The notes beneath the pieces are model-generated. The model did not search any database, was not told the origin of the DNA, and saw nothing but the letters and a program-made list of their open reading frames with translations. A stretch of 64,000 nucleotides of DNA from positions 2,249 to 66,248 of the IMG/VR virus record IMGVR_UViG_3300027886_000005. One strand, written 5' to 3'. Source of the stretch: a virus. Lineage: Duplodnaviria > Caudoviricetes. Positions 1 through 64,000 of this stretch are shown in pieces. The position numbers and the translations under genes were made by a program. Position 1 is the first letter of the stretch, and every line of letters begins with the position of its first letter.

Positions 1-451
1 CCGCGCACTGGTTGTCGACGCATGCGCCGTAGAGGCCACCGTCCGCCATGCACGCGTCGGAGCCGGTGCCAGGTGGCCACACGCATGCGCCCCAGTCGAG
101 CGAACACGTGGTGCCGCCGAGACAGTCGGCGTCGCCTTCACAGGGGCTGTAACAGTCCCCGTTGAAGAAGTCACACGACGGCGGTCTGGCGCCGAACTGC
201 GCCGCACAGGCCACGACCTCGACGCCGGTGGGTCCAGTTTCGGAGTCGACGCCGCAGATCGTGCCATTTGGGAGCGAATCGAGGCAGATGAGGCCAGGAG
301 CGCAGAGGTGCGTGTCCTCCGGACACGGCCCGAAGAGTTGACCAACCTGGCCGCACTCGGGGGGCGGAGGGACGTCGATCGGGGGCCAGTCGCAGCCGAT
401 GAAGAAGGTGGACGCGACGAAGATGATGGATGTGATGGTGGTGCGGGGCAT
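1..451 (-). CDS. Cys-rich lipoprotein, 'FGPC' family, two-domain form, 3'-truncated by the window edge (absent from the ORF track)
   Basis: Manual translation from ATG 451: MPRTTITSIIFVASTFFIGCDWPPIDVPPPPECGQVGQLFGPCPEDTHLCAPGLICL...CVWPPGTGSDACMADGGLYGACVDNQCA. Lipobox FIGC; no stop before base 1; ATG overlaps the upstream TGA. Confidence 0.8.
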   Translation of the reverse strand, partial: MPRTTITSIIFVASTFFIGCDWPPIDVPPPPECGQVGQLFGPCPEDTHLCAPGLICLDSLPNGTICGVDSETGPTGVEVVACAAQFGARPPSCDFFNGDCYSPCEGDADCLGGTTCSLDWGACVWPPGTGSDACMADGGLYGACVDNQCA

Positions 452-975
452 CACAGCACCTCGTGCGCCACAGCCAAGCAGCCGCAGGTGAGCATGACGT
501 CGTCGCAGGTCGAGTCGCCGATGAGCGAGTCGCAGGTGTTCTCGATGTAGAAGCACACGCCGCAGGCCTCGTCGCCCTGCTCGCACTTCAGCTTGACGAT
601 GTCGACGTACTGCTGGGGCATGCCGGTCGACTCGGCGAGCGCGACGGCCTCGTCGCACCACATGCGGTGGCCCGGGGCACACTCGACCATGTCGGCGGGG
701 TCGCTCGGGACGCAGTAGGTCGGCTCGTCGACCGGTTCGCCCGTCGCGTCGTCGGTCGTCGTCGCACTCGAACCCGTCGTCGGCTCCGAGGTCGAATCGG
801 TGGTGGTCGTCTCCTCTCCGCCGCTGCTCGACGGGGTCGACGGATCAAGGGTGTTGGAGGTGGTGGTCGGGGGCGGCGAGGTCTGGGTCGATCCGACGCC
901 GTCGTCGGCGCATGCGGTGATGATGAATGAAAGGGAGGCTCCGAGGAGCACATGGGCGTATGTCTTGAAGTTCAT
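451..975 (-). CDS. Lipoprotein with Thr/Ser-rich linker and Cys-rich C-terminal domain
   Basis: Signal peptide ending ITAC, low-complexity TTTDSTSEPTTG linker, many Cys in the C-terminal half. Confidence 0.8.
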   Translation of the reverse strand: MNFKTYAHVLLGASLSFIITACADDGVGSTQTSPPPTTTSNTLDPSTPSSSGGEETTTTDSTSEPTTGSSATTTDDATGEPVDEPTYCVPSDPADMVECAPGHRMWCDEAVALAESTGMPQQYVDIVKLKCEQGDEACGVCFYIENTCDSLIGDSTCDDVMLTCGCLAVAHEVL

Positions 976-1014
976 GTCGTGTTCCTGCGTGGTCTGTACC
1001 GTGCGTTCTTAAGC

Positions 1015-1034
1015 GCGTCAAGCTATCTTGTTTC
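1015..1034 (-). promoter_or_regulatory. Dyad-type operator overlapping a TTGACG -35 box (promoter for 451..975)
   Basis: Minus strand GAAACAAGATAGCTTGACGC, then 17 nt to TACAGA. Confidence 0.55.
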
Positions 1035-1400
1035 TCATAGCGTAGAACGGCCTACAGCGGCGGTATGCTGAAGATGTGCGCGTTTTCCGCGCCGTCCGTC
1101 GGATAGACGCACAGGCCGTGGCGGTCGTCGCACACGGTGCCGCCCTCACAATCCCTATCGGCGTTTCCCTTATCGCATACCAGGAAGCACAGCTTGAACG
1201 ACTCGGAACAGGACATCTCCCCACGCCATGCCGCGCATTCGGCGGTCAGCGGGTCGGAGGCGGCCTCGAACGGCGGCAGGCAGATCCGGCCCTCGGGCAC
1301 CTCGACGCAGGCGAGGCCGTCCGCGCATCCGGCGGGCGCCTCGGCGTCGGGGGCACACGGGCCGAACATCTGGCCGACGTCGAGGCACTCTCCGGGCTCG
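1015..1400. repeat. Direct-repeat copy 1: near-identical to 63616-64000
   Basis: Visual alignment; 7 amino-acid differences in the 105 shared codons. Confidence 0.9.
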
Positions 1401-1498
1401 ATCCAGTCGCAGCCGCCGCAGATGATCGAGCAGGAGAGTGCGGATAGGAGGAGCGCGATGGGAGCCTTGAATGCGATGCCAAGCATAAGTTGGAGCAT
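1052..1498 (-). CDS. Cys-rich lipoprotein, 'FGPC' family, single domain
   Basis: Hydrophobic signal, lipobox-like GGC-DW, GQMFGPC...CADGLAC...ICLP...CVYP; start uncertain (1498 or 1486). Confidence 0.8.
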   Translation of the reverse strand: MLQLMLGIAFKAPIALLLSALSCSIICGGCDWIEPGECLDVGQMFGPCAPDAEAPAGCADGLACVEVPEGRICLPPFEAASDPLTAECAAWRGEMSCSESFKLCFLVCDKGNADRDCEGGTVCDDRHGLCVYPTDGAENAHIFSIPPL

Positions 1499-1601
1499 GC
1501 CGCGCTGATGAGTCCGCCGCAAGACCCTGGCGAAGCCCCATAATGTGCCGCCAATAGACCTCGGACGAATGGACGGACATGCGTCCGTGATAGCCCATCG
1601 A

Positions 1602-1793
1602 TCAGCCGCACGCCCACTGCTGCAGCAGCGCCGACCCCAGCGCGATCCACTGCACCGCCCAGACGTACCCCGCGCCGATCAGCGGCGACGGGGGCCGACC
1701 CCGGGCCGTCCTCCCGAGGTGGCCGACCGTCCACGGCTCGGCGGACCCCGGCCTCGGAGCCGCCATCCCGCGCGCCGCCATCGTCAGGCTCAC
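1602..1793 (-). CDS. Small hypothetical protein
   Basis: GTG overlaps the stop of 1790..2302. Confidence 0.35.
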   Translation of the reverse strand: MSLTMAARGMAAPRPGSAEPWTVGHLGRTARGRPPSPLIGAGYVWAVQWIALGSALLQQWACG

Positions 1794-2302
1794 CACCGGT
1801 CGTCCCCCTCGTCGTCCTCGACGACCTCCGGCTCCACCACTACCACGCGGCGGCCCTGCGACAGCGACCTGTGCGGCCCAGAGCTCGTGAGGACCTTGTG
1901 GGGCCCGGTCGTCCGCGTCCGGGGGAGGGTTGCCCCCGACATGGCCGCGAGGTCCCTGCGCGCCTCCAGGACCTGCAGGTTGTGCTCGTTCTGCCGCCGC
2001 GCCCAGGCGCCGAACGCGGTCGCCGCCACCGTCGAGGCGATCGCCATCTTCGCCAGGCCCCAGACCTCCGCCCCGAACGCCGGCCCGAGCGGCGAGCCCA
2101 GCGCCGTGTGCATCCACGCGACCAGCACCACGAGGGCGCACAGGCCGATCGGCGGGCCGACCATCATCAGCACGGACGGCGCCCCCGTCCGCGGCTGTGT
2201 GTCGAGCTCGTCCATGTCGTCGGGACATGTCTCCCGGAGCATGTCCGATCTGGAGGCGGGCGGCCGGCGGTCCCGGTCGGGCGGTGGGCGGCCGCGGGGC
2301 AC
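1790..2302 (-). CDS. Two-TM membrane protein, holin candidate
   Basis: Two hydrophobic helices; divergent from the endolysin; TACCCT box 6 nt before GTG. Confidence 0.55.
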   Translation of the reverse strand: MPRGRPPPDRDRRPPASRSDMLRETCPDDMDELDTQPRTGAPSVLMMVGPPIGLCALVVLVAWMHTALGSPLGPAFGAEVWGLAKMAIASTVAATAFGAWARRQNEHNLQVLEARRDLAAMSGATLPRTRTTGPHKVLTSSGPHRSLSQGRRVVVVEPEVVEDDEGDDRW

Positions 2303-2362
2303 GCGGCGAGGGTAACCGGACCCATCGGCGCGCCGGCGAGAGCGAGTCGCTACCCTCGTCGC

Positions 2363-2524
2363 ATGAGTCGCAAGTACACGCTACTTCACCTCGTCGGCGC
2401 CTTCGCGTTCGGCGTCCTCGTCGGCGGCCTCGGCGTCAAGAAGGGCTGCCCGCCGGTCCCGGTGCCCGCCGACGTCGACCCGCCGCCGGTGAGCGCCCCC
2501 GAGGCGCCGGGGGCCGCGAAGTGA
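2363..2524 (+). CDS. Small single-TM protein in the lysis module
   Basis: MSRKYTLLHLVGAFAFGVLVGGLG...; TACCCT-6nt-ATG; stop overlaps the endolysin start. Confidence 0.6.
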   Translation: MSRKYTLLHLVGAFAFGVLVGGLGVKKGCPPVPVPADVDPPPVSAPEAPGAAK

Positions 2525-3291
2525 CCCGCGCCCCCGCGCCGGCCGTCCAGGTCTTCGACCTCCGCGGCGAGCCGCACCAGCTGCGCCGAGACGAGTGGAC
2601 CCGGTTCGTCGAGCGCGACCCGGCCGAACTGCGCGGGGTCGTGCTGCACCAGTGGGCGGCCAAGAGCGTCGGCACCATGGGCCACCACCGCGCCCGGTAC
2701 GGCGAGCCGCTGGCGCTCGCGCGCCGCGGCCTGGCGACTCCGTACGCGATCTCGTGCGGGGTGACGGCGCTCGGCGGCGTCCCGGTCGTCGCCGTCTGCC
2801 ACCCGCTCGAGCGGTACACGTACTCGTCGGACGCCGGGAACGCGCACTACCTGAGCATCGGCGTCATGGGCCTGTTCCCGTACGTCGAGGGCCAGCGGTC
2901 GGAGCAGCGGCACACGCCGCCGTCGGTGGCGCTGCTGGCCGCGGTCTCCCGGGCGCTCGAGGTCGCGGCCGAGCTGCTCGACGAGGCAGGCTGCGGCGGC
3001 GACCTCAAGGTCATCACCCACCGGCAGTGCGCGAACGGCCCGAGCGACCACTTCGCCTGCCCTGGTGAGGCCGTGGTCGAGATCGCCGCGCTCGCGCTGC
3101 GTGACGGGGCGGCGGGCGTCAGCCTGTCGCTCGACCCCGACCTGGTGCTGCTGCCCAAGTTTGGCAGGCCGTGGCCTCCGGAGTGGCGGCGGCACTTACG
3201 GACCGACCAACCGAAGCTTCTTGCCACACAGGCAGCACCAGTAGACCGAGGTGTTGGCGGGCAGCATGGCGCCGACCCGGAAGTCGGCTGA
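2521..3291 (+). CDS. Endolysin, N-acetylmuramoyl-L-alanine amidase (Amidase_2-like)
   Basis: Motifs GVVLHQ, GNAHYLSIGVMG, VITHRQ, ACPGE. Confidence 0.8.
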   Translation: MTRAPAPAVQVFDLRGEPHQLRRDEWTRFVERDPAELRGVVLHQWAAKSVGTMGHHRARYGEPLALARRGLATPYAISCGVTALGGVPVVAVCHPLERYTYSSDAGNAHYLSIGVMGLFPYVEGQRSEQRHTPPSVALLAAVSRALEVAAELLDEAGCGGDLKVITHRQCANGPSDHFACPGEAVVEIAALALRDGAAGVSLSLDPDLVLLPKFGRPWPPEWRRHLRTDQPKLLATQAAPVDRGVGGQHGADPEVG

Positions 3292-3378
3292 CATGTCGAA
3301 GACGCGCCACCACGGCTCGTTGTGGCGCAGCCTTCCGGCTTGACCCATGATCAAGGCGTACAGGCACTCGTCCTTCAC
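3196..3378 (-). CDS. Small Cys-containing hypothetical protein
   Basis: GTGA-coupled to the exonuclease; WCCLCGKK motif. Confidence 0.5.
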   Translation of the reverse strand: MKDECLYALIMGQAGRLRHNEPWWRVFDMSADFRVGAMLPANTSVYWCCLCGKKLRLVGP

Positions 3379-4412
3379 CGCGCCACCGCCATCGGCCTGA
3401 GACCGCCGAGTACGTCGGCCGTGTGCTGCGAGCACCACGACTCGCCGTCGTTCCCGGTGGGTTGCCGCGGCAGGCCCATGACCCACTGCCGGTACGACGG
3501 GTCGCAGTCGGCGGGGCGCCCCTTGTGCTTGCCACGGCTCCACACGTAGCCGGTGCCGGCGAGCCGCGACTCGTCCTCGGCGAGCCACCCGTCCCACGAC
3601 ACGCGGCCCGGCTCGGGCGCGTCGAGGGCGGCGAGCAGGGCAGACAGGTTCACGGACGCCGGCAGGTCAGACCGGGCCGGCGGCCACATCGGCGACCACA
3701 GGTCGAGCAGTCGGCAGAGCACGCGCGCGGTCGCCTGGCAGTCGGCCATGGCCCCGTGGGCGTCCTGCGGCCGCAACCCGGTGAGGGCCACGTGAGACCC
3801 GGTGAGTGACGAGGCGTAGGCGTCGAGCCCATTCTCGATGCAGGGGACACAGACGTTGCTGCCGAGCGTCGTCCTGTCGATGCCGAGCGTGGTCACAAGT
3901 TCAAGCGCCAGCGGGTGCGGCATCTCCCGCTGCATCCGCCGGACGACGCGCATGGTATCGACGACGTCGAGGTCAGCGTCGGGCAGGTAGCCCCACCGCG
4001 TGGCCCAAGGAACGTCAGCCCCGGCGGCGTTGTGGCCGACCCACACGGCCGGTCCGACGCCGTCCGCCGCGTCCCCGGCGGCGTAGCCCTGAAAGAATCC
4101 CGCTACCTCGAGGTCGTTATACGCGGCGCACCGGCCCCGCACGTCCTCGTCGCGGATCCGGTGCACACGCGTCGCCCCAGGATCGATGGGGCAGAGTGGG
4201 TCGAGCCGCATCTGCACGGCGTAGGTGAGACCGTGCGGGACGAGGACGGCGGCCCGCCGCGTCTCCTCGTCGTCGACCTGTTGCTCCCAAGGCGAGAAGA
4301 CGAGCGCGGCGAACTCGACGGGAGGCTTTCCGCCGAGCCCGGCCGTCTCGAAGTCGAGGACGACGAGCGGGCGACGGCTGGCGGCGAGGAGGTCGAGGAG
4401 GCGCCTCCACAT
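3375..4412 (-). CDS. DEDDh 3'-5' exonuclease (DnaQ/ExoX-like) with a GKHKG..YxxW C-terminal domain
   Basis: VLDFETAG, VGHNAAGAD, HGAMADCQAT, WSRGKHKGRP..PSYRQW; TGATG overlap at 4412. Confidence 0.85.
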   Translation of the reverse strand: MWRRLLDLLAASRRPLVVLDFETAGLGGKPPVEFAALVFSPWEQQVDDEETRRAAVLVPHGLTYAVQMRLDPLCPIDPGATRVHRIRDEDVRGRCAAYNDLEVAGFFQGYAAGDAADGVGPAVWVGHNAAGADVPWATRWGYLPDADLDVVDTMRVVRRMQREMPHPLALELVTTLGIDRTTLGSNVCVPCIENGLDAYASSLTGSHVALTGLRPQDAHGAMADCQATARVLCRLLDLWSPMWPPARSDLPASVNLSALLAALDAPEPGRVSWDGWLAEDESRLAGTGYVWSRGKHKGRPADCDPSYRQWVMGLPRQPTGNDGESWCSQHTADVLGGLRPMAVAR

Positions 4413-5566
4413 CACGACCCCACCAGGAAGGAAGGTGCGAAGTACGCTGGCTGCCATCTCTGGAGCGTTTCGATGCTCCCCAACGTCTTCGCCTCGACAA
4501 TTGCTTTGGAGCATCGGCGGCATTCGAATGAGCCGTCGTCGTGCGCGATGAATCCTTCCCACGCGCCGTCCTGGCACGGGTGGCGGAGAGCAGTGATGGA
4601 GTTGCGAAGCTCGTCGAATGCCGACGGAGTCGCCCCTAACAGGACGTCGGCTGGTACCTGCATCAGGTGCACACTCTTTTGATATTCGGTTTCCAAGTAG
4701 TTGGCGAGTTCGGCCCTGGTCGGAACATGGAATCCGGCGACGGCGTCGTTGTCGAGCGCCTGCATGAACGCCCGCACGCCCGCCTGCGCGACCTCGTTGC
4801 TGGCGCCCTCCGCGATGAGACTCGCGCTCATCGCGGCGTTCACTTCGCTGGCGGTCGGCACCACGAAACCCTCGAACTTAGCGTCCTTCGTGTGGGCGAC
4901 GATCTCGCGCTGCTCCATCATCGAGGTGAGACGCGTGCGCATGGCGGACCGCACATCATCAACGGTCATGCGATCAAGGCCGAACGGAAGTGAATCGTCG
5001 GCCGCCTTGACCGCCCCGAACGCGTCGCCCGGCTTGCCGCCCGCGCAGACCGTGCAGGCCACCCACGTCGACGCCAGGAGCACGCGCCCGGCGTTGCCGT
5101 GGGGGCCGCACTCGGGGCACGCGCCTAAGGCAGGGCGCACGTCTGTGGCGACTTTGTCGTAGGCCGACGTGAGTGCGGAGACCTTCTCCGCGTCAATCTC
5201 GGACTGGCGACGGACGATGTCGCAGCGGATGATGGCCGTAGCGATGTCGCCGTGCGAGTTGATGCGCGACGACTTGGGGAGCAGGTAGCGACCACCAATC
5301 AGCCACGGAGTGGGCGAGCGCATGAACAGATCGATGTTGTGCTCAGCATCTCCCGACCATTCGGACGACACGTTGAGCATGTCGCTGACCTGCTGCGGCG
5401 TGCCGTCGATCGTCGTGCGGCCGACGACGACCCATGGATTTTTGCAGGCAGCGTCCTGCAACCTCTTGCTCGCGGCCTTGAGTTTCACCTCCGCCGCAGC
5501 GAGTCGCGCCTTCAACTCTTCCGGCATCGTGAATGTGATTTGCGCGCGCAGGTTGGTCATCGCCAT
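4412..5566 (-). CDS. Hypothetical mosaic protein with Cys clusters
   Basis: CPECG...CTVC and HPC...CRRC; start coupled to the upstream stop. Confidence 0.6.
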   Translation of the reverse strand: MAMTNLRAQITFTMPEELKARLAAAEVKLKAASKRLQDAACKNPWVVVGRTTIDGTPQQVSDMLNVSSEWSGDAEHNIDLFMRSPTPWLIGGRYLLPKSSRINSHGDIATAIIRCDIVRRQSEIDAEKVSALTSAYDKVATDVRPALGACPECGPHGNAGRVLLASTWVACTVCAGGKPGDAFGAVKAADDSLPFGLDRMTVDDVRSAMRTRLTSMMEQREIVAHTKDAKFEGFVVPTASEVNAAMSASLIAEGASNEVAQAGVRAFMQALDNDAVAGFHVPTRAELANYLETEYQKSVHLMQVPADVLLGATPSAFDELRNSITALRHPCQDGAWEGFIAHDDGSFECRRCSKAIVEAKTLGSIETLQRWQPAYFAPSFLVGS

Positions 5567-6447
5567 CACAGGTCCTTGTACGTCGGGAGATTGTTGTGGG
5601 GGAACGGCACCGACTCCTTGTCGAGCACGGCGACGGTGGCGAGGCCGTCGCCGATCGTGCGCTCCTCGGCGACGCGCCAGCGGTGCAGGGCGGCGAGGCC
5701 GGGCGGGACCTCGCGGGGCAGCATCGCCTGGAATGGCCGGCCGGCCCCGTCGCGGATGACCGTGATCGACTTGACGTCGAGGCCGTGGAACGCGGTGGCG
5801 AAGCGGTCTCCCTTCATCGACCACGCCCTGACCTTGACGTGCAGCATCACAGGAATCACGAGGCCGCCGACCTGCTGGACGAAGAAGCGGTCCCACGGCG
5901 GGACGGGGCCGACGTCGTCGCGCTGCCAGGACTCCTCAGGGAACCCGCAGTCGGTGTACGCGGTGACGACGTCGTGGCGCCAGTTGCCGTACTGGCGCGC
6001 GGCCTTCTCGTCGGCCGGGTCGCGCAGGCGCTCGACAAGGCTCCGGCGGGGCTGCTGGTCGAACCGGAGCGGGCGGCCGTGGTGCGTCCCGGAGCGGTTC
6101 GCGTCGCGGTCCCACTGGCTCACGCGGAACGTCACCGTTACGCCACCCGAGGCCCACGCGACGACCTTGGTGACGTACGCGTCGAACTCGTGCTCGCCGT
6201 CGATGAGCGGGTGGTCCTCGTCCCACTCCTTGTCCGTGCGCCGCGTGAAACCGCCGCCATCGCCCGGGGCCGGCGGGGTCCAGCCGGAGGGCGGAGGCGG
6301 CAGGCCGCGCCCGCCGCGGGATGGTCCGCCGGGCTGCGCGGTGGGGACGGCGGACCGCTGCGTCGTCGCGGCCGGTGCCTGTTGGTGGTTCTGCGTCGGC
6401 GGTGCCGGGGTGGCCGCGCCGCGGTTCGGGAGTGTCCGTGGTGGCAT
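5566..6447 (-). CDS. Hypothetical protein of the recombination module (SSB-like candidate)
   Basis: Pro/Gln-rich N-terminus followed by a beta-rich domain; located next to the ATPase and nuclease. Confidence 0.55.
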   Translation of the reverse strand: MPPRTLPNRGAATPAPPTQNHQQAPAATTQRSAVPTAQPGGPSRGGRGLPPPPSGWTPPAPGDGGGFTRRTDKEWDEDHPLIDGEHEFDAYVTKVVAWASGGVTVTFRVSQWDRDANRSGTHHGRPLRFDQQPRRSLVERLRDPADEKAARQYGNWRHDVVTAYTDCGFPEESWQRDDVGPVPPWDRFFVQQVGGLVIPVMLHVKVRAWSMKGDRFATAFHGLDVKSITVIRDGAGRPFQAMLPREVPPGLAALHRWRVAEERTIGDGLATVAVLDKESVPFPHNNLPTYKDL

Positions 6448-6467
6448 GCTGGGAACATCTTAGCATG

Positions 6468-6725
6468 TCAGAACGGGATGTCGTCCGGCTCCACGTCCTT
6501 GTCGAGGATCTCGAACACGTCGATCATGCCCTTCAGGGCGCCCTTCAGCGCCCGGAGCTGCCGCCACGACCTCTCGGACAGCGTGCCGTCGCCGTGGCCG
6601 CCGGCGGACTTTGGGCGCTGCGCCTTGCCGAGCAGCAGCCGCGCCCGCTCGTGCATGAGCGACAGGTCGTTCATGGAGAACGGGGCCCGCGCTACCAGGT
6701 CGGTGAAGCTCTCGTCGTCGGTCAC
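6468..6725 (-). CDS. Small protein ending in an SSB-type acidic tail (EPDDIPF)
   Basis: C-terminus DVEPDDIPF; start overlaps the ATPase stop. Confidence 0.7.
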   Translation of the reverse strand: MTDDESFTDLVARAPFSMNDLSLMHERARLLLGKAQRPKSAGGHGDGTLSERSWRQLRALKGALKGMIDVFEILDKDVEPDDIPF

Positions 6726-7924
6726 GACTCACCTGCCCGCTCGGCCAGGTTGCGGAGGCACAGCTCGAACACGAGCCCGGCGTCGGGGCTGCCGTCGTAG
6801 CCGCGCGCGCGGCCGCCGGGGAGGTCGGCGGTGCGCTCGGCGAACTCCACGTGGCCCGGCGTCTCGCTCGGGTGCATGCCCGCGACCGGTTCAGGCCACG
6901 GCACGTCCGGGCTCCACACCCGCGGCACGCGGTCGAACTCGGACAGCCACCCGTCGCCGCCCTGGCGCTTCGGCCAGAGGACGGCGCCGAGCCCCGGGTA
7001 CCGGCCGCGCATCGTCACCGCGCCGAACGTCACGTCGCGGCCCGGGGCGTTGACGTTCGAGAGGTTGGCGTCGCCGGTGAAGTCGGGGACGTCGCCGTAC
7101 GCGTGCCAACAGATGTTCGCCTTCGCGTGCAGCGTCGCCCAGAGGTCGCTGTACGGGGTCACAAGCTTGCCGGCCTCGAGCGTCTTCGGGGCCCCGAAGT
7201 CGGGCGCCTCGCCGACCGCGACTTCCCGGGACTCCTTGTCGGACTTGACCAGTTGGATCTGCGCCCGGGTGTGGACGGCGACGCAGACGACGACGCCGCG
7301 GTTCCGGACGGACACGCCGGACAGCGCGTCGACGAAGTCCTGGGCGGGCCCCGTGGCGAGCGCGGCGACCCGCTTCTGGTCGTTCTCCAGGTCGCGCCCG
7401 TCGACGCTGACCTTGCCCTTGCGGTCGCCGCGGGCCGCCTCGCGCACGGCGGTCTTCTGCGCGCGCAGGAGCGTGCTCGCGGATTCGACGGCGACGCCGC
7501 CGATCGGCAGGTGATCATTCTCGGTCGACGACACCGGCGGTGGCGCGTCCCCGACGCGCGGCTTGGTCAACATCCACCTGCTGGCCTCGACGCTATGCCG
7601 GGCGATCCTCCCCTCGCGCAGGGTGAGCGGCGGCCGGCCCTCAGGGAACACGACGGCGAGCACCGCCTTGGCCTCTTCGAAGTCGGCGACCGGCCACGTG
7701 AGGCACATGGACTCGTCGCTGATGACGGGCCCGGCGGTGCCCTCGGTGGACGACTCGACGACGAGGAGGAGGAACGGGGCGACCGCGGGAGTCCCGTCGG
7801 GCCAGCGGGACGACATGAGTCGCATCATCTGCTCGGTCTTGCCGTTGTTCCCCTGGCCCGTGAAGATGAAGAAGAGCGACCCGGGAAGGGGTCGCCGGGT
7901 CGCGTTCGATTGAGTGGTGTTCAT
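6722..7924 (-). CDS. P-loop ATPase, Sak4/AAA_24-like recombinase
   Basis: Walker A GQGNNGKT, LLVVES strand, VAVES Walker-B-like motif; recombination context. Confidence 0.7.
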   Translation of the reverse strand: MNTTQSNATRRPLPGSLFFIFTGQGNNGKTEQMMRLMSSRWPDGTPAVAPFLLLVVESSTEGTAGPVISDESMCLTWPVADFEEAKAVLAVVFPEGRPPLTLREGRIARHSVEASRWMLTKPRVGDAPPPVSSTENDHLPIGGVAVESASTLLRAQKTAVREAARGDRKGKVSVDGRDLENDQKRVAALATGPAQDFVDALSGVSVRNRGVVVCVAVHTRAQIQLVKSDKESREVAVGEAPDFGAPKTLEAGKLVTPYSDLWATLHAKANICWHAYGDVPDFTGDANLSNVNAPGRDVTFGAVTMRGRYPGLGAVLWPKRQGGDGWLSEFDRVPRVWSPDVPWPEPVAGMHPSETPGHVEFAERTADLPGGRARGYDGSPDAGLVFELCLRNLAERAGES

Positions 7925-7934
7925 CGGCGACATG

Positions 7935-8150
7935 TTAGCATGTGTCGCAGTCGCACAGCCGCATCAACTCGCTACGCATGGCGTCCTTGAACATGTAATG
8001 GTGCACGGTAAAAGCGCGTTCATGCCATGACTTGACCATATGCCGATGACCAGGCCGCGAATGCGAGACGGCCTCCATCACCACGTCATCGCCAACCAGG
8101 AAAGTTCGGACGTCATGTCGTCAGCAAAACTGCGCCCATTGGTCACGCAT
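7935..8150 (-). pseudogene. 72-codon reading frame interrupted by TGA at codon 10
   Basis: MRDQWAQFC*RHDVRTFLVGDD...CDCDTC*; ATG overlaps the upstream gene end and the TAA is the next gene's -10 box. Confidence 0.35.
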
Positions 8151-9495
8151 ACGCCGCCGCCTCCGTCTCCCTTGCGGCCTCGCGGGCGTCCCTCGCGTCC
8201 TCGGCGGCCTGCCGCAGGGCCTCCGCGACCGAGTGCGTGCCGAGGCTCGACTGGCACGGGACGCTCACCGGGCAGCCCCACGGGCGCACGCACGGCGACC
8301 CGGCGTAGTTCTGCAGGTGCCGCGCCGGGGTGACGCCGCGGAGCGCGAGCGACAGCGGGCCCTCAACCCCGACGATCACGTCGCGCACGACCTCTCGGCA
8401 GACCTGCGGGTCGGCGCGCACTCGTTTGACGACCACGGGTCGGTGGGCCCGCAGCGCCTCGACCATGCGACGGGCGTCGGCCTCCTCGGCGACGGAGAGC
8501 ATCGGCTGGCTCCGGAACCGGCGCCCGCCCGCGTCCCTGGAGGCGATGGACTGGCGCAGGTCGTGGCGGCGCTGGGCGAGCAGCCGGTGCGCCTCGGACC
8601 AGACCTCCGCGGTGACCATGCCGCCCGCGTCGCCTATGCGGGACAGGTCCCGCGTCGGCAGGCCGTGGGTCGTGACCAGGTCCCGTGCGCCGCGTCCCGA
8701 CGCCGCGTCCATGAAGTCGTCGACCGTCAGCCATCCCCCGGCGTACACGTTGACCTGGCGGAACTCGAACCCGCCCGGCGACTGCATCCCGAGCGCGCGC
8801 AGGATCGTCAGGTACCACGCGCCCTGGCGGTCGGGGAGCAGGCTCGCCCCGCCGGGTTCCCCCGCGCCGCCGAGGTCGGGCCGCTGGCGGAACTTGTAGT
8901 CGACGATCGCCGTGACGCCGCCTGGCCCATCGGGCAGGTACACGAGGTCGGGCTGGCCCTCCATGCCGTCGAAGCGGCACATGACTGCGGAGCAGTGTGT
9001 GACGTCCGACCACCCACGCGACATCGCGGGGCCGTCCTTAAACGCCCACGCGACCTTGTTCCATGGCGCGTGCAGGCGCACCTCTGCGAGCGGTCCGCCG
9101 GTGCAGGAGTAGAGGTCCGGCACCAGGCACGCGTCGTCGAGGCCCATCTCGCGCGCGACGAGGTCGGCGGCCGCCTCCGCCTGGGCGATCCCGCCCTCCC
9201 ATCCGTCCGGCCACCGTCGTCGGGCAGCCTCGGCCTCGGCCGCCGCGGCCGGGTTCCGCCGCTCGCCGCGGTGTCGGGCCGTCACGCGGTCGGCCAGGAT
9301 CGCGTGGCCGATGCTGCCGACCTGCTGGCGCGGCGACTCGTCGCCAGAGTCACGCAGGCCGAGGATCCACTGGGAGTATGCCCGCACCCCGCAGGCGAGC
9401 CAGTCGCCGCCCTCGGACTGGCTCAGGAACCGCACGACGTCGACGTCGTCACCACGCGGCGCCGGGCCGCTCACCATCACAGGAAGTCTTCGCAT
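8143..9495 (-). CDS. PD-(D/E)XK (RecB/Cas4-like) exonuclease
   Basis: LSQS..DWLAC, GSIGHAIL, GQPDLV, IVDYKF, C-terminal C..WGC...C. Confidence 0.8.
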   Translation of the reverse strand: MRRLPVMVSGPAPRGDDVDVVRFLSQSEGGDWLACGVRAYSQWILGLRDSGDESPRQQVGSIGHAILADRVTARHRGERRNPAAAAEAEAARRRWPDGWEGGIAQAEAAADLVAREMGLDDACLVPDLYSCTGGPLAEVRLHAPWNKVAWAFKDGPAMSRGWSDVTHCSAVMCRFDGMEGQPDLVYLPDGPGGVTAIVDYKFRQRPDLGGAGEPGGASLLPDRQGAWYLTILRALGMQSPGGFEFRQVNVYAGGWLTVDDFMDAASGRGARDLVTTHGLPTRDLSRIGDAGGMVTAEVWSEAHRLLAQRRHDLRQSIASRDAGGRRFRSQPMLSVAEEADARRMVEALRAHRPVVVKRVRADPQVCREVVRDVIVGVEGPLSLALRGVTPARHLQNYAGSPCVRPWGCPVSVPCQSSLGTHSVAEALRQAAEDARDAREAARETEAAAYA

Positions 9496-9518
9496 TGTCG
9501 AATGCTAGCACGGCGGCC

Positions 9519-10424
9519 CTACGCCACGACGGAGCGCGCGGCCTCGATGCTGGCGAGCAGGAACGCGTCGCCGGCCGCGAGCCGGCGCGGGACGTTCGCC
9601 ACCGCGTAGATGACGGTCGTGTGGTCTCGCCCGCCGATCTGGCGCCCCGACTCCTTCAGGCTCATCCCCGCCTCGCGCATCGCCACCCACGCGCCCCACC
9701 GCGCCGCGACGGCGAGGTCGTCGGCAGAGGACAGCGCCGCGTCGACGTCGATCCCGACCGCCGCGGCCGAGCGCTCGAGCATGCGCCTGCCGAGGGTCGC
9801 GGGCGCCTCCGGCCTGCTGGCGCCGCGGCGCGGCCTCGGGCGCCGCCGGTCGTCCGTCGTGTGGTAGCCCCCCTTGGCCAGGCGGTAGCAGGTGAGCCGG
9901 GTGAAGCCCAGGGCCTCCGCCGCCTCGGCGTTCGACATCGTGGCCCGCAGCCGGCGGACGACCTCGCCGCGCGCCTCCCGGGCCACGACCGTGTTCCGCG
10001 TCATGACCTCGGTCGCGGCGACTCGCCGCTCGAGCGCGACCTCGTCGACCACGCGCCTCGCCAGGTCGCGGCGGGTGGCCGGCGTGCTCTCGTCGGGCAT
10101 CGCCGCCAGCGCCGCCCGCGTGGCCTCCCGCAGCGCGGCGGCGTGCTCCGGCGGCACCCCGCGCGCGTACGTGGACACGCCGACGCGGGCGTGGCGGATC
10201 GCGTCCTTGACCAGGACCCCTCGGGACGCGAGGGCCCTCGCCACCGCCACGCGGACCGCGGAGGCGACGGCCCGACTCGTCGCCCTGCCGCCGTGGAGGC
10301 GGGCCGCCTCGCACTCCGCGGCGGTCAGATGCGTCGTGGAGGCGGCCGCGGCGTACAGGCCCGGCAGCACCGCGACGACGGCCTCCTCGGTCGGGCGCCG
10401 GCGGAGCCGTCGCGGCGCCGTCAC
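9519..10424 (-). CDS. Multi-HTH DNA-binding protein with a C-terminal DnaA domain IV-like HTH
   Basis: SLKESGRQIGGRDHTTVIYAV matches the DnaA signature; additional HTH-like segment SNAEAAEALGFTRLTCYR. Confidence 0.75.
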   Translation of the reverse strand: MTAPRRLRRRPTEEAVVAVLPGLYAAAASTTHLTAAECEAARLHGGRATSRAVASAVRVAVARALASRGVLVKDAIRHARVGVSTYARGVPPEHAAALREATRAALAAMPDESTPATRRDLARRVVDEVALERRVAATEVMTRNTVVAREARGEVVRRLRATMSNAEAAEALGFTRLTCYRLAKGGYHTTDDRRRPRPRRGASRPEAPATLGRRMLERSAAAVGIDVDAALSSADDLAVAARWGAWVAMREAGMSLKESGRQIGGRDHTTVIYAVANVPRRLAAGDAFLLASIEAARSVVA

Positions 10425-11266
10425 GGCGCCACCCCCAGGGCGACGAGGCGCGCGTACGCGGCCCGGACCTCGGCGGAGGGCGGCCGCGGCAGGGTGCGGG
10501 CGGCGAACTTGTGGCGGGAGCGGACCTCGGCGTCGAACGACTTGGGCGGCACGCCTGGAGGGCACAGGCCGTCAGCGACGCTATCCCGATGGCGCAGGCA
10601 TCGACCCTGCAGCGCCCAAAGATCCACATCTGAGGCGGCTCTGTAGTCATGGAGTAGGATGCCTTTTGGGGCCACTCTGGCCCGCCAGACCTCGGCGCAG
10701 ATGACCGCGGCCGCGGCCCCGAGCGCAGGGTCGAGGGGGCACAGCGCGAGCCCGAGGTCGGCGAGGATCGCGGGCTCGTCGAGCCGGAAGTGCCACGGTC
10801 GCAGGGTCACGTTCGTCGCGGCGCACAGGTCCGGCAACACCGACCGGCGCACCTCGGCACGCTGCTCGTCGGTGTTCAGGGCCTGCGACTGCCCGCTGGG
10901 GTGCGGCACCACGATCACGTCGGTCTGGTCGGCGACGCGGCGCCACGTGCAGCGCTGGCCCGCGCAGCCGAACGCGTCGCCGACGCGACCGAAGCCCAGC
11001 GCCACGATCGTCGTGGCCCGTGCCAGCAGGCCGGCGGCCCGTTGCTCGGCGATGGCTGGCAGCCATGGTGCGGCGTCCCGGACCCCGGTGGGCGTCGGGA
11101 AGACGTTCTCGAACTGCACGTGGTCGAGCAGCGCCGCGCGGTCGACGAGGCCGAGGACCTTGGCCAGGCGCGAGCCGCTGGCGCAGTCGAATGGGCGGAA
11201 GCCCGGCGGCGCCCCGGCGGGCGGGGATTCGCCGACGAACAGGATGGTGGGGCGGACGTCAGCCAC
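10421..11266 (-). CDS. Uracil-DNA glycosylase-like protein
   Basis: ILFVGESP, SGSRLAKVLG, FENV, IVALG, VPHPSG. Confidence 0.75.
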   Translation of the reverse strand: MADVRPTILFVGESPPAGAPPGFRPFDCASGSRLAKVLGLVDRAALLDHVQFENVFPTPTGVRDAAPWLPAIAEQRAAGLLARATTIVALGFGRVGDAFGCAGQRCTWRRVADQTDVIVVPHPSGQSQALNTDEQRAEVRRSVLPDLCAATNVTLRPWHFRLDEPAILADLGLALCPLDPALGAAAAVICAEVWRARVAPKGILLHDYRAASDVDLWALQGRCLRHRDSVADGLCPPGVPPKSFDAEVRSRHKFAARTLPRPPSAEVRAAYARLVALGVAP

Positions 11267-11855
11267 GGCGAGACGACTCCTTGATGCCGCGGGCCAGTCC
11301 CTCGAGCCCCTGCTCCGTGCGCGACAGGACGTCGACAAGTCGGCCGATGATGCTCCCGGGTGTCGGGGTGACAGCCGACCGCAGCGACAGGGCGGCGACC
11401 TCCAGCCGCCGCTCCGTCAGCCGCACACGCGACTCGAGCTCGGCGATGCGCCGGTCGATCTCGTCGAGGCGCTCGGTGGTCGTGGGCGGGATGAGTGCGC
11501 CGGGGATGTGGCCCGTGGTGGCGACGGTAACGTCGTCGACCTGCAGGTCCTGGGGCAGGAGCGCGTCGCGGTCGCGGCGGAGCGCGGAGACGGCCTTGAC
11601 GATCTCCCGGCGGCCGGTGCCTGGGTTCAGGCGAGCGCCCGCGGCCATGGCGCTGTCATCTGTGAACCTGTCGAGGTTGTCGAGCGCATCCATGAGGGCC
11701 TCCGCTCGGTTGTTACGCTGGGTGATGGCGGCGACCAGTTCGTGCCTCAACTGCCCGATGCAGTCGGCCGCCTCCTTCAGGTCGGAGGAGAGAACCGGTC
11801 GGTCGTGTTGGGTGTACGCGCGCAGTCGCGCGACGATGTCGGGCTGGTCTTTCAT
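11259..11855 (-). CDS. Hypothetical coiled-coil protein
   Basis: ORF behind TGC-TAAGGT-7nt-ATG. Confidence 0.6.
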   Translation of the reverse strand: MKDQPDIVARLRAYTQHDRPVLSSDLKEAADCIGQLRHELVAAITQRNNRAEALMDALDNLDRFTDDSAMAAGARLNPGTGRREIVKAVSALRRDRDALLPQDLQVDDVTVATTGHIPGALIPPTTTERLDEIDRRIAELESRVRLTERRLEVAALSLRSAVTPTPGSIIGRLVDVLSRTEQGLEGLARGIKESSRRG

Positions 11856-11963
11856 CCCGGACACCTTAGCACGCGACAAGGTAGCGTGTCGCTGACACGT
11901 CTCCACCCCACCCAACCACCCACCCACGAAGGCCGGACGATTTCTCTTGACGACCGGCCACCT

Positions 11964-12067
11964 CTTCAGGCACCCTGTGGCGTCCCGCAGGGCCCCGGAC
12001 GTAGCCTGCGAAGTCCGGAAGCAGGCCCGGTGCGCGGGACAGCCAGCCACAGGGTGCTTACCTGAAG
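11964..12067 (+). ncRNA. Structured element copy 1 (84-bp core 11972-12055); candidate leader RNA, sRNA or cruciform
   Basis: Nested stems cttcagg/cctgaag, ccctgtggc/gccacaggg, gtcccgc/gcgggac, gggcc/ggccc, ccggac/gtccgg; identical inverted copy at 48524-48607. Confidence 0.65.
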
Positions 12068-12078
12068 GAGGCCGGGCG

Positions 12079-12318
12079 ATGTCGAGACGGATCGACCACG
12101 ACAAGGTCAGGGCCGAAGCAGACCTGAAGCCCAAGCGCACCGTCGTGCGGGACTCCAAACGGGACGCCGTCGTCATCTCCGCGCGGTCCCGCCCGAGCGT
12201 CGACGAGATGGTCGCGGACGTCGCCCGCGCCCGCGCCCGCGAGGCGACGTCGGCTGCGGCTTCGACCGGGCGAAGCGTCCTCGACGACCTCGACGAGGAC
12301 GAGGGCGCGACATGCTAG
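12079..12318 (+). CDS. Hypothetical protein
   Basis: GGAGG Shine-Dalgarno before ATG 12079. Confidence 0.6.
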   Translation: MSRRIDHDKVRAEADLKPKRTVVRDSKRDAVVISARSRPSVDEMVADVARARAREATSAAASTGRSVLDDLDEDEGATC

Positions 12319-12327
12319 GATGCCCGC

Positions 12328-12564
12328 ATGCACAACCTTGAGGCGGTGAAGCGGTCATTGGCCGCGTGGACGGACGACGACCTGGACGCGCTGCGCAGAC
12401 ATCGCAGGTCCCTCGGGTTCCGGGCCTTTGCGTGCATGCATGAGGACCTGTGCGTCTTCCTATCAGGCGCTGGGTGGAACCCGGCGGCTGGCCCCGTCGG
12501 CCTGGCTGAGTTCCTGAGCGACGACGTCGTCGCCACCATCCCAGGCGTGGACCTCTTCGACTGA
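12328..12564 (+). CDS. Hypothetical protein
   Basis: TGC-TAGGAT-6nt-ATG. Confidence 0.6.
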   Translation: MHNLEAVKRSLAAWTDDDLDALRRHRRSLGFRAFACMHEDLCVFLSGAGWNPAAGPVGLAEFLSDDVVATIPGVDLFD

Positions 12565-12577
12565 CGCGGAGGCATCC

Positions 12578-15550
12578 ATGCCAAACGACACCGAGGCGCC
12601 CTCCGCGGCGCAGTGGCCAGACCTGTCCTCGTGGCCAGACGACGACGCGCCGCCCGTTGAGTGGGCCCGCTTCTACCGCGACCGCTGCGGGTGGATCGTC
12701 GTCCCCACCGCCGGACCGATGGACGTCCTCTCGTGGGCCCGCTCGCTGGCCCAGGACGCCGCGGCCGCGTACGCCGATGACCACGGCGGACCGCCCGACG
12801 AGGAGACCGCCGTCGCGCTGTGGGACGCTGCCCGCGAGGAGGCCGACGACCTGCTCGGCCGCCCCGTCGGGTACATCTACAAGGCGTGGATGGCCAAGGT
12901 GGCCGTCGCCGCCGACGTCACCGACGCGATGCTCCGCGAGGCGTGGGAGCCCCTCGAGCACAGCCGCGGCCCGCGCAACGAGGCCGACCGCCGCGGCGTC
13001 GCCGTCCTCCCGAACCGCTCCGCTCGGGGCCTGCCGGTGGTGTTGGTCGACGTCGACCCACGCTCCGGCGGCGACGTGGACGGGCCGTGGGGCATGCAGT
13101 TATCTGGCCCGAAGGCCAGCACCCCAGGCGATGGCGTACACACGCTCATGCTCGCCACCGGCAAGGAAGTCGCGGGCTGCGACCTCGGCCCCGGCGTCGA
13201 CGTCGTCGCGGCCGGCGGCACCGCGATCCCGCTGCCGAGCGGATCCGCCACGCCGGGGCGCCGGTGGCTCCGCATGGACCCGCCCGTGGTCGCTCCCGAG
13301 CAGCTGCGCAAGAGGGGACGCAAGAGGGCCCCGCCCCGCATCCGGGAGGGCGCCAGGGGCACTGAGGCCGAGCGCCAGCCCGGCGACGACTGGGGCGACG
13401 ACGAGGGCCAGGGCGCGCAGGTCGTGTCATCCCCCGTCGGCGACGGCGAGCGGAACCGGGCCGCCGGCATTCTCGTCGGCATGCTCGCCAGGCCGCGCAG
13501 CCTCCCCGGTGACTTCGTCCGCGCCTGCCTCGAGCTGCTCGCGGAGGAGATGGCTGGGCGCGACGCGCCGTCAACGGAGATGCGTGAGGAGATGGCCCGG
13601 TGGCAGGTCCTCCTGACCCGCGGCCCGCGCGACGAGGCATTCGCCGCCGAGGTCATGGAGACTTGGCTCCGCGTCCGCGACACCAGCCGCAAGCGGATGC
13701 GGACCCCGCCGGCCAAGTTCGCCGCCTCGGTGTGGCGCGTCTGCGACCGCCGCGAGGAGGGCCGGGCCGGCGAGGAGGACCGCGGCGTCGGCCCGCCGCT
13801 CGGCGCCTGGCCGCCGGACGTCCCGGGCAGGCCGGAGCCGGTGCCGCCGTCAGCATCCACGACAGCCACTGAGGCGCAGCAGGCCGGACCTGGAGACGCC
13901 ACGACTGCTGACCCGGTGCCGTTCCCCCCGCCGCCGCCCGCGGTCGCCCAGGCCGCCGTGGAGGCGTCCAGGGTCGAGACTCCCCGGTGGCGCGGCGGCG
14001 TCGACCCCCGGCTCTTCGCCCCGTCCCTCGCCGAGGACTACACGCGCGACGACCTGCAGCGCGACCTCGAGCGCGAGCCGATCCGGATCTGCCGCGTCAT
14101 GCCGGCCATGGACTTCGCCACCGGCCAGCACTCGACGTCGCCCGACCTCCTCACCCGACCTGTCGAGTTCGGCTGGGGCGAGCACATGGCCGCGGCGAAG
14201 CGCGGGCTCTCCGCGGGCGACTTCGTTGCCGTCGGGGCCAGCAGCGCCGGCGCGGGGAAGACCACCTACCTCGCCTGGCTGCTGAACGGCCTCGCCCTCC
14301 AGACCGCGATGCGGCTCCTCCGCGCCAAGGGCTTCGAGGACCGACCCCTCGTCCTCCCGATCTGGGCCAGCGAGATGCCGAAGCGGAACGAGCTGTACGG
14401 CCGCCTCGTGACCGCCTACCTCGGCTTCCACCGGGCGGTGCTCGACGACGGCCCGATGGCCGAGGAGGCCCCTGGCGTCCTCGCGGCCGCCTCCGCGGGC
14501 CGCATGGCCCCCGCCGAGTACGTCGCCAAGGCCCGGGCCATGGAGGACTTCTACGGCAACGACGAGCGGTGCCCCCTGGCCGTCGCGCGCGCGCACGTGA
14601 TCCGCCGGATCAACCCGTCGCGGCTGCCCCGACACTCGCGCAGCCTCGGCGTCACCGTCCACCACCGGTCCGGCCCCGACCTCGTCGAGCACCTCGCCGA
14701 CGCCGTCGACCTCTTCCGCGAGGACCTGGCGGCTCGCGCCGGCGTCCCCACCGACAAGGTCCTGCCGGTCGTCGTCGTCGACCCGGTGCAGCGCTTCGCC
14801 GGCCCCGGGGGGCAGAGCGAGAAGGGGGCCATCGACGCGATCCTCGGCGCGCTGAACGACGTGCTGTGCCGCGAGCTCGGGTGCGTCGTCATGGCCACGT
14901 CCGACACGACCAAGGGCGGCGCCAGGACGGGGCTCGACTCGTTCCTGTCCGCCGACGCCCCGGCGCTCATGGCCGACGTGCTGTCGGGCTCCCAGGGCAT
15001 CGTGCACCACGCGAGCGACGTCGTCGTCGTGCACCCGGAGGCCCCGGCGCACGGCGCCCCGCCGCCGCGGGTCCGGGACGGCGGGCGGGAGCGCGAGATC
15101 GGGCCCGGGTGCGTCCGCCTCTGGACCCGGCTCCTGCGCTCCCGCGGCGGGGGCGAGTCGCCGCTCCTGTTCCCGTACGAGTGGGACCGCGCCCTGGGCC
15201 GGCTGCGCGAGCTCGACCCCGAGCCGCTGCGCCCCCCGCCGGAGCGGGACGACGACGCCAGGCGTGGCGGCTCCTCCCGCCACGCTGGCCACGCCGGCCA
15301 GGGCGGCCCCCCGCGACTCGACCCCGCCGCCGACTACCGGCTGCACAAGGCCGGCGCCCGGATGCGGGACGGGTCGCACGTCGAGGACCTCGGCCTCGCC
15401 TTCACGGACCTCGCCCGCGAGGCGATCGGGATCGACGGGCGCCCGGACCCGCACCCCGGCAAGCGCTGGTGGCCGGACGTGGTCGTCTCCGGGCGCGCGG
15501 CCGCGCACGTCCTGGCGGCGATGACCTGCCGGCACGAGCGGGTGACGTAG
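12578..15550 (+). CDS. Bifunctional primase-polymerase fused to a DnaB/RecA-fold helicase
   Basis: Prim-Pol motifs GWIVVP, LVDVDPRSGG, STPGDGVH, GVDV; Walker A GAGKTT; Walker B VVVVDP. Confidence 0.85.
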   Translation: MPNDTEAPSAAQWPDLSSWPDDDAPPVEWARFYRDRCGWIVVPTAGPMDVLSWARSLAQDAAAAYADDHGGPPDEETAVALWDAAREEADDLLGRPVGYIYKAWMAKVAVAADVTDAMLREAWEPLEHSRGPRNEADRRGVAVLPNRSARGLPVVLVDVDPRSGGDVDGPWGMQLSGPKASTPGDGVHTLMLATGKEVAGCDLGPGVDVVAAGGTAIPLPSGSATPGRRWLRMDPPVVAPEQLRKRGRKRAPPRIREGARGTEAERQPGDDWGDDEGQGAQVVSSPVGDGERNRAAGILVGMLARPRSLPGDFVRACLELLAEEMAGRDAPSTEMREEMARWQVLLTRGPRDEAFAAEVMETWLRVRDTSRKRMRTPPAKFAASVWRVCDRREEGRAGEEDRGVGPPLGAWPPDVPGRPEPVPPSASTTATEAQQAGPGDATTADPVPFPPPPPAVAQAAVEASRVETPRWRGGVDPRLFAPSLAEDYTRDDLQRDLEREPIRICRVMPAMDFATGQHSTSPDLLTRPVEFGWGEHMAAAKRGLSAGDFVAVGASSAGAGKTTYLAWLLNGLALQTAMRLLRAKGFEDRPLVLPIWASEMPKRNELYGRLVTAYLGFHRAVLDDGPMAEEAPGVLAAASAGRMAPAEYVAKARAMEDFYGNDERCPLAVARAHVIRRINPSRLPRHSRSLGVTVHHRSGPDLVEHLADAVDLFREDLAARAGVPTDKVLPVVVVDPVQRFAGPGGQSEKGAIDAILGALNDVLCRELGCVVMATSDTTKGGARTGLDSFLSADAPALMADVLSGSQGIVHHASDVVVVHPEAPAHGAPPPRVRDGGREREIGPGCVRLWTRLLRSRGGGESPLLFPYEWDRALGRLRELDPEPLRPPPERDDDARRGGSSRHAGHAGQGGPPRLDPAADYRLHKAGARMRDGSHVEDLGLAFTDLAREAIGIDGRPDPHPGKRWWPDVVVSGRAAAHVLAAMTCRHERVT

Positions 15551-15594
15551 CTAATGGCGGGCCACCCGCGCGTGAACATGCTAAGGTGTCTCCC

Positions 15595-15762
15595 ATGCCC
15601 AACGTCAACATCATCGAGGCAACTGACCCGAAGGACAGGCCAACTGAGGTCGTGGCCCAGCTCCGCGACATCGCGGAGTGGTTGCGGGCGGAGGGCGAGC
15701 CGGAGATCGCTGCAGGCCTCGACGAGGTTGTGGACGACATCGTCTCGATGTACGAGCTATAG
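15595..15762 (+). CDS. Small hypothetical protein with its own promoter
   Basis: GAACATGC-TAAGGT-GTCTCCC-ATG. Confidence 0.6.
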   Translation: MPNVNIIEATDPKDRPTEVVAQLRDIAEWLRAEGEPEIAAGLDEVVDDIVSMYEL

Positions 15763-15871
15763 TTAGGCCACGACCGTGGCGGTCGCCGACCACGGTCTCG
15801 CTGATCGCTCCTCCTCGCCGCACGACTCATTGTTCGGCGAGGAGGCCCGAGCAGGGCCTGGGAGAATACCA

Positions 15872-16303
15872 ATGAAGAAGATCATTTCCATGTTCACCCT
15901 CATGGGCGCCGTGTCCACCAGCAACATCGCCTCCGCGACGCCGGCACTCGGCTTCCGCGACATCGATGCCACGCCGCCGACCGACTACGACTGCACGGTC
16001 GAGACGATCGACGACCTGACCTGCGAGCTCGCCTGCGACGGTCCGACGACCGACTTCGAGTGCGCCTGTGAAGTGGATCTGTGCGAGTGCATCGACTCGA
16101 CCTCGCACGAGTTCTCCATGTCCCCCGACCCCGACGAGGGGGCGTGGTGCGACCAACTGAGGCGGGGAGGCGGCCACTACAACAAGTGCTGCGATGGACC
16201 TGACGGCCCTGGCTGCACCAAGTATTGCCCCGACAAGGCTCCCCCGCCCAGCGGAGAGTGTGCGCCTTGCCTCTACGGCTGCACGAATGGGACCTGCAAC
16301 TGA
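15872..16303 (+). CDS. Secreted Cys-rich protein
   Basis: GGAG RBS; Sec signal MKKIISMFTLMGAVSTSNIASA; many Cys. Confidence 0.75.
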   Translation: MKKIISMFTLMGAVSTSNIASATPALGFRDIDATPPTDYDCTVETIDDLTCELACDGPTTDFECACEVDLCECIDSTSHEFSMSPDPDEGAWCDQLRRGGGHYNKCCDGPDGPGCTKYCPDKAPPPSGECAPCLYGCTNGTCN

Positions 16304-16336
16304 CTGCCCGTGAGGATCGCGGTGGAGGACTGAGCC

Positions 16337-16639
16337 ATGCTGTTCACATTCAAGCGAGACGAGGAAGGCCGCGAGCGTATCTACGTCGGGGACGTGTGCG
16401 TCTGGATGGCCAATGGCGACATGCGCGAGGTTGCCGGACGCGGGATGATGACCCGTGTCCGAGTGGAGCAAGCGCATTGCGATGAGGCCATCGAGCGCGC
16501 CGACGAGGCGGGGTTCTGGCATCAGCAGGAGGAATTCCCTGGACACCGCTTCTCCTACCTGTTCAACCTCGTCACCGTCGACGTGCACGTCGCCGACAAC
16601 GCCGTCTTATCCGTGACGCGGGAAGGAGACGAGTCGTGA
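16337..16639 (+). CDS. Hypothetical protein
   Basis: GGAGG RBS; coupled operon. Confidence 0.6.
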   Translation: MLFTFKRDEEGRERIYVGDVCVWMANGDMREVAGRGMMTRVRVEQAHCDEAIERADEAGFWHQQEEFPGHRFSYLFNLVTVDVHVADNAVLSVTREGDES

Positions 16640-17037
16640 ACCCTCGCAAGCTGACCCCTGAGACGTTGGCCCAGGCGGACGGAGTGCTTGCCGTGTTCGT
16701 GGACTCGCGCGAGTCGCACGGGGACTGCGACGTGTGGCGCGTCGCCGTTAGGCTGGCGATGGAGATGGCCGGCGACCTCAGGGTCGACGACCTCATCGTC
16801 CACGCGGCCAGGGCCCAGACGATCCGCGTGGTCGTCGACGGGGCGGACGCGTGCGCCGTGGTCACCGTCCAGGGGCACCGCGTCGGCAAGTCGCTGCCCC
16901 GGGCCATGCGGAAGATCCTGGCCGCGGTCCGCGCGGAGCGGCGCGCGACGGAGAGGTCCGATGGCGCGCGATTCGTCGCGTCCGAGGCGCCTGGGCTGCA
17001 TCTGCACGATGTCCGCGTCGTGGAGGTTGACCGATGA
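16636..17037 (+). CDS. Hypothetical protein
   Basis: GTGA overlap coupling. Confidence 0.6.
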   Translation: MNPRKLTPETLAQADGVLAVFVDSRESHGDCDVWRVAVRLAMEMAGDLRVDDLIVHAARAQTIRVVVDGADACAVVTVQGHRVGKSLPRAMRKILAAVRAERRATERSDGARFVASEAPGLHLHDVRVVEVDR

Positions 17038-17543
17038 CCACGTCCACCATCTTCTCCGTGGCCTACTTCCTCGGCACCTGCGTGGGCGTCGCCTCCGGCC
17101 TGCTGCTCCCGTGGTGGATGTCCGGGGCCGCCGCGTGGGTCCTCGCCGGGGCGCTCATGGTCTGGCCGCTGCTCCGCCCGTCGCAGCGAGCCCTCCGGAG
17201 GATCTTCGAGCACGACCCTCCGCAACTCGTCGGCGACAGGCTGCGGGCCCTCATGGACCTCTGCGCCGCGAAGAACCTGCGGGTGGTGCTCGGGCTCTTC
17301 TGGGGCGCGATGGCGGGGGCCGGCGCGACGTCTATGCCGGTCGTCCTCGACTGGCTGCTCTGGCCCGGCCATGGGGACGTGGAGCTGTGCGCCCTGCTCG
17401 CGGGGGTAATCGCGGTCTCGTGGCTGCTCGTGTCGCTCGCCGACGTGGGCGAGGACGACCGCCGCCCCGGGCTGGTCGGCCTCGCGCTGTACCTCGCGGT
17501 CGTCACGCTGTGCGCCCTGCCGGCGCTGTGGGAGGTGCTCTGA
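17034..17543 (+). CDS. Multi-pass membrane protein
   Basis: Several hydrophobic helices; ATGA overlap. Confidence 0.65.
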   Translation: MTTSTIFSVAYFLGTCVGVASGLLLPWWMSGAAAWVLAGALMVWPLLRPSQRALRRIFEHDPPQLVGDRLRALMDLCAAKNLRVVLGLFWGAMAGAGATSMPVVLDWLLWPGHGDVELCALLAGVIAVSWLLVSLADVGEDDRRPGLVGLALYLAVVTLCALPALWEVL

Positions 17544-17962
17544 TGTCGGACGTCAAAGTCGGCGACGTGGTCGCCTGGGACAAGGTGCGAGACGGCACGC
17601 TGGTGGAGCGCCGCGGCGTCTTTTTCGTGCGATTCCGCGGACACGGGTACGTTGTCGGCCCCCGCGTCTGGACGGACATCCGCAAGCTTCACCCGTGGCT
17701 CTGGGAGGACTGCGACGACATCAACGAGCCGAAGCCCACCATCATCGCCATGGGCCTCACCGGCCAGGAGACCGCGGCCGACTTGCAGCGGCTCGCCGAG
17801 GTCTTCGAGGTGCGGGAGGCGATAGCTGACGAAGTCCTCGAAAAGGCGCCTGGTGGTCTGACGCTTGACGAGGTGGCCGTGCGCCTCCACGCCGCCGGCT
17901 GGCGCCCCGGCATGGCCGCCGAGGGCGCGGCCCGCCTGCTCGCGGAGGTGCGCGATGGCTAA
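17543..17962 (+). CDS. Hypothetical protein
   Basis: TGATG overlap; MSDVKVGDVVAW. Confidence 0.6.
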   Translation: MSDVKVGDVVAWDKVRDGTLVERRGVFFVRFRGHGYVVGPRVWTDIRKLHPWLWEDCDDINEPKPTIIAMGLTGQETAADLQRLAEVFEVREAIADEVLEKAPGGLTLDEVAVRLHAAGWRPGMAAEGAARLLAEVRDG

Positions 17963-18569
17963 GAAGAACCTCCACCGACGTAAGGCCGTTGCGCTTCCGG
18001 CTGCCCACGTCGAGGTGTCAACCGACGCGATCACTATCGTCGTTCCTGAGGTCGTCGGCAAGAACTCCAGCCACACAGGCGGCCGCGGCGGGCTGCGCTT
18101 CACGTCGTCCCACACGAAGGCGTTCCGGGCGTCGGTAGAGTCGGGCATCATCACGCACAGGACGCTTGCTATGGCAGGACCCAACGTGTTGGAGGCCATC
18201 GGCAACTCGCAGGCGATGCGTGGCACCTGGCGCCTCGAGGTCGTCGGCGTGTGGCCGACCAAGCGCGACGTGGTCGCGGGCAGGCCGGCCGACTTCCTCA
18301 TGCCCTGCGGCGACGCCGACGCCGCCATCCCGCAGGCACTCGACGCGCTACAGTACGCTGGGGTCCTCGACGACGACGCGCGGGTCGTCGAGGTCAGGGC
18401 CTGGAACCTGTACCGTAAGGATGTGCGGGCGACGGTGATGCGGCTGGTGCGGGTGAGCCTTGACCTCGTCGAGCGCGACACAGCCATCGCCCACCTGCTC
18501 CCGCTCGTGCCACAATCCCCCGAGCCGCCGGCCAAGCCCGCGCGCAAGAGGAAGGCCAAGCCGACATGA
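17955..18569 (+). CDS. rusA: RusA-like Holliday junction resolvase
   Basis: GDADAAIPQALDALQYAGVLDDDARVVE resembles the RusA DxD..K..D...DD motif. Confidence 0.65.
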   Translation: MAKKNLHRRKAVALPAAHVEVSTDAITIVVPEVVGKNSSHTGGRGGLRFTSSHTKAFRASVESGIITHRTLAMAGPNVLEAIGNSQAMRGTWRLEVVGVWPTKRDVVAGRPADFLMPCGDADAAIPQALDALQYAGVLDDDARVVEVRAWNLYRKDVRATVMRLVRVSLDLVERDTAIAHLLPLVPQSPEPPAKPARKRKAKPT

Positions 18570-19069
18570 GGTTCAACATCCCCCCACCGCTCGGCCTGTC
18601 GTCCCAACGCGTCGAGGTCCTCGCCGTCCCGCCGCACCCGGCAGCGGCGTTTGGCGGCCTCGAGGGTACGGGCCGATCCTGCGCCTCGTTCCACGAGCGG
18701 TCCGCCGTCCTCGCCGACGTGGTCACCGTCGCCTCGGCCCGCTGGATCGCCTGGGCCGTCCGCGAGGCGCTCGAGGGCCGCACCCCGCGGACCCGCGCGT
18801 TCCTCTCGCCGGTCCTGTCCGGCGGCCCCGGGTTCGATCTGGGCCGCGGGCCCGTCGCCGGCCCCATGGTGTTCGGCGGCGAGACCTGCAGGCCGGGCTG
18901 GCCCGACGGGTGGATGTGCGACCACCCGTCGCACGACGTCCTGCCACCCCACGAGGCGCTGCTCCCGGCCCGCCGCGTGGTCGTGGAGGACGCGGGCGAC
19001 GTGCTGCTCGACGACTTCGACGACGGCCTGTCGTGGCCCCTGGTCGTCGTGGAGGGGGCGAGCGCGTGA
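18566..19069 (+). CDS. Hypothetical protein
   Basis: ATGA coupling. Confidence 0.55.
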   Translation: MRFNIPPPLGLSSQRVEVLAVPPHPAAAFGGLEGTGRSCASFHERSAVLADVVTVASARWIAWAVREALEGRTPRTRAFLSPVLSGGPGFDLGRGPVAGPMVFGGETCRPGWPDGWMCDHPSHDVLPPHEALLPARRVVVEDAGDVLLDDFDDGLSWPLVVVEGASA

Positions 19070-19818
19070 CCTGGGAGATGCCAGCCGGCCGTGCCGGTCA
19101 CTTCGACATGTGCACCTCGCCGTGGCTCATCTTCACCGAGGACAGTCGCGAACTGCTGCCGCGCCTGCCGGACGGGTTCGCCGACCACGTGATCACCGAC
19201 CCGCCGTACGACAAGAAGACGCACGAGGGGGCGAGAACTGGGGCTAGCGCTGACAAGGACCTCGGCATCGACTTCGATGCCATTGACGGGGATGTGTCAT
19301 TTGTGGGCGACTGCGTGCGACTGGCGCGCCGCTGGGTGTTGGCGACATGTGCAATGGAGCAAGTGGGAGCGTATCGAGATGCCTCTGGAGAATCGTGGAT
19401 CCGAGGTGGCTTCTGGCACAAGCCAGACGCCATGCCTCAGGTGAGCGGAGATAGGCCGTCGACCCCTGGTGAGTGCATGGCGATCATGCATAGGACTGGG
19501 CGGAAACGCTGGAATGGCGGCGGCTTCCCAGCCTTCTGGTCTGTCCCCATTGAGCGATCCGACCGGGTCCACCCGACGCAGAAGCCACTGGCCCTGATAC
19601 TCCGCCTCGTCGAGCAGTTCACCGACCCCGGCGACGTCGTCCTCGACCCATTCTGCGGGAGCGGCACGACGGGCGTCGCATGTTTGCGTCTCGGCCGGCG
19701 GTTCGTCGGCGTCGAGCGTGACCCGAGGTACGCCGCGCTGGCCCACGAGCGGCTACTGGCCGAGTCGTCGGGCCTCACCCTGCGCGCCGCCCGAGCCGGC
19801 CAGATCACGCTCCTGTAG
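19066..19818 (+). CDS. DNA methyltransferase (N6/N4, beta class; DPPY)
   Basis: ITDPPY, HPTQKP, VLDPFCGSGTTG. Confidence 0.9.
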   Translation: MTWEMPAGRAGHFDMCTSPWLIFTEDSRELLPRLPDGFADHVITDPPYDKKTHEGARTGASADKDLGIDFDAIDGDVSFVGDCVRLARRWVLATCAMEQVGAYRDASGESWIRGGFWHKPDAMPQVSGDRPSTPGECMAIMHRTGRKRWNGGGFPAFWSVPIERSDRVHPTQKPLALILRLVEQFTDPGDVVLDPFCGSGTTGVACLRLGRRFVGVERDPRYAALAHERLLAESSGLTLRAARAGQITLL

Positions 19819-20568
19819 GTGGCCGCCCGCCCCCGCCGCGCCCACGCTCCCGCCGTGCCCCTCGTGCGAGACGAAGACGGACCGCTCCAGCCGGGCCTCC
19901 CGGGCGTCCTGCCAGAGGAGGCGCCGCTCCCGTCCGAAGTCGTGCTTGACGGCGGGGTCCTCGACCGGCGCCGCCGCGAGGCCCTCGCCGCGATCCGGGC
20001 GACGCTACTCGAAAGGCCTGAGGACTTCACCCCAGAGGAATGGCGCGTCGTCGTCGCCATGTTGGCGCCACCGACCGCTCACCTCGGCCGCCGGCCCGGC
20101 ACCGCCGCCGCGCGCTACGGGGTCGTCCAGACGGCCCGCGACTGCTTCCCCCACCTGGGCTCCACCCAGGCCGTCGCCCGCTTCCGCGAGGCCCAGGCGC
20201 GCCCGCACGTGGCCGCCTTCGTCGCCGACATGCGGGCGCTCGAGCTCGTCGACGTGCTCGACCAGCGCGGCCCGGTGCGCGAGCGCCTGTGGCAACTCAT
20301 CCGGCTGGCCGACGCCGTCGACCCGCTCGTCGCCGTGGACCCTGAGGCGGGCTCAAACCACGTCCGCGCCGCGGCCGTCGCCGTCCAGGCGATCAAGGTG
20401 CTGGTCGACATGGACGCCCTGCACGTGACCCCAACGGAAGTCGCCTCGCTGACCACGACCGCGTCGGCCAAGGACGAGGACGTCGCGGGCCTGTCTGACA
20501 AGGTCGCGCAGGTGGCCCGCGTCGCCGAGGATCTGCGGGCGAGGCGGCGGGAACGGGCGGGCGTATAA
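19819..20568 (+). CDS. Probable terminase small subunit
   Basis: Helical protein upstream of terL; call is by position only. Confidence 0.45.
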   Translation: MAARPRRAHAPAVPLVRDEDGPLQPGLPGVLPEEAPLPSEVVLDGGVLDRRRREALAAIRATLLERPEDFTPEEWRVVVAMLAPPTAHLGRRPGTAAARYGVVQTARDCFPHLGSTQAVARFREAQARPHVAAFVADMRALELVDVLDQRGPVRERLWQLIRLADAVDPLVAVDPEAGSNHVRAAAVAVQAIKVLVDMDALHVTPTEVASLTTTASAKDEDVAGLSDKVAQVARVAEDLRARRRERAGV

Positions 20569-20584
20569 TGCTATCATGCCCGTA

Positions 20585-20833
20585 ATGGCTACCACCCGCG
20601 AAAAACTCATCGAGTCCGGCCTGTTCAGGGAGACGACCTCGCGCGACCTCGTCGCCGATTTCCCCGAGAACGAAAATGATAACATCCGCATGACGCTCGA
20701 GTTCGATTCATTCGGTGACCTCGTCCACCTGAGTGCGTGCATCGTCAGCAAGCCACTCGCAGAGATGGTCGCCCAGAACCGTCGCGCGCTCGGCCTTCCT
20801 CCGCAGCACAGCGTCGAGGCAGGCCACCTCTAA
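20585..20833 (+). CDS. Inserted hypothetical gene between the putative terS and terL
   Basis: TGC-TATCAT-7nt-ATG. Confidence 0.6.
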   Translation: MATTREKLIESGLFRETTSRDLVADFPENENDNIRMTLEFDSFGDLVHLSACIVSKPLAEMVAQNRRALGLPPQHSVEAGHL

Positions 20834-20836
20834 CAC

Positions 20837-22711
20837 GTGCTCGGCCTCTACGACCTTCTCGACGCCGGCGTCGCCGAGCCCGACCTGACGGCCTGGCTCG
20901 GTGGCCGCGCCGTGCCCAGGCTGCCGTCGCTGTCGCCGAAGGAGCGGCGGGCCATCTGCGAGGCGTGGTGGTTCTGGGCGCGTCCCGGGCAGCGCTGGGA
21001 GCCCGGCCCCGAGTTCATCACCGACTTCGAGTGCGGCCGCGGGTTCGGCAAGGACTACCTCGTCAGCCAGACCATATGCCAGCAGGCCGCGCTCGACCCG
21101 GAGCGCTGGGGCGGCTACGCGATCGTCGTCGGCCCCGACCCCACACAAGTGAAGCGCGATTGCCTGTTCGGCCCGTCCGGCATCTTCCCCGCGGCCGAGC
21201 GGGCGGCGAGGTCCGGCAACGGCCCGGCCATCGTCGACCGGAACCTCGTCGACCGGTGGCTCCGCTTCGAGTCGCCGCGGGGCGGCGGCTCGGGCGGCCT
21301 CACCGTGTATTGGGCCGCGTCCTCCGACCCGAAGTCCGTCCACGGCGCGAACGTCGGCCTCGTGTGGTGGGACGAGTTCGGGGTCTCGTACCACCGCCGC
21401 TACGACGAGCAGGGCAACAACGCGTGGCGGGCACTGCTGCCGGCGGTGCGCCTCGGCCTCGACCCGAAGATCATCATCACGCAGACGCCGAGCCGGGCGC
21501 CGGAGGTGCGGGCGCTGCAGGCCGACGCCGAGCGGCCCGAGTGCCCGCGGTGCCGGGCCGAGGCGCTCGCCCGCGGGCCGTACGTCGGGGCGCCGCTGCA
21601 GGAGCCGTGGAGGCTTCTGCGGTCGCCGCAGCGACGACTGCACCCAGCGCTCGACACCCGCACCACCGAACCGGTGCGCGAGTGCCCGGCCTGCGGCTCG
21701 CGCGTCGTGGCCCGCGTGCGGACCGTGTTCGGGGCGACGACCGACAACCCGTCGCTGGCGGCCCGGGCCCGAGACGACGCGGCACGCGAGCTCGAGGGCG
21801 GGACCGCGGCGGCCCGGCTCCGGTTCGCCCCGCGCGGGGAGGCCGACGCCGGCGGCGAGGGGGCGCTCATCCGCCACGAGCACGTGCTCGAGGTGACGGC
21901 CGGCGCCCCGCCAGCACGGCCCGGCGGCCCCGTCCCCGACCTGCACATGCGCGCTCTGGACGAGGTTGGGGCCGACGAGGTCGTGGTGTTCGTGGACCCC
22001 GCCGTCACCGCCTCGGAATCCTCCGACGAGACGGGCCTCGTCGCCGCATGCGTGCGCCGGACCACCCACGGCGGCCGCGAGGTCCGCCAGGCGGTGGGCC
22101 TCACCGACGCGAGCGTGCGGCCCGACGAGGTCGCCTCGGGCCCTCCGAGCGCCGTGTGGGCCCCGCGGGCGTACTGGCAGGCGGTGCTCTGGGGCGCGAG
22201 GCGGATCGTCGTCGAGGTCAACCAGGGCGGTGAGGAGGTGCTGTCCGCGGTGCGCGATCTGTGCGACCGGCCGCCGAGCGAGGCGGAGTGCCTGGCGCGG
22301 CTGCGGGGGGAGCACCCAGGGGCCAGCGACGCGCAGCTCGGCGCGCTGACCCGGCGCCTCGCCACCAGCGCCCGCGGCATCGCGGTCGAGGCCGTCCGGC
22401 GGCGGGCGCCCAAGCCGGCCCGCGCGGAGTGGTACGGCCGCACCGCGAGCCTCGGCCAGCAGGCCGTCCTCTGCGTCGAGTGGCAGGACGGGGCGAGGCA
22501 CTGGCAGACGTGCGTCGGCCAGGCGACCGGATACGAGCCGCCGCGGGCCGACGCGCCGCCGTCCGCCCGCCGCGACCGCAAGGACCGTTGGGACGCCTTG
22601 TGCGGCACGGCCCAGGTCCTCCTCGGCGTGCGCGAGACGGCCCGCGGCGAGGTTGAGGACGCGCAAGGACAAGGGTGGATGGGGCAGGTCAGCAAGTCGT
22701 CGCTGCGCTGA
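20837..22711 (+). CDS. terL: Terminase large subunit
   Basis: GRGFGK Walker A, WWDEFG Walker B, ITQTP, FVDPA..SDETG, VEVNQGGE, DRWDA. Confidence 0.9.
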   Translation: MLGLYDLLDAGVAEPDLTAWLGGRAVPRLPSLSPKERRAICEAWWFWARPGQRWEPGPEFITDFECGRGFGKDYLVSQTICQQAALDPERWGGYAIVVGPDPTQVKRDCLFGPSGIFPAAERAARSGNGPAIVDRNLVDRWLRFESPRGGGSGGLTVYWAASSDPKSVHGANVGLVWWDEFGVSYHRRYDEQGNNAWRALLPAVRLGLDPKIIITQTPSRAPEVRALQADAERPECPRCRAEALARGPYVGAPLQEPWRLLRSPQRRLHPALDTRTTEPVRECPACGSRVVARVRTVFGATTDNPSLAARARDDAARELEGGTAAARLRFAPRGEADAGGEGALIRHEHVLEVTAGAPPARPGGPVPDLHMRALDEVGADEVVVFVDPAVTASESSDETGLVAACVRRTTHGGREVRQAVGLTDASVRPDEVASGPPSAVWAPRAYWQAVLWGARRIVVEVNQGGEEVLSAVRDLCDRPPSEAECLARLRGEHPGASDAQLGALTRRLATSARGIAVEAVRRRAPKPARAEWYGRTASLGQQAVLCVEWQDGARHWQTCVGQATGYEPPRADAPPSARRDRKDRWDALCGTAQVLLGVRETARGEVEDAQGQGWMGQVSKSSLR

Positions 22712-22714
22712 TGA

Positions 22715-22954
22715 TCAGTCAGCGCTGGGTTCTGGCGTGGCCCAGTAGGTGGGGCTGCACTCTACGATGACCCTCCACTTGGTGATGGCGCTGGCTTCGT
22801 CTCGCACGCTGATGCGGCGGCCATGCTCAAACATGCTGTCGCACTCGGCCTGCTCCGCCCATCCTTCAGCGGCGTCGCTCTCGCAGGCTGCGATGATGAC
22901 GACCGAGTCGTCGATGGTTTCACACTCGTCGTCCCACACGATGAAACTGGGCAT
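22715..22954 (-). CDS. Inserted hypothetical gene
   Basis: TGC-TACCAT-6nt-ATG. Confidence 0.6.
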   Translation of the reverse strand: MPSFIVWDDECETIDDSVVIIAACESDAAEGWAEQAECDSMFEHGRRISVRDEASAITKWRVIVECSPTYWATPEPSAD

Positions 22955-23022
22955 GTGGACATGGTAGCACGCGCGAACACGTTACCTTGTCGCTCGCCGC
23001 CCGACGCGCCACACTGCATCTC

Positions 23023-23436
23023 ATGCAGCAGCCCACCATGTTCGCCCACGACGGCGCCACCATCTACTACCCCACCGCGCCCGGGCGCGTGTACATGATC
23101 GCCGTCGCCGCGCTCGCGGACGTCGACGGATCCGACGAGGACATGCTCGACTCGACGAACACGGGAGACATCTCCGACCTCGTCGCCACGTCCAAGAGCA
23201 GCGGCGGCCGACTCTCCGCCCTCATCACGGGTGACCGACTCTTGCCTCCAGGGGCGTGGCCCCGCGTCTACGCCGAGGTCGACGGCGACCTGTCGGGGCT
23301 CGTCGACCACGAGGCCACCGCCCAGGACTTCCACGACGCGCTCGAGCAGTGGGCCGACTGGTGCGACCGCGACTCGGCCCGGCTGGACTCGCTCGACGAG
23401 GTCCGCGGGGCCATCGAGCGGTCGGCGGCGGCCTGA
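23023..23436 (+). CDS. Hypothetical protein
   Basis: CACACT-7nt-ATG; acidic globular ORF. Confidence 0.55.
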   Translation: MQQPTMFAHDGATIYYPTAPGRVYMIAVAALADVDGSDEDMLDSTNTGDISDLVATSKSSGGRLSALITGDRLLPPGAWPRVYAEVDGDLSGLVDHEATAQDFHDALEQWADWCDRDSARLDSLDEVRGAIERSAAA

Positions 23437-23474
23437 ACGCAGGTCACGCGCGGACGTGCTATCCTGTCTGCGTC

Positions 23475-23966
23475 ATGACCGCCCGCAAGAGAGCCGACCG
23501 CCTCGCCAAGATCACGTGCCCCCGCCAGGCCGCGGTGGCGAGGGCCGTCAGTCCGATCCTCGACGTGTTCTCCACCGGGTTCGCCAAGATGGGGCCGGAC
23601 GAGCGGCTCGCCGCGTTCGTGCCGGCGGACGACTACGCGGCCAGGTGGCGCAACGCGGTGCGCATGCCCGCGCTGGGGATGGTCGCGCGCCTGGGCCGGG
23701 ACCTGGGGCTCGGCACCAACGAGCTCCACGGCGACGCGAAGCTGCGCGGCCGGACGCAGGTGCCCGAGCTCGCGGGCATCAACAGGACGACGCTCCTGAA
23801 CGCGCTGTGGATCTGCGACGCGATGCTCGAGGACCAGGCTGACATGCCGGCGCTCGCCCTCGCCCGCTACACCACGATCCGCTCGCGCGCGCAGGCGGAG
23901 GTCCGGTCCGAGCGGTCGCGCAACGAGTGCGAGTGCTCCGCGTGCTCGAAGGAGCGCGCCGCATAG
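23475..23966 (+). CDS. Hypothetical protein, possible regulator
   Basis: Class-A promoter; C-terminal CECSAC; directly upstream of the sigma gene. Confidence 0.55.
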   Translation: MTARKRADRLAKITCPRQAAVARAVSPILDVFSTGFAKMGPDERLAAFVPADDYAARWRNAVRMPALGMVARLGRDLGLGTNELHGDAKLRGRTQVPELAGINRTTLLNALWICDAMLEDQADMPALALARYTTIRSRAQAEVRSERSRNECECSACSKERAA

Positions 23967-23981
23967 TTCACGGCGTTCAGA

Positions 23982-24022
23982 GAGACATGATAGCTTGACT
24001 CTCGTGCGGCGTCCTGTAGTGT
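23982..24022 (+). promoter_or_regulatory. Operator plus sigma70-type promoter of the phage sigma gene
   Basis: GAGACA-TGATAGCT-TGACTC; TTGACT-16nt-TAGTGT-7nt-ATG. Confidence 0.65.
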
Positions 24023-24029
24023 GCATCAC

Positions 24030-25235
24030 ATGCACGCCAGATTGCCCGCCGCCATGACGCACCACCCGATCTTCTCCGCCGAGGAGGAGCACGCCGCGTT
24101 CACCTCGATCCACGAGGCCCGCGTCGCCGCCTGGCTCGCCGTCCTCTCCGACCGCAACCTCGCCCCACGCTGCCTTCCACCGACCACTCCGGGGCTCGCC
24201 GAGCACGTGGTCTGGGACGCCGCCCGCGAGGCCGCGGTGATGCGGCCCGTCCGCGCCACCCTCGCCGCCGCCGCGTGGTACGCCGAGCCGCTGGCCCGCC
24301 GCCTCGCCGCCGACGACATGTCCTGCGAGGGGCTCTTAGCCGCCCGCGCCGTCGTCGGCCGCCTCGCCGCCCGCCGCTCCACGTCCCCCGCCTGGGTCCG
24401 CCAGGTCGGCGCCGCGATGGCCCGGCTCGCCGCCGCCGTCGACCACGTCGAGCGCCACAACCTGCGCCTCGTCGTCCAGCAGGCCTCCCGCCATTCCCAC
24501 CGCTGCAGCGCCCTCACGCTCCACGACCTCGTCGGCTACGGCGCCCTGGGCCTGCGGATGGCCGTCCTGCGCTTCGACGTCTCCCGCGGCCTGCGCTTCT
24601 CGACCATGGCCACGCACTGGATCAGCCACCCGATCCGCCGCGCGATCCAGGACCGCCGGTCGACGATCCGCGTCCCGGTGCACATGCAGGAGCGCATGGC
24701 CAAGGTCGCCCAGGCCCGGCGCGTGCTGCTGAACGCCACCGGCGAGGAGCCGACCGTCGAGCGGCTGGCGGAGGCCACGGGCGAGCGCGACGTCGCCGGG
24801 GTCCTCGAGGTCCTGCACATGGGCGGCGAGGCGGTGTCGATCGACGCCCCGACGTGGCGGGACGACGGCTCCACGGAGGCCATCCGCGACTCGCTCGCGG
24901 ACGTCGGAGCCCCGACGCAGGACGAGGTCGTCCACGACCGGGAGCGACGGGGCCTCGCCGCGCGCCTGCTCGACGCGCTCGACGACCGCGAGCGGTTCAT
25001 CGTCGAGGCGCGGTGGGGGATGCTGGGCGGAGAGGAGTCCTCATACAAGGACCTCGCCGACGTCCTGGGCGTCACGCGCCAGCGCGTGCAGCAGTTGCAG
25101 GAGGCGGCCATGCGCCGGCTCCGGGCTGCGGCAGACCGCATTGACGATCCCTCTCCGCGGAGGCCCGCGCAGAACGTCGCCCCCGCACACCGCCCGACGT
25201 TCTCGCCGGGCGTGCAGGTGCAGCTGGCGCTGTGA
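24030..25235 (+). CDS. RNA polymerase sigma-70 family factor (RpoD/RpoS-like regions 2-4)
   Basis: NLRLVV, DLVGYGALGL, FDVSRGLRFSTMATHWI, IRVPVHM, VSIDAP, LGVTRQRVQQLQEAAMRRLR. Confidence 0.92.
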   Translation: MHARLPAAMTHHPIFSAEEEHAAFTSIHEARVAAWLAVLSDRNLAPRCLPPTTPGLAEHVVWDAAREAAVMRPVRATLAAAAWYAEPLARRLAADDMSCEGLLAARAVVGRLAARRSTSPAWVRQVGAAMARLAAAVDHVERHNLRLVVQQASRHSHRCSALTLHDLVGYGALGLRMAVLRFDVSRGLRFSTMATHWISHPIRRAIQDRRSTIRVPVHMQERMAKVAQARRVLLNATGEEPTVERLAEATGERDVAGVLEVLHMGGEAVSIDAPTWRDDGSTEAIRDSLADVGAPTQDEVVHDRERRGLAARLLDALDDRERFIVEARWGMLGGEESSYKDLADVLGVTRQRVQQLQEAAMRRLRAAADRIDDPSPRRPAQNVAPAHRPTFSPGVQVQLAL

Positions 25236-27374
25236 CTACCACGCGACCGCGTCGGCCTGCGACCGGAACGACTCCCACGACTCACTGCGCTCCGCCGGAG
25301 AGTCGCTGATCGTGACGGCGACCGCATGGCGGGTGGCGGCCGGTGGCACATGGACAACCGGCGTGGCGGCGGGGGGGTCGACAACCCGCTCGCCGAGGTC
25401 CGGCCGCGCCTCCCCGCCGGCGATCCGCCGCAGCGCCTCGACGGCCCGCGCGTAGATCTTCCGTACGGATTCCTTGGCCAACGTCCTCCCGCTGCACGCG
25501 AGCCCGGACTCGCCGATCGACAGGAAGCTCTCTCCACCGGCGCCCTGCGTGCCCTCGGCGATCGAGTCGAGGCCGTGGTGCCGGCGGACGACCTCGGCCA
25601 TCTCGGGCCCGCGCAGGTCGCCGTCGCCCGAGGCGCGCAGGGCCGCCAGCGCGGACAGGGCCCGGCCCCACCGCGAGGCAGCCTCCTCCTCGTCGGCCTC
25701 GCGCTCGAAGTCGTCGGGCGCCGCGAGCACGGCCGCGGCCCGCTCGACCCCGCCGGCGCCGTCCGTGCCCTGCGAGTCCTCGTCGTCGTCCCCGCCGCTA
25801 CCGACCCCGACGAACACCGGGGCGCCGTGCCGGAGGGCCGCCAGCAGGCCCGACCCGCTGGCGCCCTTGATCTCGAGCACCTTCGCCACCCACGCGGCGA
25901 GGAACTCGCGGGCCTGCTCGGGCAAGCGGTCGACTGCGCCCGAGGCGGCCACCTTGGACCGGGAGCGCCACGGCGGGCGCGGCCGGCTGCCGAGCGCGGA
26001 CCGCATGAGCCGGCGGCGCGGTGACGGGCCTGGCGGCGGGAGGGCGGCGGCCATGGCCTCGCGGGCGATCTCGTCGACAGGGCGCCCGGCCAGCAGCGCC
26101 CGGCGCGTGCGGCGGGTCGGGCGGCTGCCGGGGACGACCTCGACGGACTCGGCGAGGAAGAGGAGGTCGGCGAGGACCAGCGCGTGCCCCGGCGTCGTCG
26201 ACTCCGCCAGCGACTCGATCGCCGCCAGCAGCGCCCGGGCGGCGTCGTGGCCGTGCAGGTGCAGCCGGTCCTGCACGGCCCGGCGCAGGTCCAGCACCCA
26301 CGGGGGCACGCCGACGAGGTCGCGCCGGGCCCACGCCTCGCCGCTGCCCTGTCGGGCCCACGCGGCGGCGTACGTCGTGAAGCGGGCGTGCCGGGCGTCA
26401 TAGTCGAGCCCCCCGCGGTCGAGGCCGATCATCGCGCCCTGGGTCAGGTCGGCCCGGGTGACGCCGTCGCGGGGCGAGTGGTAGCGCAGCTGCACCGCGA
26501 TCCCGGTGCGGCCGTTCGTGCGCACGTTCCGCTGGCGCGCGGCCATGAGCGGGCCCACGGCGGCGAGGACCTGCGGCGGGACGCCGGGCCGGGGCGAGCG
26601 GACGTCGGCGGCCGCTACGGCGGCGTGGAGGCGGTGGGCGCCCTCGTCGGCCCACGCGCCGGGGTCGTCGACGGGCCTGGGCGGCGCCGACGCCACGGCG
26701 GCGAGCAGGGCCCGCAGGTCGCGGTCGGCGGCGACGTCGTACCCGCTGGCGGCGCCGCGTGGCGTCTCGAGCGCCGCGGCCATGGTGGCGAGGTCGACGC
26801 TCCCGGCGGGGTAGAGCGCGAGGGTGCCGCAGCGCTCGACGGCCCCGGCGGCGCGGCGGACCTTGGACGGCCGGCAGGCGACGGCGCGCGGGCTCCAGGC
26901 GCGACGGGCGGCCGACACGACCTCGACCGCGTGGACGACGCCTGCATCGCGGAGGACGGGCGAGGAGACGACCACGGCGGCGCGGGCTGGCCGGGCCCGT
27001 CGCCTGCCGGCGGCGGGGCAGGGCCGAGGCTCCTCGCCCGGTCGCATCGGCCGGCGGCACCAGCGGCAGGCGGGCGGCGGGTCGAGCCAGTCGGCCACCG
27101 CGAGCCGGAGCTCGCGGACGCCGTCGCGCCCGGTGGGGTCGCCGGGCAGGGACCGGGCCCGGAGCGCGGCCGCGAGCCGCTCGGGGACGAGCCGCTCGGC
27201 CAGCGCCCAGAGCCGCCGCCGGAGCGGAAGGATCGCCGCGGCCGCCGCCTGGCCGTCGCGTTTGGCCTCCTCGGTGCTCACCCGGGCGTACGAGTCGACG
27301 ACCATCGCGGCGACCGGGGTGTCGAGCTCGTGCGCCCCATGCCGCTGGGGGCCCCTGATCTGGGTCTTACTCAC
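25236..27374 (-). CDS. Large divergent sigma-70-like protein
   Basis: Region 2 DLTQGAMIGLDRGGLDYDARHARFTTYAAAWARQ, VGVPPWV; region 4 VVRRHHGL...SFLSIG...ESVRKIYARAVEALR. Confidence 0.75.
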   Translation of the reverse strand: MSKTQIRGPQRHGAHELDTPVAAMVVDSYARVSTEEAKRDGQAAAAAILPLRRRLWALAERLVPERLAAALRARSLPGDPTGRDGVRELRLAVADWLDPPPACRWCRRPMRPGEEPRPCPAAGRRRARPARAAVVVSSPVLRDAGVVHAVEVVSAARRAWSPRAVACRPSKVRRAAGAVERCGTLALYPAGSVDLATMAAALETPRGAASGYDVAADRDLRALLAAVASAPPRPVDDPGAWADEGAHRLHAAVAAADVRSPRPGVPPQVLAAVGPLMAARQRNVRTNGRTGIAVQLRYHSPRDGVTRADLTQGAMIGLDRGGLDYDARHARFTTYAAAWARQGSGEAWARRDLVGVPPWVLDLRRAVQDRLHLHGHDAARALLAAIESLAESTTPGHALVLADLLFLAESVEVVPGSRPTRRTRRALLAGRPVDEIAREAMAAALPPPGPSPRRRLMRSALGSRPRPPWRSRSKVAASGAVDRLPEQAREFLAAWVAKVLEIKGASGSGLLAALRHGAPVFVGVGSGGDDDEDSQGTDGAGGVERAAAVLAAPDDFEREADEEEAASRWGRALSALAALRASGDGDLRGPEMAEVVRRHHGLDSIAEGTQGAGGESFLSIGESGLACSGRTLAKESVRKIYARAVEALRRIAGGEARPDLGERVVDPPAATPVVHVPPAATRHAVAVTISDSPAERSESWESFRSQADAVAW

Positions 27375-27457
27375 GAGGGGACATGGTAGCACGTCCGCGC
27401 GCGGCCCGAACGCCGTCCACCGGCCGGCCGACCCGCCGATAACTAAACGGCGTCAAG

Positions 27458-27499
27458 GAGACATGATAGCTTGTCTCCCGCCTGTAGGTCGTGTAGCTT
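27458..27499 (+). promoter_or_regulatory. Perfect dyad operator plus promoter
   Basis: GAGACA-TGATAGCT-TGTCTC; TTGTCT-17nt-TAGCTT-7nt-ATG 27507. Confidence 0.75.
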
Positions 27500-27506
27500 G
27501 GAGTCC

Positions 27507-27695
27507 ATGCAGCACACCTACCGCGCCGCCATCTGGACCTCCGCCGACCGCCAGGCCCAGCTTCGCCTCACCGATGAGTCTCAGCAACACCTCTCCGACG
27601 AAGCCTTGCTCAAGGCCGCCGAGATCGAGGCCGCCAGCGTCAACCTGTGGCGCGAGGACGGCGACTCCATCATCGTCGACATGTGGAGTGAGTAG
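27507..27695 (+). CDS. Small hypothetical protein
   Basis: Leaderless start behind the promoter. Confidence 0.6.
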   Translation: MQHTYRAAIWTSADRQAQLRLTDESQQHLSDEALLKAAEIEAASVNLWREDGDSIIVDMWSE

Positions 27696-27697
27696 CC

Positions 27698-27895
27698 ATG
27701 ACCAAGCAACCCCCGCCCCTCACCGACCGCGCCATGGACTACATCCGACTCAACGCCCCAGTCAGCATCGCCGACGTGTGCGGCGCCATCTCCCGCGGCA
27801 ACAGCTGGAAGCCGGCGGAGAACGCCGTGGCGAAGCTCTGGACCGCCCAGCGCATCGTCGTTCGCGACAACGTCATCACCATCCCGGAGACCTGA
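27698..27895 (+). CDS. Small protein, possible winged HTH
   Basis: AMDYIRLNAPVSIADVCGAI pattern. Confidence 0.55.
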   Translation: MTKQPPPLTDRAMDYIRLNAPVSIADVCGAISRGNSWKPAENAVAKLWTAQRIVVRDNVITIPET

Positions 27896-27898
27896 GCC

Positions 27899-28153
27899 AT
27901 GACCGCCGAACACGACACCGACGACCTCGACTTCGCGATGCTCACCCCGCCGACCCGCCCTGGCCCCTGCGAGGCCGCCACCGCGCCAGAGGTTGACCCG
28001 GTCGAGAAGCGGCTGGAACAAGCGCAGATGAAAGCAGCGTTCATTCGCCCCATTGAGATGACGCAGGCAGACGTGGCCCGTCGTGCCGCAAGCTCACTCG
28101 GCAAGCCGCTGACCATCGAAGTCCGCCACGGCAGCGGAAAGGTCAAGGTCTGA
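27899..28153 (+). CDS. Small hypothetical protein
   Basis: Member of a compact operon. Confidence 0.55.
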   Translation: MTAEHDTDDLDFAMLTPPTRPGPCEAATAPEVDPVEKRLEQAQMKAAFIRPIEMTQADVARRAASSLGKPLTIEVRHGSGKVKV

Positions 28154-28156
28154 GCC

Positions 28157-28453
28157 ATGGAACGACTCGTCAATGTCTACATCGGGCCCTCGTGCCCAGA
28201 GTTCACCACCAAGGCAACCGCCATCAAGCCGGGCATGGAATGCACTATTGCGCATCCTAATGACCGATATGCGGCGACCGTAAAGGATGTCGCGCCGAGC
28301 GGCGCATACGTGATCGTCGAGCGGAATGGAGAGCGGCGCAAGTTCACGTGGCGCAAGGGCCGATCTGACGTAGGCCACTTCGCTCAGCCCGGTTCGTGGT
28401 CGCCGACCCTGATCCTCGGCGTCGCAGAGGACTACCTGTCTCCCGACATCTGA
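28157..28453 (+). CDS. Small hypothetical protein
   Basis: Member of a compact operon; ends EDYLSPDI. Confidence 0.6.
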   Translation: MERLVNVYIGPSCPEFTTKATAIKPGMECTIAHPNDRYAATVKDVAPSGAYVIVERNGERRKFTWRKGRSDVGHFAQPGSWSPTLILGVAEDYLSPDI

Positions 28454-28470
28454 GCGATTACCCTCGCCGC

Positions 28471-30411
28471 GTGCCCGACACGCGCCCCGCCCGACCCGGC
28501 CTCCTCGCCACGCTCGCCGAGGGGGCCGCTCGCGTCTTGGGCGTGCGGTTTGACGGCGGGCCGGTGCAGGCCGTGGTCCCGTCCGCAGAGGCCCGCTCCG
28601 TCATGGACTGCGGTCCTGGTGGCGGATGTGGAGGGCCACCGGTCGGATGGGGCGGTTCGCCCCAAGTAGCGATCACGCCGAGCCTCGACCGCGCCACCAT
28701 CGACGACCTGTACTCCGACCAACTGATGCGCCGGATCGTCCGGCTCATCGTCGACGACGCGATGGGCGTGCGCCCGAGCCTCGCCGGGGACGCCGGGGAG
28801 CAGTCGTCGACGATCGGCTGGATCGAGGGCCGCGGAGGCTGGGACGAGGCCGAGCGGGCCATGATCTACGCCCGACAGTACGGCGGCGGCGGGGTCGTGT
28901 GCATCGTCGACGACGGCCGCCCAGCCGACCAGGAGGTCGACCTTGCCGCCTGCCGGGACGTCGTCGGCTACTACGCGCTGCCGAAGTGGTACCTCGTGCC
29001 TGACGGCGTCGGCTCGGGCCGCGTCTCCGCTGGTTGGTACGGACCCCGCGTGGGCCGGCCAGAGCACTACTTCGTCACCCCGGTGACCGCGCTCGGTTCC
29101 GACGCCGGGCTCTCCTCGCTGCCGCCCGACCAGCGCGAGGCGGCGGAGGCGGCCCACCCGCGCCGCATGCCGCGGGACCTGCGGCGGATCCTGAACAAGA
29201 GCGGCTACCGCTTCCACCGGAGCCGCGTCATCGCGTGGCCCTACGTCGACGAGATGGACCTGAGGCTGGCCCGTTGGTTCCCCCAGTGGAACGGCTGGGG
29301 ACCTGGCGTGGTCGAGGCCGTGCTCGCCCCGTTTCTGGCCCGTCGCCAGGGCGCCCTGCGCATCTCGGCCATCATGCGCAGCGTGGTGGTCAACACGATG
29401 GAGATCACGAACCTGGAGCACCGGCAGACGACGCCCGACCTGGGCGCCGCCCTGCGGAACGCGCTCGAGTTCGTGAAGTGGTGCCGGGACTACACCGACG
29501 ACTCGGTGCCGCTCATCGCCCACGACAAGAACGCGAAGTTCGGCAGCCTCACGCACCAACTGGGCGGCATCGACAAGCTGGTCGAGGCGCAGCGCCAGTA
29601 CCTCCTTGACGTGGTCGAGTACCCGGCGGTGGTGCTGTTCGGCGACTCGGTCGGCGGCATGAACGGCGGCGACCGGGCCGGCGAGCACCGGTCGTACGCG
29701 GCCCGCGTCCGCTCCTTCCAGAACCGGTGGGTGTGGACCGCCGGGTCGTTCGGCGGCGGGTTGCGCCAGATGGTGCTGCAGGCCCAGGCGTGCCGGCGCG
29801 GGCCCACCGGCGGCCGCATGGACCCGACCGTCCAGGCGACGTGGCCGTCGATCCTGAGCGAGTCCGAGGACGACCGGGTGAGCCGGCGCCTGAAGAACGC
29901 CCAGGCCCGCGCGCAGGACCGCGTCGCCCTGGGCCTCACCGCGGCGGCGTTGCGCCGGTTCGACCCGACCGTGCGCGAGGACTACCCTGGCCTCGACGTG
30001 GACGAGGGTCCGCTGCCGACGATCTCCGCGGCGACGCCTGGAGAGGCGGCCCCGCGCGGGTCGGTGCCGGCGGTCGAGCCGGACGGGGCCGACGTGACCG
30101 CCACGACCCCGGCGGCGGCCAACGAGGCGATCGTCGAGGGGGAGGGGTCTGGCCCCGCCACAGGCCCGGCCACCGACGCGCCGGAGCGGATGGTCCTCCC
30201 AGACGACGTGCACACCGAGTCGGAGATCGCCGCGGCGATGAAGATGACCCGCCAGGCCCTGCGCCGGATCATCGCCGAGACCGGCGTGGTCCCGGTCGTG
30301 AGGAGCCCTCCGGGCGCCCGCGGCGGGGACCGCTACAGCCTCGGCGAGGTCATGGCGGCCTTCCAGGCCCAGGCGACGCGACGGGCCGACGCGATGCGAC
30401 GGGGCTACTGA
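28471..30411 (+). CDS. Portal protein (DUF1073-like) with a C-terminal HTH extension
   Basis: IDDLYSDQLMRRIVRLIVDDAM, ARQYGGGGVV, YPAVVLFG; position before the protease; TACCCT-6nt-GTG. Confidence 0.8.
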   Translation: MPDTRPARPGLLATLAEGAARVLGVRFDGGPVQAVVPSAEARSVMDCGPGGGCGGPPVGWGGSPQVAITPSLDRATIDDLYSDQLMRRIVRLIVDDAMGVRPSLAGDAGEQSSTIGWIEGRGGWDEAERAMIYARQYGGGGVVCIVDDGRPADQEVDLAACRDVVGYYALPKWYLVPDGVGSGRVSAGWYGPRVGRPEHYFVTPVTALGSDAGLSSLPPDQREAAEAAHPRRMPRDLRRILNKSGYRFHRSRVIAWPYVDEMDLRLARWFPQWNGWGPGVVEAVLAPFLARRQGALRISAIMRSVVVNTMEITNLEHRQTTPDLGAALRNALEFVKWCRDYTDDSVPLIAHDKNAKFGSLTHQLGGIDKLVEAQRQYLLDVVEYPAVVLFGDSVGGMNGGDRAGEHRSYAARVRSFQNRWVWTAGSFGGGLRQMVLQAQACRRGPTGGRMDPTVQATWPSILSESEDDRVSRRLKNAQARAQDRVALGLTAAALRRFDPTVREDYPGLDVDEGPLPTISAATPGEAAPRGSVPAVEPDGADVTATTPAAANEAIVEGEGSGPATGPATDAPERMVLPDDVHTESEIAAAMKMTRQALRRIIAETGVVPVVRSPPGARGGDRYSLGEVMAAFQAQATRRADAMRRGY

Positions 30412-30710
30412 CGCATCGACACCTCGACCGCGATCAGTTCCCGCAGCCTGCGTGCCCACGCTAGCATCGCCTCGAACGTGGGCGAATAGGTGAAGTAGAA
30501 GCCGACCGGCGTCGACGGGTAGACCTGCAGCCACCACACGTGCCCAGAGGCGCGGCACGCCTCGATCTCGGCCTTCTCATCGGCGGTCCAGCCACGGGAG
30601 TCGAGCTCAACATCGGCCCACTGATCGATGGTTTGGTAGCTCCCGGCGTGGTGGTCGTATTCGAGTGACCATTGGAGGGTGCCATCGAGGAGTCGTACGA
30701 GTTCGTCCAT
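30405..30710 (-). CDS. Inserted hypothetical gene (antisense)
   Basis: TGC-TAACAT-6nt-ATG. Confidence 0.6.
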   Translation of the reverse strand: MDELVRLLDGTLQWSLEYDHHAGSYQTIDQWADVELDSRGWTADEKAEIEACRASGHVWWLQVYPSTPVGFYFTYSPTFEAMLAWARRLRELIAVEVSMRQ

Positions 30711-30748
30711 GCCGGCATGTTAGCACGTGCCCCGCCTACCCTCTCCAC

Positions 30749-32428
30749 GTGGCGATGAGGACAGACGCCGGCGCGGTCCGACTGGGCGCGACGCCGATCG
30801 AGGTCAGGCCCGGTGGCTACAAGGTGTACCGCGGCGTCGCCACCTACGGCGACGTGGTCCTCGAGTACCCCGAGGACGGCTGGAACGAGTTCGTCCCGGC
30901 GAGCACCGCCCTCGACCCGGAGACCGTGCGCCTCACCGAGGGCGTCCCGCTGACGCTCCTGCACCCCGGCGAACTGCTCGACGCCGAGGACGAGGAGGCG
31001 ATCAAGGAGCACACCGAGGGCATGGTTCTGCGGGCCCTCGCCGACATGAAGGCCACCCCACCGGAGATGGTCGTCGACGTCATCGTCTACACCGCCTCGG
31101 CCCAGCAGGCGATCGAGTCGGGCCGGATCCGCGACCTGTCCCTCGGGTACGACCGGCAGGCGGAGGACCGCGCCGGCGTGCACCTTGGCAAACGCTACCA
31201 GAAGGTCCAGACCCGGCGGCGCCCGAACCACCTATCCGCGGTGCACACCGCCAGGTCGACGACCCCGGACGGCAGGCGGGCGCGTCTCGACGCGGTGGCT
31301 CCGGTGCCCGCCCACAAGATGGTCGCGGGGGAGCGGCGCTCCGTCCTGGGGCACCCGCTCGCGCCCGCATGGGCCGCCGTGCGCCGCATGGACGGACTCC
31401 GCCCGGGGCCCGCCGACCACCCGGCGTCGCGTGCCGTCGTCCACCCGTACCAGGCCGCTGACGTCCCCACCTGGCGTGGGTGGTCCGAGCCCGGCGACCG
31501 GTCGTGGGTGGCCTTCTGGCCGCGCGACGCGTCCGCTCCGGGCCTCCTCTTCACCCGCCGCTCGCCCACCGGCGCAGTGCTCGGCTCCGCCGTGACGCTG
31601 CCGGCGCGCCCCTACGCTCACGGAGACACCATGGAAGACGACCTGACGTTCGAGCCCTCCACCACCACCGATCGAGCCGACGCCGACGTCACGGTCGAGG
31701 CCGAGGCTCCGACCGACGACCCGGCCGCCGCCGCGCTGGCCGCGTTCTCCCCTGAGGCGGTCGAGGTCCTCAAGACGCTGCCCGAGGAGGACATGCTCGT
31801 GCTCAAGCGGCTGGTCCTGGGCGCCGAGGGAGAGGCCGCCGAGGAGGCCGTCATCGCGGCGGGCTCCGGCGACCTCCCGTCCGTCGAGGCCGAGGAGGTC
31901 GACGACGCGACCGTCCCCGCCGCCGCGCAGGCGCTCACCATGGACGCAGTGCAGCGGATGATCGCCGACGCGATCGCGGCCGCCGGCAAGAAGATGGACG
32001 CCGAGCCGCCCCGGCCCGCGACCGCGGCCGTCCCCGCCACCCGGCCCCCCGAGCCCAGGGCCGACGCCGCCGAGGTCGCCCGCCGCGCGGCCGCCATCGT
32101 CCAGGCCGACCAGGTCGTCGTCAGCCGGGTCCGCGCCGCCGGGCACCGCTGCGACTCCGTCAAGGAGGCCAACGAGGCCGCGCTCGCCGTCATCAAGACG
32201 CACGCGCCTAAGTCCCTCGCCGTCGCCGAGCGGGCCCTCCGCGAGGGACGCCGCGACGACTTCGTCGCCCTGTTCGACTCCGCCGAGGAGTCCCGCCGCG
32301 GCGACCTGCTCGAGGAGCAGTTCCTCGTCGTGGGCGCCGCCCAGCGCGGGATCGCCGACCAGCGACTCGGAGCCCCCACCACCATCACCGGTTTCTCGGC
32401 CCCCGACCGCGCCGTCGTGGGCGACTAG
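30749..32428 (+). CDS. Prohead protease/scaffold (DUF2213-like)
   Basis: GVATYGDVVLEY, GVPLTLLHP, IRDLSLGY, PNHLSAV..AR..RARLD; acidic helical C-terminus. Confidence 0.8.
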   Translation: MAMRTDAGAVRLGATPIEVRPGGYKVYRGVATYGDVVLEYPEDGWNEFVPASTALDPETVRLTEGVPLTLLHPGELLDAEDEEAIKEHTEGMVLRALADMKATPPEMVVDVIVYTASAQQAIESGRIRDLSLGYDRQAEDRAGVHLGKRYQKVQTRRRPNHLSAVHTARSTTPDGRRARLDAVAPVPAHKMVAGERRSVLGHPLAPAWAAVRRMDGLRPGPADHPASRAVVHPYQAADVPTWRGWSEPGDRSWVAFWPRDASAPGLLFTRRSPTGAVLGSAVTLPARPYAHGDTMEDDLTFEPSTTTDRADADVTVEAEAPTDDPAAAALAAFSPEAVEVLKTLPEEDMLVLKRLVLGAEGEAAEEAVIAAGSGDLPSVEAEEVDDATVPAAAQALTMDAVQRMIADAIAAAGKKMDAEPPRPATAAVPATRPPEPRADAAEVARRAAAIVQADQVVVSRVRAAGHRCDSVKEANEAALAVIKTHAPKSLAVAERALREGRRDDFVALFDSAEESRRGDLLEEQFLVVGAAQRGIADQRLGAPTTITGFSAPDRAVVGD

Positions 32429-32475
32429 CGACAGGCCGCCGCCAGCCAGCAGCCCAGCCCCGGAGCACCCCAGCC

Positions 32476-33414
32476 ATGTCCCAGACCAGCACCTTCCGCT
32501 TCAACTTCCGCAGCGCGCCGGGCCAGATCGTCACCCCGATCGGCGGCCCCCGCGAGACCGAGTCCTGCTACTCGCCGTACGCGCCGCAGCAGCTGACCAT
32601 CACGCTCGCCGGCGCCGACCCGTTCGCCGCCGAGGCCGACCTCACGATCACCTTCCCCCTGCAGGACGGGTCGGGCCTGTCTGGCACCGTGGGCCCGGTG
32701 ACGATCGCGCTGGGCCAGACGCTCGCGCAGGCGGCGGCGACGGTCGCCGCGGCCTGGAACGCCAGCCCGCAGGCGAGCCAGCTCTACACCGCGACCTCGG
32801 CGCTCGGCGTCATCACGCTGGTGGGCCGCTCGCACAACCTGAGCATCCTGCCCGCCGCGATCGTCGGAACCTTCACCGACGCCCACACCGCGACCACGGC
32901 GCAGGCCGTCGCCGCCGCGGCCCCGTCGATCGTCATGGGCCGCTTCTACCAGCGTGGCACGATCACGCAGCCGCTCGCCATCTCCGGCACCCCGCGCGGC
33001 GCCAAGCCGGCCGCGGCCCTCACCAGCGCGACGACCATTGACCTGATCCGCGGCGTCGTCGGCCGCGAGGTCAACTCGACCATGCTGAACCTGCCGAACT
33101 CGCCGACCGACTGGGACTCGTACCCGGCGGGGCAGGTCTGGCCGGGCCTCCTCCGCGGCCAGGCGTACGTCCAGGTCGACCCGGCGTCGGGCAGCATGAC
33201 CGAGGCGAGCGAGGTGTACGTGGTCATCGCCGCCGGCGCCTACTCGCTGATCGGGGCCGTCGCCAGCGCGGCCGACGGCGCGAACACGGTCCGGATCGAC
33301 AACGCCCCCGCCGGAAACATCCTCGCCAGCGTCGTCAGCGTCGAGGAGAACCTGCAGCCCTTCACCACCTCCTCCGGCCGGTTCGTCCTCCTGAAGGTCA
33401 ACCGCACCAACTAG
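32476..33414 (+). CDS. Capsid decoration/cement protein
   Basis: Between the protease and the MCP; LLRGQAYVQV motif. Confidence 0.7.
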   Translation: MSQTSTFRFNFRSAPGQIVTPIGGPRETESCYSPYAPQQLTITLAGADPFAAEADLTITFPLQDGSGLSGTVGPVTIALGQTLAQAAATVAAAWNASPQASQLYTATSALGVITLVGRSHNLSILPAAIVGTFTDAHTATTAQAVAAAAPSIVMGRFYQRGTITQPLAISGTPRGAKPAAALTSATTIDLIRGVVGREVNSTMLNLPNSPTDWDSYPAGQVWPGLLRGQAYVQVDPASGSMTEASEVYVVIAAGAYSLIGAVASAADGANTVRIDNAPAGNILASVVSVEENLQPFTTSSGRFVLLKVNRTN

Positions 33415-33472
33415 CCCGGCCACGCCCGCGCACCAGCCCCGACAAACCCACCAGAGACAGGACCACACGGAC

Positions 33473-34798
33473 ATGTCCATCACGCAGCACCTCATCGGGC
33501 AGGCCCGCAACAGTGGCCTCCACGTCCCCGGCGTCGGCCGGGCCCTCACCGCGACCAGCGAGTACCAGCAGGTCGCCGGCCGCATGCAGACCCGCGGCGG
33601 CTGGCAGCGCGACCTCCTCGCCAAGAAGAGCCTCGCCGGCCTGCGCCTCGACTCGGCGAGCAAGACCCCGCGCAACGACGCGTTCGCCGGCGCCCACGCG
33701 CTCGAGTGGGCGCAGTACCTCGCGGGCCGGTTCGGCGGCAGCGTGCGCGACCACCTGGACGGCGGCCGCCACTACGCGATGTCGTACATGACCCAGCTCC
33801 ATGGCGAGCCGGGCACGTCGTACCGCGCCGACGCCACGATCCCGATGGCCTCGCAGGGCCTCACGTACATCATCCCGGAGGTCTACCGGATCCAACACGT
33901 CGAGCTCCCGTTCTGGGAGGAGAAGGTCCTGCGGACCTACCGCGGGATCGACCCGGCCGCGAACAACTACGTCTGGTACGAGACCGACAACGTCGGCGTC
34001 GCCCGGGCCTCGTCGTCGTACGACGTGACCACGATCCCGATGGTCAACGGTCCGATCGCCAGCGACAACATGGGGAACATCATCCCCGCGCTCGTCGGCT
34101 ACGAGACGAACTTCATGGACCCCCGCAGGGAGTCCATGGGCGTCCGCATGGGCAAGCCGGACTTCCAGATCGAGGTCATGAAGCGCGAGGCGGCCGAACG
34201 CGCCCTCGCGGAGTTCTTCGACAACCTCTGGTTCGGCGGCGACGTCGGCCACGGGATCGACGGGCTGATGGCCAACCCGATCGTGCAGACGCTCTCGCTC
34301 CCCGGCGGCACGTGGGCGAGCAAGACGGCGCTGCAGGTCCTCGACGACCTCAAGACGATGGTCTGGGCGATCGCCAACCGCACCCAGGGCGGCCTGCGAG
34401 ACCTCAGCAAGGTCACGCTGTGGCTGCCCCCGGACCAGTACCAGCTACTCATCGAGCCCCAGACCGCGGCGGGCTCGGCGAGCATCATGGAGTACTTCAT
34501 GGAGTTCTTCCGGCAGTCTGGGAACGGCGTCCCGAAGGTCGAGATGGAGTACCGCCTCAAGGCGTCGAACTCGTACGCCTACAACGGCGGCCCGAACATC
34601 CTCGCCGAGGACACGGCCCTCATCGTGTACCAGGAGGGCAACCAGGAGCGCGACCCGACGTTCGTCCTGAGCCAGCCGATCGAGGTTCCGGCGCCCGTGC
34701 GGACGACCGGCGTCGGCGACGTGACGTACTTCCACGCCCGCGGCGGCGGCCTGCGCCTCCCGGACGCGCGCCGGCTGATCTACGTCGTCGGCATCTGA
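33473..34798 (+). CDS. Major capsid protein (DUF2184-like) with an N-terminal extension
   Basis: LTYIIPEVY, ETDNVGVAR, WFGGDVGHGIDGLMANP, GGLRL..ARRLIYVVGI. Confidence 0.85.
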   Translation: MSITQHLIGQARNSGLHVPGVGRALTATSEYQQVAGRMQTRGGWQRDLLAKKSLAGLRLDSASKTPRNDAFAGAHALEWAQYLAGRFGGSVRDHLDGGRHYAMSYMTQLHGEPGTSYRADATIPMASQGLTYIIPEVYRIQHVELPFWEEKVLRTYRGIDPAANNYVWYETDNVGVARASSSYDVTTIPMVNGPIASDNMGNIIPALVGYETNFMDPRRESMGVRMGKPDFQIEVMKREAAERALAEFFDNLWFGGDVGHGIDGLMANPIVQTLSLPGGTWASKTALQVLDDLKTMVWAIANRTQGGLRDLSKVTLWLPPDQYQLLIEPQTAAGSASIMEYFMEFFRQSGNGVPKVEMEYRLKASNSYAYNGGPNILAEDTALIVYQEGNQERDPTFVLSQPIEVPAPVRTTGVGDVTYFHARGGGLRLPDARRLIYVVGI

Positions 34799-34828
34799 CG
34801 CCGCGTGCTACAGTTCGAATGACCGCAT

Positions 34829-34927
34829 GCGCCCGATGGTGAAATCGGTACACACACGACCCCTGACGCGCGGTCTCGGCTTCCTTCGGGAATGACCGGG
34901 TGCGGGTTCGACTCCCGCAGAGGCGCA
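34829..34927 (+). tRNA. Atypical type-II tRNA-like RNA; anticodon cannot be assigned
   Basis: T-arm GCGGG-TTCGACT-CCCGC, D-arm GTG-AAATCGGTACA-CAC, long variable arm with a UUCG hairpin, partly mismatched acceptor GCGCC/GGCGC. Confidence 0.6.
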
Positions 34928-34932
34928 TGTGA

Positions 34933-34966
34933 CCCGCCCGCCAGCGATGGCACGGCGGGTTTCTTC
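34933..34966 (+). terminator. Rho-independent terminator after the tRNA-like RNA
   Basis: CCCGCC..GCCA-gcga-TGGC..GGCGGG followed by TTTCTT. Confidence 0.6.
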
Positions 34967-35112
34967 GTGCGCGTCATGCCACAATGCAATCATGAAGCGA
35001 ACTCGTCGACCAATTGGAAGTCCCAGCCGCATCCACCACGTGATCATCCAGGACGCCCGAGTGTTGGTCGGGCCCCACATGGCTCCGCTCGCGGGCTTCG
35101 GTCCAGTGGCCG

Positions 35113-35874
35113 ATGAACCATGCGACGCCCACGCTCGCCAGGATGCCCCAGGCCGAGAAGACCCCGCCGCCGACTGACACCACCCACGCCGACCCGTTCG
35201 CCTGGGACCCCGACCCGCTCGTGCTCGTCAGCCGGCGCCCGCGGATCCTCTACTTCCCCCGCGTGCTCGCCCAACGCGAGGCCACCGACCGGGACTACCA
35301 GCAGTGGCGCGAACCGGGGTCCACCGCTCTCCACCGGCAAGAGGAGCAGATGGCCGTGGGCGCCGGCGTCACCTTCCTGGGCTGCTACACGACCTCCTGG
35401 GCCGACCTGGAGACCGCCAGGGGGCATGCGACCGCCGTCCCGAATTCGGTTAAGATGATCCTGGTCGAGCCGTTTACGCGGGCCCACGACCTCATTGCTC
35501 GCAACAACAGGGACCCGTCGTCGGGACGCCTCATCCCGACGGGGGTGCAGGCCGTCTACCACCGGATCCTTCGGCACCACCAGCGGGAGGCGCAGGACGG
35601 CCGCTGCGGCGCGCTCAACCCCTGGGCCACGCAGGACGGCTTCGACGCGCCCGAGCTGCAGATGCTCCGCCTGTCCGAGGTCTTCTCGCAGCGCACCGAG
35701 GCCGGACAGCACGCCCACGCGACGGTGACGACGACGATCAAGTACCTCCGGCGCAACCCCCACGAGAGCGTGACTCCGCTCGGCGCCCTGCACGACTACG
35801 CGATCCGGAGCCGCGCCGGGGCGGCGGTGCTCGAGGAGTGCCGGCGCTGGGCCGTGGCCAAGAAGATCGGGTAA
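35113..35874 (+). CDS. Hypothetical protein in the head module
   Basis: Globular ORF; start uncertain. Confidence 0.55.
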   Translation: MNHATPTLARMPQAEKTPPPTDTTHADPFAWDPDPLVLVSRRPRILYFPRVLAQREATDRDYQQWREPGSTALHRQEEQMAVGAGVTFLGCYTTSWADLETARGHATAVPNSVKMILVEPFTRAHDLIARNNRDPSSGRLIPTGVQAVYHRILRHHQREAQDGRCGALNPWATQDGFDAPELQMLRLSEVFSQRTEAGQHAHATVTTTIKYLRRNPHESVTPLGALHDYAIRSRAGAAVLEECRRWAVAKKIG

Positions 35875-35919
35875 CCACGGGATCGATCGGCCGCGAGAGA
35901 CGACAAATAGGAGACACAC

Positions 35920-36159
35920 ATGACCCCGACCATCGGACGAATCGTTCACTTCCATCCCCAAGTCGCCAGCGTCGATGTAGATCCCGACACGAGCCCACTT
36001 CCCGTGCTCACCTACGCGGCCATCGTCGTCGGCGTGAGCGACGGCGGTGAGATCGTCTTGCTCGTGCTGCCACCGCTCGCCGAGCCGTGGCACTGTACGT
36101 ACGCCAAGTTCTCCGAGACGCCCGAGTCGGGCTGTTGGACCTGGCCGCCGCGCGCCTGA
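35920..36159 (+). CDS. Small conserved phage protein (PTIGRIVH...WTWPPR type)
   Basis: GGAG RBS; recognisable phage motif. Confidence 0.65.
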   Translation: MTPTIGRIVHFHPQVASVDVDPDTSPLPVLTYAAIVVGVSDGGEIVLLVLPPLAEPWHCTYAKFSETPESGCWTWPPRA

Positions 36160-36172
36160 GTACCCTCGCCCC

Positions 36173-36877
36173 GTGACCTGCACGCCCGCCGACGACGCCT
36201 ACCTGACCACCGCGTGGCCCGGCGTCGTCGCGCGCACCGGCGAGCGCTGGCTCGTCGTCGTCGACCCGAACCTCGTCGCGTCCGGGACGTACACGGTGAC
36301 GATGGCCGGGCTCCCCTTCCAGTACCTCGCCGCGGTCCCGCCCGACTCGGCGCCGACCGTCGTCGCCGGCCTCCTCTCCCCGCTGTCCCTGCAGATGCTC
36401 GCCGCCGCCTCGCCACAGGGCCTCTACGGGATCCTGCTGCAGGAGGTCCCGCCGGCCCCGCCAGCGCAGCCGGCCGGGCTGGCGGTCACGGTGGACGGCC
36501 CCGTCGCGGACAGCATCACGGCGACGCTGGTGAGCGGCGGGGACGGCAACGAGGCCGCGCGCCTGTTCTGGCTCGACGCGGTCCTCTGCTCCATGCCCCC
36601 GTGCTGCGCGGTGACGTGCAAGGCCGACTGGACGGCCATGCACGCGGCCATCGCGGCGCACTGGATCTACTCGACGATGCCGCATAACGTCGGGTCGACC
36701 GGCGGCGGGGCCAACGACTTCGAGCGCATGCGGCTCGGCCCCGCCGAACTCTCCCGCGGGATGAACGCCTGGGGCGCCGGCGGCAACTCGGCGGACGGCG
36801 ACCTGGCGAAAACGGTGCCGGGCCAGTACTTCCTGAGCCTGCGGGCGAAGTACATCTTCCCGTTCCGGTGCGTGTGA
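36173..36877 (+). CDS. Head-tail adaptor (DUF4054-like C-terminus)
   Basis: AAIAAHWIY...LAKTVPGQYFLSLR; TACCCT-6nt-GTG. Confidence 0.65.
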   Translation: MTCTPADDAYLTTAWPGVVARTGERWLVVVDPNLVASGTYTVTMAGLPFQYLAAVPPDSAPTVVAGLLSPLSLQMLAAASPQGLYGILLQEVPPAPPAQPAGLAVTVDGPVADSITATLVSGGDGNEAARLFWLDAVLCSMPPCCAVTCKADWTAMHAAIAAHWIYSTMPHNVGSTGGGANDFERMRLGPAELSRGMNAWGAGGNSADGDLAKTVPGQYFLSLRAKYIFPFRCV

Positions 36878-36894
36878 CCTGCTACCATGTCCCA

Positions 36895-37062
36895 ATGCGA
36901 CCCATCGACCCCAAAGAAGTACGCCTCGCCTGGCAATTCGTGACCAACCATCTCCTGAACGAGATGAGCGCCGGCGAGCCAGAAGGCCGGGCCGCCCTCG
37001 ACACCATGGAGCACGCGGTCGGCGTGCTGCTCGGCATGTTCCCGGAGGACGACGGGGAGTGA
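36895..37062 (+). CDS. Inserted small gene
   Basis: TGC-TACCAT-6nt-ATG. Confidence 0.55.
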   Translation: MRPIDPKEVRLAWQFVTNHLLNEMSAGEPEGRAALDTMEHAVGVLLGMFPEDDGE

Positions 37063-37559
37063 GTACCACGAAGGACGTCAAGACCGGCTGGAACGAGCTC
37101 GTCCGCGGCGTTGGGCGCCTTTCCGGCTCGGCCGCCGTCGGCGCACTCGATGAGGAGAACGCGCGGAAGTTGGCGTGGTCAGAAGTCGGCAGCGCACTCG
37201 ATCCGCTTCCTTCGACGCCTCGTGACGGAGCGGTAGTTCGCCCGACCCTGTCCGTCACCACGGACCGGCTGCGCCCCGCCATCGACCGAGCCATCAAGGC
37301 GGACGTGCAGGCCGTGCTCGACGGCCGCGGCCGCGGCGTGACCGGGCAGGAGGTCATGGCCGACGTCGGGCGTGACCTCGCCGAGGAGGTCCAGCACGCG
37401 ATCGACGGCAACGTGCAGCCTCCGCTGGCCAAGTCGACGCTGGCCGCCCGGCGGCGCCGTGGGCAGGGCGACCGCACGCTCGTCGCCTCGAGCGAGATGC
37501 TGCGGAGCATCAAGGTCGAGACGAGCGCGGACCCAGACGGCCTGAAGGACGAATCATGA
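37059..37559 (+). CDS. Virion morphogenesis/tail completion protein
   Basis: PPLAKSTLAARRRRG..DRTLVASSEMLRSI. Confidence 0.7.
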   Translation: MSTTKDVKTGWNELVRGVGRLSGSAAVGALDEENARKLAWSEVGSALDPLPSTPRDGAVVRPTLSVTTDRLRPAIDRAIKADVQAVLDGRGRGVTGQEVMADVGRDLAEEVQHAIDGNVQPPLAKSTLAARRRRGQGDRTLVASSEMLRSIKVETSADPDGLKDES

Positions 37560-37753
37560 AGGGCGCCATCGTTGGACAAGAGCCTCAGAGGGGCATGGTC
37601 TACCGCTGCAGGCAACCTGGATGTCTCGACGTCGAGGTGCGCAGGGTGTTCCCGTGGGGCCGCGGCCACCGAGTTCACTACGTCGCCGTGGGCACGGACG
37701 AGCGCCGAGAGACCAGCCTCTCGTCATTCCTGCGCCTCTACGTCAAGCGTTAG
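37556..37753 (+). CDS. Small hypothetical protein
   Basis: ATGA coupling; its stop is the next gene's -10 box. Confidence 0.5.
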   Translation: MKGAIVGQEPQRGMVYRCRQPGCLDVEVRRVFPWGRGHRVHYVAVGTDERRETSLSSFLRLYVKR

Positions 37754-37762
37754 CCTCGCAGC

Positions 37763-38173
37763 ATGGGTCTCGCCGCCTACCTCCCGCTCGAGCAGGTCTA
37801 CACGTTCCATGAGCCCGCCGAGCAGTGGATCCTGAGGCGGTACGCGCCCGGCACGGGCCTCGCCGCTGGGGCCGAGCGGACGACCACGACGTACGCGTCG
37901 AGCCCGATCGCGGTGTTCAGGGACAGGACGGCCAAGCGCACCGGGAATCAGGACTCTGGCCAGACCGGGCCGGCGACCTGCACGGTGTACACGCGCACGC
38001 GGCTGCGCACGGCCAGCGACGCGCAGGGAACGCCGCAGCCAGCCGACGTGCTCATGGACCCGAAGACGGGCAACGTGTGGCAGGCGACGGCGTCGGGAGA
38101 CTGGGACGAGGCGCGCGGATTCGCGGTGACGATGACGCGGCAGGGGTCCGTGGGGACGCCGCCGTGGTCGTGA
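37763..38173 (+). CDS. Head closure/stopper-like protein
   Basis: Position; beta-rich; TAGCCT-6nt-ATG. Confidence 0.55.
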   Translation: MGLAAYLPLEQVYTFHEPAEQWILRRYAPGTGLAAGAERTTTTYASSPIAVFRDRTAKRTGNQDSGQTGPATCTVYTRTRLRTASDAQGTPQPADVLMDPKTGNVWQATASGDWDEARGFAVTMTRQGSVGTPPWS

Positions 38174-38190
38174 CGCGCTAGAATGCTGGC

Positions 38191-38406
38191 ATGGGCATGG
38201 ACAGCAGAGGCAATTGGGTTCCCGATCCGCGGCCGATCGAGGAACAGGTCTTCAAATCCGTCATGGTCGGTCCGCACTACGTCCGTTCGGAAATCATCAC
38301 GAACCACGTCGGCGAAGTCGCCGTCATGGTGAACGGGTCGTTGACGTGGTGCAGGCCGGCCTCGCTTGACGAGGTCGTGTCATCGCGGATGCCGGTCGTG
38401 GCATGA
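38191..38406 (+). CDS. Inserted small gene
   Basis: GCGC-TAGAAT-6nt-ATG. Confidence 0.55.
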   Translation: MGMDSRGNWVPDPRPIEEQVFKSVMVGPHYVRSEIITNHVGEVAVMVNGSLTWCRPASLDEVVSSRMPVVA

Positions 38407-38885
38407 GCCTTCTCGCCATCATCGCCTGCGCCCTGTCGCTCGGCCCTGCCGACGCCACGCGCCTCGCGTGCCGCCTGGAGCACTGGCCGGACTGCGGCGA
38501 GGTCCTGGCGATCTTGCGGGTCGAGTCCCGCGGAGTGGCGGTCGGCGTCCACACGCGGCACCACGCGCGCGTCCGCGGGACCGTGTTCTGGCGGCGCGCG
38601 GTCAGGGCCGGGCTGCTCCACCCCGATCGGTGTGCACGGCACCAGTCGACCGACCTCGGCGAGGGATGGGGCATCCGCGGCCCGCACGGCCTCGCCGCGG
38701 CGTACTCGGTCCACGTGCTCGGCAACTGCGTCGGACCCGAGGCGGCCGACGTGCCGCTGCTGTCGGCGGTCATGACGGTCAGGCGCTTGCGCGTCCTGCG
38801 GGACAGGTACGGCCTGCTGGCGGCGGACGCGCGCGCGGAGGCGTGGCGCAAGGGCGTCGGACATGCTAAGATCCATACAGAATGA
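38403..38885 (+). CDS. Exported lytic transglycosylase-like protein
   Basis: Hydrophobic N-terminus; AILRVESRG resembles the SLT catalytic motif. Confidence 0.45.
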   Translation: MSLLAIIACALSLGPADATRLACRLEHWPDCGEVLAILRVESRGVAVGVHTRHHARVRGTVFWRRAVRAGLLHPDRCARHQSTDLGEGWGIRGPHGLAAAYSVHVLGNCVGPEAADVPLLSAVMTVRRLRVLRDRYGLLAADARAEAWRKGVGHAKIHTE

Positions 38886-39024
38886 GGACGGCACTGTTCC
38901 AGGCTCCCTTGCCGGACTTTGTTACCCAGGCGGCAACATCTGGGCCGTAGGCCTCCACGGTCACGGGGCAGAAGAGGGCGGGCGCACCTGGAGGCTCCCG
39001 CCCTCTTCGCGTTAGCCTCACCCC

Positions 39025-39912
39025 GTGCCGCCCCCGTCCGTCCTGTGGTCCGAGGAGGCCGCGCTCGACCAGATCCACGCGTTCATCGTCGCGGCCTGTC
39101 CAGAGGTCCCGCCCACGTCGATCTACCGTGCGCAGCCGTCCGCGGTGCCGGGCGTGTTCGGCCGGTCGATCGTCATCCTGCCGCTGACCGCGGTGCCCGA
39201 GTACGGCTCGCCGTTCGGGGCCGAGGCAGACAACAAGCAGCGACAACGCTGGTCGGTGGCCGTGACGACCGCGGCCGCCGGGTCGTGGACCGTGACGCTC
39301 CTGGGCGTCACCACGGCGCCGTTCGTGGCCGGGCCGGGCGACACGCCGGCGACCATCGTCGCGGGCCTGCGCGCCGCCGTGGACGCGCTGGCGCTGCCGG
39401 TGACGACGCAGGCCCTCGCCCCGCCGCCGGCCGCGTTCGGGATCCTCGGCGACGTCGCGGGGGCGAGTCTCGGCGTCAGCGTGCAGGGCCCGGCCGGCGG
39501 GGCGGCGACGACGACAGTCGTCGACGACAACGTGCGGCGAGCCGCGTACAACTGGGGCGTCTACCGCGTCCGCCTGCTCTTCCGCGACGTGCCGAGCGCC
39601 CAGGCGCAGCCCGCCTCCGGCGTCCGCTACGTGTCGACGATGCTCGCGGAGCGCGTGCGCCTGTGGCTGCAGGCGACGAGCCTGCCGGTGACGAACGGCC
39701 TCGCCTACCCGTACCGCCGGGACCAACTGCAGGCCGCCCCGGCGCGCCTGTCGTGGCTGCAGACCGAGGCCCTCTACCTGCCGATGCAGGAGAACGGCGC
39801 CTGGGTCCGCGTGGTCGCGCTCGACGTGTCGTTCCAGACCCCCGTCGCCTTGATCCACGACGTGCCGAGCCTGGACGCGATGGGGCTAGCCGGGCCGATC
39901 GTGTTCACATAG
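39025..39912 (+). CDS. Neck/tail terminator protein
   Basis: Position before the sheath; TAGCCT-6nt-GTG. Confidence 0.6.
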   Translation: MPPPSVLWSEEAALDQIHAFIVAACPEVPPTSIYRAQPSAVPGVFGRSIVILPLTAVPEYGSPFGAEADNKQRQRWSVAVTTAAAGSWTVTLLGVTTAPFVAGPGDTPATIVAGLRAAVDALALPVTTQALAPPPAAFGILGDVAGASLGVSVQGPAGGAATTTVVDDNVRRAAYNWGVYRVRLLFRDVPSAQAQPASGVRYVSTMLAERVRLWLQATSLPVTNGLAYPYRRDQLQAAPARLSWLQTEALYLPMQENGAWVRVVALDVSFQTPVALIHDVPSLDAMGLAGPIVFT

Positions 39913-39928
39913 CGATCACTCGCCGCGG

Positions 39929-40414
39929 CTAGCCGTCGCCGTCCATATGCGAGCGCTTCGCGGCCTCGAACCTCTCTGGCGCGATCTTTCGCAGCGCCTC
40001 GGCGTGCTCTTGGCGGACGCGCTCGATCTTCTCCCTCGCATCGACGTGGACGGATCGGATGGCCTCATCCGCCCTGCAGCGCACCTCGTCCTCATCCATG
40101 GTCGGCAGGTGCAAGAGGGCGCCTGCGAGGCGCCAGAGGCTCTCGGCGTCTCTTCCGACTGCCACGCGGGCCACGACGATGCGCAGGACGTGCGCTGCGA
40201 GGCTTGGTTGGACAGCGGCGTCGACCTCGCCATGAATGCATCGCGCCGCCGACCTGACGGCCACGTGATCATCTGAGCGATCTGGCAGAAGGGCTGCGAC
40301 CTCACGCGGGTCTGCGGCGCTTCGGATGTCGTCCTCGTCGAGGTTGGTCCCGATCTCGTCGGCGAACTCGAGGTGATGGGCGAGAAGGTGTAGGACGATG
40401 GCAGATCGATCCAT
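39929..40414 (-). CDS. Inserted hypothetical gene (antisense)
   Basis: TGC-TACCAT-6nt-ATG. Confidence 0.55.
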   Translation of the reverse strand: MDRSAIVLHLLAHHLEFADEIGTNLDEDDIRSAADPREVAALLPDRSDDHVAVRSAARCIHGEVDAAVQPSLAAHVLRIVVARVAVGRDAESLWRLAGALLHLPTMDEDEVRCRADEAIRSVHVDAREKIERVRQEHAEALRKIAPERFEAAKRSHMDGDG

Positions 40415-40491
40415 GGGCGCATGGTAGCACGCCGGGCCCGCCTACCCTCTCCACGCTGGCGCCGGACCTGGGCGCCGAGGAGACCTCGCCC

Positions 40492-42102
40492 ATGGGCAAC
40501 GCGCCTGCCGTATCCGTCAACCCCGTCGTCACCACCCCGACGACCGTGGTCCCGTACCTCAACCACGCGATGTTCTCCTTCGTCCCGGAGGACTCGACCT
40601 TCGCCACGAACTTCGCGGCCAGCACCCAGCCGTGGATGCTCATCTCGCCGACCAGCCTCGAGGGCCTCGTCGCCGAGGTCGGGCCGGAGAACTGGCAGAG
40701 CCGCCTGCAGTCGCTCGGGGCCACGTCCGCCGAACCGGTGTGGACGGCCCTGTCGGCCCACTTCAACCCCCTGGGGGCCATCGACGCGAACGGGAACCGC
40801 GTGCCGCTGCGGGTGCAGAAGCCCGACGTGGCCTACATCGGGAGGCGCACCCGGGCCGAGCTGTCGACGAACACGATCGAGTTCAGCAACAACACCGCCG
40901 GGCGCGTGCGGGTGAAGGTCAACGAGTCGCGGTACCTCTACGCCTCGGAGGACCCCGCCGGCGCGCTCGCGGACGTGACCGTCGTCGCGGACGGCATCCT
41001 CACCGTGACGCAGCTGGCGACCGCGCTGGCCGCCGCCCTGACCGCCGTCGCGGACTTCGCGGCCCACTTCACGGCCGTCGCCGCGCTCGGCGTCGTGACG
41101 ATCACCGCGCTCGTGGAGGGCTACCCGCTCATCGTCTCGCTGGCGGCCAGCACCCCGGGCCCGACGATGCTGCTCGCGGACACCACGCCGCACACCCCCG
41201 GCGACTACGCGCTCGACCTCGACGACATCCAGGCGGCCAGCGAGTTCGGCGCCCTCGTCGACCCGCCCCGCCGCCGGTGGTACTGGGCGAACGACCTCCA
41301 GGGCTCCGACGCGGTCAACGCAGAGGGCATGGAGTGGGCGGAGAACGAGTACGCCACCGAGACGCCACCGCGGCGCTACCAGTTCGCCTCGGAGTCGAAG
41401 AGCGGCGCCCGGCGGATCACGGTGGGCGGCGACTTCATCGGGAACTTCGACCCGACGTCGACCGCCAGCGCGGCGGCCGAGGCGGCGGCGGCCAACGGCG
41501 GGTTCGGATGGAGCCGCGGGTCCGTCCACGACCACGACCGCTACGAGTTCCTCGTCCCGGCGCTACTCGGCCGGACGATCGCCTACCTGCCCGGCGAGGT
41601 GTCGTTCACCAGCAAGGTCCTGCAGGGCGGGTCCGACGCGGCCAAGATGAGCCCGCGCGACTTCGGCGACAACGAGACGCTGACCCTCGCCGACTCTCGC
41701 CGCTTCAACTTCTACTCGGCGGACGGCCCGGGCCTGCTCGGCCAGGCGAAGTGGGGCTACCTCTCCGACGGCTCCTTCATGGACCGCAAGTGGCTCGAGG
41801 ACTACCTCGAGTACGTCGTGCGCACGCGCCTCCTCGCGTTCATGCAGGAGCGCAACATCGTCACGTACACGGACGACGACATCGAGGCCGGGCGGAACGT
41901 CATCGAGCTCGCCATCGCCTCGATCCCGGCGATCGCCGCGGCGAGCGTCGTCGTCGTGTCGCTCACCCGCGACCAGGTGAACCCGGCGAACATCGTCGCG
42001 CGGATCTACCTCGACTACTCCGGCTCGGGCGAGTCGACGGGCGTCATCAACCGCTTCGGCACGCCGAGCGACCCCATACAGATCACGATCACGGACGGCT
42101 AG
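40492..42102 (+). CDS. Contractile tail sheath (DUF3383-like)
   Basis: GRTIAYLPGEVSFTSKVLQG, FMDRKWLEDYL, VTYTDDDI; position before the tube. Confidence 0.85.
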   Translation: MGNAPAVSVNPVVTTPTTVVPYLNHAMFSFVPEDSTFATNFAASTQPWMLISPTSLEGLVAEVGPENWQSRLQSLGATSAEPVWTALSAHFNPLGAIDANGNRVPLRVQKPDVAYIGRRTRAELSTNTIEFSNNTAGRVRVKVNESRYLYASEDPAGALADVTVVADGILTVTQLATALAAALTAVADFAAHFTAVAALGVVTITALVEGYPLIVSLAASTPGPTMLLADTTPHTPGDYALDLDDIQAASEFGALVDPPRRRWYWANDLQGSDAVNAEGMEWAENEYATETPPRRYQFASESKSGARRITVGGDFIGNFDPTSTASAAAEAAAANGGFGWSRGSVHDHDRYEFLVPALLGRTIAYLPGEVSFTSKVLQGGSDAAKMSPRDFGDNETLTLADSRRFNFYSADGPGLLGQAKWGYLSDGSFMDRKWLEDYLEYVVRTRLLAFMQERNIVTYTDDDIEAGRNVIELAIASIPAIAAASVVVVSLTRDQVNPANIVARIYLDYSGSGESTGVINRFGTPSDPIQITITDG

Positions 42103-42156
42103 CCGCCGGGCTCCGCGAGTCACCCACCGACCACCTGACCCGAGGGACACACGACC

Positions 42157-42585
42157 ATGTCCGGCATCTACGGCATCCGACTCACCGACGCCACCGTCCG
42201 CGTCGGCCCACAACTCCTGCGGCTCGAGGGCTTCGGCGACGACAAGTTCACCCTCGCGCCGTTCACCGACGTGGGCTCGTTCATGTCCGGCGTCGACGGC
42301 GACACGCTGCACGTCACCCGCGCGTCGAACGGCTGGCTCTTCACCGTGACGATGCTGCAGGGCGCCACCGGCGTGACGCTCCTGAACACGCTGCACTCGA
42401 CCCTCGGCATCTTCCCGATCGCGGTGACCTACGGTCTCTTCTCGCTGACCGGCGTGATGAACATGATCAGCCTGGGCGAGGTCGCGGCAAGCCTCGGGAC
42501 CACGACCCGCACCATGACGGCGGGCGTCTCGAAGGTCACCGGCAACACGGACGCGGCGCCGGGGCAGTTGGTCCCGGTGTTCTAG
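42157..42585 (+). CDS. Tail tube protein (DUF3277-like)
   Basis: LEGFGDDKF, SGVDGDTL, FTVTMLQ; follows the sheath. Confidence 0.75.
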   Translation: MSGIYGIRLTDATVRVGPQLLRLEGFGDDKFTLAPFTDVGSFMSGVDGDTLHVTRASNGWLFTVTMLQGATGVTLLNTLHSTLGIFPIAVTYGLFSLTGVMNMISLGEVAASLGTTTRTMTAGVSKVTGNTDAAPGQLVPVF

Positions 42586-42794
42586 TCGTCGCCCTTGGCC
42601 TTGGCCTCGGCCTCCTTCCGCTCCCGCCACGTCGGCGTGATGGTCCCGCCGAGGTTCTTCCAGATGAGGCGCAGGCAGGCCGCGACATCCTCGGGGTCCA
42701 TCGGCATGTTGTCGTAGGTGGCCTCGAGGATGCGCTGGACGTGGTGGTTGAAGTCGCAGTCGTCCTCGGACGTGATCGTCATCTTGATGGGCAT
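42582..42794 (-). CDS. Inserted small gene (antisense)
   Basis: TGC-TACCGT-6nt-ATG. Confidence 0.6.
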   Translation of the reverse strand: MPIKMTITSEDDCDFNHHVQRILEATYDNMPMDPEDVAACLRLIWKNLGGTITPTWRERKEAEAKAKGDD

Positions 42795-42831
42795 GCGGTC
42801 ACGGTAGCATGTCGCACGTACCCTCGCCGCG

Positions 42832-43530
42832 ATGCCGCGCCCGACCGACCGGATCCTGCTGACGTTCCGCGAGCCCGAGGGGGCGCCCCAGGCCGAGCGG
42901 TACCGGCACTGGTCGATTCGACAGCCCCCGCCGTCCGTCGCGTTCGCCCTGCAGGGCCGGGTCGCCGCCGCCCTCGGCGAGGCCGGGCTGTTCGCGGTCG
43001 ACGCGCTCTTCGCCTCCCCCGACCAGGCCGACGACCTCGAGGCGGAGTCGGCCCTCCTCGGCGACGCGCTGGCCGCCAGGACGCTCAGGCGGTCCAGGGC
43101 GGGCCAGCCGGTCGCGGCGATGGGCGAGGCCCGCGAGGCGCAGGCGAGGCTGTGGGCGGTCCTGTCGGCGGCCACGCGGCGCGCCCGGGGCGGCCTCGAC
43201 GCGCTCCTCCTCCTTGGAGAGCCGGAGCGCGAGCGCGGACAGGCCGGCTACCGGTGGGCCCGCCCGTCGCTCCTGCACGCGCTGCTCATGTACTCCGAGC
43301 TCCAGTTCGACGGCGAGGATCCGAAGGGCTACCGCCCGACCCCGGTCGACCGGTCGAAGCTCGACGAGCGCGCCCCCGCGGAGGTCCGACTCGCCGGCGA
43401 CCTGCGAGAGGCCGTCGTGGAGGGCTCGCTGTCGGGCTTCTCGCGGGCCCTCGACGCGATGCTCCACGGGCCCGACGAGATGGCCCTGTTGTCCACGTGG
43501 GCCGTCTTGCACCTCCTCCGCCCTTTCTGA
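42832..43530 (+). CDS. Tail assembly chaperone (G)
   Basis: Between tube and tape measure; slippery site before the stop. Confidence 0.65.
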   Translation: MPRPTDRILLTFREPEGAPQAERYRHWSIRQPPPSVAFALQGRVAAALGEAGLFAVDALFASPDQADDLEAESALLGDALAARTLRRSRAGQPVAAMGEAREAQARLWAVLSAATRRARGGLDALLLLGEPERERGQAGYRWARPSLLHALLMYSELQFDGEDPKGYRPTPVDRSKLDERAPAEVRLAGDLREAVVEGSLSGFSRALDAMLHGPDEMALLSTWAVLHLLRPF

Positions 43531-43793
43531 TGCGGCCGGGGTACGTGCCCCTCCCCCGGCCCCACGACCCCCGGCGCAAGGCCCCCATGCCGTCCGTGCC
43601 CCCGGCGCTGCCCCGCGAGGTCGGCGGCGCGCTGGCCCGGGCGGCGAGCCGCCTCGGCGTCACGCTGGCCGAGGCCGACCGGCGCCTGTCGGTCGAGGAC
43701 ATGTTCGACGAGATGGACGTCGCCGGCTACCTGCACGACGTCGACCACGAGCCGGCCGACGCCCCGGCGCCGCAGGCCCCAGTCAGGCGGTGA
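43521..43793 (+). other. -1 frameshift site C_CCT_TTC and the GT extension frame
   Basis: X_XXY_YYZ heptamer at 43521-43527 immediately before TGA; the -1 frame is open to 43793. Confidence 0.65.
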
Positions 43794-44757
43794 GGAGGGA
43801 CATCTGCTCGGCGGCCCGAGGCTGCGGCGACGGGTCCACGGCGGCGGCCACCGCCTGAGGCCACCCTGCAGCCGCCTCCTCCGCCGCGCGCTCGCGGGCG
43901 ATGTCGGCCCAGCGTCGACCGTCGCGCTCGCGGGCTCCGAGGTCACCGCCGATGAATCCGCAGCCGTGCCGGGCGGCGACGATGGCCGTGGTGCCGGAGC
44001 CGACGAATGGGTCGCAGGCGAGGCCGCCGGGCGGGCAATAGCTCAGTACTTGAACCTCGGCGATATGCCTCGTGAACGGCGCAGGATGGTCTGGGTCCGA
44101 TATTTCCTTGTTCACAGTTGCACCTCCAGCGGCGGCGGTTATTGCCGTCGTAAGCATACGGGTGGCTGCATAGACCATGGCTTTCGACTCCGCCGACTTC
44201 TTACCAAGCCACATATTCGCAGTTGGACGCCTGGAGCGACCTTGCCCCGCGGACAGTGCCGGTTTCGTTACAGCCCTGGCATCAAAAAAACCTCGACGCC
44301 CAGGGCGTTGAAAAACGTGCATCGGCTCCCATCCCGAGCGTCTTCGCGGCGAAACGTCTCCAGGCATTCCATCACGCAGATACGCCTCATGTTCCACGAA
44401 GCGGAGGCCGACGCGCTCGGCCCAATCGATGGCCAACCTGAACGCGATGAGCGAGCGCTCGCTACCAATCTGCCTCGACCTCGTGAACCGCACCGGGCCG
44501 TCGACGATGACGATGCAGAAGCCGCCGGGCTTGAGCGCGCGATAGCAGCAGTCGCCTAGCCGCTGGTAGTCCTTCCACAGGAAGTGCTTGGGTGCGTCGC
44601 CGCCGTAGCGCCGCGTCGGCGCACCCTCGCGGCCCTTGGCCCCGGGGACTTCCGTGGGGTACGGGGGCGAGAAGAACAGCAGGTCGACGCCGCCAAGCTC
44701 GACGCATCGTGCGAGGGTCTCCTCGAAGCTCCTGTGCTCGATGTCGATGAGCGGCAC
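43783..44757 (-). CDS. DNA methyltransferase (SPPY; probably N4-cytosine)
   Basis: FFSPPYP, DHPAPF, CDPFVGSGTT. Confidence 0.85.
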   Translation of the reverse strand: MPLIDIEHRSFEETLARCVELGGVDLLFFSPPYPTEVPGAKGREGAPTRRYGGDAPKHFLWKDYQRLGDCCYRALKPGGFCIVIVDGPVRFTRSRQIGSERSLIAFRLAIDWAERVGLRFVEHEAYLRDGMPGDVSPRRRSGWEPMHVFQRPGRRGFFDARAVTKPALSAGQGRSRRPTANMWLGKKSAESKAMVYAATRMLTTAITAAAGGATVNKEISDPDHPAPFTRHIAEVQVLSYCPPGGLACDPFVGSGTTAIVAARHGCGFIGGDLGARERDGRRWADIARERAAEEAAAGWPQAVAAAVDPSPQPRAAEQMSLLTA

Positions 44758-44794
44758 TGGGGCAGGTTAGCATGCCCGACGGTACCCTCGCCGC

Positions 44795-47611
44795 GTGGCC
44801 GTCCTCCGCACCCTCGTCACGCGCCTCGTGCTCGACAGCCGCCGGGCCTTCGCCGATCTCCGGGCGTACGGGCGTGAGTGGGTCACGCAGGCCAAGGTCG
44901 TCGAGGCCGCGGCGACGCGGATCGAGAACGCGGCCACGCGCGCCGGCGCGGCGATGGGGCGCGTCGCCTCCGGCGCTGCCGCGGTGAGGTCCGGCTCGGG
45001 CGGTCTCGGCTCGCCCTCTGGCGGCGCCGGCGGGGGCGGCCGCAGGCCGTCGCGCGACCCCGCGGAGGAGTTGCTGCGCGCGGCGAGGCGCGAGGCCCAG
45101 GAGAACGAGAGGGCGCAGCGCCGGGCCGACGCGCAGCGCCGCGGGCTCGAGCGCGCGGGCCGGCGCAACCTGCAGTCCGACGCGCGACAGTCCGGACTCG
45201 CCGCCGGCGGCGTGGCGGTCGCCGACGCGACGCGGGCCCTCGGCGCCTTCGCCACGGCCAGCGACCGCGCGAAGGCCAAGGTCACCGACCTCTCGGCGCA
45301 GGTGGCCCGCAACAGGAAGGAGATGGCCGACCTGCGGGAGCAGGCGGTGCGCACCGGCGACGCGGACGGCACGCTGGCGGCCCGCGTGCAGGGCCTGGCG
45401 GTCGCCACGGGGAAGGCCAACGTCGGCCTGTCCGAGGCGCGCAGGGAACTCCGCGCGGTCGACGGCGGCCTCATCGACGCCGTCAAGGGCGCGGCCAACC
45501 TGTCTGGGAAGTTCGACGCCCTGCGCGTCGCCGCGGGCAACCTGATCAGCGCTGGCATCTCCCGGGCGGTCAGCGGCGTATCCGACGCGCTGGTGGGCTC
45601 GACGAAGGCCGCGATGGACTTCGAGAAGTCGATCGTCGACGTCGCCAAGGTCGCCCGCGGGACCGACGACACCGCCGAGGGGATGGCGCGGATCGAGGCC
45701 GGGATCAAGTCCGCGAGCAAGGAACTTGGCGTCATGCCGGGCCAGGTCGCCGAGCTCACCGCCGCGATCGCCCCGGTGTTCTCCGGCAGCGAGGACCTCG
45801 TCGCGCTCACCAGCGACATCACCAAGGTGGGCGTCGCCTGGGACGTGTCGGGGCAGGAGGCCGGCAAGTTCTTCGCGGACGTGAGCCGCGGGCTCGGGAC
45901 GAACGCCGCGGAGACGAAGGACCTGTTCGGCGCGATCAACGAGCTCGGCAACCAGATCGGCGTCAAGTCGTCCGAGGTCGCCGAGGCGATGACCCGCAGC
46001 GCCGGCGTGCTCAAGGGCGCGAACATCAGCGGCCAGACCGGGGCGGCGCTGAACGCCACGCTCATCGCAGCGGGCGCGAGCGCCGACGTCGCGGCCACCG
46101 GCGTGCGCACGTTCGTCGCCCGTCTCGGCGCCGGCGAGGCGGCGACGGACAAGCAGATCAAGGCCTTCGAGACGCTCGGCCTGTCGGCCAAGGACGTCGC
46201 GCGCGAGCTCACCAGCGGCGACGCGCAGCGGGCGGAGAAGCAGATCAAGGAGGTCGTCCAGGCGATCAGTGGCCTGCGGGACGACCAGCGCCTGCCGACG
46301 CTGATCCAGTTGTTCGGCTCCGAGAGCATCGGCTCGATCGGCGCCGCGGCGACGGCCGTCGACACCCTGAGCAAGTCCTTCGAGATCGCCAGCGGAGAGT
46401 CGGCCCGGTTCAACTCGGTGCTCGGCGAGTACGACCGCGTGAGCAACACCAGCGCCGCGCGCGTGGAGAAGCTGAAGGCCAACATCGGCGTCCTCGCCGT
46501 CGAGCTCGGCGACAAGCTGCTCCCATACGTCGACCAGGTCGTCAACTTCCTGACCTCGCCCGAGGGCCAGGAGTGGGGAGCGAACGCGGTGGCCACCGCG
46601 GCGGAGGCGGCCCGCGGCTTCGCCGAGGCGGCGATGGCCGTGGGCGGCGCGCTCGGCTGGCTCGTCGAGAAGATCGGCGGCACCGGGACGGCGGTCGCGG
46701 TCCTAGGGGTCGCCGTCGCCGCGCTGGCCGGGCCGTGGGGGATCGCGGCGGCGGCGGCCGTGGCGGCGACGGCCCTGATGGTCGCGGGGATCGCCAAGGT
46801 CCTCGACAAGATCCCCGCGGTGCGGTCGGCGGTGAACTCGATGTTCGACGACATCACCGCGGCGACGGGGGACGCGAACCTGGCGAGGCTGCGCAAGGAG
46901 GCCGACGAGGCAGACCAGCGGGACCTCGGTGAGGTGACGGACCTCGACCGGGCCCGCCGAGCGATGGGGAGGGACGTGACGTCGCCGATCGACTCGAGGC
47001 CGGGCCCGTCGTTCGGCCGCGGCCCGGCGCCGATGGGCTCAGGACCGCCTCCCCCGGGGCCCGCCGAGGACGACGCCGGCCTGGGCGGCATGGACCGCTT
47101 CAACGCGCTCGTGGCTCGGCGGAACCGCGGCGCGCTGCGGCCGAGCGAGGCGAAGGAACTCCGGGCCCTGAGCAAGCGGCTCGACGTGGCGGTCCCTAAG
47201 AAGCCGGGCAAGGGCCACAAGCAGACGAAGATGGACCGGCAACTCGCCGCCATGGACCCTGCGCTCGCTGGGCTGCTGCGCCAGGGCGGCGAGGAGGACG
47301 CCGGCGGCGACCTGAAGGTCCACGACGACGTCCTGTCCAGGGGCGCCTTCTCGGCGGCCGGGCGCTCCCGCGGCCTTGGCGGCCTGTCCTCTGGGTCAGG
47401 CGGCGTCGGCCCGGGGCCGAACATCAACACGACTAACGTCTTCAACAACATCACGGTGAACCAGGCGATCGACGCCCGGGGTCAGAACCAGACCGCCGCC
47501 GAGTCGATCGCCTCGGTCGCCGACCGAGGGGCCCGCATGGTCGGCGGCGTGGTGTTCACCGGGGTCGAGCGGACGCTCTCGGCGAAGAACGCCGGCGGGC
47601 GGATGGCGTGA
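44795..47611 (+). CDS. Tape measure protein (TP901-type core)
   Basis: FEKSIVDVAKV, INELGNQ, AMTRSAG, LIQLFGSE; long helical Ala-rich sequence. Confidence 0.9.
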   Translation: MAVLRTLVTRLVLDSRRAFADLRAYGREWVTQAKVVEAAATRIENAATRAGAAMGRVASGAAAVRSGSGGLGSPSGGAGGGGRRPSRDPAEELLRAARREAQENERAQRRADAQRRGLERAGRRNLQSDARQSGLAAGGVAVADATRALGAFATASDRAKAKVTDLSAQVARNRKEMADLREQAVRTGDADGTLAARVQGLAVATGKANVGLSEARRELRAVDGGLIDAVKGAANLSGKFDALRVAAGNLISAGISRAVSGVSDALVGSTKAAMDFEKSIVDVAKVARGTDDTAEGMARIEAGIKSASKELGVMPGQVAELTAAIAPVFSGSEDLVALTSDITKVGVAWDVSGQEAGKFFADVSRGLGTNAAETKDLFGAINELGNQIGVKSSEVAEAMTRSAGVLKGANISGQTGAALNATLIAAGASADVAATGVRTFVARLGAGEAATDKQIKAFETLGLSAKDVARELTSGDAQRAEKQIKEVVQAISGLRDDQRLPTLIQLFGSESIGSIGAAATAVDTLSKSFEIASGESARFNSVLGEYDRVSNTSAARVEKLKANIGVLAVELGDKLLPYVDQVVNFLTSPEGQEWGANAVATAAEAARGFAEAAMAVGGALGWLVEKIGGTGTAVAVLGVAVAALAGPWGIAAAAAVAATALMVAGIAKVLDKIPAVRSAVNSMFDDITAATGDANLARLRKEADEADQRDLGEVTDLDRARRAMGRDVTSPIDSRPGPSFGRGPAPMGSGPPPPGPAEDDAGLGGMDRFNALVARRNRGALRPSEAKELRALSKRLDVAVPKKPGKGHKQTKMDRQLAAMDPALAGLLRQGGEEDAGGDLKVHDDVLSRGAFSAAGRSRGLGGLSSGSGGVGPGPNINTTNVFNNITVNQAIDARGQNQTAAESIASVADRGARMVGGVVFTGVERTLSAKNAGGRMA

Positions 47612-47612
47612 C

Positions 47613-48437
47613 CTACTCGCCCAGCGCCTCGCGGATCTCCTGGGCGCTTCGCTGGAGGAGCGCATCCTCGAATGCCTTGGCCCGGTGCTGCGCCTCGTTC
47701 CTCGCCCCCAGCGCCTCGGAGGTCTCCCGGACGAGGTCGTCGCACCGCGCGTGGACCTTGGCAAGGTCCTCTCGTTGCTTGGCGATGATCGCGTCCTTGT
47801 CGGCCATCATCTTCGTCATGTCGGCGATGAGTCGCTCCTGGTTGGCGACCTCGACGTTGAAGTCGTGGACGCGGGCGCCGACGTGGTCGCGCATCTCGTC
47901 GTCGGTCCCGGCCGCGCCGGCGAGGCCGTTGGCCCACGCGCGCCAGGCGAGCAGGTCGTTCGCGGAGGCGAGCAGGGACTCGCGTTCGTTGTCGATGTAG
48001 CGGTCGCCAGCCGAGGCGGAGGCCTCCGCCGCGAGCAGTTCTCGCTTGACGTTGTCGTAGGCCACCGCGAAGGCCGACTCGCTGTCCAGGAGACGTGAGG
48101 CGGCGCCCCAGAGCGCCTCGGCCTCCCGGCGCATGGCGTCGCCGCGGATGAGCAGTGAGGCGGCCACGTCGGCGAGGCGACGGGCGACGGCGGTCGTGGC
48201 CCGCAGGTGGGCCTCGCGGCCGTTCGTTACGTCGTCGAGCAAGACGTCAAGGATGACATCGGCGTCGGACTGGTCGTGTCCGGTGACCGGCCAGAGACGC
48301 GCTGCCTCGCCGTGGTCGACGGCGAGCGCGACGCCGTCAGCCAGAGCGAGCAGGTCGGCGTCGTTGGGGTGGGACTCGACGCGCTCGCGGAGGAGGTCGT
48401 CGAGGGCGGCGAGGATGAGTGGGGTGCGGTCGATCAT
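47613..48437 (-). CDS. Inserted coiled-coil hypothetical protein (antisense)
   Basis: Behind a perfect dyad/-10 box at 48442-48461. Confidence 0.65.
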   Translation of the reverse strand: MIDRTPLILAALDDLLRERVESHPNDADLLALADGVALAVDHGEAARLWPVTGHDQSDADVILDVLLDDVTNGREAHLRATTAVARRLADVAASLLIRGDAMRREAEALWGAASRLLDSESAFAVAYDNVKRELLAAEASASAGDRYIDNERESLLASANDLLAWRAWANGLAGAAGTDDEMRDHVGARVHDFNVEVANQERLIADMTKMMADKDAIIAKQREDLAKVHARCDDLVRETSEALGARNEAQHRAKAFEDALLQRSAQEIREALGE

Positions 48438-48441
48438 GGCT

Positions 48442-48461
48442 GAGACAGCTTAGCATGTCTC
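48442..48461 (-). promoter_or_regulatory. Dyad operator containing the extended -10 box
   Basis: GAGACA-TGCTAAGC-TGTCTC. Confidence 0.7.
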
Positions 48462-48511
48462 TCGCCCCTGCCGACCCTGCCCGCTCGTCCTGACAGGCCC
48501 GCGCGCCCGTC

Positions 48512-48615
48512 CTTCTGATAGATACCCTGTGGCTGGCTGTCCCGCGCACCGGGCCTGCTTCCGGACTTCGCAGGCTACGTCCGGGGCCCTGCGGGACGCC
48601 ACAGGGTATCAGAAG
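48512..48615 (-). ncRNA. Structured element copy 2 (core 48524-48607), inverted relative to copy 1
   Basis: 84 bp identical to the reverse complement of 11972-12055; own outer stem; TTGACA-18nt-TACCCT upstream on the minus strand. Confidence 0.65.
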
Positions 48616-48704
48616 GAGAGGGCGCCTGTCAAGTGGCCGCGTTAGGGCTTGTGGTTACGGATGGTTGGGAGATGGCACGGCGGGCCGGCAATTAGCCTCG
48701 CCCC

Positions 48705-49313
48705 GTGGCCACCGTCCTCCGGCGCCAGTCCCAGCCCCTGATGTCGATCGGGGACCTCGTCTTCGACTGCGAGGTGTCCGTCCAGCGCGGCGGCCAGCGC
48801 GAGATCAGTCGGCGGCGGCTGGCGAGCGGCGCCCGCGTGTCCGAGCACTCCCGCCGCCTCCCGCGCACCTGGCAGGTCGAGGGCGCCGTGTCCGCCCTGC
48901 CACCGGCGCAGAACGTCGGGCGGCCGGGAGCGAGCGCCACGCTCGGCGGCCTGAACGCCCTGCCGGTCGCCGCGTCCGCCTTCTCCGCCGCAGCCATCGC
49001 CAGCAGGGTCAAGGACTTCGAGACGCGGCTGGACCGCCTCCTCGACGACGACGTGTTCGGTCCAGTTGAACTCGTCAGCAAGGTCGTCGGCCGGCCGCTC
49101 GTGGTCATCACGGAGTGGCAGGCGACCACGACCGGGGACGACGGGATGGTGGGGCGCTACCGCCTCACGCTCGAGGAGGTCCAGCGGGCGGACCTGACGA
49201 TCACGGACGGGACGCCGGAGTCGCTGGCGCTGGTCGGGTCGGGCGGCGCGCCGCAGCCGGGCGGGGGCGGGCCCAGCCAGGCGACCCCGGTGACGCTCGA
49301 GGTCGTGCCGTAG
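48705..49313 (+). CDS. Tail tube initiator/baseplate hub-proximal protein
   Basis: FDCEVSVQR..ISRRRLASGARVSEH..LPRTWQVEG. Confidence 0.7.
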   Translation: MATVLRRQSQPLMSIGDLVFDCEVSVQRGGQREISRRRLASGARVSEHSRRLPRTWQVEGAVSALPPAQNVGRPGASATLGGLNALPVAASAFSAAAIASRVKDFETRLDRLLDDDVFGPVELVSKVVGRPLVVITEWQATTTGDDGMVGRYRLTLEEVQRADLTITDGTPESLALVGSGGAPQPGGGGPSQATPVTLEVVP

Positions 49314-49358
49314 CATGGGCGATTGCACCGCCGGACGAGACATGTTAGCGTGTTTCGT

Positions 49359-49622
49359 ATGACCACTCACGCAATCGATCCCACGACGAAGGCCGCTCGG
49401 TGTGCCTCGTACATCTACCAAGGCGACCAAGAGTACGTATGGGTCACCTGCCGGGCGTGCCTGCGCATGCTCGATGAGTTCGAAGGCGGATCCGTCGTCG
49501 AGCAAGTCCCGCCGCGAGCAGCCTTCGTCAACACCGGCGCCGAGCACATGCCGATCGGCCTCGGCTATCACCTGCTCCACCTCCAGCACCTCGCCGCCTG
49601 CGGGGAGAGGGACGAGTCGTGA
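49359..49622 (+). CDS. Inserted small gene
   Basis: GAGACATGT-TAGCGT-GTTTCGT-ATG. Confidence 0.55.
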   Translation: MTTHAIDPTTKAARCASYIYQGDQEYVWVTCRACLRMLDEFEGGSVVEQVPPRAAFVNTGAEHMPIGLGYHLLHLQHLAACGERDES

Positions 49623-49828
49623 TGCAGACGCAACATCAGATTTACGCCGAACATCGCGCTGCGTGGGCCAACGCGAGGACTAGGAGCGTGTCCGATGAGC
49701 GCCAGGACACTGTCCTTTACCTGCGTAGACTGGCGAACAAAAGACTTGAGCCCGAGGTCTACAAGGCCCTGCGAGATGCGGCTCAGGACCTCGAGAACGG
49801 GAAGCACGAAGGAGAGGCCGACCGATGA
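49622..49828 (+). CDS. Small hypothetical protein
   Basis: TGATG coupling. Confidence 0.5.
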   Translation: MQTQHQIYAEHRAAWANARTRSVSDERQDTVLYLRRLANKRLEPEVYKALRDAAQDLENGKHEGEADR

Positions 49829-50010
49829 CCCGCGACGTTCCGTTCGATGAGGAGGTCGCCGAGCGCGACCCGGAGACACAAGAGAGCTTCGCCGATGTGC
49901 GCCCGCTGGGCGAGGTCGAGGCGATGCGCGTACGGTGGGCCGCCTTGTTCGGTGACGCCAGCCGTGAACAGGTCATCGAGGCGATGCGCGAGAATCTACG
50001 CAAGGCATAG
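49825..50010 (+). CDS. Small hypothetical protein
   Basis: GAAGGAG RBS; ATGA coupling. Confidence 0.5.
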   Translation: MTRDVPFDEEVAERDPETQESFADVRPLGEVEAMRVRWAALFGDASREQVIEAMRENLRKA

Positions 50011-50019
50011 CCTCGCTTC

Positions 50020-50406
50020 GTGCCGACGTCCGTCCCCACCCGCCGCCTCGAGTTCGCCAGGTCCGCCTGGGACACGCTGGCGTCGGGCGCCGTCGTGCTC
50101 GACCCCAACGGGTCGCGGTACCTCATCCGCATGCGCTGGCTTCCGGTCGCCGAGTCGTGGGCCCTGACGCTCCTGCTCACCTCGGGGGCCGTCGTCGTCC
50201 ACAACGCCGCCGTCCGCGACCGAACGGATTGCCTCCTGGGAGTGTCGACTACGGGGCGCCCCGTCGGCGCCATCATCTCGTACGACCCCAAGGGCCGCGG
50301 CGACCCGACTCTCACGTCGTTCTCGCAAGGCGGCGTGGGCCTGTACTACCTCCCGGGCGGGTTCGTCCCGCACGACTTCAGCCTGTACAACACGGACGTC
50401 GCGTAG
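50020..50406 (+). CDS. Baseplate plug-like protein
   Basis: YLIRMRWLPVAESWALTL...LYYLP. Confidence 0.65.
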   Translation: MPTSVPTRRLEFARSAWDTLASGAVVLDPNGSRYLIRMRWLPVAESWALTLLLTSGAVVVHNAAVRDRTDCLLGVSTTGRPVGAIISYDPKGRGDPTLTSFSQGGVGLYYLPGGFVPHDFSLYNTDVA

Positions 50407-50426
50407 CGACATGCTAGGATGGTTGC

Positions 50427-50750
50427 ATGTCCTACGACATCTGGCTGGAAGCGGACCTCGGCGGCAACAAGCCGTACGTGATCGACGAGAACCACAACCA
50501 CACGAGCAACACGTCGCGCATGTGGTCCGCGGCCGGGGCCGACCTCGCGGAAATGGACGGCCTGCCCGCGGGCGAGTGCATCCCACTACTGGAGCGGGCC
50601 GTCGCCGACATGGACGCCAGGCCTGAGTTCTACGCCGCCATGAACCCGCCGAACGGATGGGGCAGCAACGAGACGTGTCGGGCGTTCCTGTCGTCCTTGC
50701 TTGATTTCTTCCGCAAGGCCCCGCGGGCGAAGGTCGTCGTCAGTCGGTGA
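50427..50750 (+). CDS. Inserted conserved phage protein (MSYDI...NHTSN...MNPPNGWG type)
   Basis: Recognisable phage motif; class-A promoter. Confidence 0.65.
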   Translation: MSYDIWLEADLGGNKPYVIDENHNHTSNTSRMWSAAGADLAEMDGLPAGECIPLLERAVADMDARPEFYAAMNPPNGWGSNETCRAFLSSLLDFFRKAPRAKVVVSR

Positions 50751-51853
50751 CGTTCTCCCTCTACCGCCGCACCCGCTCCGCCCGGCTCGTCGTCACGACG
50801 CCGGACGGCGCCGTCGTGCAGGTCGACAACCTCGTCGGCGACACCGGGTTCTCGCTCGAGTTCGAGGCGCGGCGGACCATGGACGAGTCTCTGGGGGAGT
50901 TCCAGGTCTCCGCGTACAACCTGCCCCCCGAGGCGATCACGCTGCTCGAGTCGGCGCAGACGAGGCGCGTCGACGACATCGACCGGCTCCTCGTCGGCGC
51001 CGGCCTCTCCGTCTCCGAGGTCGCCGCGGACGGCACCGCCGCGCTCGCCGGCGGCTTCCTCGTGGCCGAGGTCCACGCCGGCTACGACGGCACCATGTCC
51101 CGCGTGTTCTCGGCGGTCGGGGCCCGCGCGTCGTCGGGGTACGCCGAGTCATCCGGCGAGGGACAGGACCGCGACCGGCAGGGGCGCTTCGTCAAGCAGG
51201 TCGGCGAGCTCACCTACCGCACCCGGATCTCCGCGCTCGACTCGCTCGACGGATGCCTCTTCGGCCTGCCGCAGTCGTCCTTCCCCGGCGGCACGACGAT
51301 GTTCGAACTCGTCGACTACCTGCGCCGGATCGCCGGGCTCGGGCCGGGCAACCTGACGCAGGCTGGCCTGGCCGCGCTCATCGGCGACGCGCGGCTGTCC
51401 TCGCCGTACCACGTCAGCGGCGGCGAGGCCCTGGCCCACCTGCGCAACGTCCTGCAGTACCTGCCGCTCCGGTGGTTCGTCGACGACCGCGCCCTGTGGA
51501 TCTGCGGGCGAGACGACGTGCCGAACCCGAACGGGGTCCCGGCGTACGTCGCCGACGAGGTCGGAGAGCCGGACCTCCTCACCACGCGACCCAGGCGCGA
51601 CGATGGCGGGTTCATCCGCGCCGAGTGCCTGCTCTGCCCGCGGCTCCTCCCCGGCCGTCTGGTGCGCCTCACGGAGGCCGGGCTCGCGCTCGCGCTGCAG
51701 GGCCTGTCCCCCACCGAGCAGCAGGTCACGTACGCGCAGGTCCCCCCGGGCCTCTACCGCCTGGAGGAGGTCACGCACACCGGGTCGACCTCGGACATGG
51801 AGCGGTGGACGACGACGATGCTGCTGCGCCCGGGCGTGGCGAAGAACGCGTAG
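50747..51853 (+). CDS. Baseplate hub protein
   Basis: VSAYNLPPE, AGYDG, WFVDDRAL, CLLCPRLLPG, YRLEEVTHTGST. Confidence 0.75.
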   Translation: MTFSLYRRTRSARLVVTTPDGAVVQVDNLVGDTGFSLEFEARRTMDESLGEFQVSAYNLPPEAITLLESAQTRRVDDIDRLLVGAGLSVSEVAADGTAALAGGFLVAEVHAGYDGTMSRVFSAVGARASSGYAESSGEGQDRDRQGRFVKQVGELTYRTRISALDSLDGCLFGLPQSSFPGGTTMFELVDYLRRIAGLGPGNLTQAGLAALIGDARLSSPYHVSGGEALAHLRNVLQYLPLRWFVDDRALWICGRDDVPNPNGVPAYVADEVGEPDLLTTRPRRDDGGFIRAECLLCPRLLPGRLVRLTEAGLALALQGLSPTEQQVTYAQVPPGLYRLEEVTHTGSTSDMERWTTTMLLRPGVAKNA

Positions 51854-51857
51854 CGTC

Positions 51858-51877
51858 GAGACATGCTAGGATGTCTC
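51858..51877 (+). promoter_or_regulatory. Dyad operator containing the extended -10 box
   Basis: GAGACA-TGCTAGGA-TGTCTC, ATG at 51880. Confidence 0.7.
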
Positions 51878-51879
51878 CC

Positions 51880-52428
51880 ATGCAGAGACACGTGATCGAG
51901 CTGGTGGCCGCGCGCGCGGCCGAACTCCTGGGCGAGTGGATCGGCCTGAGCCCATTCGCCAAGAGCGACAACGGCGACGAGAGCAGCGTCGGCGGCTTGG
52001 CCATGGTCCTCGGGGCCATGCTCGCCGCGAAGGCTCCGCCGCCCCCACCGGATGCCGTCGAGCGGATGCGCGACCACATCCTGGCGGACATCGCTGGCAG
52101 GGCAAAAAACGGACAGGTCATGCGGATGACGTACGACGTGGACTACGGCCCAGGACGAGAATTGTCCAGGTTGGCGGAGTCGTGCGAGATCAAGTCGTCC
52201 TGGCCCATCAAGTCGCACCTCACGATCTATCTCCACCATAGCAAGACGTCAATCTACAACAAACGCAACTACGGTGCCGAGGGCCTGACGCACTACCTCA
52301 TCGACGGGCGCGGGTGGATCGTCAGCCCCAGCACCATCGACGCCCGGGTGCTGCCGATCGTCCTCGCCGCCATCGACCGCGGCGATGTGAGCCCAGACGT
52401 GGCGCGGCTGGAGCCGTTCAAGACCTGA
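51880..52428 (+). CDS. Inserted hypothetical gene
   Basis: Leaderless start behind the dyad. Confidence 0.65.
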   Translation: MQRHVIELVAARAAELLGEWIGLSPFAKSDNGDESSVGGLAMVLGAMLAAKAPPPPPDAVERMRDHILADIAGRAKNGQVMRMTYDVDYGPGRELSRLAESCEIKSSWPIKSHLTIYLHHSKTSIYNKRNYGAEGLTHYLIDGRGWIVSPSTIDARVLPIVLAAIDRGDVSPDVARLEPFKT

Positions 52429-52445
52429 CGGGCCAACCTCGCCCC

Positions 52446-53204
52446 GTGGCCGACGAGCAGCAGATCAAGATCGACCTCTACGAGGACGTGCTCATGGGGG
52501 CCGTCCGGAAGATCCGCCAGACCTTCCGCGTGGGCCTCCCGGCGCGGGTGAAGTCGGCCTACCGGTCGACCAGCCGCGCCGACGTGACGTTCGGCGTGCG
52601 CTGGCTGGCGACGAACCGCGAGGTCTTCGAGGAGCCGCCGGCCCCGGCGCTGCCCGTCCTCCTCCCCCGTGGCGGCGGGTACGCGATCCACTTCGACCTG
52701 CGCGCCGGCGACCTGGGCGTGGCCCTCGCCTGCGACGGGCCCGTGTCAGGCCTCTACGACACGGGCGACGCCGTCACCCCGCAGTTCCCCCAGATGCACG
52801 ACTACGGCTGCGCGGTGTTCTACCCGTGCGGACGGGTCAGCAACGAGCAGGTCCCGACCGAGCCTCCGAACCCGGCGGGCACGATGACGGTCGGCGCCGA
52901 GGACGGGAGCGCCACCGTCGAACTCAAGGGCCGCGGCCTGCCGTCGCTCGCCGAGCAGGGCACCGTGGTCATCCGCGCGACGACGCACGTGCCCCCGTCG
53001 TTCGCCGTCCTGCTCGGCGGCGACGGGGCAGTCCTCGGCGTGGCCCGACTCACCGACTCGGTCGACCGCAACGCGCTCCTCACCACGTGGATGTCGCAGG
53101 TCACCGCCGCGATCAACGGCCTTGTGCCGGGCAGCGTGACCCCGTTCCTGACGTCAGGGATCGGCACCATCTCCTCGGCGAGCGACAAGGTGTCGGCGGA
53201 GTAG
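52446..53204 (+). CDS. Baseplate spike (Gp138-like)
   Basis: GLPARV, LPVLLPRGGG, LRAGDLGV..CDG, HDYGCAVF. Confidence 0.75.
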   Translation: MADEQQIKIDLYEDVLMGAVRKIRQTFRVGLPARVKSAYRSTSRADVTFGVRWLATNREVFEEPPAPALPVLLPRGGGYAIHFDLRAGDLGVALACDGPVSGLYDTGDAVTPQFPQMHDYGCAVFYPCGRVSNEQVPTEPPNPAGTMTVGAEDGSATVELKGRGLPSLAEQGTVVIRATTHVPPSFAVLLGGDGAVLGVARLTDSVDRNALLTTWMSQVTAAINGLVPGSVTPFLTSGIGTISSASDKVSAE

Positions 53205-53208
53205 CCCC

Positions 53209-53228
53209 GTGACATGCTAAGGTGTCAC
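53209..53228 (+). promoter_or_regulatory. Dyad operator variant with compensatory arms
   Basis: GTGACA-TGCTAAGG-TGTCAC, GTG at 53231. Confidence 0.7.
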
Positions 53229-53230
53229 CT

Positions 53231-53458
53231 GTGAAGCGCATCAAACAAATCATCGAGTCACTCAAGGTCATTTCCGACAAGCCGTCGAAGACCATCGCCG
53301 ACATGGCTGACCGCGTCTTGTCCGACGCCGGGGGTATGGACGCGGAGGTTGAGGCGAATGCCTCCGCGGAGGACCTGCGCCTGGTCAAGAACATCCTTCT
53401 GGCCGTCGTCCGTCTCGCCGAGGACATGGAGAAGCCGGTCGCGGAGGCGAAGTCGTGA
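53231..53458 (+). CDS. Inserted small gene
   Basis: Leaderless start. Confidence 0.55.
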   Translation: MKRIKQIIESLKVISDKPSKTIADMADRVLSDAGGMDAEVEANASAEDLRLVKNILLAVVRLAEDMEKPVAEAKS

Positions 53459-53565
53459 GCATCGTCGAGTTCGCTGCAACGGCGACCGCATTCGAGACGT
53501 GGCTGTTCCTGGTCACGGCCGTTTGGTTCGGGGTTTTCCTCGGCCGGGCGTCCTGGGGAAAGTAG
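53455..53565 (+). CDS. 36-aa single-TM peptide (absent from the ORF track)
   Basis: MSIVEFAATATAFETWLFLVTAVWFGVFLGRASWGK; GTGA coupling; its stop is the next -10 box. Confidence 0.5.
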   Translation: MSIVEFAATATAFETWLFLVTAVWFGVFLGRASWGK

Positions 53566-53574
53566 GCTCGCCCC

Positions 53575-53805
53575 GTGCCGACCTTCCTGGAAGCCCTCTG
53601 GATCGCGCTGTACTCCGCCGAGGTGCAGCGCCAGTACGCCGCCTACGCCTCGTCGGGTAAGACGGTCGCGGTCACCATGACGCAGGCGCAGGTAGACGCG
53701 GTCGCCGCGAGCGCGCAGGCGGTGGCCGACGCGTTCGTGACCGCGACGACCCCGGACAGCCTCGCCGCGCTGCAGGCCGCCATCGCCGCGCTCAAGCCTG
53801 CGTGA
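53575..53805 (+). CDS. Small baseplate-module protein
   Basis: TAGGCT-6nt-GTG. Confidence 0.55.
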   Translation: MPTFLEALWIALYSAEVQRQYAAYASSGKTVAVTMTQAQVDAVAASAQAVADAFVTATTPDSLAALQAAIAALKPA

Positions 53806-53816
53806 CGTGACGCGCC

Positions 53817-54257
53817 ATGCCTGACTCGACCTCGACCACCTGGAACCCTGGCGAGCCAGTCTTCGACCAGTCGACCGGAGAGCCGTACGTCGACGCCGAG
53901 GGGGCGCTCGTCGAGGTCGCGCCCGGCCTGCTCGTCCAGGCCCCGGACGGGCGCACGCTCGACGGCGACGACGTGGCCAACGCCGCGTGGCTGCGCGCGA
54001 ACGTCTACGAGGGCGAGTGCCAGCGCCAGCGAACCGTGGGCGTGCCGTACCTGCAGCAGGGGCTCGGCCAGATGGATGACGCCCGCGCGGTCGACATCGT
54101 GGCTGCCGAGGTCGTCGAGCGCACCCCTGGCGTCGGCGGCGTGGTCGACGTGCGCTCGAGGGGGATCGACCCGCTGACGCGCGTGCTCCACTTCGACGCC
54201 GCGCTGCTCCGGCAGGGCGGCGACGAGCAGCCGTTCGCGGGCGTCGTCGGGCCATAA
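53817..54257 (+). CDS. Baseplate wedge/sheath initiator (gp25-like)
   Basis: GECQRQRTVGVPY..VVERTPGVGGV..TRVLHFDA. Confidence 0.65.
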   Translation: MPDSTSTTWNPGEPVFDQSTGEPYVDAEGALVEVAPGLLVQAPDGRTLDGDDVANAAWLRANVYEGECQRQRTVGVPYLQQGLGQMDDARAVDIVAAEVVERTPGVGGVVDVRSRGIDPLTRVLHFDAALLRQGGDEQPFAGVVGP

Positions 54258-54264
54258 TACTTGT

Positions 54265-54756
54265 GTGATTCGTTCTCTGTTCCCATCTCGCGGATTGGTT
54301 GTGGAGCGCGTCTCCGGTCCCGACTCCTTCCGCGTCGTGGCGGCCATGATCATGGAGCATCATCGACACCACGACCCGCCGGTCGGGTGGATGTGGGGGC
54401 TCATGGCATGGCGCGACGGCTGGCTCGTCGGTGTGGCGACCGTGGGCCGGCCGGTCTCGCGGAACCTGCAGTCCGCGGGCCTTCTTGAGGTGACGCGGCT
54501 GTGCACATTCTCGCGGCGACGGTTCGGTGCGGCGTCGGCCATGTACGCGGCGGCCAGTGCTAATGCGGCAGGACCATGCCCCGGCGTCATCACGTACACG
54601 CTGGACAAGGAGTCTGGCGTGAGCCTCGTCGAGGCCGGGTGGCACGACGAAGGCCCGGCGGGTGGCGGCTCGTGGTCATGCCCAAGCAGGCCCAGGACGG
54701 ATCACCACCCGCTCGGGAAGAAGCGCAGGTGGCGGGACAGGCCCGCCGCGGGGTAG
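54265..54756 (+). CDS. XF1762-family protein (GNAT-like)
   Basis: HHRHH.PPVG, VGVATVGRPVSR, EVTRLCT, ITYTL.KESGVSL..AGW, SRPR. Confidence 0.75.
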   Translation: MIRSLFPSRGLVVERVSGPDSFRVVAAMIMEHHRHHDPPVGWMWGLMAWRDGWLVGVATVGRPVSRNLQSAGLLEVTRLCTFSRRRFGAASAMYAAASANAAGPCPGVITYTLDKESGVSLVEAGWHDEGPAGGGSWSCPSRPRTDHHPLGKKRRWRDRPAAG

Positions 54757-54768
54757 CCTCGCCGCGGC

Positions 54769-56328
54769 ATGGCGGTGACGATCCTCGGGCTCACGATCGG
54801 CGACGACGGCACCGGCTTCGTCATCCCCACGTACGCGCAGGTCCGCGAGGCGCTGGCGGACCAACTGCGGAAGCTCTCCGGCTACGCGAACCTGCAGACG
54901 CAGCCCTCGGCCCTCTACGGCTACCTCGTCGACCTCGTCACCCACGGGGTCGACATCTCGCTGCAGTCCGGCGCCGCGCTCGTCTATCGGACGATCTTCA
55001 GCTTCGCCCAGGGCGTCGCGCTCGACCAAGTCCTCGCCGGGTTCATCACGCGGGTGCAGGCCAGCGCCTCGACGGTCGTGGCGTACGCGTACGGCTCTGG
55101 CGGCGCGGCGGCGGCCGCCGGCACGGCCCTGCGCACCTCGGCGAACGGCCCCCCGTTCCTGACGGACGGCGCGGTGGTGGTCCCCGTCGCGCCGAACTCG
55201 GAGGCGTACGCCGTCGAGATCGAGCCGTTCGGCGAGGGCGAGTACGCCGGCCTGTTCTTCTTCGTCGTCGTCGACGGCACGAACGCGATCTACGGCGCCA
55301 ACGGGTTCGACACCGGGGCCACCGTGCGGGACGGCCTCGTCGCCGCCGTCAACGCTCTGGGACAGACGCAGGTCGCGTACGCGGGCGGGACCTCGCCGAC
55401 GAACGGCCGCGTCGCGCTCCTGGTCCGCGAGGAGCAGGGCGCCGGGGTCTTCCCGCTCACCGTGTCCGGGCCGGTGGGGACGATCTTCTCCTTCGCCGCG
55501 GTCGCCACCCCGGCCACGGCGCAGGCGCTCGGGCCCACCCAGGCGCCCGCGCAGGCGCTCCGGTACGGCCCGCCGCTCGCAGGGGTTCAGGGCTACACGA
55601 ACCCGCTGCAGGCCGTCCTGGGGCGCACGCGCGAGACGGACTCGCAGCTCCGGGCCCGGTGGCAGGTCGTCCAGCGCGGCCTCGGCGGCGGCTCGCCCGA
55701 CGCGGTCCGCGGGATCATCCTGTCGCCGGTCGACCTGAACGGCGGGGGCGCGAGCTTCTGCGTGGTCGAGTACAACCCGACCGACGCCGTCGACGCGGCG
55801 GGCAACCTGCCGCACTCGCTGCGCGTGGTGGTCAACGCCGACGCGGACGGCCAGTCGGTGGCGAACGCGCTGTGGCGGGCCAAGGCCGCGGGCGACAACA
55901 CGAACGGCCCCGAGGCGTACGTCGTCACGGACGCGAGCGGCGACCCGCAGGACGTACTGATCGACCGGCTCGAGGACGTCTGGATCGGCGCGAGCATCAC
56001 GGTCACGGTCGGCGACGGCTGGCCCGTCACCGGCGACCCGCTGTCGCAGCTGCGGACCGACGTGGCGGCGTACGTCGAGGGCCTGGAGGCGAACGCGGAC
56101 GTCCGGGTCAACACGCTCCCGATCTCCAACTTCCCCGACGGGACGAGCCGCGGCGTCGTCAACTTCACGGTGGAGGTCGGCGTGGGCCCCGGGCCCGGCG
56201 GCCCGTTCGTGTTCCAGGCGATCTACCCGACGGTCGAGCCGGACGCCGAGGTCGCCTCGCTCGTCATCACCAGCAGGCAGAAGGCGCGCATGGTCGTCGG
56301 CGACGTGGCGGCGTCGATCGTCCCGTGA
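54769..56328 (+). CDS. Baseplate J-like protein
   Basis: GRTRETDSQLRAR, VEYNPTD..NLPHSLRVVV, KAAG. Confidence 0.85.
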   Translation: MAVTILGLTIGDDGTGFVIPTYAQVREALADQLRKLSGYANLQTQPSALYGYLVDLVTHGVDISLQSGAALVYRTIFSFAQGVALDQVLAGFITRVQASASTVVAYAYGSGGAAAAAGTALRTSANGPPFLTDGAVVVPVAPNSEAYAVEIEPFGEGEYAGLFFFVVVDGTNAIYGANGFDTGATVRDGLVAAVNALGQTQVAYAGGTSPTNGRVALLVREEQGAGVFPLTVSGPVGTIFSFAAVATPATAQALGPTQAPAQALRYGPPLAGVQGYTNPLQAVLGRTRETDSQLRARWQVVQRGLGGGSPDAVRGIILSPVDLNGGGASFCVVEYNPTDAVDAAGNLPHSLRVVVNADADGQSVANALWRAKAAGDNTNGPEAYVVTDASGDPQDVLIDRLEDVWIGASITVTVGDGWPVTGDPLSQLRTDVAAYVEGLEANADVRVNTLPISNFPDGTSRGVVNFTVEVGVGPGPGGPFVFQAIYPTVEPDAEVASLVITSRQKARMVVGDVAASIVP

Positions 56329-56586
56329 CGCGACGTGCTAGGATGTCTCCCATGCAGTCATACGCGCAGCGCATCAGCGACCTCATCACAGGCCAGGGCC
56401 AACACTGGAGCCCCACGACCGACGTCGAGTCGTGTTTCTTCTCCATCAATCAGGTGGATGTCGAAGGCGACAAGGTCGTCATCTCGACCGGCACCGGCCA
56501 GATCGTGCTCGACTGCCACGAGTCGACGTTCATGGACGAGCGGACCCGCCTCGTCGAGGAGCGCGTCCGGGCGTCGATCGTCCCGT
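56310..56586. repeat. 17-bp direct repeat GGCGTCGATCGTCCCGT flanking an inserted gene
   Basis: Copies at 56310-56326 and 56570-56586. Confidence 0.8.
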
Positions 56587-56588
56587 AA
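56352..56588 (+). CDS. Inserted small gene
   Basis: TGC-TAGGAT-7nt-ATG. Confidence 0.6.
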   Translation: MQSYAQRISDLITGQGQHWSPTTDVESCFFSINQVDVEGDKVVISTGTGQIVLDCHESTFMDERTRLVEERVRASIVP

Positions 56589-56606
56589 CCCGCTAGGGCA
56601 TCATTC

Positions 56607-56783
56607 ATGCAAGAGAAGTCATCGGGCGACATAGCGATCAGCATTGCGGACGCGGTCGGAATCGTCGGGGTCGTGGTGGCATTGGCCTTCCTGTTCGCGG
56701 AGGTCGCGGCGTGGTGGGTGGCAGCACTCGCTGCCCTGGCGGTGGGATTCGCGCTGTTCGCGGTTCGTGCAAGGGTCCACTGA
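56607..56783 (+). CDS. Small two-TM membrane protein
   Basis: MQEKSSGDIAISIADAVGIVGVVVALAFLF...VRARVH. Confidence 0.5.
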   Translation: MQEKSSGDIAISIADAVGIVGVVVALAFLFAEVAAWWVAALAALAVGFALFAVRARVH

Positions 56784-57449
56784 ATGCCGATCTTCCGCCA
56801 GTTCGTCGAGCGCCTGTCGCCCCTCGTCCCGTCCGTCCTCCGCAAGAAGACGCCGGTCGTCATCGACGACATTGGGGCGACCACGTCGTCGAACATCCTC
56901 AACCTGGCGCTGGTCGTCGGGTGGCAGGTGCTCGACGCGCTGGGCGAGGCGCTCGAGGAGCAGGCGGAGGTCTCGCACCCGCTGGCCACCGCGTCGGGCT
57001 GGGTGCTGGACCAGCACTGGGGCCCATTCCACAACCTGCAGCGCAACGGCCAGAGCGACGCTGACTTCCGCCTGTACACGCAGGCCAAGCGCATGCTCAT
57101 GCGCTCGTGGGGCGCCGCCGACCAGGCGATCGAGATCTTCAAGTTCCTCCTGCCCGCGGCGACGGTGACGTGGACCCCGTTCTACCCGAAGAACTGGGTC
57201 ATCAACATCACCGGGGTCCCTCTTGCGGACGCAGCCAAGGCGGTGTTGTTCATGACGAAGCAGCCGTCGCCCGCCGGAGGAGGCTTCTCCGTCTGCGGCG
57301 ACAACGGCCTCGCCACCATCGCGGACCCAGTCGTCTTCTCGTACTCGTCGGTCCACGGCCCGGTGCCGACGAGCGTCGGGTGGTACTCGTCGGTCCACGG
57401 CGCGAGCGGTTCGGCGGAGGCCGGGTGGGCGCATGTCGCCGGCATCTGA
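56784..57449 (+). CDS. Baseplate wedge/tail protein I-like
   Basis: Follows baseplate J; ASGWVLDQHWG...SDADFRLY. Confidence 0.7.
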   Translation: MPIFRQFVERLSPLVPSVLRKKTPVVIDDIGATTSSNILNLALVVGWQVLDALGEALEEQAEVSHPLATASGWVLDQHWGPFHNLQRNGQSDADFRLYTQAKRMLMRSWGAADQAIEIFKFLLPAATVTWTPFYPKNWVINITGVPLADAAKAVLFMTKQPSPAGGGFSVCGDNGLATIADPVVFSYSSVHGPVPTSVGWYSSVHGASGSAEAGWAHVAGI

Positions 57450-57467
57450 CGTGCTATCATGTCTGCC

Positions 57468-57587
57468 ATGACGCCGAAGACCGCTCAGGAGTGGTTATTG
57501 ATGATGTTGTGGTTGGGCATGCCGATGGGCCTCCGCATGGTGGCCGAAAACAACCTCGCCCGTTGGATGGAGCACGTGCGCCGATGA
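57468..57587 (+). CDS. 39-aa peptide
   Basis: TGC-TATCAT-7nt-ATG; coupled to the next gene. Confidence 0.45.
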   Translation: MTPKTAQEWLLMMLWLGMPMGLRMVAENNLARWMEHVRR

Positions 57588-58132
57588 AGGTCATCTACAT
57601 CGCCGGCAAGTACCGCGGCCCCAACTCCTGGGCCGTCGAGCAGAACATCCGCGCGGCCGAGGAGGTCGCGGCGCGCGTCGTGCAGCTGGGGATGATGCCG
57701 ATGTGCACGCACCCGATGACGCGTCACATGGGCGGCCTGGCGTCCGACGAGCACATGCTCGCTGGCACGCTCGAGATCATGAGCCGCTGCGACGCGGTCC
57801 TGCTCGTGCCGAACTGGCGCGACAGCGAGGGCACGCGGGCGGAGGTGGCCGAGGCCAAGCGCCTGGGCCTGCCGGTGTTCGGCGAGGGTTACGCGACCGC
57901 CAGCGACTGCCAGCACACCGACCTGTCGATCGACGACCTGGAGCAGTGGGCCGAGCATGGCGAATCTACCAGCGTCGAGGCGCGTCTGCGTGACGCGCTG
58001 GAGCAGTGCCTCGTAGCGTCGGACAACGTCGACGGGCGCGAGTCGATCCATGCGGCCTGTAGGAAGGTGGGGCTCCGGATCGACTACGCCGGCGACATGG
58101 CGCCGACATGGTCAGGGAGGATGCGGCTATGA
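57584..58132 (+). CDS. DUF4406/nucleoside deoxyribosyltransferase-like protein
   Basis: VIYIAGKYRG, CDAVLLVPNWRDSEGTRAEVAEA. Confidence 0.75.
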   Translation: MKVIYIAGKYRGPNSWAVEQNIRAAEEVAARVVQLGMMPMCTHPMTRHMGGLASDEHMLAGTLEIMSRCDAVLLVPNWRDSEGTRAEVAEAKRLGLPVFGEGYATASDCQHTDLSIDDLEQWAEHGESTSVEARLRDALEQCLVASDNVDGRESIHAACRKVGLRIDYAGDMAPTWSGRMRL

Positions 58133-58494
58133 GGTGGCGCGACTCCGCCGAGGACGCCAAGGCCCGCAACGCCGCGCTCCCGACCGGCGTCGAGCCGGAG
58201 CCGTTCCAGGAGGGCCTCGCCTTCCGCCCCGACGACGGCACGCCCCGCGGGCGCTGGCGGGTCGCACGCGAGTCCGTCGACGGGCCCGAGCGATGGTGCG
58301 TCTGGGACCTGCGGCGCGGGCCGCCAGAGCGACCGACCGCGGTCATGGTCTGGGGCGGCCTGCCGACGCCGCAGGCGGGGATCGTCGTGGCGACGGCCCT
58401 GTCCCGGGCCCGCCCGATGCGCGTCATCCTGGCGGCCCTGCGCGCGCTCAGGGTGGGCGCGCGGGCCGTGCGGGACGAGGCGTCGCTCAACTAG
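58129..58494 (+). CDS. Hypothetical protein
   Basis: ATGA coupling. Confidence 0.5.
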   Translation: MRWRDSAEDAKARNAALPTGVEPEPFQEGLAFRPDDGTPRGRWRVARESVDGPERWCVWDLRRGPPERPTAVMVWGGLPTPQAGIVVATALSRARPMRVILAALRALRVGARAVRDEASLN

Positions 58495-59015
58495 GCGACG
58501 CGCACCATGAGGACGCTGCCGTTGCGGTAGAGGGCGCCCACCGCGACGCCGCCGGTGGCGGCCGCCGCGTCGTCCGCGAAGTTGCCGAGGGCCGCGGAGA
58601 CGCCGGCGGCGTTGGCGAGCGTGGTCGCGGCGGCCCCGATCGCGGTCCTCGCCGCGGTGGCGTCGGCCGCCGTGAGGAGGGCCTGGCCAGTCCCGGTCGC
58701 GCCGATGGCCGTCTGGGCGTCCGCGGTGGTCGCCGCGATGAAGACCGCGCTGCCGGCCGAGCCCGCGCCGATCGCCGCCTGCGCCGCCGGGGTGTTCGCG
58801 GCGGTGAACACGGCGACGCCGGTCGCAGTGCCACCCAGGTTCGTCAGGGCCGCCGACGCGTCGTCCAGGTCGTCCAGGTTGTTCTCGGCCAAGAGGACGC
58901 CCGTGGGGGTCAGGGCGGACGGGCGCAGGTCGCACACGACCTCCCCCGCGGAGTTCAGCTCTCCGCTCACGGTGAAGAGGAACGGGGTCGCGGTGGTGAA
59001 CGTGATGTCGGCCAT
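58491..59015 (-). CDS. Fibre-like structural protein, antisense to the tail genes
   Basis: LLAENNLDDL..AALTNLG and Ala-rich repeats; ends GVAVGALYRNGSVLMVRVA. Confidence 0.6.
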   Translation of the reverse strand: MADITFTTATPFLFTVSGELNSAGEVVCDLRPSALTPTGVLLAENNLDDLDDASAALTNLGGTATGVAVFTAANTPAAQAAIGAGSAGSAVFIAATTADAQTAIGATGTGQALLTAADATAARTAIGAAATTLANAAGVSAALGNFADDAAAATGGVAVGALYRNGSVLMVRVA

Positions 59016-59078
59016 GCTGGGCGGAGAATACGGGCGGGCGCGGCTCGGGCGCCCGGACTGATAATTAACGTCGTCAAG

Positions 59079-59120
59079 GAGACATGATAGCTTGTCTCTC
59101 GCCACGAGCTCGTGTAGCTT
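59079..59120 (+). promoter_or_regulatory. Perfect dyad operator plus promoter
   Basis: GAGACA-TGATAGCT-TGTCTC; TTGTCT-17nt-TAGCTT-7nt-GTG; shares its motif with the 27458 promoter. Confidence 0.75.
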
Positions 59121-59127
59121 GATTCCC

Positions 59128-59400
59128 GTGACCACGTCGACCGCCACCTTCCCGCTCACCGACAACACCTACTACCTCGACGGCGACTCGCTCGCCATCG
59201 CCCGCCAGTGCGCCTCCGGCTCATATCAGCAGGACCTGGTCGAGGGCCGGGCCCGCTGGTCGGGGGCGGACCTCGAGGGGGCCGCCCGCCAGTGGGGCGG
59301 CCGCTACAGCGGGAGCCGGCGCTCCCTGCTCCGGAAGATGCGCGCCGCCGGCCTCACCCTCGTGTGGGTGACCGCCTCGCACGGCCGCCGCGTTCACTAA
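59128..59400 (+). CDS. Small hypothetical protein
   Basis: Leaderless GTG. Confidence 0.6.
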   Translation: MTTSTATFPLTDNTYYLDGDSLAIARQCASGSYQQDLVEGRARWSGADLEGAARQWGGRYSGSRRSLLRKMRAAGLTLVWVTASHGRRVH

Positions 59401-59491
59401 GAAATCGGCCGGCGGAGGTGATCGACCCGCGGGCCCGAACGACTACCAGATCACCCTGCGCCGGGGCACGGCGCGAACGGAGAACATCGTC

Positions 59492-60262
59492 ATGACCACC
59501 ATCATCAACCGCACCCCCCACGACATCGTCATCCTCCCAACCTCCGGCACCGCGTCGGACGCCCCCATCCTCCGCCTCCCTGCCGCCCCGCGCGGCGAGG
59601 TCGCCCGCGTCGAGCAGACCACGAACAACGTCGACGGGCTGGTCGCCACCGTCGACGGCGCCGTCGTCCCGATCGGACGCGCCGAGTGGGGCGCCGTCGT
59701 CGGCCTCCCGGCGCCGCAGCCAGGGGTCCTCCACGTCGTCAGCGTCGTCGTCGTGGAGGCGGCCGTCGACTCCGGTCGAGACGCGTGGGACCTCCTCGTC
59801 CCCGGCGACCAGGTGCGGGACGCCGGCGGTCGGATCGTCGGCTGCCGCGGCCTCGTCGACGGGGTCTCCGCCTCGCCGGCGATGTCGGGGCGGCGCGCGC
59901 GGGCGGTGGCCGACCGGATCCACCAACGGCTCGACCCTGAGGCGGACAACCTCCGGCCCGACCCAGAGGCGCTGGCGGTCGAGGCTGAAGGGATCGTCGC
60001 GGCGCACGACCGGTGGGTCCACGAGGCCGGCCGGCTCCGCAAGGACGGGGGCTGGTCGTACGACGCCACCGAGCCGCACGGGGCTCTCCGCACGGACCTC
60101 GTCTCCACGTGCCGGCGCGCCGTGACGGCCTCGCTCGCCCGGCCGGGCCTCGGCCCCGACGAGGCCCGCCGCGTCGCGCTGACGGAGCTCCTCGCGGCGA
60201 TCGGTGCCGTCGCCCTTGACCTGCCGCCTGGATGCACCGGCCTCAAAAAGACCGCGATGTGA
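59492..60262 (+). CDS. Conserved phage protein (INRTPHDI...RDAGGRIVGCRGL domain) plus a C-terminal domain
   Basis: Recognisable phage motif; GGAG RBS. Confidence 0.65.
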   Translation: MTTIINRTPHDIVILPTSGTASDAPILRLPAAPRGEVARVEQTTNNVDGLVATVDGAVVPIGRAEWGAVVGLPAPQPGVLHVVSVVVVEAAVDSGRDAWDLLVPGDQVRDAGGRIVGCRGLVDGVSASPAMSGRRARAVADRIHQRLDPEADNLRPDPEALAVEAEGIVAAHDRWVHEAGRLRKDGGWSYDATEPHGALRTDLVSTCRRAVTASLARPGLGPDEARRVALTELLAAIGAVALDLPPGCTGLKKTAM

Positions 60263-60291
60263 CCAGCCGCGCGCGCGGGTACCCTCCGCGC

Positions 60292-60420
60292 ATGCGTCCC
60301 GCGTCCGCCGCCATCCTGCTCCTCGCCGCGTGCACCTCGACAGGCGCCGGCGGCACGGAGCCGTGCGCCGTCCCGGCGGCGTGCGAGGAGATCCAGGCGT
60401 GCCACGGCGGCGGTATGTGA
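60292..60420 (+). CDS. Tiny Cys-containing lipoprotein (spanin-like candidate)
   Basis: MRPASAAILLLAAC lipobox; TACCCT-6nt-ATG. Confidence 0.55.
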   Translation: MRPASAAILLLAACTSTGAGGTEPCAVPAACEEIQACHGGGM

Positions 60421-60440
60421 CCCGCGGTTACCCTCGCGGC

Positions 60441-61049
60441 GTGTCGGTCGACCAGATCACCAGCGCAGTCCCGTTCGTCCTCACCCTCGCCGAGCCCGCG
60501 GAGGTGAACTCCGGCGGCGAGGTCGTGCTGGGACCCGAGAACCTGACCGCGGCGGCGCCCGAGGCCCCGGTGCAGAGCGTCTTCGGGCGCGACGGGATCG
60601 TGGTGGCGGCGACCAACGATTACCTCGCCAGCCAAGTCCGGAACGACTCGGACGTGGACGGCGCGCAGGTGAGCGACGCGCTCGAGGTTCTCGACGCGGC
60701 CGTCGCCGCCGCGGGAGTGGTGTGGCTCGCGGTGTACGTCGCCGACATCGTCGCGCCGGGGAGCGTGTTCGTCCCGGCCCCCGTCACCGGGACGCTCACG
60801 ACGATCCGGCTAGCGCTCTCCGCCCAGCCGGACATCAACTACGCGGTCGTGGCGCAGATCGGCGGCGCCCCCGTGACCGGCGGCATGGTGACCGTGCAGA
60901 GCACCGACGAGCCCGGCACCGTGCGGTCCGCGACGCCCTCGGCGGCCAACGCGGTGACGGCCGGGACGTCGTCGGTCGAACTCGTGCTGCCGGACCTACA
61001 GGGCACCCCCGGCAACGGCGTCGCGCTCCTCGGCTTTACCCCGGCGTGA
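60441..61049 (+). CDS. Structural/fibre-associated protein
   Basis: SVFGRDGIVVAATNDY motif; N-terminus resembles 58491..59015; TACCCT-6nt-GTG. Confidence 0.6.
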   Translation: MSVDQITSAVPFVLTLAEPAEVNSGGEVVLGPENLTAAAPEAPVQSVFGRDGIVVAATNDYLASQVRNDSDVDGAQVSDALEVLDAAVAAAGVVWLAVYVADIVAPGSVFVPAPVTGTLTTIRLALSAQPDINYAVVAQIGGAPVTGGMVTVQSTDEPGTVRSATPSAANAVTAGTSSVELVLPDLQGTPGNGVALLGFTPA

Positions 61050-61084
61050 CGGCTGGCGGCGGCGCGGCGTGCCACACTCGCGCC

Positions 61085-61366
61085 GTGAGACTCATCCCCG
61101 TCATCATCCTCTCCATGGCCCTCGGGCCAGCCTGCGACGTCGAGGCCGACCGCGTCGAGCCGCGCGAGGCCGAGGACGGCTGCGCCTACTCGGCGCCGCT
61201 CAACTACAACGACGACCACGCCAACACCCCGGCGGAGTGCACGATGAAGCTCGCGCTCTGCGTCGACTCGTTCCTTGTCGGCTGCGACGAGGACGCGCCG
61301 GGCTGCTACTCCGAGATCGGGCACTGCTTCAAGAAGCTCGACGTGTGCTGGAAGACGATCGGGTGA
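61085..61366 (+). CDS. Cys-rich lipoprotein
   Basis: Signal ending GPAC-DV; multiple Cys. Confidence 0.7.
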   Translation: MRLIPVIILSMALGPACDVEADRVEPREAEDGCAYSAPLNYNDDHANTPAECTMKLALCVDSFLVGCDEDAPGCYSEIGHCFKKLDVCWKTIG

Positions 61367-61386
61367 CGCGACGGTAGCCTCGTCCC

Positions 61387-62898
61387 GTGGCGACCAAGCC
61401 GATCGTTCAGCCGGAGATCTGGGCCTCGAATGCCCTGTACACCACGGGGCCCTTCATCGGCTCGGCGTCTAAGATGGTGCCGGCGGCGCTCATCGCCGCC
61501 GAGGGCCACCGCCCCGGCGCCGCCAACCCGACGCCGGCCGAGTACGAGAACTCGCAGCAGAACCGCATCACGGCGCTCTGCCAGTGGGTCTTCTCCGGCT
61601 CGTCCGCCGGGGCCGCCGACGCGCACATCGTCGAGGCGAACGCGGCGGGGCGCGCCACGGTCCACGGGCTCACCGTCAACGACCTCGTCAACGAGACGGC
61701 GGCCGCGGTGTTCAGCGCTTCATCGGGCCTCAACCCGGCGCTTCTTGTGACGTGCACGGCTGGCGCGCCAGTGATCGGTGCGGCCCTCGGGAACTCCGCT
61801 GGGTCGGCCTTCACCACCACGCTCGGCACCGGCGCGACCGCGACCGGACTCGACGTGATCATGTTGAACACCCCGGCCGGCGGCGCCGGCTTCCGGGTGC
61901 AGACGGACAACCTCGCCGTCGCCCCGGCGATCAATGTCATCCACGTGGGCCCCACCGCGGCTGCGGTGACCGTGGCGGCGACGGGGACCGGTGCGCAGGC
62001 GATGTCGCTCGAGGCGGACGACGACGCCGCCTTGTTCGCAGACGGTGGCGTCGCCGGGTCGGCCGCGGTCCTCGCGGTCGGCAAGGTGACCGCGGTCGGT
62101 GTGCGCGGCTCTGGCGGCCCTGGCGGAGCGAACGGCGTCGAGGGGATCGGGACCGGGTCGGCGTCGTCTGGGGTGTCCGGACTCGCAGAGCAGCGCGGCG
62201 TCTCTGGCACTGCAACTGACGCCGCTGATGGGTTTGGGGTATACGGAGTGTCGGCCGCTGCTGCAACCACGCTCGCTGGTGGCGTTTATGGAGAGGGTCT
62301 GGGTGATGGCACTGGTGTTTTTGGTGAATCGTCGGATGGCTATGGCGGCCTGTTCACGGCCGATGGTGACCGTCCGCCCCTCTTCTTGACCTCCCGCATC
62401 ACTGATCCGACCAGCACCTTGACCGGCGGTTTGTGGCACCGCTTCTCTCGCGGTCTTTCCACGTACGTGGCGAATTTGCCACGTCTTTTGTGGCACACCG
62501 CAGGCGGAGCGGCGATCGTGTGGGACTACGACCAAGGTCCATCTACGGCCAACGACTCGCCTGACACAATCTTGACGTGCACGCTGACGGGAGCCGATTC
62601 GCCAGTCGTGGCCGGAACCGTGTGGATCATGGTGACGGTGGAGGTCGGTCGTACTTCTGGGACCCCAGACGCCACCATCGAGATTCGGGATTCGACTGCT
62701 GGCGTATCATTTATCACGGATACCATCCCATTGTTTCAAACCGCTGGCGCTGGCGTTTTTGAGCGGACCGCGACGTACATCATCCCGCGTCCGGTATCCG
62801 TCGGGAACCGGACGTTCATCGTCAATATCGGGTCAAGCGCGGCTGGCTCTGACATCAATTGGCGGAACGCCGCTATGGCCATCATCGGCGTATTCTAG
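61387..62898 (+). CDS. Tail fibre/receptor-binding protein
   Basis: N-terminal WASNA..EGHRPG..PAEYENSQQN anchor; Gly/Ala-rich GVxG beta-repeats. Confidence 0.8.
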   Translation: MATKPIVQPEIWASNALYTTGPFIGSASKMVPAALIAAEGHRPGAANPTPAEYENSQQNRITALCQWVFSGSSAGAADAHIVEANAAGRATVHGLTVNDLVNETAAAVFSASSGLNPALLVTCTAGAPVIGAALGNSAGSAFTTTLGTGATATGLDVIMLNTPAGGAGFRVQTDNLAVAPAINVIHVGPTAAAVTVAATGTGAQAMSLEADDDAALFADGGVAGSAAVLAVGKVTAVGVRGSGGPGGANGVEGIGTGSASSGVSGLAEQRGVSGTATDAADGFGVYGVSAAAATTLAGGVYGEGLGDGTGVFGESSDGYGGLFTADGDRPPLFLTSRITDPTSTLTGGLWHRFSRGLSTYVANLPRLLWHTAGGAAIVWDYDQGPSTANDSPDTILTCTLTGADSPVVAGTVWIMVTVEVGRTSGTPDATIEIRDSTAGVSFITDTIPLFQTAGAGVFERTATYIIPRPVSVGNRTFIVNIGSSAAGSDINWRNAAMAIIGVF

Positions 62899-62913
62899 GG
62901 CGCCGCCATGAGA

Positions 62914-63570
62914 TCAGGCGGCGTAGACGCAGATGTTGGTCCATGAGTCGCAGACGGTTCCGTTGAGGCACGGCCCGCCGCCGCACGACAGGAAGCAGAA
63001 TCCGAGGTGCTCGTCGCACAGCATCTCGTCCTCGAGACCGTTGCAGGTGTAGTCCTGAGCCGCGACCGCGTCTCCGGCCGGTGGAACGCAGATATCCCCC
63101 GCGGCGGAGCTAAAGCACAGCGTGCCGTCGCTGCATTTCCCGTCGACGCATGGCCCCCAAAGAACACCCTTCTCCTGGCAATTGGTCGTCTCAAGCGTGT
63201 CTGGGAAGACGCATGTCTTCGTCCCCGGATCGCACATCGCTCCGTTGGTGCACGGCTCGTTGGCGCAGGAGATGACGCAGCGGTCCTGCGCCACGCTGCA
63301 CCGCATCTCGCCACCGACCCACTCGGCGCATTCCCTGGCGAGGTCGACGTCGAATCCGTCCTGGCTTGGAGCGGGGATGCACATGCGGCCGGTGTCGGTG
63401 GTCATGCACTGAAGGTCATGCAGGCAGAGGAATGCAAGGTGATCATCGCACGGGCCGAATGGACCGCCGAGGCCACGGCATTCACCGGGACCGCCGACGT
63501 CACATGCCGAACCGGCGACCATGGAAAGGGGGAAGAGTAGGGAGAAGATGATGGTATTCAGGCGGGTCAT
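62914..63570 (-). CDS. Cys-rich lipoprotein, 'FGPC' family, two tandem domains
   Basis: GSAC-DV lipobox; GGPFGPC...CVFP followed by GVLWGPC...CVYA. Confidence 0.85.
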   Translation of the reverse strand: MTRLNTIIFSLLFPLSMVAGSACDVGGPGECRGLGGPFGPCDDHLAFLCLHDLQCMTTDTGRMCIPAPSQDGFDVDLARECAEWVGGEMRCSVAQDRCVISCANEPCTNGAMCDPGTKTCVFPDTLETTNCQEKGVLWGPCVDGKCSDGTLCFSSAAGDICVPPAGDAVAAQDYTCNGLEDEMLCDEHLGFCFLSCGGGPCLNGTVCDSWTNICVYAA

Positions 63571-63615
63571 TTGGTGTTCCGTGCGCGGGCTTGTCTCTAC
63601 CTCGCCGGTTTAAAA

Positions 63616-64000
63616 GCGTCAAGCTAGCTTGTCTCTCAGGCAGCAGAACGCCCTACAGAGGCGGTGTGTCGACTATGTGCGCGTTTTCCGCGCCGTCCGG
63701 CGGGTAGACGCACAGGCCGTGGCGGTCGTCGCACACGGTGCCGCCCTCACAGTCCCTATCGGCGTTTACCTTATCGCATACCAGGAAGCACAGCCCGAAC
63801 GACTCGGAGCAGGACATCTCCCCACGCCATGCCGCGCATTCGGCGGTCAGCGGGTCGGAGGCGGCCTCGAACTGCGGCAGGCAGATCCGGCCCTCGGGCA
63901 CCTCGACGCAGGCGAGGCCGTCCGCGCATCCGGCGGGCGCCTCGGCGTCGGGGGCACACGGGCCGAACATCTGGCCGACGTCGAGGCACTCTCCGGGCTC
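63616..64000. repeat. Direct-repeat copy 2 (homologous to 1015-1400), including the operator/-35 box
   Basis: Alignment by eye; minus strand GAGACAAGCTAGCTTGACGC at 63616-63635. Confidence 0.9.
63653..64000 (-). CDS. Cys-rich lipoprotein 'FGPC' paralogue, 5'-truncated by the window edge
   Basis: 98 of 105 aa identical to the product of 1052..1498. Confidence 0.85.
   Translation of the reverse strand, partial: EPGECLDVGQMFGPCAPDAEAPAGCADGLACVEVPEGRICLPQFEAASDPLTAECAAWRGEMSCSESFGLCFLVCDKVNADRDCEGGTVCDDRHGLCVYPPDGAENAHIVDTPPL

Follow-up and report, generated by a model that had tools for sequence, protein, structure and literature searches.

A putative class of leaderless extended -10 promoters in an uncultured siphovirus-like phage and its metagenomic relatives

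The window, a 64,000-nt stretch of DNA with 72% GC, is a siphovirus-like contig of an uncultured phage. About 25 copies of a short motif in it most likely act as promoters that have no -35 box (class A), from which transcription would start at the start codon. On the sequence evidence, the best explanation overall, in which we have fairly high confidence, is that these copies form one promoter class, leaderless and part of a three-tier programme, whose dyad symmetry is mostly a product of the consensus.

Class A motif and its position

A sequence-only reading had listed 25 sites, and all 25 coordinates carry (T/C)G(C/T)TAnnnT. As that reading had proposed, the motif was scanned against shuffled and Markov controls, and a clear excess was obtained: TGCTANNNTG occurs 22 times in the window versus 1.03 expected, a number reached in none of 100 shuffles, and the PWM gave 44 matches versus about 0.9 in Markov-1 controls. 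Beyond the 25 sites and the dyads over -35 boxes, the PWM scan of the window found no independent site. The class A elements are C-17 R-16 T-15 G-14 C-13, TAnnnT and G-6. T-12, A-11 and T-7 are invariant across the 25 sites, TG is present at 24, and the conservation is asymmetric, as for a -10 box, the mirrored positions being degenerate. No -35 box is conserved at these sites (about 0 bits of information from -45 to -10) or at the class A sites of four relative clades.

The spacing between the motif and ATG or GTG is strand-specific and fixed, and the 6-9 nt given by the sequence-only reading is confirmed, with a spacer of 6-7 nt at 18 of the 25 sites and 8-9 nt at 6; of the 25 exact occurrences of TGCTANNNT in the window, 23 have an ATG or GTG at a distance of 4-9 nt downstream of the hexamer. 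All start codons are ATG or GTG, never TTG; mycobacterial leaderless translation follows an ATG/GTG-start rule (PMC4633059). The gap between box and start codon is too short to fit a Shine-Dalgarno sequence. Transcription should begin at the first base (A or G) of the start codon, which would yield leaderless mRNAs. Coding-like ORFs (at least 55 aa, GC3 at least 0.76) are opened by 22 of the 25 sites, the exceptions being 34806 (tRNA-like RNA), 38864 (22 codons) and 57452 (39 codons). Within the virion module, reversed genes lie behind five of the sites, and such genes require a promoter of their own.

No relative of the window was found among GenBank phages. Its metagenomic relatives, with portal identities of 42-93%, also bear CR-TGC-TAnnnT-G before start codons in orthologous places, at 16-33 copies per record versus 3-6 for a control pattern. 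The same design occupies orthologous places even where portal identity is as low as 42-47%. Among the locations shared with relatives are those upstream of the 712-aa sigma-like gene, downstream of the g234 orthologue, and ahead of a reversed gene that follows the portal. Binning placed related contigs with two MAGs, one of Nannocystis and one of Actinomycetes. Taken together, the invariant T/A/T, the nearly constant TG, the fixed distance and the orthologous conservation give the leaderless extended -10 reading good support, and the design is most likely common to a whole family of uncultured phages with their own sigma factors.

Genes behind the class A sites

The sites are given below with strand, sequence, spacer and start codon. 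In the left part of the window, putative promoters precede a 293-aa gene (5566-6447; site 6445..6471, -, TGCTAAGAT, 9 nt, ATG 6447), a 400-aa gene (7922..7946, -, TGCTAACAT, 7 nt, ATG 7924) and a PD-(D/E)XK nuclease gene (8143-9495; site 9493..9516, -, TGCTAGCAT, 6 nt, ATG 9495). The second of these sites is nearly palindromic and scores on the + strand as well; the third lacks arms. Site 11853..11877 (-, TGCTAAGGT, 7 nt, ATG 11855) opens a 198-aa gene followed by a UDG-like gene and a DnaA_C-HTH gene, and 15 nt upstream of it a TACCTT box lies between GACA and TGTC. On the + strand, 12307..12330 (TGCTAGGAT, 6 nt, ATG 12328) precedes a 78-aa gene and then a gene whose 990-aa product includes a DnaB-like helicase part, 15573..15597 (TGCTAAGGT, 7 nt, ATG 15595) a 55-aa gene, and 20563..20587 (TGCTATCAT, 7 nt, ATG 20585) an 82-aa gene and then the terminase large subunit gene (20837-22711). 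With the terminase operon among the genes served, the set does not consist only of early and accessory genes, as had been supposed. Three further sites lead to a 79-aa gene (22952..22975, -, TGCTACCAT, 6 nt, ATG 22954), to g163 (23451..23477, +, TGCTATCCT, 9 nt, ATG 23475; identical in the relative L078) and to the 712-aa sigma-like gene (27372..27397, -, TGCTACCAT, 8 nt, GTG 27374).

Reversed genes follow the sites at 30708..30731 (-, TGCTAACAT, 6 nt, ATG 30710; 101 aa, between portal and DUF2213), 40412..40435 (-, TGCTACCAT, 6 nt, ATG 40414; 161 aa) and 42792..42815 (-, TGCTACCGT, 6 nt, ATG 42794; 70 aa), and an N6/N4 DNA methylase gene (43783-44757) follows 44755..44778 (-, TGCTAACCT, 6 nt, GTG 44757). 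Divergent class B promoters adjoin the first (TACCCT-6-GTG 30749), the third (TACCCT-7-ATG 42832) and the methylase site (TACCCT-6-GTG 44795, tape measure). A class A-type box at 34800..34821 (+, TGCTACAGT) stands before a tRNA-like RNA, with no long ORF downstream. Site 36874..36897 (+, TGCTACCAT, 6 nt, ATG 36895), which precedes 55-aa and 166-aa genes, has a place after the g234 orthologue that is conserved in all clades. The variant at 38170..38193 (+, CGCTAGAAT, 6 nt, ATG 38191; 71 aa) reads TGCTAGGAT in L078 and TGTTAGGAT in L079. The gene behind the box at 38858..38884 (+, TGCTAAGAT, 9 nt, ATG 38882) is doubtful, since it has only 22 codons.

Towards the right end, perfect GAGACA/TGTCTC arms flank 48435..48461 (-, TGCTAAGCT, 9 nt, ATG 48437; 274 aa) and 51858..51882 (+, TGCTAGGAT, 7 nt, ATG 51880; 182 aa), the top-scoring site of all, and perfect GTGACA/TGTCAC arms flank 53209..53233 (+, TGCTAAGGT, 7 nt, GTG 53231; 75 aa). 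A variant at 49337..49361 (+, TGTTAGCGT, 7 nt, ATG 49359; 87 aa) has the arms GAGACA/TGTTTC. The remaining sites precede a 107-aa and then a 368-aa gene (50406..50429, +, TGCTAGGAT, 6 nt, ATG 50427), a 78-aa gene (56330..56354, +, TGCTAGGAT, 7 nt, ATG 56352) and a 39-codon ORF (57446..57470, +, TGCTATCAT, 7 nt, ATG 57468).

Sigma genes and a three-tier programme

The arrangement of these promoters suggests a programme of three tiers. Three to five host-type promoters with a -35/-10 pair (class C) would express the phage sigma factor, which is of the HrdB/SigA type, along with some small genes. The genes for replication and recombination, the terminase and methylase genes, the second sigma-like gene (712 aa) and many of the small inserted genes would then depend on class A, and class B (TAsCCTCGCCsC-GTG) would serve the virion genes. 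The sigma-70 family gene at 24030..25235 (+) encodes 401 aa with regions 2, 3 and 4. Among solved relatives, Streptomyces HrdB and Mycobacterium SigA come closest to its product, which is a candidate for reading class A promoters. This protein retains the residues aligned with E. coli H455 and E458, which read TG; at the Q437 position, four of six orthologues have His. The 712-aa protein (25236..27374, -), a candidate reader of class B, has only a weak region 2 match. Its gene is always behind class A, with a site before the orthologue in L073, L074, L075, L078 and L079.

Class A would be read either by the 401-aa phage sigma or by the primary sigma of the host, in a mode that does not use its -35-reading domain, and the odds seem slightly better for the phage protein. 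That these are simply strong host promoters, read by the host primary sigma alone while the phage sigmas serve other promoters, is a possible but less probable account. The sharp consensus would then reflect selection for the strongest -35-independent promoters in a host with common leaderless mRNAs, and leaderless genes are indeed common in Actinobacteria (PMC4633059). The combination of TGn and TAnnnT, followed 6-7 nt later by a start codon, is a textbook extended -10 leaderless promoter. Extended -10 promoters need no sigma domain 4, and in the Thermus phage P23-45 they are served by the host sigma (PMC3950348); moreover, the 712-aa gene needs transcription before its protein exists. However, C-13, R-16, C-17 and G-6 do not vary between clades, a constraint beyond the needs of TGn promoters, and a search of 40 Actinomycetes genomes, including the unpublished G018, G035 and G039, gave no enrichment of the full motif (24 matches versus 42 for a control pattern). 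The 401-aa sigma gene is also the one gene that has a TTGACA-type promoter instead, in every clade, and L096 and L103, two lineages that lack this gene at the syntenic place, each covered over about 21 kb, show no class A excess and retain class B. The 401-aa sigma of four relatives keeps the canonical -35-reading residues RERxRQ, an observation that counts against the phage sigma as reader, since these residues would not be required where the -35 box is missing.

It is very improbable that the motif is no promoter and works instead through a hairpin formed by RNA or by single-stranded DNA (for example a processing site, a terminator or a translation signal on long read-through transcripts). 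The best sites could fold a stem of 6-7 bp with a loop of 6-8 nt directly before the start codon, but covariation is absent, the arms are just 3-4 bp at most sites, and T, A and T are invariant within the would-be loop. Furthermore, site 34806 precedes a non-coding RNA and others precede reversed genes beyond the reach of read-through.

Dyad symmetry and a possible regulator

The dyad is part of the consensus, GACATGCTAGCATGTC, which is nearly palindromic; 7 copies of GACA-N8-TGTC are present in the window versus 0.88 expected. Since CATGCTA is the reverse complement of TAGCATG, half of the symmetry comes from the promoter consensus itself, and the symmetry as a whole appears to be mostly built into it. 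The sequence-only reading had described dyad flanks with compensatory variants. As a feature of the consensus the dyad is genuine, but compensation is not seen (77 complementary arm pairs versus 76.4 in permutations, P=0.48).

That reading had further proposed one dimeric regulator for all early and accessory genes. On this model, the regulator would bind GACA-N8-TGTC over the -10 of the ~25 promoters and the -35 of three to five others and would switch the whole set together, as a repressor for immunity or for the early-to-late switch. We regard this as a tentative alternative, less probable than a symmetry built into the consensus. In its favour, the consensus is a 16-bp near-palindrome with the excess of GACA-N8-TGTC given above, and perfect 6/6 arms are slightly raised (3 versus 0.76 in permutations, P about 0.03). 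A true 20-bp dyad, GAGACATGATAGCTTGTCTC, overlaps the -35 box of three promoters outside class A, including that of the sigma gene, and is identical in these three, in three promoters of L078 and in one of L079 while the adjoining spacer and -10 diverge; one L078 copy is flipped, as a symmetric site should allow. The sigma-gene promoters of other clades have palindromes of their own. Against a regulator at all sites, the arms show no covariation, and at orthologous sites one arm is altered alone, so that symmetry is lost. Arms are almost absent from six to eight of the 25 sites, and GACA/TGTC arms are limited to the window's clade; relatives outside it lack them although the promoter core and its spacing persist there. 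TAnnnT lies in the same register inside every dyad, the left-half TGC is invariant while its mirror is degenerate, dyads away from promoters are not above chance, and neither a repressor nor an integrase was found among the proteins scanned. A single dimeric regulator at every site is thus a tentative proposal.

The dyads over -35 boxes fared better and are confirmed at three promoters of class C. At 23982..24032 (+), the dyad GAGACATGATAGCTTGACTC covers the -35 TTGACT, followed by TAGTGT, 7 nt and ATG 24030 of the sigma gene. At 27458..27509 (+) and 59079..59130 (+), a perfect GAGACA-N8-TGTCTC covers TTGTCT, followed by 17 bp, TAGCTT and 7 nt before ATG 27507 and GTG 59128 (90 aa), respectively; ATG 27507 opens a 62-aa gene, with small genes following as far as the portal. 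At 1015 and 63616, which had also been named, only one arm matches. As the 20-bp dyad is identical in close relatives and present in both orientations, a regulator site at these three promoters, and via them at the best class A dyads, is plausible. A clade-specific operator overlying class A promoters is possible; because the extra GA/TC arms match the class C dyads in the window's clade, a clade-specific DNA-binding protein may exist that represses both classes. The near-palindrome of 16 bp, the G-19/C-4 and C-17/G-6 pairs in all clades and the class C dyads are unexplained by RNA polymerase alone.

The best candidate for a dyad binder is g163 (23475..23966, +), already proposed as a regulator, whose product has a DNA-binding fold like DnaA domain IV and 98% identity to its counterpart in L078, a relative with the same dyads. 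DnaA domain IV binds an asymmetric 9-mer as a monomer, which counts against a dimeric regulator. Another proposed regulator, 27698-27895, has no counterpart in L078 despite the identical dyads there.

Comparison with known systems

In Bacillus phage SPO1, a sigma cascade runs from gp28 to gp33/34. The programme proposed for the window would share with it host-type early promoters leading to a phage sigma gene, separate middle and late classes, and a second sigma gene behind the middle class. Unlike in SPO1, all three classes in the window would be leaderless, one sigma is near primary sigmas while the other is an atypical protein of 712 aa, and the assignment of sigmas to classes is a proposal. 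In the Thermus phage phiYS40, related to P23-45, middle and late transcripts are reportedly mostly leaderless. The middle and late promoters of P23-45 resemble class A in having a TG-extended -10 and no -35, a design that separates phage transcription from -10/-35-type promoters (PMC3950348). P23-45 differs in that the host sigma is retargeted by the small RNA polymerase-binding proteins gp39 and gp76, with no phage sigma (PMC3950348), whereas the window encodes two sigma-like proteins and its motif has C-13, R-16 and C-17 fixed within a near-palindrome.

Like the window motif, Cluster A stoperators and Cluster K SAS are short motifs present some 25-35 times per genome, mostly at gene boundaries, and SAS repeats are also tied to start codons (PMC4351075). 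However, stoperators, at which a repressor binds, are asymmetric and aligned with the direction of transcription, and most are not promoters themselves; SAS repeats lie in a leader with a ribosome-binding site (PMC4351075), whereas the window motif is the -10 box itself and a leader would be absent. The 17-bp Cluster O repeat, TGTTCGG-N3-CCGAACA, is likewise dyad-symmetric; it occurs in more than 30 copies in apparently lytic actinophages that also have predicted leaderless SigA-type promoters, and a dimeric protein is predicted to bind it (PMC4351075). Its arms are invariant and it lies mostly apart from promoters and start codons (PMC4351075), whereas the window motif has loose arms, and the -10 box inside each copy keeps a fixed distance to the start codon.

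The phage and its relatives

The window covers bases 2249-66248 of a 66,248-base IMG/VR virus record and has a GC content of 72%. It encodes a portal protein (28471-30411), a DUF2213 head protein (30749-32428), a tape-measure protein (44795-47611), a terminase large subunit (20837-22711) and a protein with a DnaB-like helicase part (12578-15550), together with a PD-(D/E)XK nuclease, a UDG-like protein and a DNA methylase. Two sigma-like genes, coding for 401 aa (24030-25235, + strand) and 712 aa (25236-27374, - strand), abut stop to stop. The CATG and CTAG composition showed no connection to the methylase.

No relative was found among 50,697 GenBank phage records, either for the portal protein or for 7.9 kb of window DNA (40400-48300). 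A search of IMG/VR with the portal protein alone gave none, and no description of this phage family was found in the literature. With no cultured or GenBank relative, the transcription strategy of the family is thus undescribed. An alignment search with portal homologues yielded three IMG/VR records (L073 to L075, 42-47% identity) and 33 metagenome loci, including the close relatives L078 (93%) and L079 (77%). Cluster names of related contigs did not point to a host.

A family-wide extended -10 motif in front of start codons

The sequence-only reading had listed 25 leaderless extended -10 promoters, and all 25 coordinates indeed hold (T/C)G(C/T)TAnnnT (hereafter class A). The sequence TGCTANNNTG occurs 22 times in the window against 1.03 expected, a number attained by none of 100 dinucleotide shuffles. 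A PWM derived from the class A sites found 44 matches against about 0.9 in Markov-1 random windows, its additional matches being only reverse reads of the near-palindromic sites and the -35 dyads described below. When the sites are aligned on the motif, the conserved positions read G-19, A-18, C-17, R-16, T-15, G-14, C-13, T-12, A-11, n, n, a, T-7, G-6, T/C-5 and C-4. The extended -10 element has T-15 at 24 and G-14 at all 25 of the sites, and is seen likewise in four clades of relatives. The hexamer positions T-12, A-11 and T-7 are present at 25/25 each, this being the pattern by which the sites were picked; their orientation was independently confirmed by the start codons. Class A promoters have no -35 box, because the information from -45 to -10 is about 0 bits in the window, and no such element was found in the clades of relatives either.

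The exact sequence TGCTANNNT is present in 25 copies in the window, 23 of which have ATG or GTG 4-9 nt downstream. At the 25 listed sites, the spacer between hexamer and start codon measures 6-7 nt in 18 cases and 8-9 nt in six. Coding-like ORFs (at least 55 aa, third-position GC of 0.76-0.99) are opened by 22 of them, the exceptions being 34806, 38864 and 57452. The site at 34806 precedes a tRNA-like RNA (34827-34930) whose T-arm (GCGGGTTCGACTCCCGC) is good and whose 5' and 3' ends pair in a stem. ARAGORN and Rfam missed it, and neither program called any RNA gene in the window. Most genes behind class A sites had no match in Pfam, PHROGs or NCBIfam.

The predicted start codons are ATG or GTG throughout, and TTG is found at none. 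In mycobacteria, a leaderless mRNA is translated if, and only if, it begins with ATG or GTG, and TTG fails (PMC4633059). Extended -10 promoters are expected to start transcription 6-8 nt past the hexamer. At class A sites, ATG or GTG falls at the predicted +1 and leaves no space for a Shine-Dalgarno sequence. Together with the TG, the TAnnnT and the missing -35 box, this arrangement bears out the leaderless promoter reading as far as sequence can indicate.

Two other readings of the motif were considered. A sigma-54 promoter (GG-N10-GC) was dropped, as GG is not conserved 10-11 nt 5' of the GC. TAGGAT might be taken for a Shine-Dalgarno sequence, but most hexamers (TACCAT, TAACAT, TATCAT) lack AGGA. 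An exact scan of GACATGCTANNATGTC across IMG/VR returned 64 single matches, all of them on low-GC contigs and hence due to chance.

The combination TGCTAnnnTG, 5-7 nt and ATG recurs in every clade carrying both sigma genes; each record of 50-69 kb has 16-33 class A copies, compared with 3-6 for a control pattern. The consensus across the family consists of G-19, C-17, R-16, TGC, TAnnnT, G-6 and C-4. Its places are conserved as well: ahead of the 712-aa sigma-like gene, immediately after the orthologue of gene g234 and before a reversed small gene that follows the portal gene. Class A is thus a real motif, best read as a family-wide promoter class without a -35 box that would yield leaderless mRNAs.

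Two further promoter classes

A second putative leaderless promoter class (class B), TA(C/G)CCT-CGCCsC-GTG, has about 15 sites between 2314 and 61387 in the window (e.g. 28459, 30737, 36161, 44783, 48693 and 61375). It precedes the genes for the portal, DUF2213 and tape-measure proteins and about a dozen more virion or late genes. Class B is kept before orthologous genes even at 37-43% portal identity, and it is also present in the most distant loci, L096 and L103.

A third type (class C) is present in three copies, at 23982, 27458 and 59079. It consists of an AT-rich stretch, a 20-bp dyad GAGACATGATAGCTTG(T/A)CTC, a 17-bp spacer, TAGCTT or TAGTGT, 7 nt and ATG or GTG, with the -35 hexamer (TTGTCT or TTGACT) sitting in the right arm of the dyad. 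One of these copies is predicted to drive the 401-aa sigma gene. It had been claimed that the dyad overlaps the -35 box at five places; this holds for the three class C copies, and at 1015 and 63616 only a single arm matches. The latter two positions lie in copies of a 94% identical direct repeat at both ends of the window (1009-1399 and 63610-64000), which carries a promoter with one dyad arm. The repeat is not an assembly overlap because its copies have diverged.

L078 (three copies, one of them flipped) and L079 have the class C dyad unchanged, next to spacers and -10 boxes that differ. This conservation is the best evidence for a putative protein-binding site. TTGACA also precedes the orthologous sigma gene in L073, L074, L075 and L089, followed after 18 bp by a weak -10 box and, 6 nt further on, by the ATG; these clades have their own palindromes nearby. 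At promoters of the sigma genes, L075 (5530-5570, 9625-9645 and 4995-5010) has GCTGGCATGCCAGC, and in L073 (3410-3435) TGACA-N8-TGTCA encloses TAGAAT.

Several features were noted around the class C cassettes. L078 has the 712-aa sigma-like gene as one ORF of 802 aa (7001-9409, - strand), lengthened in frame by an insert of about 90 aa, inside which a class C cassette with the 20-bp dyad flipped and a 68-codon ORF lie on the opposite strand (7975-8230, +). A small acidic protein (84 aa in the window) with a DDLDFAML motif is encoded at 27899-28153 in the window, at 9523-9723 in L078 and at about 610-819 in L079. Of the pre-portal class C operon, its gene alone is shared by all three; the neighbouring genes (62, 65 and 98 aa) have no counterpart in L078 or L079. 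The small proteins of the class C operons had no match in Pfam, PHROGs or NCBIfam.

Which sigma factor may read class A

The 401-aa protein has Pfam sigma regions 2, 3 and 4, and its nearest solved structures in the PDB are Streptomyces HrdB and Mycobacterium SigA (E about 1e-35). Its orthologues are syntenic in the relatives. In E. coli numbering, it retains the TG-reading residues H455 and E458 and carries the substitutions Y430M, W433H, Q437H and T440R; His occupies position 437 in four of six orthologues. The window and L078 proteins have TRQRVQQ in place of the -35-reading RERxRQ of the relatives.

The distribution of the gene follows that of the motif in a suggestive manner. In L096 there is no room for a sigma of the 401-aa type at the syntenic place, and L103 gave no match. 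Neither locus has an excess of class A sites (two and none, respectively, in about 21 kb each), and both keep class B and the 712-aa-type gene. Moreover, the full class A motif is not enriched in a sample of 40 Actinomycetes genomes, including the unpublished G018, G035 and G039 (24 matches against 42 for a control pattern). In the MAG holding the phage loci L076 and L077, eight of nine motif matches fall no more than 2.5 kb from the start of their contig, a pattern that fits short (1.3-2.5 kb) phage fragments, L076 and L077, binned there. These residue, co-occurrence and count data make us lean towards the phage sigma factor as the reader of class A. A host sigma factor is also possible, because extended -10 promoters need no contact at -35 (PMC3950348).

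The dyad and its candidate regulator

The class A consensus comes near a 16-bp palindrome, GACATGCTAGCATGTC, and GACA-N8-TGTC occurs seven times in the window against 0.88 expected. In the sequence-only reading, the -10 box was placed inside a dyad operator with compensatory flanks, bound by one dimeric regulator at all sites. Compensation did not survive a control in which right halves were reassigned at random among sites: complementary arm pairs numbered 77 against 76.4 expected (P=0.48), and the outer three pairs 28 against 30.2. Only sites with perfect 6/6 arms were slightly in excess (3 against 0.76, P about 0.03). As a dispersed lone half-site, TGTCTCY was no more than weakly enriched (19 against 12.9 expected). 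Among class A sites, 51858-51877 has good arms and 9493-9516 has none. As the arms do not covary, a hairpin or RNA-structure reading was also dropped.

Conservation within the dyad is asymmetric in the manner of a -10 element, TGC, T-12, A-11 and T-7 being invariant and their mirror positions degenerate. Part of the symmetry is unavoidable, because the upstream half of the extended -10 (CATGCTA) is the reverse complement of the -10 hexamer with G-6 (TAGCATG). Every dyad surrounds a TAnnnT; the one dyad away from any promoter is at chance level. Conserved half-sites on both sides and sites independent of promoter elements, as would mark a dimeric-repressor operator of the stoperator or CIR kind, were not found. 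The GACA/TGTC arms are restricted to the window, L078 and L079, and the remaining clades have gGCG on the left and differing sequences on the right. At orthologous class A sites, the core and left flank are kept and the right arm drifts without the left changing to match. Ahead of the sigma-like gene, the right arm is GTCCCC, GCCACC or GTCATG; ahead of the reversed gene, GGCAcg on the left becomes GGCGcg. Class C dyads are kept better than the adjacent promoter in L078 and L079; class A right arms are not. A single dimeric regulator for all sites was not established; what stands as plausible is an overlay specific to this clade, with the class C dyads as its main support.

Gene g163 (23475-23966), directly 5' of the 401-aa sigma gene, encodes a candidate DNA-binding regulator. 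It is 98% identical in L078 and conserved in other relatives, there with an added Lys-rich N-terminal tail. Its predicted fold (mean pLDDT 84) matched four entries of DnaA domain IV over the whole domain in a wide VIA search (Z 7.0-7.9, rmsd 2.7-3.5 Å, 93-102 residues), the next unrelated match having a Z of 4.4. A Foldseek comparison with PDB structures found nothing significant. Another proposed regulator (27698-27895), whose 65-aa product has a winged-helix look by eye, lost ground: it has no counterpart in L078, although L078 shares the dyads. The phage encodes a second relative of the DnaA DNA-binding domain, at 9519-10424 (- strand), identified by Pfam Bac_DnaA_C; it has no detectable sequence similarity to the g163 product.

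A possible transcription scheme and comparison with known systems

Taken together, these features may be arranged in a scheme that, as a whole, we consider doubtful. Nearly the whole genome would be expressed as leaderless transcripts from about 45 promoters of three classes in about 62 kb. The host sigma factor would act first, followed by the HrdB-like phage sigma on the -35-less TGC-TAnnnT-G element and last by the atypical 712-aa sigma on TAsCCTCGCC. In this clade, the DnaA-domain-IV-like protein would bind the palindromic arms and turn off classes A and C jointly. If the leaderless promoter reading is right, the family would be a compact natural case of near-wholly leaderless genome expression, with three readily distinguished promoter classes and two sigma factors of its own. 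It would also offer a defined set of short -35-independent promoters for high-GC bacteria, possibly orthogonal sigma/promoter pairs, and a clean system for studying how a near-primary sigma factor comes to read a new extended -10 sequence.

Known systems to compare are Thermus phage P23-45 with its extended -10 promoters, the sigma cascades of the SPO1 type and the motifs repeated in mycobacteriophages of Clusters A, K and O (PMC4351075). No one of them unites all features of this phage; the kinds of parts involved, namely extended -10 promoters, leaderless mRNAs, phage sigma cascades and repeated operators, are already known.

Follow-up and report, generated by a model that had tools for sequence, protein, structure and literature searches.

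A covarying hairpin that encloses a predicted sigma-70-type promoter on each strand of a tailed phage: a possible folded promoter in DNA

Promoters that work in a folded state have so far been described from plasmids and phages, in DNA that is single-stranded. In Frpo/ssi (Masai and Arai 1997, as described in PMC11541004), a hairpin sets the −35, −10 and UP elements opposite their complements and is used by host RNA polymerase. It lies in the leading regions of conjugative plasmids, where it heads early and anti-defence-type genes, and it can prime DNA synthesis (PMC11541004). In the sso of rolling-circle plasmids and ICEs, and in the minus-strand origin of filamentous phages, the folded strand serves as a promoter from which host RNA polymerase makes a short primer; sso are orientation-specific, intergenic and 130-200 nt long (PMC4595007). 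Two further systems come from tailed phages. The PeSLs of the T4-type phages RB49 and phi1 combine a strong early promoter of host type with a stem-loop that overlaps its boxes (Arbiol et al. 2010, PMC2839356); they have an A/T-rich upstream region, are repeated, lie beside variable ORFan genes and recombine between copies. The early promoters of phage N4 require a hairpin form, which is extruded from supercoiled DNA and stabilized by SSB (PMC4496689).

Here we describe an element that occurs twice in the 66,248-bp record of a siphovirus-like phage with 71% G+C (IMG/VR record IMGVR_UViG_3300027886_000005). Coordinates refer to the window, the 64,000-nt stretch that was analyzed (positions 2,249 to 66,248 of the record). 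The element is real, conserved and strongly covarying, and it is neither a known RNA family nor a MITE. The explanation that we favor, at a probability of roughly 40%, is that it works at the level of DNA as a folded promoter of the Frpo/sso type, each strand having one.

The two copies are inverted with respect to each other. As the first-pass annotation had reported, 11972-12055 on the plus strand equals the reverse complement of 48524-48607 at 84 of 84 positions, and the identity ends on both sides. Around this core there is a weaker similarity (84% over 141 nt, 11929-12069 versus 48510-48650), which continues further upstream into a C/A-rich stretch. The shared module, at ~165 nt, is longer than the identical core.

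Each copy folds into a stable hairpin. The 104-nt stretches around the two cores have predicted energies of −63.1 and −60.3 kcal/mol (z = −5.7 and −6.4), with none of 200 shuffles folding equally well, and both strands fold about equally well. The nested stems first proposed are confirmed as a low-energy fold, the interior of which is a plain extended hairpin. The ~165-nt module forms one long imperfect hairpin (z = −5.4 to −6.4; −6.4 for a 164-nt stretch at site 1). The outer stems differ between the copies and pair in both, as had been noted, with a 4-nt bulge on the 3′ side of each.

At site 1, the robust hairpin in the MFE folds spans 11954-12075 (plus strand). Its outer helix pairs CCGGCC (11954-11959) with GGCCGG (12070-12075). 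The core is built from GTCCCGC (11982-11988) paired with GCGGGAC (12034-12040), GGGCC (11990-11994) with GGCCC (12024-12028), and CCGGAC (11995-12000) with GTCCGG (12013-12018), which closes a 12-nt apical loop (12001-12012). The 3′ arm at 12041-12060 carries two bulges, AGCCA (12041-12045) and CTTA (12057-12060), which flank the complement of the −10 region (12046-12056). The hairpin reaches beyond what was first described, as it takes in the promoter spacer and, in copy 2, the −35 box. In copy 2 the whole hairpin with its promoter spans 48491-48632 (minus strand; core 48607-48524), the −35 region (48630-48623) pairs with 48498-48491, and 29 of 30 promoter positions are paired, whereas 100 shuffles of the 3′ arm never gave more than 26. 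In a possible extension at site 1 (11943-12087), the −35 box pairs with the opening codons of the downstream gene; this partner is coding sequence, and the pairing is absent from L122, one of the related loci introduced below.

The alternative pseudoknot pairing of GCCUGC with GCAGGC that had been suggested does not hold, since the second strand reads GCAGGG in L122, GCAGCG in L160 and GCAGCC in L141, without compensation. In L160, the CCGGAC/GUCCGG stem is replaced by CCCCGC/GCGGGG with all pairs retained through three double changes, and GGGCC/GGCCC by GGCGC/GCGCC, while the 12-nt loop is the same.

The 5′ arm of the hairpin contains a predicted promoter, P1. At site 1 it consists of a −35 box TTGACG (11947-11952, plus strand), an 18-nt spacer that forms the 5′ outer arm of the hairpin (11953-11970) and a −10 box CACCCT (11971-11976), with a start predicted from these motifs at ~11982-11983. 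P1 of copy 2 has TTGACA at 48632-48627 and TACCCT at 48608-48603 on the minus strand. The initial reading of a TTGAC box 18 nt ahead of an in-stem −10 thus holds for both copies, and it holds for the family of 16 elements described below. All 16 members have TTGAC, the spacer measures 18 nt in 15 of them and 17 nt in one, T is found at −15 in 9 and G at −14 in 14, and the ACCCT of the −10 followed by R and T is present in all 16. The first base of the −10 is C in 11 of the 16, which is partly offset by the extended TG. Amid changing surroundings, the family therefore keeps TTGACR, an 18-nt spacer, usually TG, and YACCCTRT, that is, the −35-like box, 16-19-nt spacer and TANNNT-like −10 of a sigma-70-type promoter, conserved independently of what lies around them. 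An A/T-rich run precedes the −35 box in L122, L144, L151, L150 and L138, against a background of 70% GC, and is weak or absent in the others.

Within the 64-kb window there are three TTGACR-N16-19-YAnnnT combinations, two of which are these sites. Many of the phage's leaderless virion genes also carry TACCCT, with GTG or ATG 6 nt further on, which supports the reading of the −10 and puts the P1 start ~7 nt downstream, near 11982. A scan with the E. coli promoter consensus did not call P1, because its −10 is YACCCT. The host is probably actinobacterial, judging from the leaderless TANNNT promoters, the 71% G+C and two primase-bearing contigs in an Actinomycetes MAG. On its conserved motifs, P1 is predicted to be a strong primary-sigma promoter with an extended −10, and the start site is placed by the same motifs.

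Both copies are situated in divergent intergenic gaps, each aimed at one of the flanking transcription units. At site 1 (plus strand), the 3′ outer arm contains a GGAGG ribosome-binding site (12067-12071) that is followed by an ATG at 12079, the arrangement originally noted. The 79-aa gene that begins here (12079-12318; 12067-12318 with its ribosome-binding site) is the first of a rightward operon that continues with a 78-aa gene (12328-12564) and a 990-aa primase-helicase (12578-15550). The divergent neighbor is a 198-aa gene (11259-11855, minus strand) with its own leaderless promoter at ~11856-11890, so no co-directional gene lies upstream of P1 at this site. The leftward operon beside it includes nuclease, exonuclease and DnaA_C-like genes.

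At site 2, copy 2 lies upstream of a 274-aa reverse gene (48437-47613) that is wedged between the tape measure and Dit genes. The tape measure gene occupies the far side of this reverse gene (44795-47611; PhageMin_Tail 8.9e-26, PHROG tape measure 1.4e-50), and the divergent neighbor is a Dit-like tail protein gene (48705-49313, plus strand; Pfam Dit_like 9.6e-08). Between the hairpin and the reverse gene is a second, leaderless promoter (48435-48460, minus strand), with an extended −10 TGCTAAGCT at 48455-48447 and the ATG at 48437-48435. A leaderless promoter of this kind is found 40-70 nt past the hairpin in most relatives, and in most members the first gene lacks a ribosome-binding site and has a leaderless promoter to itself, which suggests that P1 and the hairpin form an autonomous module.

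Relatives of the element were found by way of the proteins encoded around it. A large protein collection contains 47 homologues of the primase, many on ~65-kb contigs. In all, 16 distinct full elements were identified in related metagenomic phages whose primases are 35-76% identical. Each of the 16 precedes the primase operon or lies in the gap between Dit and the reverse cassette. Full copies precede the primase operon in L122, L137, L124, L156, L141 and L155. Site 2 copies, located with Dit and the 274-aa protein as anchors, are present in L157, L159, L160 and L158, and each is aimed at a highly variable cassette in reverse orientation. From six members we built a covariance model, which recovered all known members and added four more distant finds (L151, L144/L145, L150 and L138; primase 35-39% identical). 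Outside the two syntenic sites it detected nothing more, either in the window or in 28 related loci, and it gave no significant match for distant primase relatives among L139-L148, L152, L161 and L162, often because little upstream DNA is available for them.

Outside this clade, the searches were negative. The element had initially been called undescribed, and indeed Rfam returned no match at gathering thresholds over the whole window; a local Rfam search over the element gave nothing at E < 1, the best hit (E = 1.7) being far below the family threshold. A pattern scan of 185,579 GTDB species genomes found no copies, blastn found no match in 72,556 plasmids or 50,697 phages, and blastn and tblastn against cultured phages and plasmids revealed nothing similar and no cultured relative. 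In IMG/VR, an exact 19-mer scan had no match, and searches with the primase and the 274-aa protein gave no close relatives. An apical-stem pattern scan of the same collection gave 118 matches, all due to chance or to unrelated enterobacterial prophage sequence, and a promoter-pattern scan gave 12, all due to chance.

In all 16 elements the predicted fold is one long hairpin (with RNA parameters, −81 to −110 kcal/mol; z = −3.2 to −8.8). When they are aligned on the promoter arm, which requires no gaps, pairing with the downstream arm accounts for 97% of cells in the −10 box, 90% in the spacer and 78% in the −35 box. Compensatory double changes occur in 15 of the 18 spacer columns and in 1 of the 6 columns of each box. 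The −35 anchor base is paired in the MFE fold of 14 of the 16 members; the −35 box is fully paired in, for example, L157, L159, L124 and copy 2 of the window, and unpaired in ~3 of 16. For 15 of the 16 elements, no more than 5 of 100 shuffles of the 3′ arm pair as many promoter positions as the real sequence does. The long imperfect hairpin thereby sets the −35 and −10 opposite their complements across the 16 members.

The covariance-model alignment of 14 members gives the same picture: 93.2% of cells are paired versus 72.8% in shuffled controls, double changes affect 27 of 42 pairs, and the covariation score is 0.516 versus 0.167 in shuffles (0 of 500 as high) and 0.06-0.08 in slid controls, in an alignment that is itself fitted to the structure, with the 16 sequences amounting to only ~8-9 independent lineages. 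Covariation, which had been pointed out for the outer stems of the two copies, is thus seen among homologues and includes the promoter spacer. In long quasi-palindromes, compensatory changes can also arise from arm-to-arm template switching, besides selection.

The two arms are not equivalent. Extra unpaired bases are always on the arm opposite the promoter, which has 2-10 more of them between the complements of the two boxes in 16 of 16 members; a promoter-like spacing of 17-18 nt is thus found on the sense arm alone. We rejected the idea that the phage's own sigma factors use the reverse arm as a further promoter, since its box spacing is ~20-28 nt and its −35-like box is degenerate, leaving the reverse strand without a usable promoter. 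G-T and A-C appositions show no clear strand bias, which fits a DNA palindrome better than an RNA made from one strand.

The position of the predicted start site is decisive for how the fold is read. An RNA initiated at P1 would lack the spacer and the −35 box and so cannot explain their complementarity to the downstream arm. In L122, the start codon of the divergent gene is only ~22 nt before the −35 box, too close for a co-directional promoter to fit in between and carry the 5′ arm into RNA. A candidate upstream −10 that would put the whole hairpin into RNA was found in L122 only and is not conserved. Covariation alone is no proof of RNA, as here it reaches upstream of the promoter's own predicted start site. 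Given that a P1 transcript would lack the outer half, that there is no conserved upstream −10 and that no transcript is expected to cross site 1, a fold in DNA is the simplest explanation for the outer half, whereas the stretch of hairpin that follows the predicted start could be a 5′ leader hairpin. The first-pass annotation had offered three options, a noncoding RNA, a leader riboregulator or a promoter-embedded palindrome. The last fits best, with the addition that the promoter itself is part of the conserved fold. The first interpretation was right in that the structure is real, covarying and without an Rfam match. Its RNA options do not account for the findings, as the best-supported covariation lies in the spacer and −35 and the pseudoknot is not kept.

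In the folded-promoter reading, each copy would be a self-contained module, with P1 in the 5′ arm of a 120-150-nt imperfect DNA palindrome and a 3′ arm that amounts to the complement of the promoter arm plus 2-10 interrupting bases. In ordinary duplex DNA, P1 would be expected to act as an early promoter, driving the replication operon to its right at site 1 and, at site 2, the accessory cassette to its left, which lies between tape measure and Dit. When a strand becomes single-stranded it would snap back, or the hairpin might be extruded by negative supercoiling between the divergent units. The fold would then rebuild a double-stranded −35 and −10, correctly spaced along the sense arm, and the other arm would hold the extrahelical bases. 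Host RNA polymerase would start RNA at this folded promoter, either as message or as primer, and two inverted copies would provide one such signal per DNA strand. We infer the folded working state from the promoter being kept paired with its downstream complement by selection.

Two general points weigh against this proposal. The DNA that tailed phages inject is double-stranded, and a primase-helicase is among the genes of this phage, so the need for a single-strand promoter or primer that depends on RNA polymerase is not evident. Furthermore, a palindrome that is GC-rich and bulged would extrude from duplex DNA only with unfavorable kinetics. The broader proposition, that a clade of tailed dsDNA phages carries sigma-70-type folded promoters, one on each strand, which are switched on or altered in activity by single-strandedness or extrusion, is put forward here only as a tentative possibility.

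Among the alternatives, the one that survives best, although it is still rather unlikely, is that the hairpin works as an RNA stem-loop in read-through transcripts, much like a PeSL. It would stop or mark the RNA or expose it to RNase III, and would overlap the promoter for compactness. Such transcripts could be, for example, late tape-measure transcripts running antisense through the reverse cassette towards Dit, and at site 2 a late read-through transcript would span the whole hairpin. The module might in addition be a recombination point at which accessory genes are shuffled. T4-type PeSLs are indeed strong sigma-70-like promoters with box-overlapping stem-loops that terminate transcription and shuffle genes (PMC2839356), and both sites here border hypervariable small-gene cassettes. 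Exchange between the copies of one genome is also indicated, because inner parts are more alike than promoter arms: in four genomes the inner parts are 100, 85, 80 and 70% identical, whereas the promoter arms are only 62-75% identical (100/62, 85/67 and 80/67% for inner part and arm). However, the elements sit in divergent gaps where no co-directional upstream gene is available to be terminated, and at site 1 no transcript is expected in either direction. There is no U-tract, a terminator scan gave nothing, and a G-U strand bias is absent. PeSL stems are short, whereas this hairpin is 120-150 nt long and comprises a complete promoter, a dedicated complement and one-sided bulges. Moreover, recombination between inverted copies would invert 36 kb and excise no cassette.

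An unlikely alternative, ranking below the stem-loop in read-through RNA, is a leader or small RNA made from P1. It would start at the base of the inner hairpin (11982-12040) and act in 5′-end protection or in binding a regulator; the hairpin would guard the message against RNase J/E and leave a single-stranded tail with the ribosome-binding site, as in the window and L122. This would account for the inner helices 7-10, downstream of the predicted start, where 14 of 18 pairs show double changes, and for the 12-nt apical loop, which is conserved in the window, L122, L160 and L141 while the stem sequence varies. The inner part also evolves in concert within each genome, as it would with a genome-specific partner. 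The inner region is otherwise highly variable in sequence and 70-95 nt long, and the truncated RNA on its own folds no better than shuffles (z = −0.4). A leader RNA also leaves the pairing and covariation of the spacer and −35 unexplained. The absence of an Rfam match, the unconserved pseudoknot and the fact that in most members the first gene has a leaderless promoter of its own speak against it as well.

It is improbable that the copies are a pair of replication origins of the oriL/oriR type, in which palindromes in divergent gaps are activated or primed by transcription from P1. Parallels exist in Bacillus phage SPP1, which has two distant origins, and in herpes simplex, where origins are palindromes between divergent genes. 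The number and conserved position of the copies would suit such a role, as would the location of site 1 directly upstream of the primase-helicase operon and beside the nuclease, exonuclease and DnaA_C-like operon. There are, however, no iterons and no A/T-rich unwinding region beyond the short stretch before the −35, the GC skew gives no signal, and L123 keeps its replication genes without an element at site 1.

A selfish or mobile palindromic promoter cassette of the MITE or Correia type, or a functionless palindrome maintained by template switching, is very improbable, even though the long terminally inverted structure, the outward-acting promoter and the duplication within the genome are reminiscent of one and two contigs break inside the site 1 element (L121 and L154). 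Only two copies exist per record, without spread, and neither their two syntenic sites nor their orientation ever changes across phages with primases 35-76% identical; a match to a MITE, which would have undone the first interpretation, was thus not found. In addition, the flanks take part in the pairing, no target-site duplications are formed, and no copy is found in the 185,579 species genomes, IMG/VR or the phage and plasmid collections. Least probable of all is a duplex-DNA operator, in which a regulator would bind YACCCTRTGG and its inverted copy, loop the DNA and shut off P1 with the hairpin being incidental: the −10-region box and its exact inverted copy are the only strongly conserved sequences and the phage has dyad sites at many other promoters, but the distance between the boxes varies from 78 to 103 nt with an interior of variable sequence and length, and looping needs neither a complementary spacer nor a hairpin interior, both of which are kept by double changes.

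Should the folded-promoter explanation be correct, early expression or priming in this phage would be coupled to the physical state of its DNA, a coupling for which the only documented cases to date are conjugative plasmids, rolling-circle replicons and filamentous phages. It would possibly represent a new route to transcription start or DNA priming in a tailed phage. A tailed-phage promoter that senses single-strandedness or torsional stress would add a layer of control over early expression, anti-defence timing and replication priming that has not been considered for such phages. Whatever the mechanism, the element is a compact, highly conserved and easily recognizable marker for the starts of two early units in a clade of uncultured soil phages. 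It is also a well-defined experimental target, being ~150 nt long, clonable and provided with natural compensatory variants.

How does the element compare with the systems that it resembles? The N4 promoters share the hairpin, but theirs has 5-7 bp and a 3-nt loop and is used by a virion single-subunit polymerase, whereas no polymerase of that kind was seen in this phage, whose boxes are of the sigma-70 type. A purely structural analogy exists with integron attC sites, which have basal inverted boxes, a paired variable interior and extrahelical bases on one arm that mark the strand, and which lie beside exchangeable gene cassettes. The attC sites carry no promoter, and neither an integron integrase nor core-site motifs were seen in the phage.

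The likeness to PeSLs lies in the combination of a sigma-70-like promoter with a stem-loop that overlaps its boxes. PeSLs have short stems, form co-directional arrays of direct repeats, terminate upstream transcripts and occur dozens of times per genome. The element described here is a ~150-nt hairpin in which the entire promoter has a dedicated complement; its two inverted copies occupy divergent gaps, and it has neither the co-directional, terminating placement in many direct copies nor a terminator-like tail. The sso share the folding of a promoter-bearing strand, but the replicons that carry them obligatorily pass through circular single-stranded DNA. The sso motifs RS-B and CS-6 were not identified in the element; an apical loop that contains TAGC bears only a loose resemblance and was not counted.

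The closest counterpart is Frpo/ssi, which has in common with the element a long imperfect hairpin that places the −35 and −10 opposite their complements. Frpo acts on DNA that enters the cell single-stranded, whereas the element resides in a tailed dsDNA phage, in two copies on opposite strands and in a high-GC host, and has no sequence similarity to it in the search of 72,556 plasmids and 50,697 phages. Thus, the theme of a promoter combined with a hairpin is a known one, but an architecture matching that of single-strand folded promoters, located in a tailed dsDNA phage, is a new form of it.

Among the promoter types predicted here, P1, which lies in the 5′ arm of the hairpin-forming element, is alone in having a host-like -35 box. 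Besides its two copies, the window contains one further TTGACR-N19-TAnnnT combination, at 15608 on the reverse strand, which has no hairpin. A C/A-rich tract lies 5′ of both P1 copies (11899-11930 and, on the reverse strand, 48650-48680); it is alike at the two sites, the other strand being G-rich, and L124, a metagenomic locus of a related phage, has a comparable tract.

Two other classes of promoter are predicted in the window. The first is a leaderless family in which an extended -10, CATGCTAnnnT, is followed by the start codon 6-9 nt downstream, often with the promoter located within a dyad. Members are found on the reverse strand at 11856-11890 and 48447-48460, as well as at 27425-27500, 51838-51892, 53189-53243, 56310-56364 and 59046-59121, and in most relatives such a promoter follows the hairpin. 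The second class precedes virion genes and consists of TACCCT, CGCC-like bases and a GTG or ATG 6 nt later (2351, 28459, 30737, 36161, 40443, 42819, 44783, 60280 and 60429 on the forward strand; 2314 on the reverse). These promoters frequently stand back to back with a member of the extended -10 family on the opposite strand. The phage and its relatives also encode sigma-70-family protein(s) of their own, at 23994-25235 (+) and 25236-27452 (-) in the window and, with Pfam Sigma70_r2/r4 matches, at L121:11240-12481, L122:20827-22008 and L154:11922-13142 in related loci.

Two independent metagenomic contigs terminate within the element itself (L121:1-58 and L154:1-103). Inverted repeats are places where assemblies break in this manner, and the breaks might also stem from the intervening segment being present in both orientations. 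Near the two ends of the window is a 300-nt direct repeat (992-1291 and 63593-63892; 90% identical). Its copies lie 62.6 kb apart, not far from the length of related contigs (65-68 kb), and may be paralogous genes or a terminal redundancy in which variants are mixed.

With regards to the host, the sole taxonomic pointer is a hint from binning: an Actinomycetes MAG includes L161 and L162, two short contigs that each carry a primase homologue (36-38% identity). One match in the protein database carried the label of a Nannocystis MAG. In another relative, a 978-aa protein (L156:18188-21124) has a LAGLIDADG match and its counterpart in relatives is ~625 aa, which suggests an intein or homing-endonuclease insertion.

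The gap between the tape measure and Dit genes is a hypervariable cassette site, the gene content of which differs in every relative (L157:4160-5394, L158:3821-5885, L159:4539-5694 and L160:4415-6768). Its genes are mostly reverse-oriented and unannotated. The window cassette (47613-48437, reverse strand) encodes a 274-aa protein that lacks any family match; a search with this protein found 20 homologues. In L160, the gene adjoining the element has a Pfam match to Tad4, an anti-Thoeris family.

Follow-up and report, generated by a model that had tools for sequence, protein, structure and literature searches.

Sigma factor cascades are a classic device by which phages time their genes, but those known in detail are from a handful of cultured phages that infect Firmicutes and enterobacteria. 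In the cascade of Bacillus phage SPO1, gp28 serves the middle step and gp33-gp34 the late one. Several sigma genes in a single phage have precedent in SPO1 and in SP10, the latter with three (PMC9429907).

The locus described here comes from an uncultured soil phage of high GC content, represented by an IMG/VR record that is about 75% complete. The window, that is the whole stretch of DNA that was analysed, spans 64,000 nt with 72% GC. In these 65-kb high-GC soil phages a conserved module of two sigma genes, here called sigma 1 and sigma 2, occupies an odd place, tail to tail between the terminase and portal genes. The order terL, sigma 1, sigma 2 (on the opposite strand) and portal is kept in at least eight related contigs (L002-L009, 33-88% identity). 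Both open reading frames are real genes, since their GC3 values are 0.94 (sigma 1) and 0.95 (sigma 2) in DNA of 72% GC. They are the only two sigma genes in the record, and a domain search of the record found no RNA polymerase domains.

None of the public runs listed as carrying this DNA is an RNA run, and the best match among the DNA runs is a soil metagenome, which may be the sample the record came from. Named genomes returned only short MAG contigs (Verrucomicrobiota, Actinomycetes, Polaromonas), plus a single protein assigned to Nannocystis; all of these filings were rejected as indications of the host and taken as mis-binned phage DNA.

The stop-to-stop junction

The stop codons of the two genes touch (TGA/CTA), with the TGA of sigma 1 at 25233-25235, the TAG of sigma 2, read as CTA, at 25236-25238 and a gap of 0 nt, just as a preliminary description of this DNA had stated. 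The zero gap is the norm in this compact genome and not a special trait of the sigma pair, because all four convergent junctions have gaps of at most 1 nt (0, 1, -4 and -217 nt). Among the relatives, the gap between the 3′ ends of the sigma genes is 0 nt in L006 and 4 nt in L009, while in L007 and L008 the ends overlap by about 40 nt and a small gene is inserted. One or two small genes are found between both sigmas in L005, L007, L008 and L009.

A scan of positions 22700-28600 for canonical promoters and intrinsic terminators returned none, such a scan being uninformative for high-GC DNA. An imperfect inverted repeat lies just past the sigma 2 stop (Table 1). It folds with -50.4 kcal/mol on the minus strand (z -2.4), against a z of -0.5 on the plus strand, and might conceivably form a terminator-like end for the leftward transcript.

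The gapless convergence had been suggested to act as an antisense-coupled switch. In such a switch, rightward transcripts of sigma 1 would continue antisense into sigma 2, and leftward ones likewise into sigma 1, and collision of polymerases together with antisense RNA would keep the two sigmas from being made at the same time, a reading compatible with a cascade. It is consistent with the abutting or overlapping 3′ ends seen among relatives (33-88% identity), with the lack of a detected intrinsic terminator between the sigma genes, and with L005, where sigma 2 is the sole gene on its strand except for one 42-aa call. However, the ends of this genome's convergent genes abut or overlap in every case, small genes separate the sigmas in the relatives named above, and the hairpin may end the leftward transcript. 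The suggestion is thereby weakened, and we consider it unlikely.

Table 1. Features of the sigma locus, with positions in the window and residue numbers of sigma 2
Feature	Position	Strand	Description
Class C promoter of sigma 1	23984..24029	+	dyad GACATGATAGCTTGAC at 23984-23999; -35 TTGACT at 23995-24000, from the right half of the dyad
Sigma 1 gene (P0001)	24030..25235	+	sigma-70 family, 401 aa from ATG 24030
Sigma 1 region 2	24453-24662	+	Pfam
Sigma 1 region 3	24690-24881	+	Pfam
Sigma 1 region 4	24966-25127	+	Pfam
Imperfect 17-nt inverted repeat	25163..25211		in the 3′ tail of sigma 1, 25 nt past the sigma 2 stop
Sigma 2 gene (P0002/P0003)	25236..27374	-	divergent large sigma-70 family protein, 712 aa from GTG 27374
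Sigma 2 residues 698-711	25242..25283	-	C-terminal helix, W..FR..A..VAW
Sigma 2 residues 555-656	25407..25712	-	sigma domain 4; regions 4.1/4.2, helix-turn-helix, loop inserts
Sigma 2 residues 518-554	25713..25823	-	conserved acidic, Gly-rich disordered loop GSGGDDDEDSQGTDGAGG, pLDDT <50
Sigma 2 residues 267-370	26265..26576	-	regions 2.1-2.4 and 3.0, from profile, hhalign and structure
Sigma 2 residues 103-167	26874..27068	-	Cys4 insert, invariant C103-x2-C106-x12-C119...C167
Sigma 2 residues 20-97	27084..27317	-	best-conserved helices, RRxLWxLAE..LAAALRAR..LRxAxADWLDPP, with invariant columns
Class A promoter of sigma 2	27375..27395	-	dyad GACGTGCTACCATGTC at 27395-27380; extended -10 TGcTACCAT; 8 nt to GTG 27374
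Second class C promoter, divergent from sigma 2	27460..27510	+	exact dyad at 27460-27475; TGTAGCTT; 7 nt to ATG 27508
First class B box	28459..28473	+	TACCCTCGCCGCGTG, at the portal gene (Pfam Phage_portal_3)
Dyad sequence			candidate site for a dyad-binding protein, GACATGATAGCTTGTC

Two members of the sigma-70 family

Sigma 1 has the ordinary domain order: an N-terminus resembling region 1.2 is followed, after a spacer of about 100 aa, by regions 2, 3 and 4. Its Pfam scores are 46.5 bits for Sigma70_r4, 34.5 for r3 and 23.9 for r2 (just below the cut-off of 24); neither a region 1.1 nor a Pfam r1.2 match was found. The protein is matched by phrog_351 (sigma factor; PHROGs) at 7e-42 and by the C-terminal RpoS/RpoD models of NCBIfam (1e-48 to 1e-50), with best scores of 170 against an equivalog cut-off of 379 for RpoS and of 163 against 354 for RpoD_Cterm. 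At core-binding and -10-reading positions it differs from the housekeeping sigmas (DLVGYG versus DLIQEG, FSTMATHW versus FSTYATWW), and the TG-reading His/Glu pair is retained (VHMQE). Candidate start codons are ATG 24030, which lies 7 nt past TAGTGT, GTG 24021 and ATG 24054.

Judged from its sequence, sigma 1 belongs to the sigma-70 family but is no orthologue of RpoD or RpoS. The earlier label of a canonical group-1/2-like sigma stands as to the family and regions 2, 3 and 4, but membership in group 1/2 (RpoD/RpoS) was rejected, with scores below the equivalog cut-offs and key residues altered. MzaA (NF041931), a 726-aa sigma of an anti-phage system with a cut-off of 800 bits, was also rejected for both proteins; in sigma 1 just the C-terminal sigma part aligns, with 147.8 bits, and in sigma 2 just region 2, with 13.1 bits.

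Sigma 2 is a real but very divergent sigma-70 family protein, which bears out the first reading of the large open reading frame as a sigma. The profile of its family matches region 1.2-2.4 of SigA/RpoD/RpoS in the PDB with an E-value of 3e-10. Comparison with the sigma 1 family by hhalign gives 97.8% for region 2-3.0 and, in the correct register, 75.5% (E 2.4e-5) for region 4, for which controls gave 0.1%; region 3 finds no support by sequence (hhalign 0.1%). Pfam Sigma70_r2 scores 22.1 bits on the protein (cut-off 24) and 27.3 bits in a translated genome search, and it matches 13 of the 25 sigma 2 family members at E ≤ 0.1. Pfam does not detect r4 in sigma 2.

The structural model contains the folds of sigma domains 2 and 4. 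In VIA-align, domain 2 superposes on 5h6x_B with Z 10.0 and an rmsd of 2.4 (94/96 aligned). Residues ~554-656 match region 4 of SigL, SigD and sigmaE with Z 7.3-8.0, the closest being 6dv9_F (Z 8.0), 3hug_A (Z 7.9, 77/80 aligned) and 2h27_D (Z 7.3, 66/69 aligned, rmsd 1.9). Entire sigma chains align across residues 19-656, and such whole-chain alignments pass through residues 355-520, where domain 3 would be expected, as with 9fo6_F, which covers 20..521. Every top Foldseek match in the PDB is a sigma factor, likewise the top BFVD matches, and the ESM Atlas matches, which score below 0.9 and serve as leads only, are all viral or bacterial sigma clusters. Identity to known sigmas in the matched domains is 16-26%.

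A search with sigma 2 matches about 11,000 ordinary sigma-70 proteins at E ≤ 1e-3 and about 50 homologues, with 46 representatives at E ≤ 1e-30. The named homologues are all annotated as ‘hypothetical’, PHROGs holds no family for sigma 2, and 50,697 phage records gave no match for it (blastn of the pair; tblastn, E ≤ 1e-3). Sigma 2 thus belongs to a clade of sigmas of about 700 aa that has no name in current domain libraries, and at the minimum some 50 ‘hypothetical proteins’ can be annotated as sigma-70 family factors.

The start of sigma 2 at GTG 27374 is followed by an N-terminus, MSKTQIRGP, that is conserved in homologues. In the model, residues 20-97 pack on domain 2 at the site of SigA region 1.2 and the non-conserved region, with pLDDT 80-93 in the full model and low values when modelled alone; 3ugo_A aligns over residues 18..353 (154/180 residues). 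The N-terminal 270 residues modelled alone reach a pLDDT of 58, too poor for a structure search. The four-cysteine insert, which is presumed to bind zinc, sits where other sigmas have the non-conserved region and is modelled, with low confidence, as short strands at 101-103 and 169-174. The CxxC motif seen earlier in the long N-terminus is part of this set of four (C103, C106, C119, C167). Regions 2 (~267-370) and 4 (~555-656) are both present, as had been described, and lie about 185 residues apart, but sigma 2 is one continuous chain with inserts and the term ‘split sigma’ does not apply. The loop at 518-554 is a candidate for the region 3.2 ‘finger’ or a linker, and the C-terminal helix is conserved only in homologues with at least 47% identity.

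Residues equivalent to sigma70 D403, Q406, Y430, W434, R436 and Q437, as read from printed alignments, are kept in sigma 2, and those of Y430, W434, R436 and Q437 are conserved family-wide. A conserved VPxW takes the place of H455/E458, the TG-reading pair.

It could be hypothesized that sigma 2 does not initiate transcription and is instead a decoy or host shut-off protein acting on core RNA polymerase or a host factor, or a Cys-rich, anti-sigma-like partner of sigma 1. Such a role would fit the sub-threshold Pfam score and the amount of added sequence (260 aa at the N-terminus, inserts and a C-terminal tail), and the four invariant cysteines resemble zinc-binding anti-sigma (ZAS) domains. 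However, within the ZAS motif HxxxCxxC only the CxxC is present (C103, C106), the His position being Pro (P99) in 25/25 sequences, and the ZAS identity was rejected. Residues for -10 capture and for strand separation are kept family-wide, as is a region 4 recognition helix, which argues for promoter reading, and a conserved class B element (see below) requires a conserved reader. A non-initiating sigma 2 is therefore highly improbable, and the sigma/anti-sigma idea of the preliminary description is unsupported.

Promoter-like classes and a possible cascade

Dyad-type sites had been noted by both sigma genes, and they are indeed found upstream of sigma 1 and over the -10 box of sigma 2 (Table 1). 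The 16-mer dyad occurs in 16 copies in the window against 0.12 expected. Two promoter classes had been proposed; in fact three sharply defined promoter-like classes (A, B and C) are conserved, each 6-9 nt from start codons, a placement that would suit leaderless mRNAs.

In the class C promoter of sigma 1, the -35 is followed by a 16-nt spacer, by TG-TAGTGT (-10 at 24017-24022) and, after 7 nt, by the ATG. Similar -35-like hexamers precede sigma 1 in L005, L006, L007 and L008; the match is at least 5/6 in the window, L006, L005 and L008, and in L007 it was recognized by eye. A match of at least 5/6 is found at 0/23 class A sites, and 0/14 class B sites reach even 4/6, the background being 0.6%. 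The second class C promoter heads four small genes leading into the portal gene.

Class A has 26 occurrences against 1.0 expected and class B has 14 against 1.2, and both are kept in relatives. The class A layout recurs at the start of the sigma 2 homologue in L002, L004-L009 and the partial contig L012. Class B, with the consensus TAsCCTCGCC, stands ahead of the portal and virion genes; GTG 28471 is the probable start of the portal protein, and class B variants precede the portal gene in the relatives checked (L002, L004-L007, L009). Classes A and C could be read by the host primary sigma alone.

Both proteins may be working sigmas in a three-step programme with early, middle and late phases like that of SPO1, leading from the host sigma to the phage sigma or sigmas and on to the late genes, a proposal to which we give about an even chance. 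As the record yielded no polymerase genes, sigma 1 and sigma 2 would retarget the core enzyme of the host. Sigma 1 would be made first, as a leaderless mRNA, from a housekeeping-type promoter readable by the host primary sigma. Sigma 2 would then be made from class A, an extended -10 without a -35 inside the dyad; this class stands ahead of about 26 genes, with roles in replication and packaging or with small accessory functions. Class A could be read by the host sigma or by sigma 1, the latter because sigma 1 keeps the TG-reading His/Glu pair. Sigma 2, which has kept the -10-capture residues, replaced the TG-reading pair and gained an N-terminal four-Cys module, would read class B (TAsCCTCGCCsC-GTG), ahead of the portal, virion and lysis genes.

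The cascade raised in the preliminary description is thus reasonable in view of the two sigma genes, the conserved -35/-10 of sigma 1 and the class B element at the portal gene, but neither sigma is tied to a class. Both sigmas and both promoter classes are present in every relative, so that co-occurrence cannot tie one to the other.

It is also conceivable, though rather doubtful, that both sigmas work in other roles, sigma 1 reading class B and sigma 2 reading class A or a special set, or both acting in parallel to replace a host sigma that has been shut off. The TAnnnT core is common to all three classes and could be read by any sigma-70 member, the altered -10-reading residues of sigma 1 fit a non-standard box such as TAsCCT, and sigma 2 adjoins a divergent class C promoter. 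On the other hand, sigma 1 keeps the TG pair while class B is without TG and sigma 2 is without the pair, and in every relative sigma 2 sits immediately upstream of the first gene with a class B box.

There is a small chance that sigma 2 represents a new architecture, in which the N-terminal helices and the four-Cys zinc insert replace regions 1.1, 1.2 and the non-conserved region and read the class B stretch from -12 to the start codon, whose conservation is unusually long. If so, late promoters would be recognized without -35 or TG, and leaderless late mRNAs would start exactly at the start codon. Should the assignment in the proposed cascade be true, these phages would offer compact, orthogonal sigma/promoter pairs for hosts of high GC content, as well as a naturally occurring sigma whose promoters lack -35 and TG elements.

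Comparison with known systems

Like SPO1, the present phage is a tailed phage without its own polymerase, with more than one gene of the sigma-70 family, promoter classes that would separate early from late genes, and a first phage sigma with a host-type promoter, the cascade here being a proposal. No sequence kinship was detected between the two beyond the sigma-70 superfamily. Unlike in SPO1, the second sigma is one 712-aa chain with sigma2, sigma4 and the Cys4 insert, the genes converge between terL and portal, and all promoter classes lie 6-9 nt from start codons.

Compared with RpoD/SigA and RpoS (5h6x, 3ugo, 7vpd, 4xln), sigma 1 shares the region 1.2-like segment and regions 2, 3 and 4, and sigma 2 shares the sigma2 and sigma4 folds, the domain order and an insert at the non-conserved region. 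However, neither phage sigma reaches any NCBIfam equivalog cut-off, and sigma 2 differs by the missing TG His/Glu pair, the Cys4 insert, an expanded segment from 3.0 to 4 and a C-terminal tail.

Among viral proteins, the one closest in structure to sigma 2 is the ‘RNA polymerase sigma-70 factor’ of Vibrio phage vB_VchM_Kuja (685 aa, BFVD A0A6B9J5H3; E 9.6e-4, probability 0.99, 439 columns, 16% identity), which shows a case of sigmas of about 700 aa in phages. The late ‘split sigma’ of T4, gp55/gp33 (PDB 7d7d, Z 6.9 to sigma 2), combines, as proposed here for sigma 2, a phage sigma2-like reader of the -10 with late promoters that have no -35, but its functions are split over two small proteins and a sliding clamp, while sigma2 and sigma4 are on one chain here. 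The middle and late promoters of Thermus phage P23-45 share the extended -10 without -35, the leaderless mRNAs (presumed in the present case) and a high-GC host; in P23-45, however, the host sigma works with small proteins that bind RNAP, and the phage brings no sigmas of its own.

Sequence and fold of the two sigma factors

Sigma 1, encoded on the plus strand, matches Sigma70_r4 (46.5 bits), r3 (34.5) and r2 (23.9, cut-off 24) in Pfam, the C-terminal models of RpoS and RpoD in NCBIfam (1e-48 to 1e-50, far under the equivalog cut-offs) and the sigma factor family phrog_351 in PHROGs. Its near relatives are found only on related phage contigs, and the cellular sigma factors found are at most 37–38% identical. 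The phage clade has DLVGYG and FSTMATHWISH in place of DLIQEG and FSTYATWWIRQ, which are near-invariant in housekeeping sigma factors, and keeps the TG-reading VHMQE. On these matches, the identity to cellular proteins and the changed residues, sigma 1 is a sigma factor with the standard domain layout and no orthologue of RpoD or RpoS.

Sigma 2, its convergent neighbor, is a single continuous, much-expanded sigma factor. As a single sequence it gives only a sub-threshold Pfam match to region 2 (22.1 bits), belongs to no PHROGs family and has no match in 50,697 phage records; its ~50 homologues, mostly on contigs of ~20–70 kb, are all unnamed or “hypothetical”. An alignment of 25 homologues (33–88% identity by search) contains a very conserved N-terminal helical block, a region 2-like block, a conserved acidic loop rich in Gly and a C-terminal block, together with four invariant cysteines, C103, C106, C119 and C167. 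The family profile matches regions 1.2–2.4 of the solved SigA, RpoD and RpoS chains (E 3e-10 to 1e-7), and, compared profile to profile, matches the sigma 1 family over regions 2.1–3.0 with 97.8% probability. In local hhalign comparison the C-terminal block aligns with region 4 in the right register (75.5%, E 2.4e-5, 80 columns; mismatched control pairs, 0.1%), and region 3 receives no support.

The AlphaFold model of sigma 2 (pLDDT 72) bears out the sigma fold supposed in the preliminary description, superimposing on region 1.2–2 of RpoS with Z 10.0 and rmsd 2.4 (94/96 aligned). Residues 18–353 align with domain 2 of Taq SigA (154/180), and residues ~554–656 with region 4 of SigL, SigD, sigmaE and SigW (Z 6.6–8.0). 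Whole sigma chains align over residues 19–656 of the model, so that the earlier notion of a “split” sigma factor has to be abandoned. The best 50 Foldseek hits in the PDB are all sigma chains, with E of only ~1e-2, and the top hits in BFVD are phage sigma factors, one of 685 residues. The Cys4 segment is inserted at the position of the SigA non-conserved region. The N-terminal part models poorly when taken alone, as might be expected if its helices need to pack on sigma2.

Exhaustive profile search recovers 46 representatives at E ≤ 1e-30 and, with the limit relaxed to E ≤ 1e-3, ~11,000 ordinary sigma-70 proteins. Relatives of 540–630 residues (entries P0085–P0099 and P0110–P0116) have the part from region 2 to the C-terminus in common with sigma 2 and carry another N-terminus of ~170–220 residues without the Cys4 module, which indicates that the N-terminal module is exchangeable.

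As read from printed alignments, the sigma 2 family keeps, with little or no variation, the residues corresponding to sigma70 D403 and Q406 in the core-binding helix and to Y430, W434, R436 and Q437, which capture the -10 element. In place of the His/Glu pair that recognizes the TG of an extended -10, the family has a conserved VPxW. This residue pattern argues for a promoter-reading sigma factor and against a decoy. A sigma/anti-sigma-like switch, also proposed earlier, is without support, since the His of the zinc-binding anti-sigma (ZAS) motif HxxxCxxC is replaced by an invariant Pro in the sigma 2 alignment. The record has no sigma genes besides this pair, and searches of it for catalytic domains of polymerases gave no match (the one for the T7 type lacked a positive control), so the host core enzyme is presumably the partner of both.

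The convergent pair and its genomic setting

The virus record (66,248 bp, GC ~72% in the window, which is nearly the whole record) is ~75% complete by CheckV estimate. Such GC-rich DNA has long ORFs in every frame; third-position GC of the sigma 1 and sigma 2 ORFs is 0.94 and 0.95, as in real genes. Among public sequencing runs, the top DNA run with the sequence is a soil metagenome, possibly the sample of origin, and no RNA run containing it was found. The named genomes that match do so in short MAG contigs, which belong to discordant phyla, and one sigma 2 homologue is filed under Nannocystis.

Features of the window around the sigma genes, promoter-like elements and convergent junctions
Feature	Position	Strand	Remarks
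624-aa protein	20837–22711		upstream of the sigma pair
Sigma 1 gene	24030–25235	+	401 aa; stop TGA 25233–25235
Sigma 2 gene	25236–27374	-	712 aa; stop CTA (TAG) 25236–25238
Four small genes	27508–28450		62, 65, 84 and 98 aa; between sigma 2 and portal gene; class C promoter-like element ahead
Portal, DUF2213 protease/scaffold, cement, major capsid			downstream of the sigma pair
Class C, sigma 1	24015		composite element 23964–24030
Class C, four small pre-portal genes	27492		composite element 27440–27508
Class C, gene	59113		composite element 59061–59128
Convergent junction	47611/47613		gap 1 nt
Convergent junction	58491–58494		gap -4 nt
Convergent junction	15334–15550		gap -217 nt

In the related contigs L002–L009 (sigma 2 identity 33–88%), genes of the sigma 1 and sigma 2 types converge in every case, and the module is flanked by a terL-like gene (large terminase, ~625–650 aa) on one side and the portal gene on the other. 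The 624-aa protein of the window, though conserved, has no Pfam match and resembles large terminases only weakly (phrog_2, 8.9e-8); on this assignment the sigma module breaks the usual terminase–portal adjacency in all relatives. The four small genes have no PHROGs match and show GGAG at Shine-Dalgarno-type spacing; with a class C promoter at their head, they may encode proteins for early host takeover.

The two sigma genes meet stop to stop with a gap of zero, as first described. The gap is 0 in L006 and 4 nt in L009, the 3' ends overlap an inserted small gene by ~40 nt in L007 and L008, and two small genes separate the pair in L005. Transcriptional interference across a gapless pair could act as a switch, and the scanned stretch around the pair contains no detected intrinsic terminator, only a modest hairpin immediately past the sigma 2 stop. 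However, tight convergent junctions are general in the window and the zero gap is no peculiarity of the sigma pair, which deprives this possibility of its main argument. As every convergent junction abuts or overlaps and the scan detected no intrinsic terminators in the stretch it covered, this phage must define its transcript ends by other means.

In two distant relatives (L009:6814 and 7408, L004:6718 and 7396) the large sigma gene contains, on its opposite strand, class A-type boxes with start codons behind them, which may represent antisense promoters or small genes embedded there; the window's copy has none.

Promoter-like elements and a proposed cascade

The dyad 16-mer GACATGATAGCTTGTC occurs 16 times with ≤3 mismatches (0.12 expected). 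Class A, TGnTAnnnT with a start codon 5–9 nt on, occurs 26 times (1.0 expected), and class B, TA[CG]CCT with a start codon 5–8 nt on, 14 times (1.2 expected), nearly always on the plus strand from the portal gene onward. Both lack a conserved -35 element. A further, putative dimeric DNA-binding regulator is suggested by the dyad that flanks class A. Class C is a third promoter-like class, distinct from these two of the preliminary description. Its three copies consist of an exact dyad GACATGATAGCTTG(T/A)C, ~15 nt, TGTAGnnT, 7 nt and the start codon, within a composite element of ~70 bp with a conserved AT-rich flank. In these copies a -35-like hexamer is formed by the right half of the dyad.

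Ahead of sigma 1, the window and L006 combine a TTGACT -35 hexamer with a 16-nt spacer; the corresponding pairs are GTGACA/17 for L005 and TTGACA/18 for L008 and, by eye, L007, with a 3/6 match only in L009; the background for a match of ≥5/6 is 0.6%. A class A box lies at the same distance from the sigma 2 gene start in L002, L004–L009 and the partial contig L012. In the database, the L005 homologue (L005:8001–8046) begins 15 codons before the conserved VSKTQIRGP start; this gene call is probably too long, the VSKTQIRGP start coming after a class A box. Class B variants (TACCCT, TAGCCT, TATCCT, TAACCT), followed by C-rich DNA and then GTG, precede the portal gene in L002, L004, L005, L006, L007 and L009. 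The portal ORF of the window opens at GTG 28396, and the class B box TACCCTCGCCGCGTG points to GTG 28471 (window 28396–28473) as the likely leaderless start; the portal annotations of L006 and L009 likely call for the same correction. A Shine-Dalgarno-like GGAG, read off the sequence, is present at operon-internal genes and not at boxed genes, which would agree with leaderless transcripts.

The simplest model has three steps. The host primary sigma factor would read class C, yielding sigma 1 together with a handful of small early proteins; the genes of class A, that of sigma 2 among them, would follow, read by the host sigma factor or sigma 1; sigma 2 would then read class B to express virion and lysis genes. 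Only the first of these steps gains indirect support, from the conserved housekeeping-type promoter of sigma 1, whereas the later order is proposed from gene position and residue logic.

Phages with several sigma factors and sigma cascades are well known, SPO1 being an example. SP10 carries three sigma genes (PMC9429907). New here are a large sigma clade with a Cys4 insert, named by neither Pfam nor PHROGs, the constant placement of its genes between terL and portal, convergent with a second sigma gene, and three putative leaderless promoter classes.
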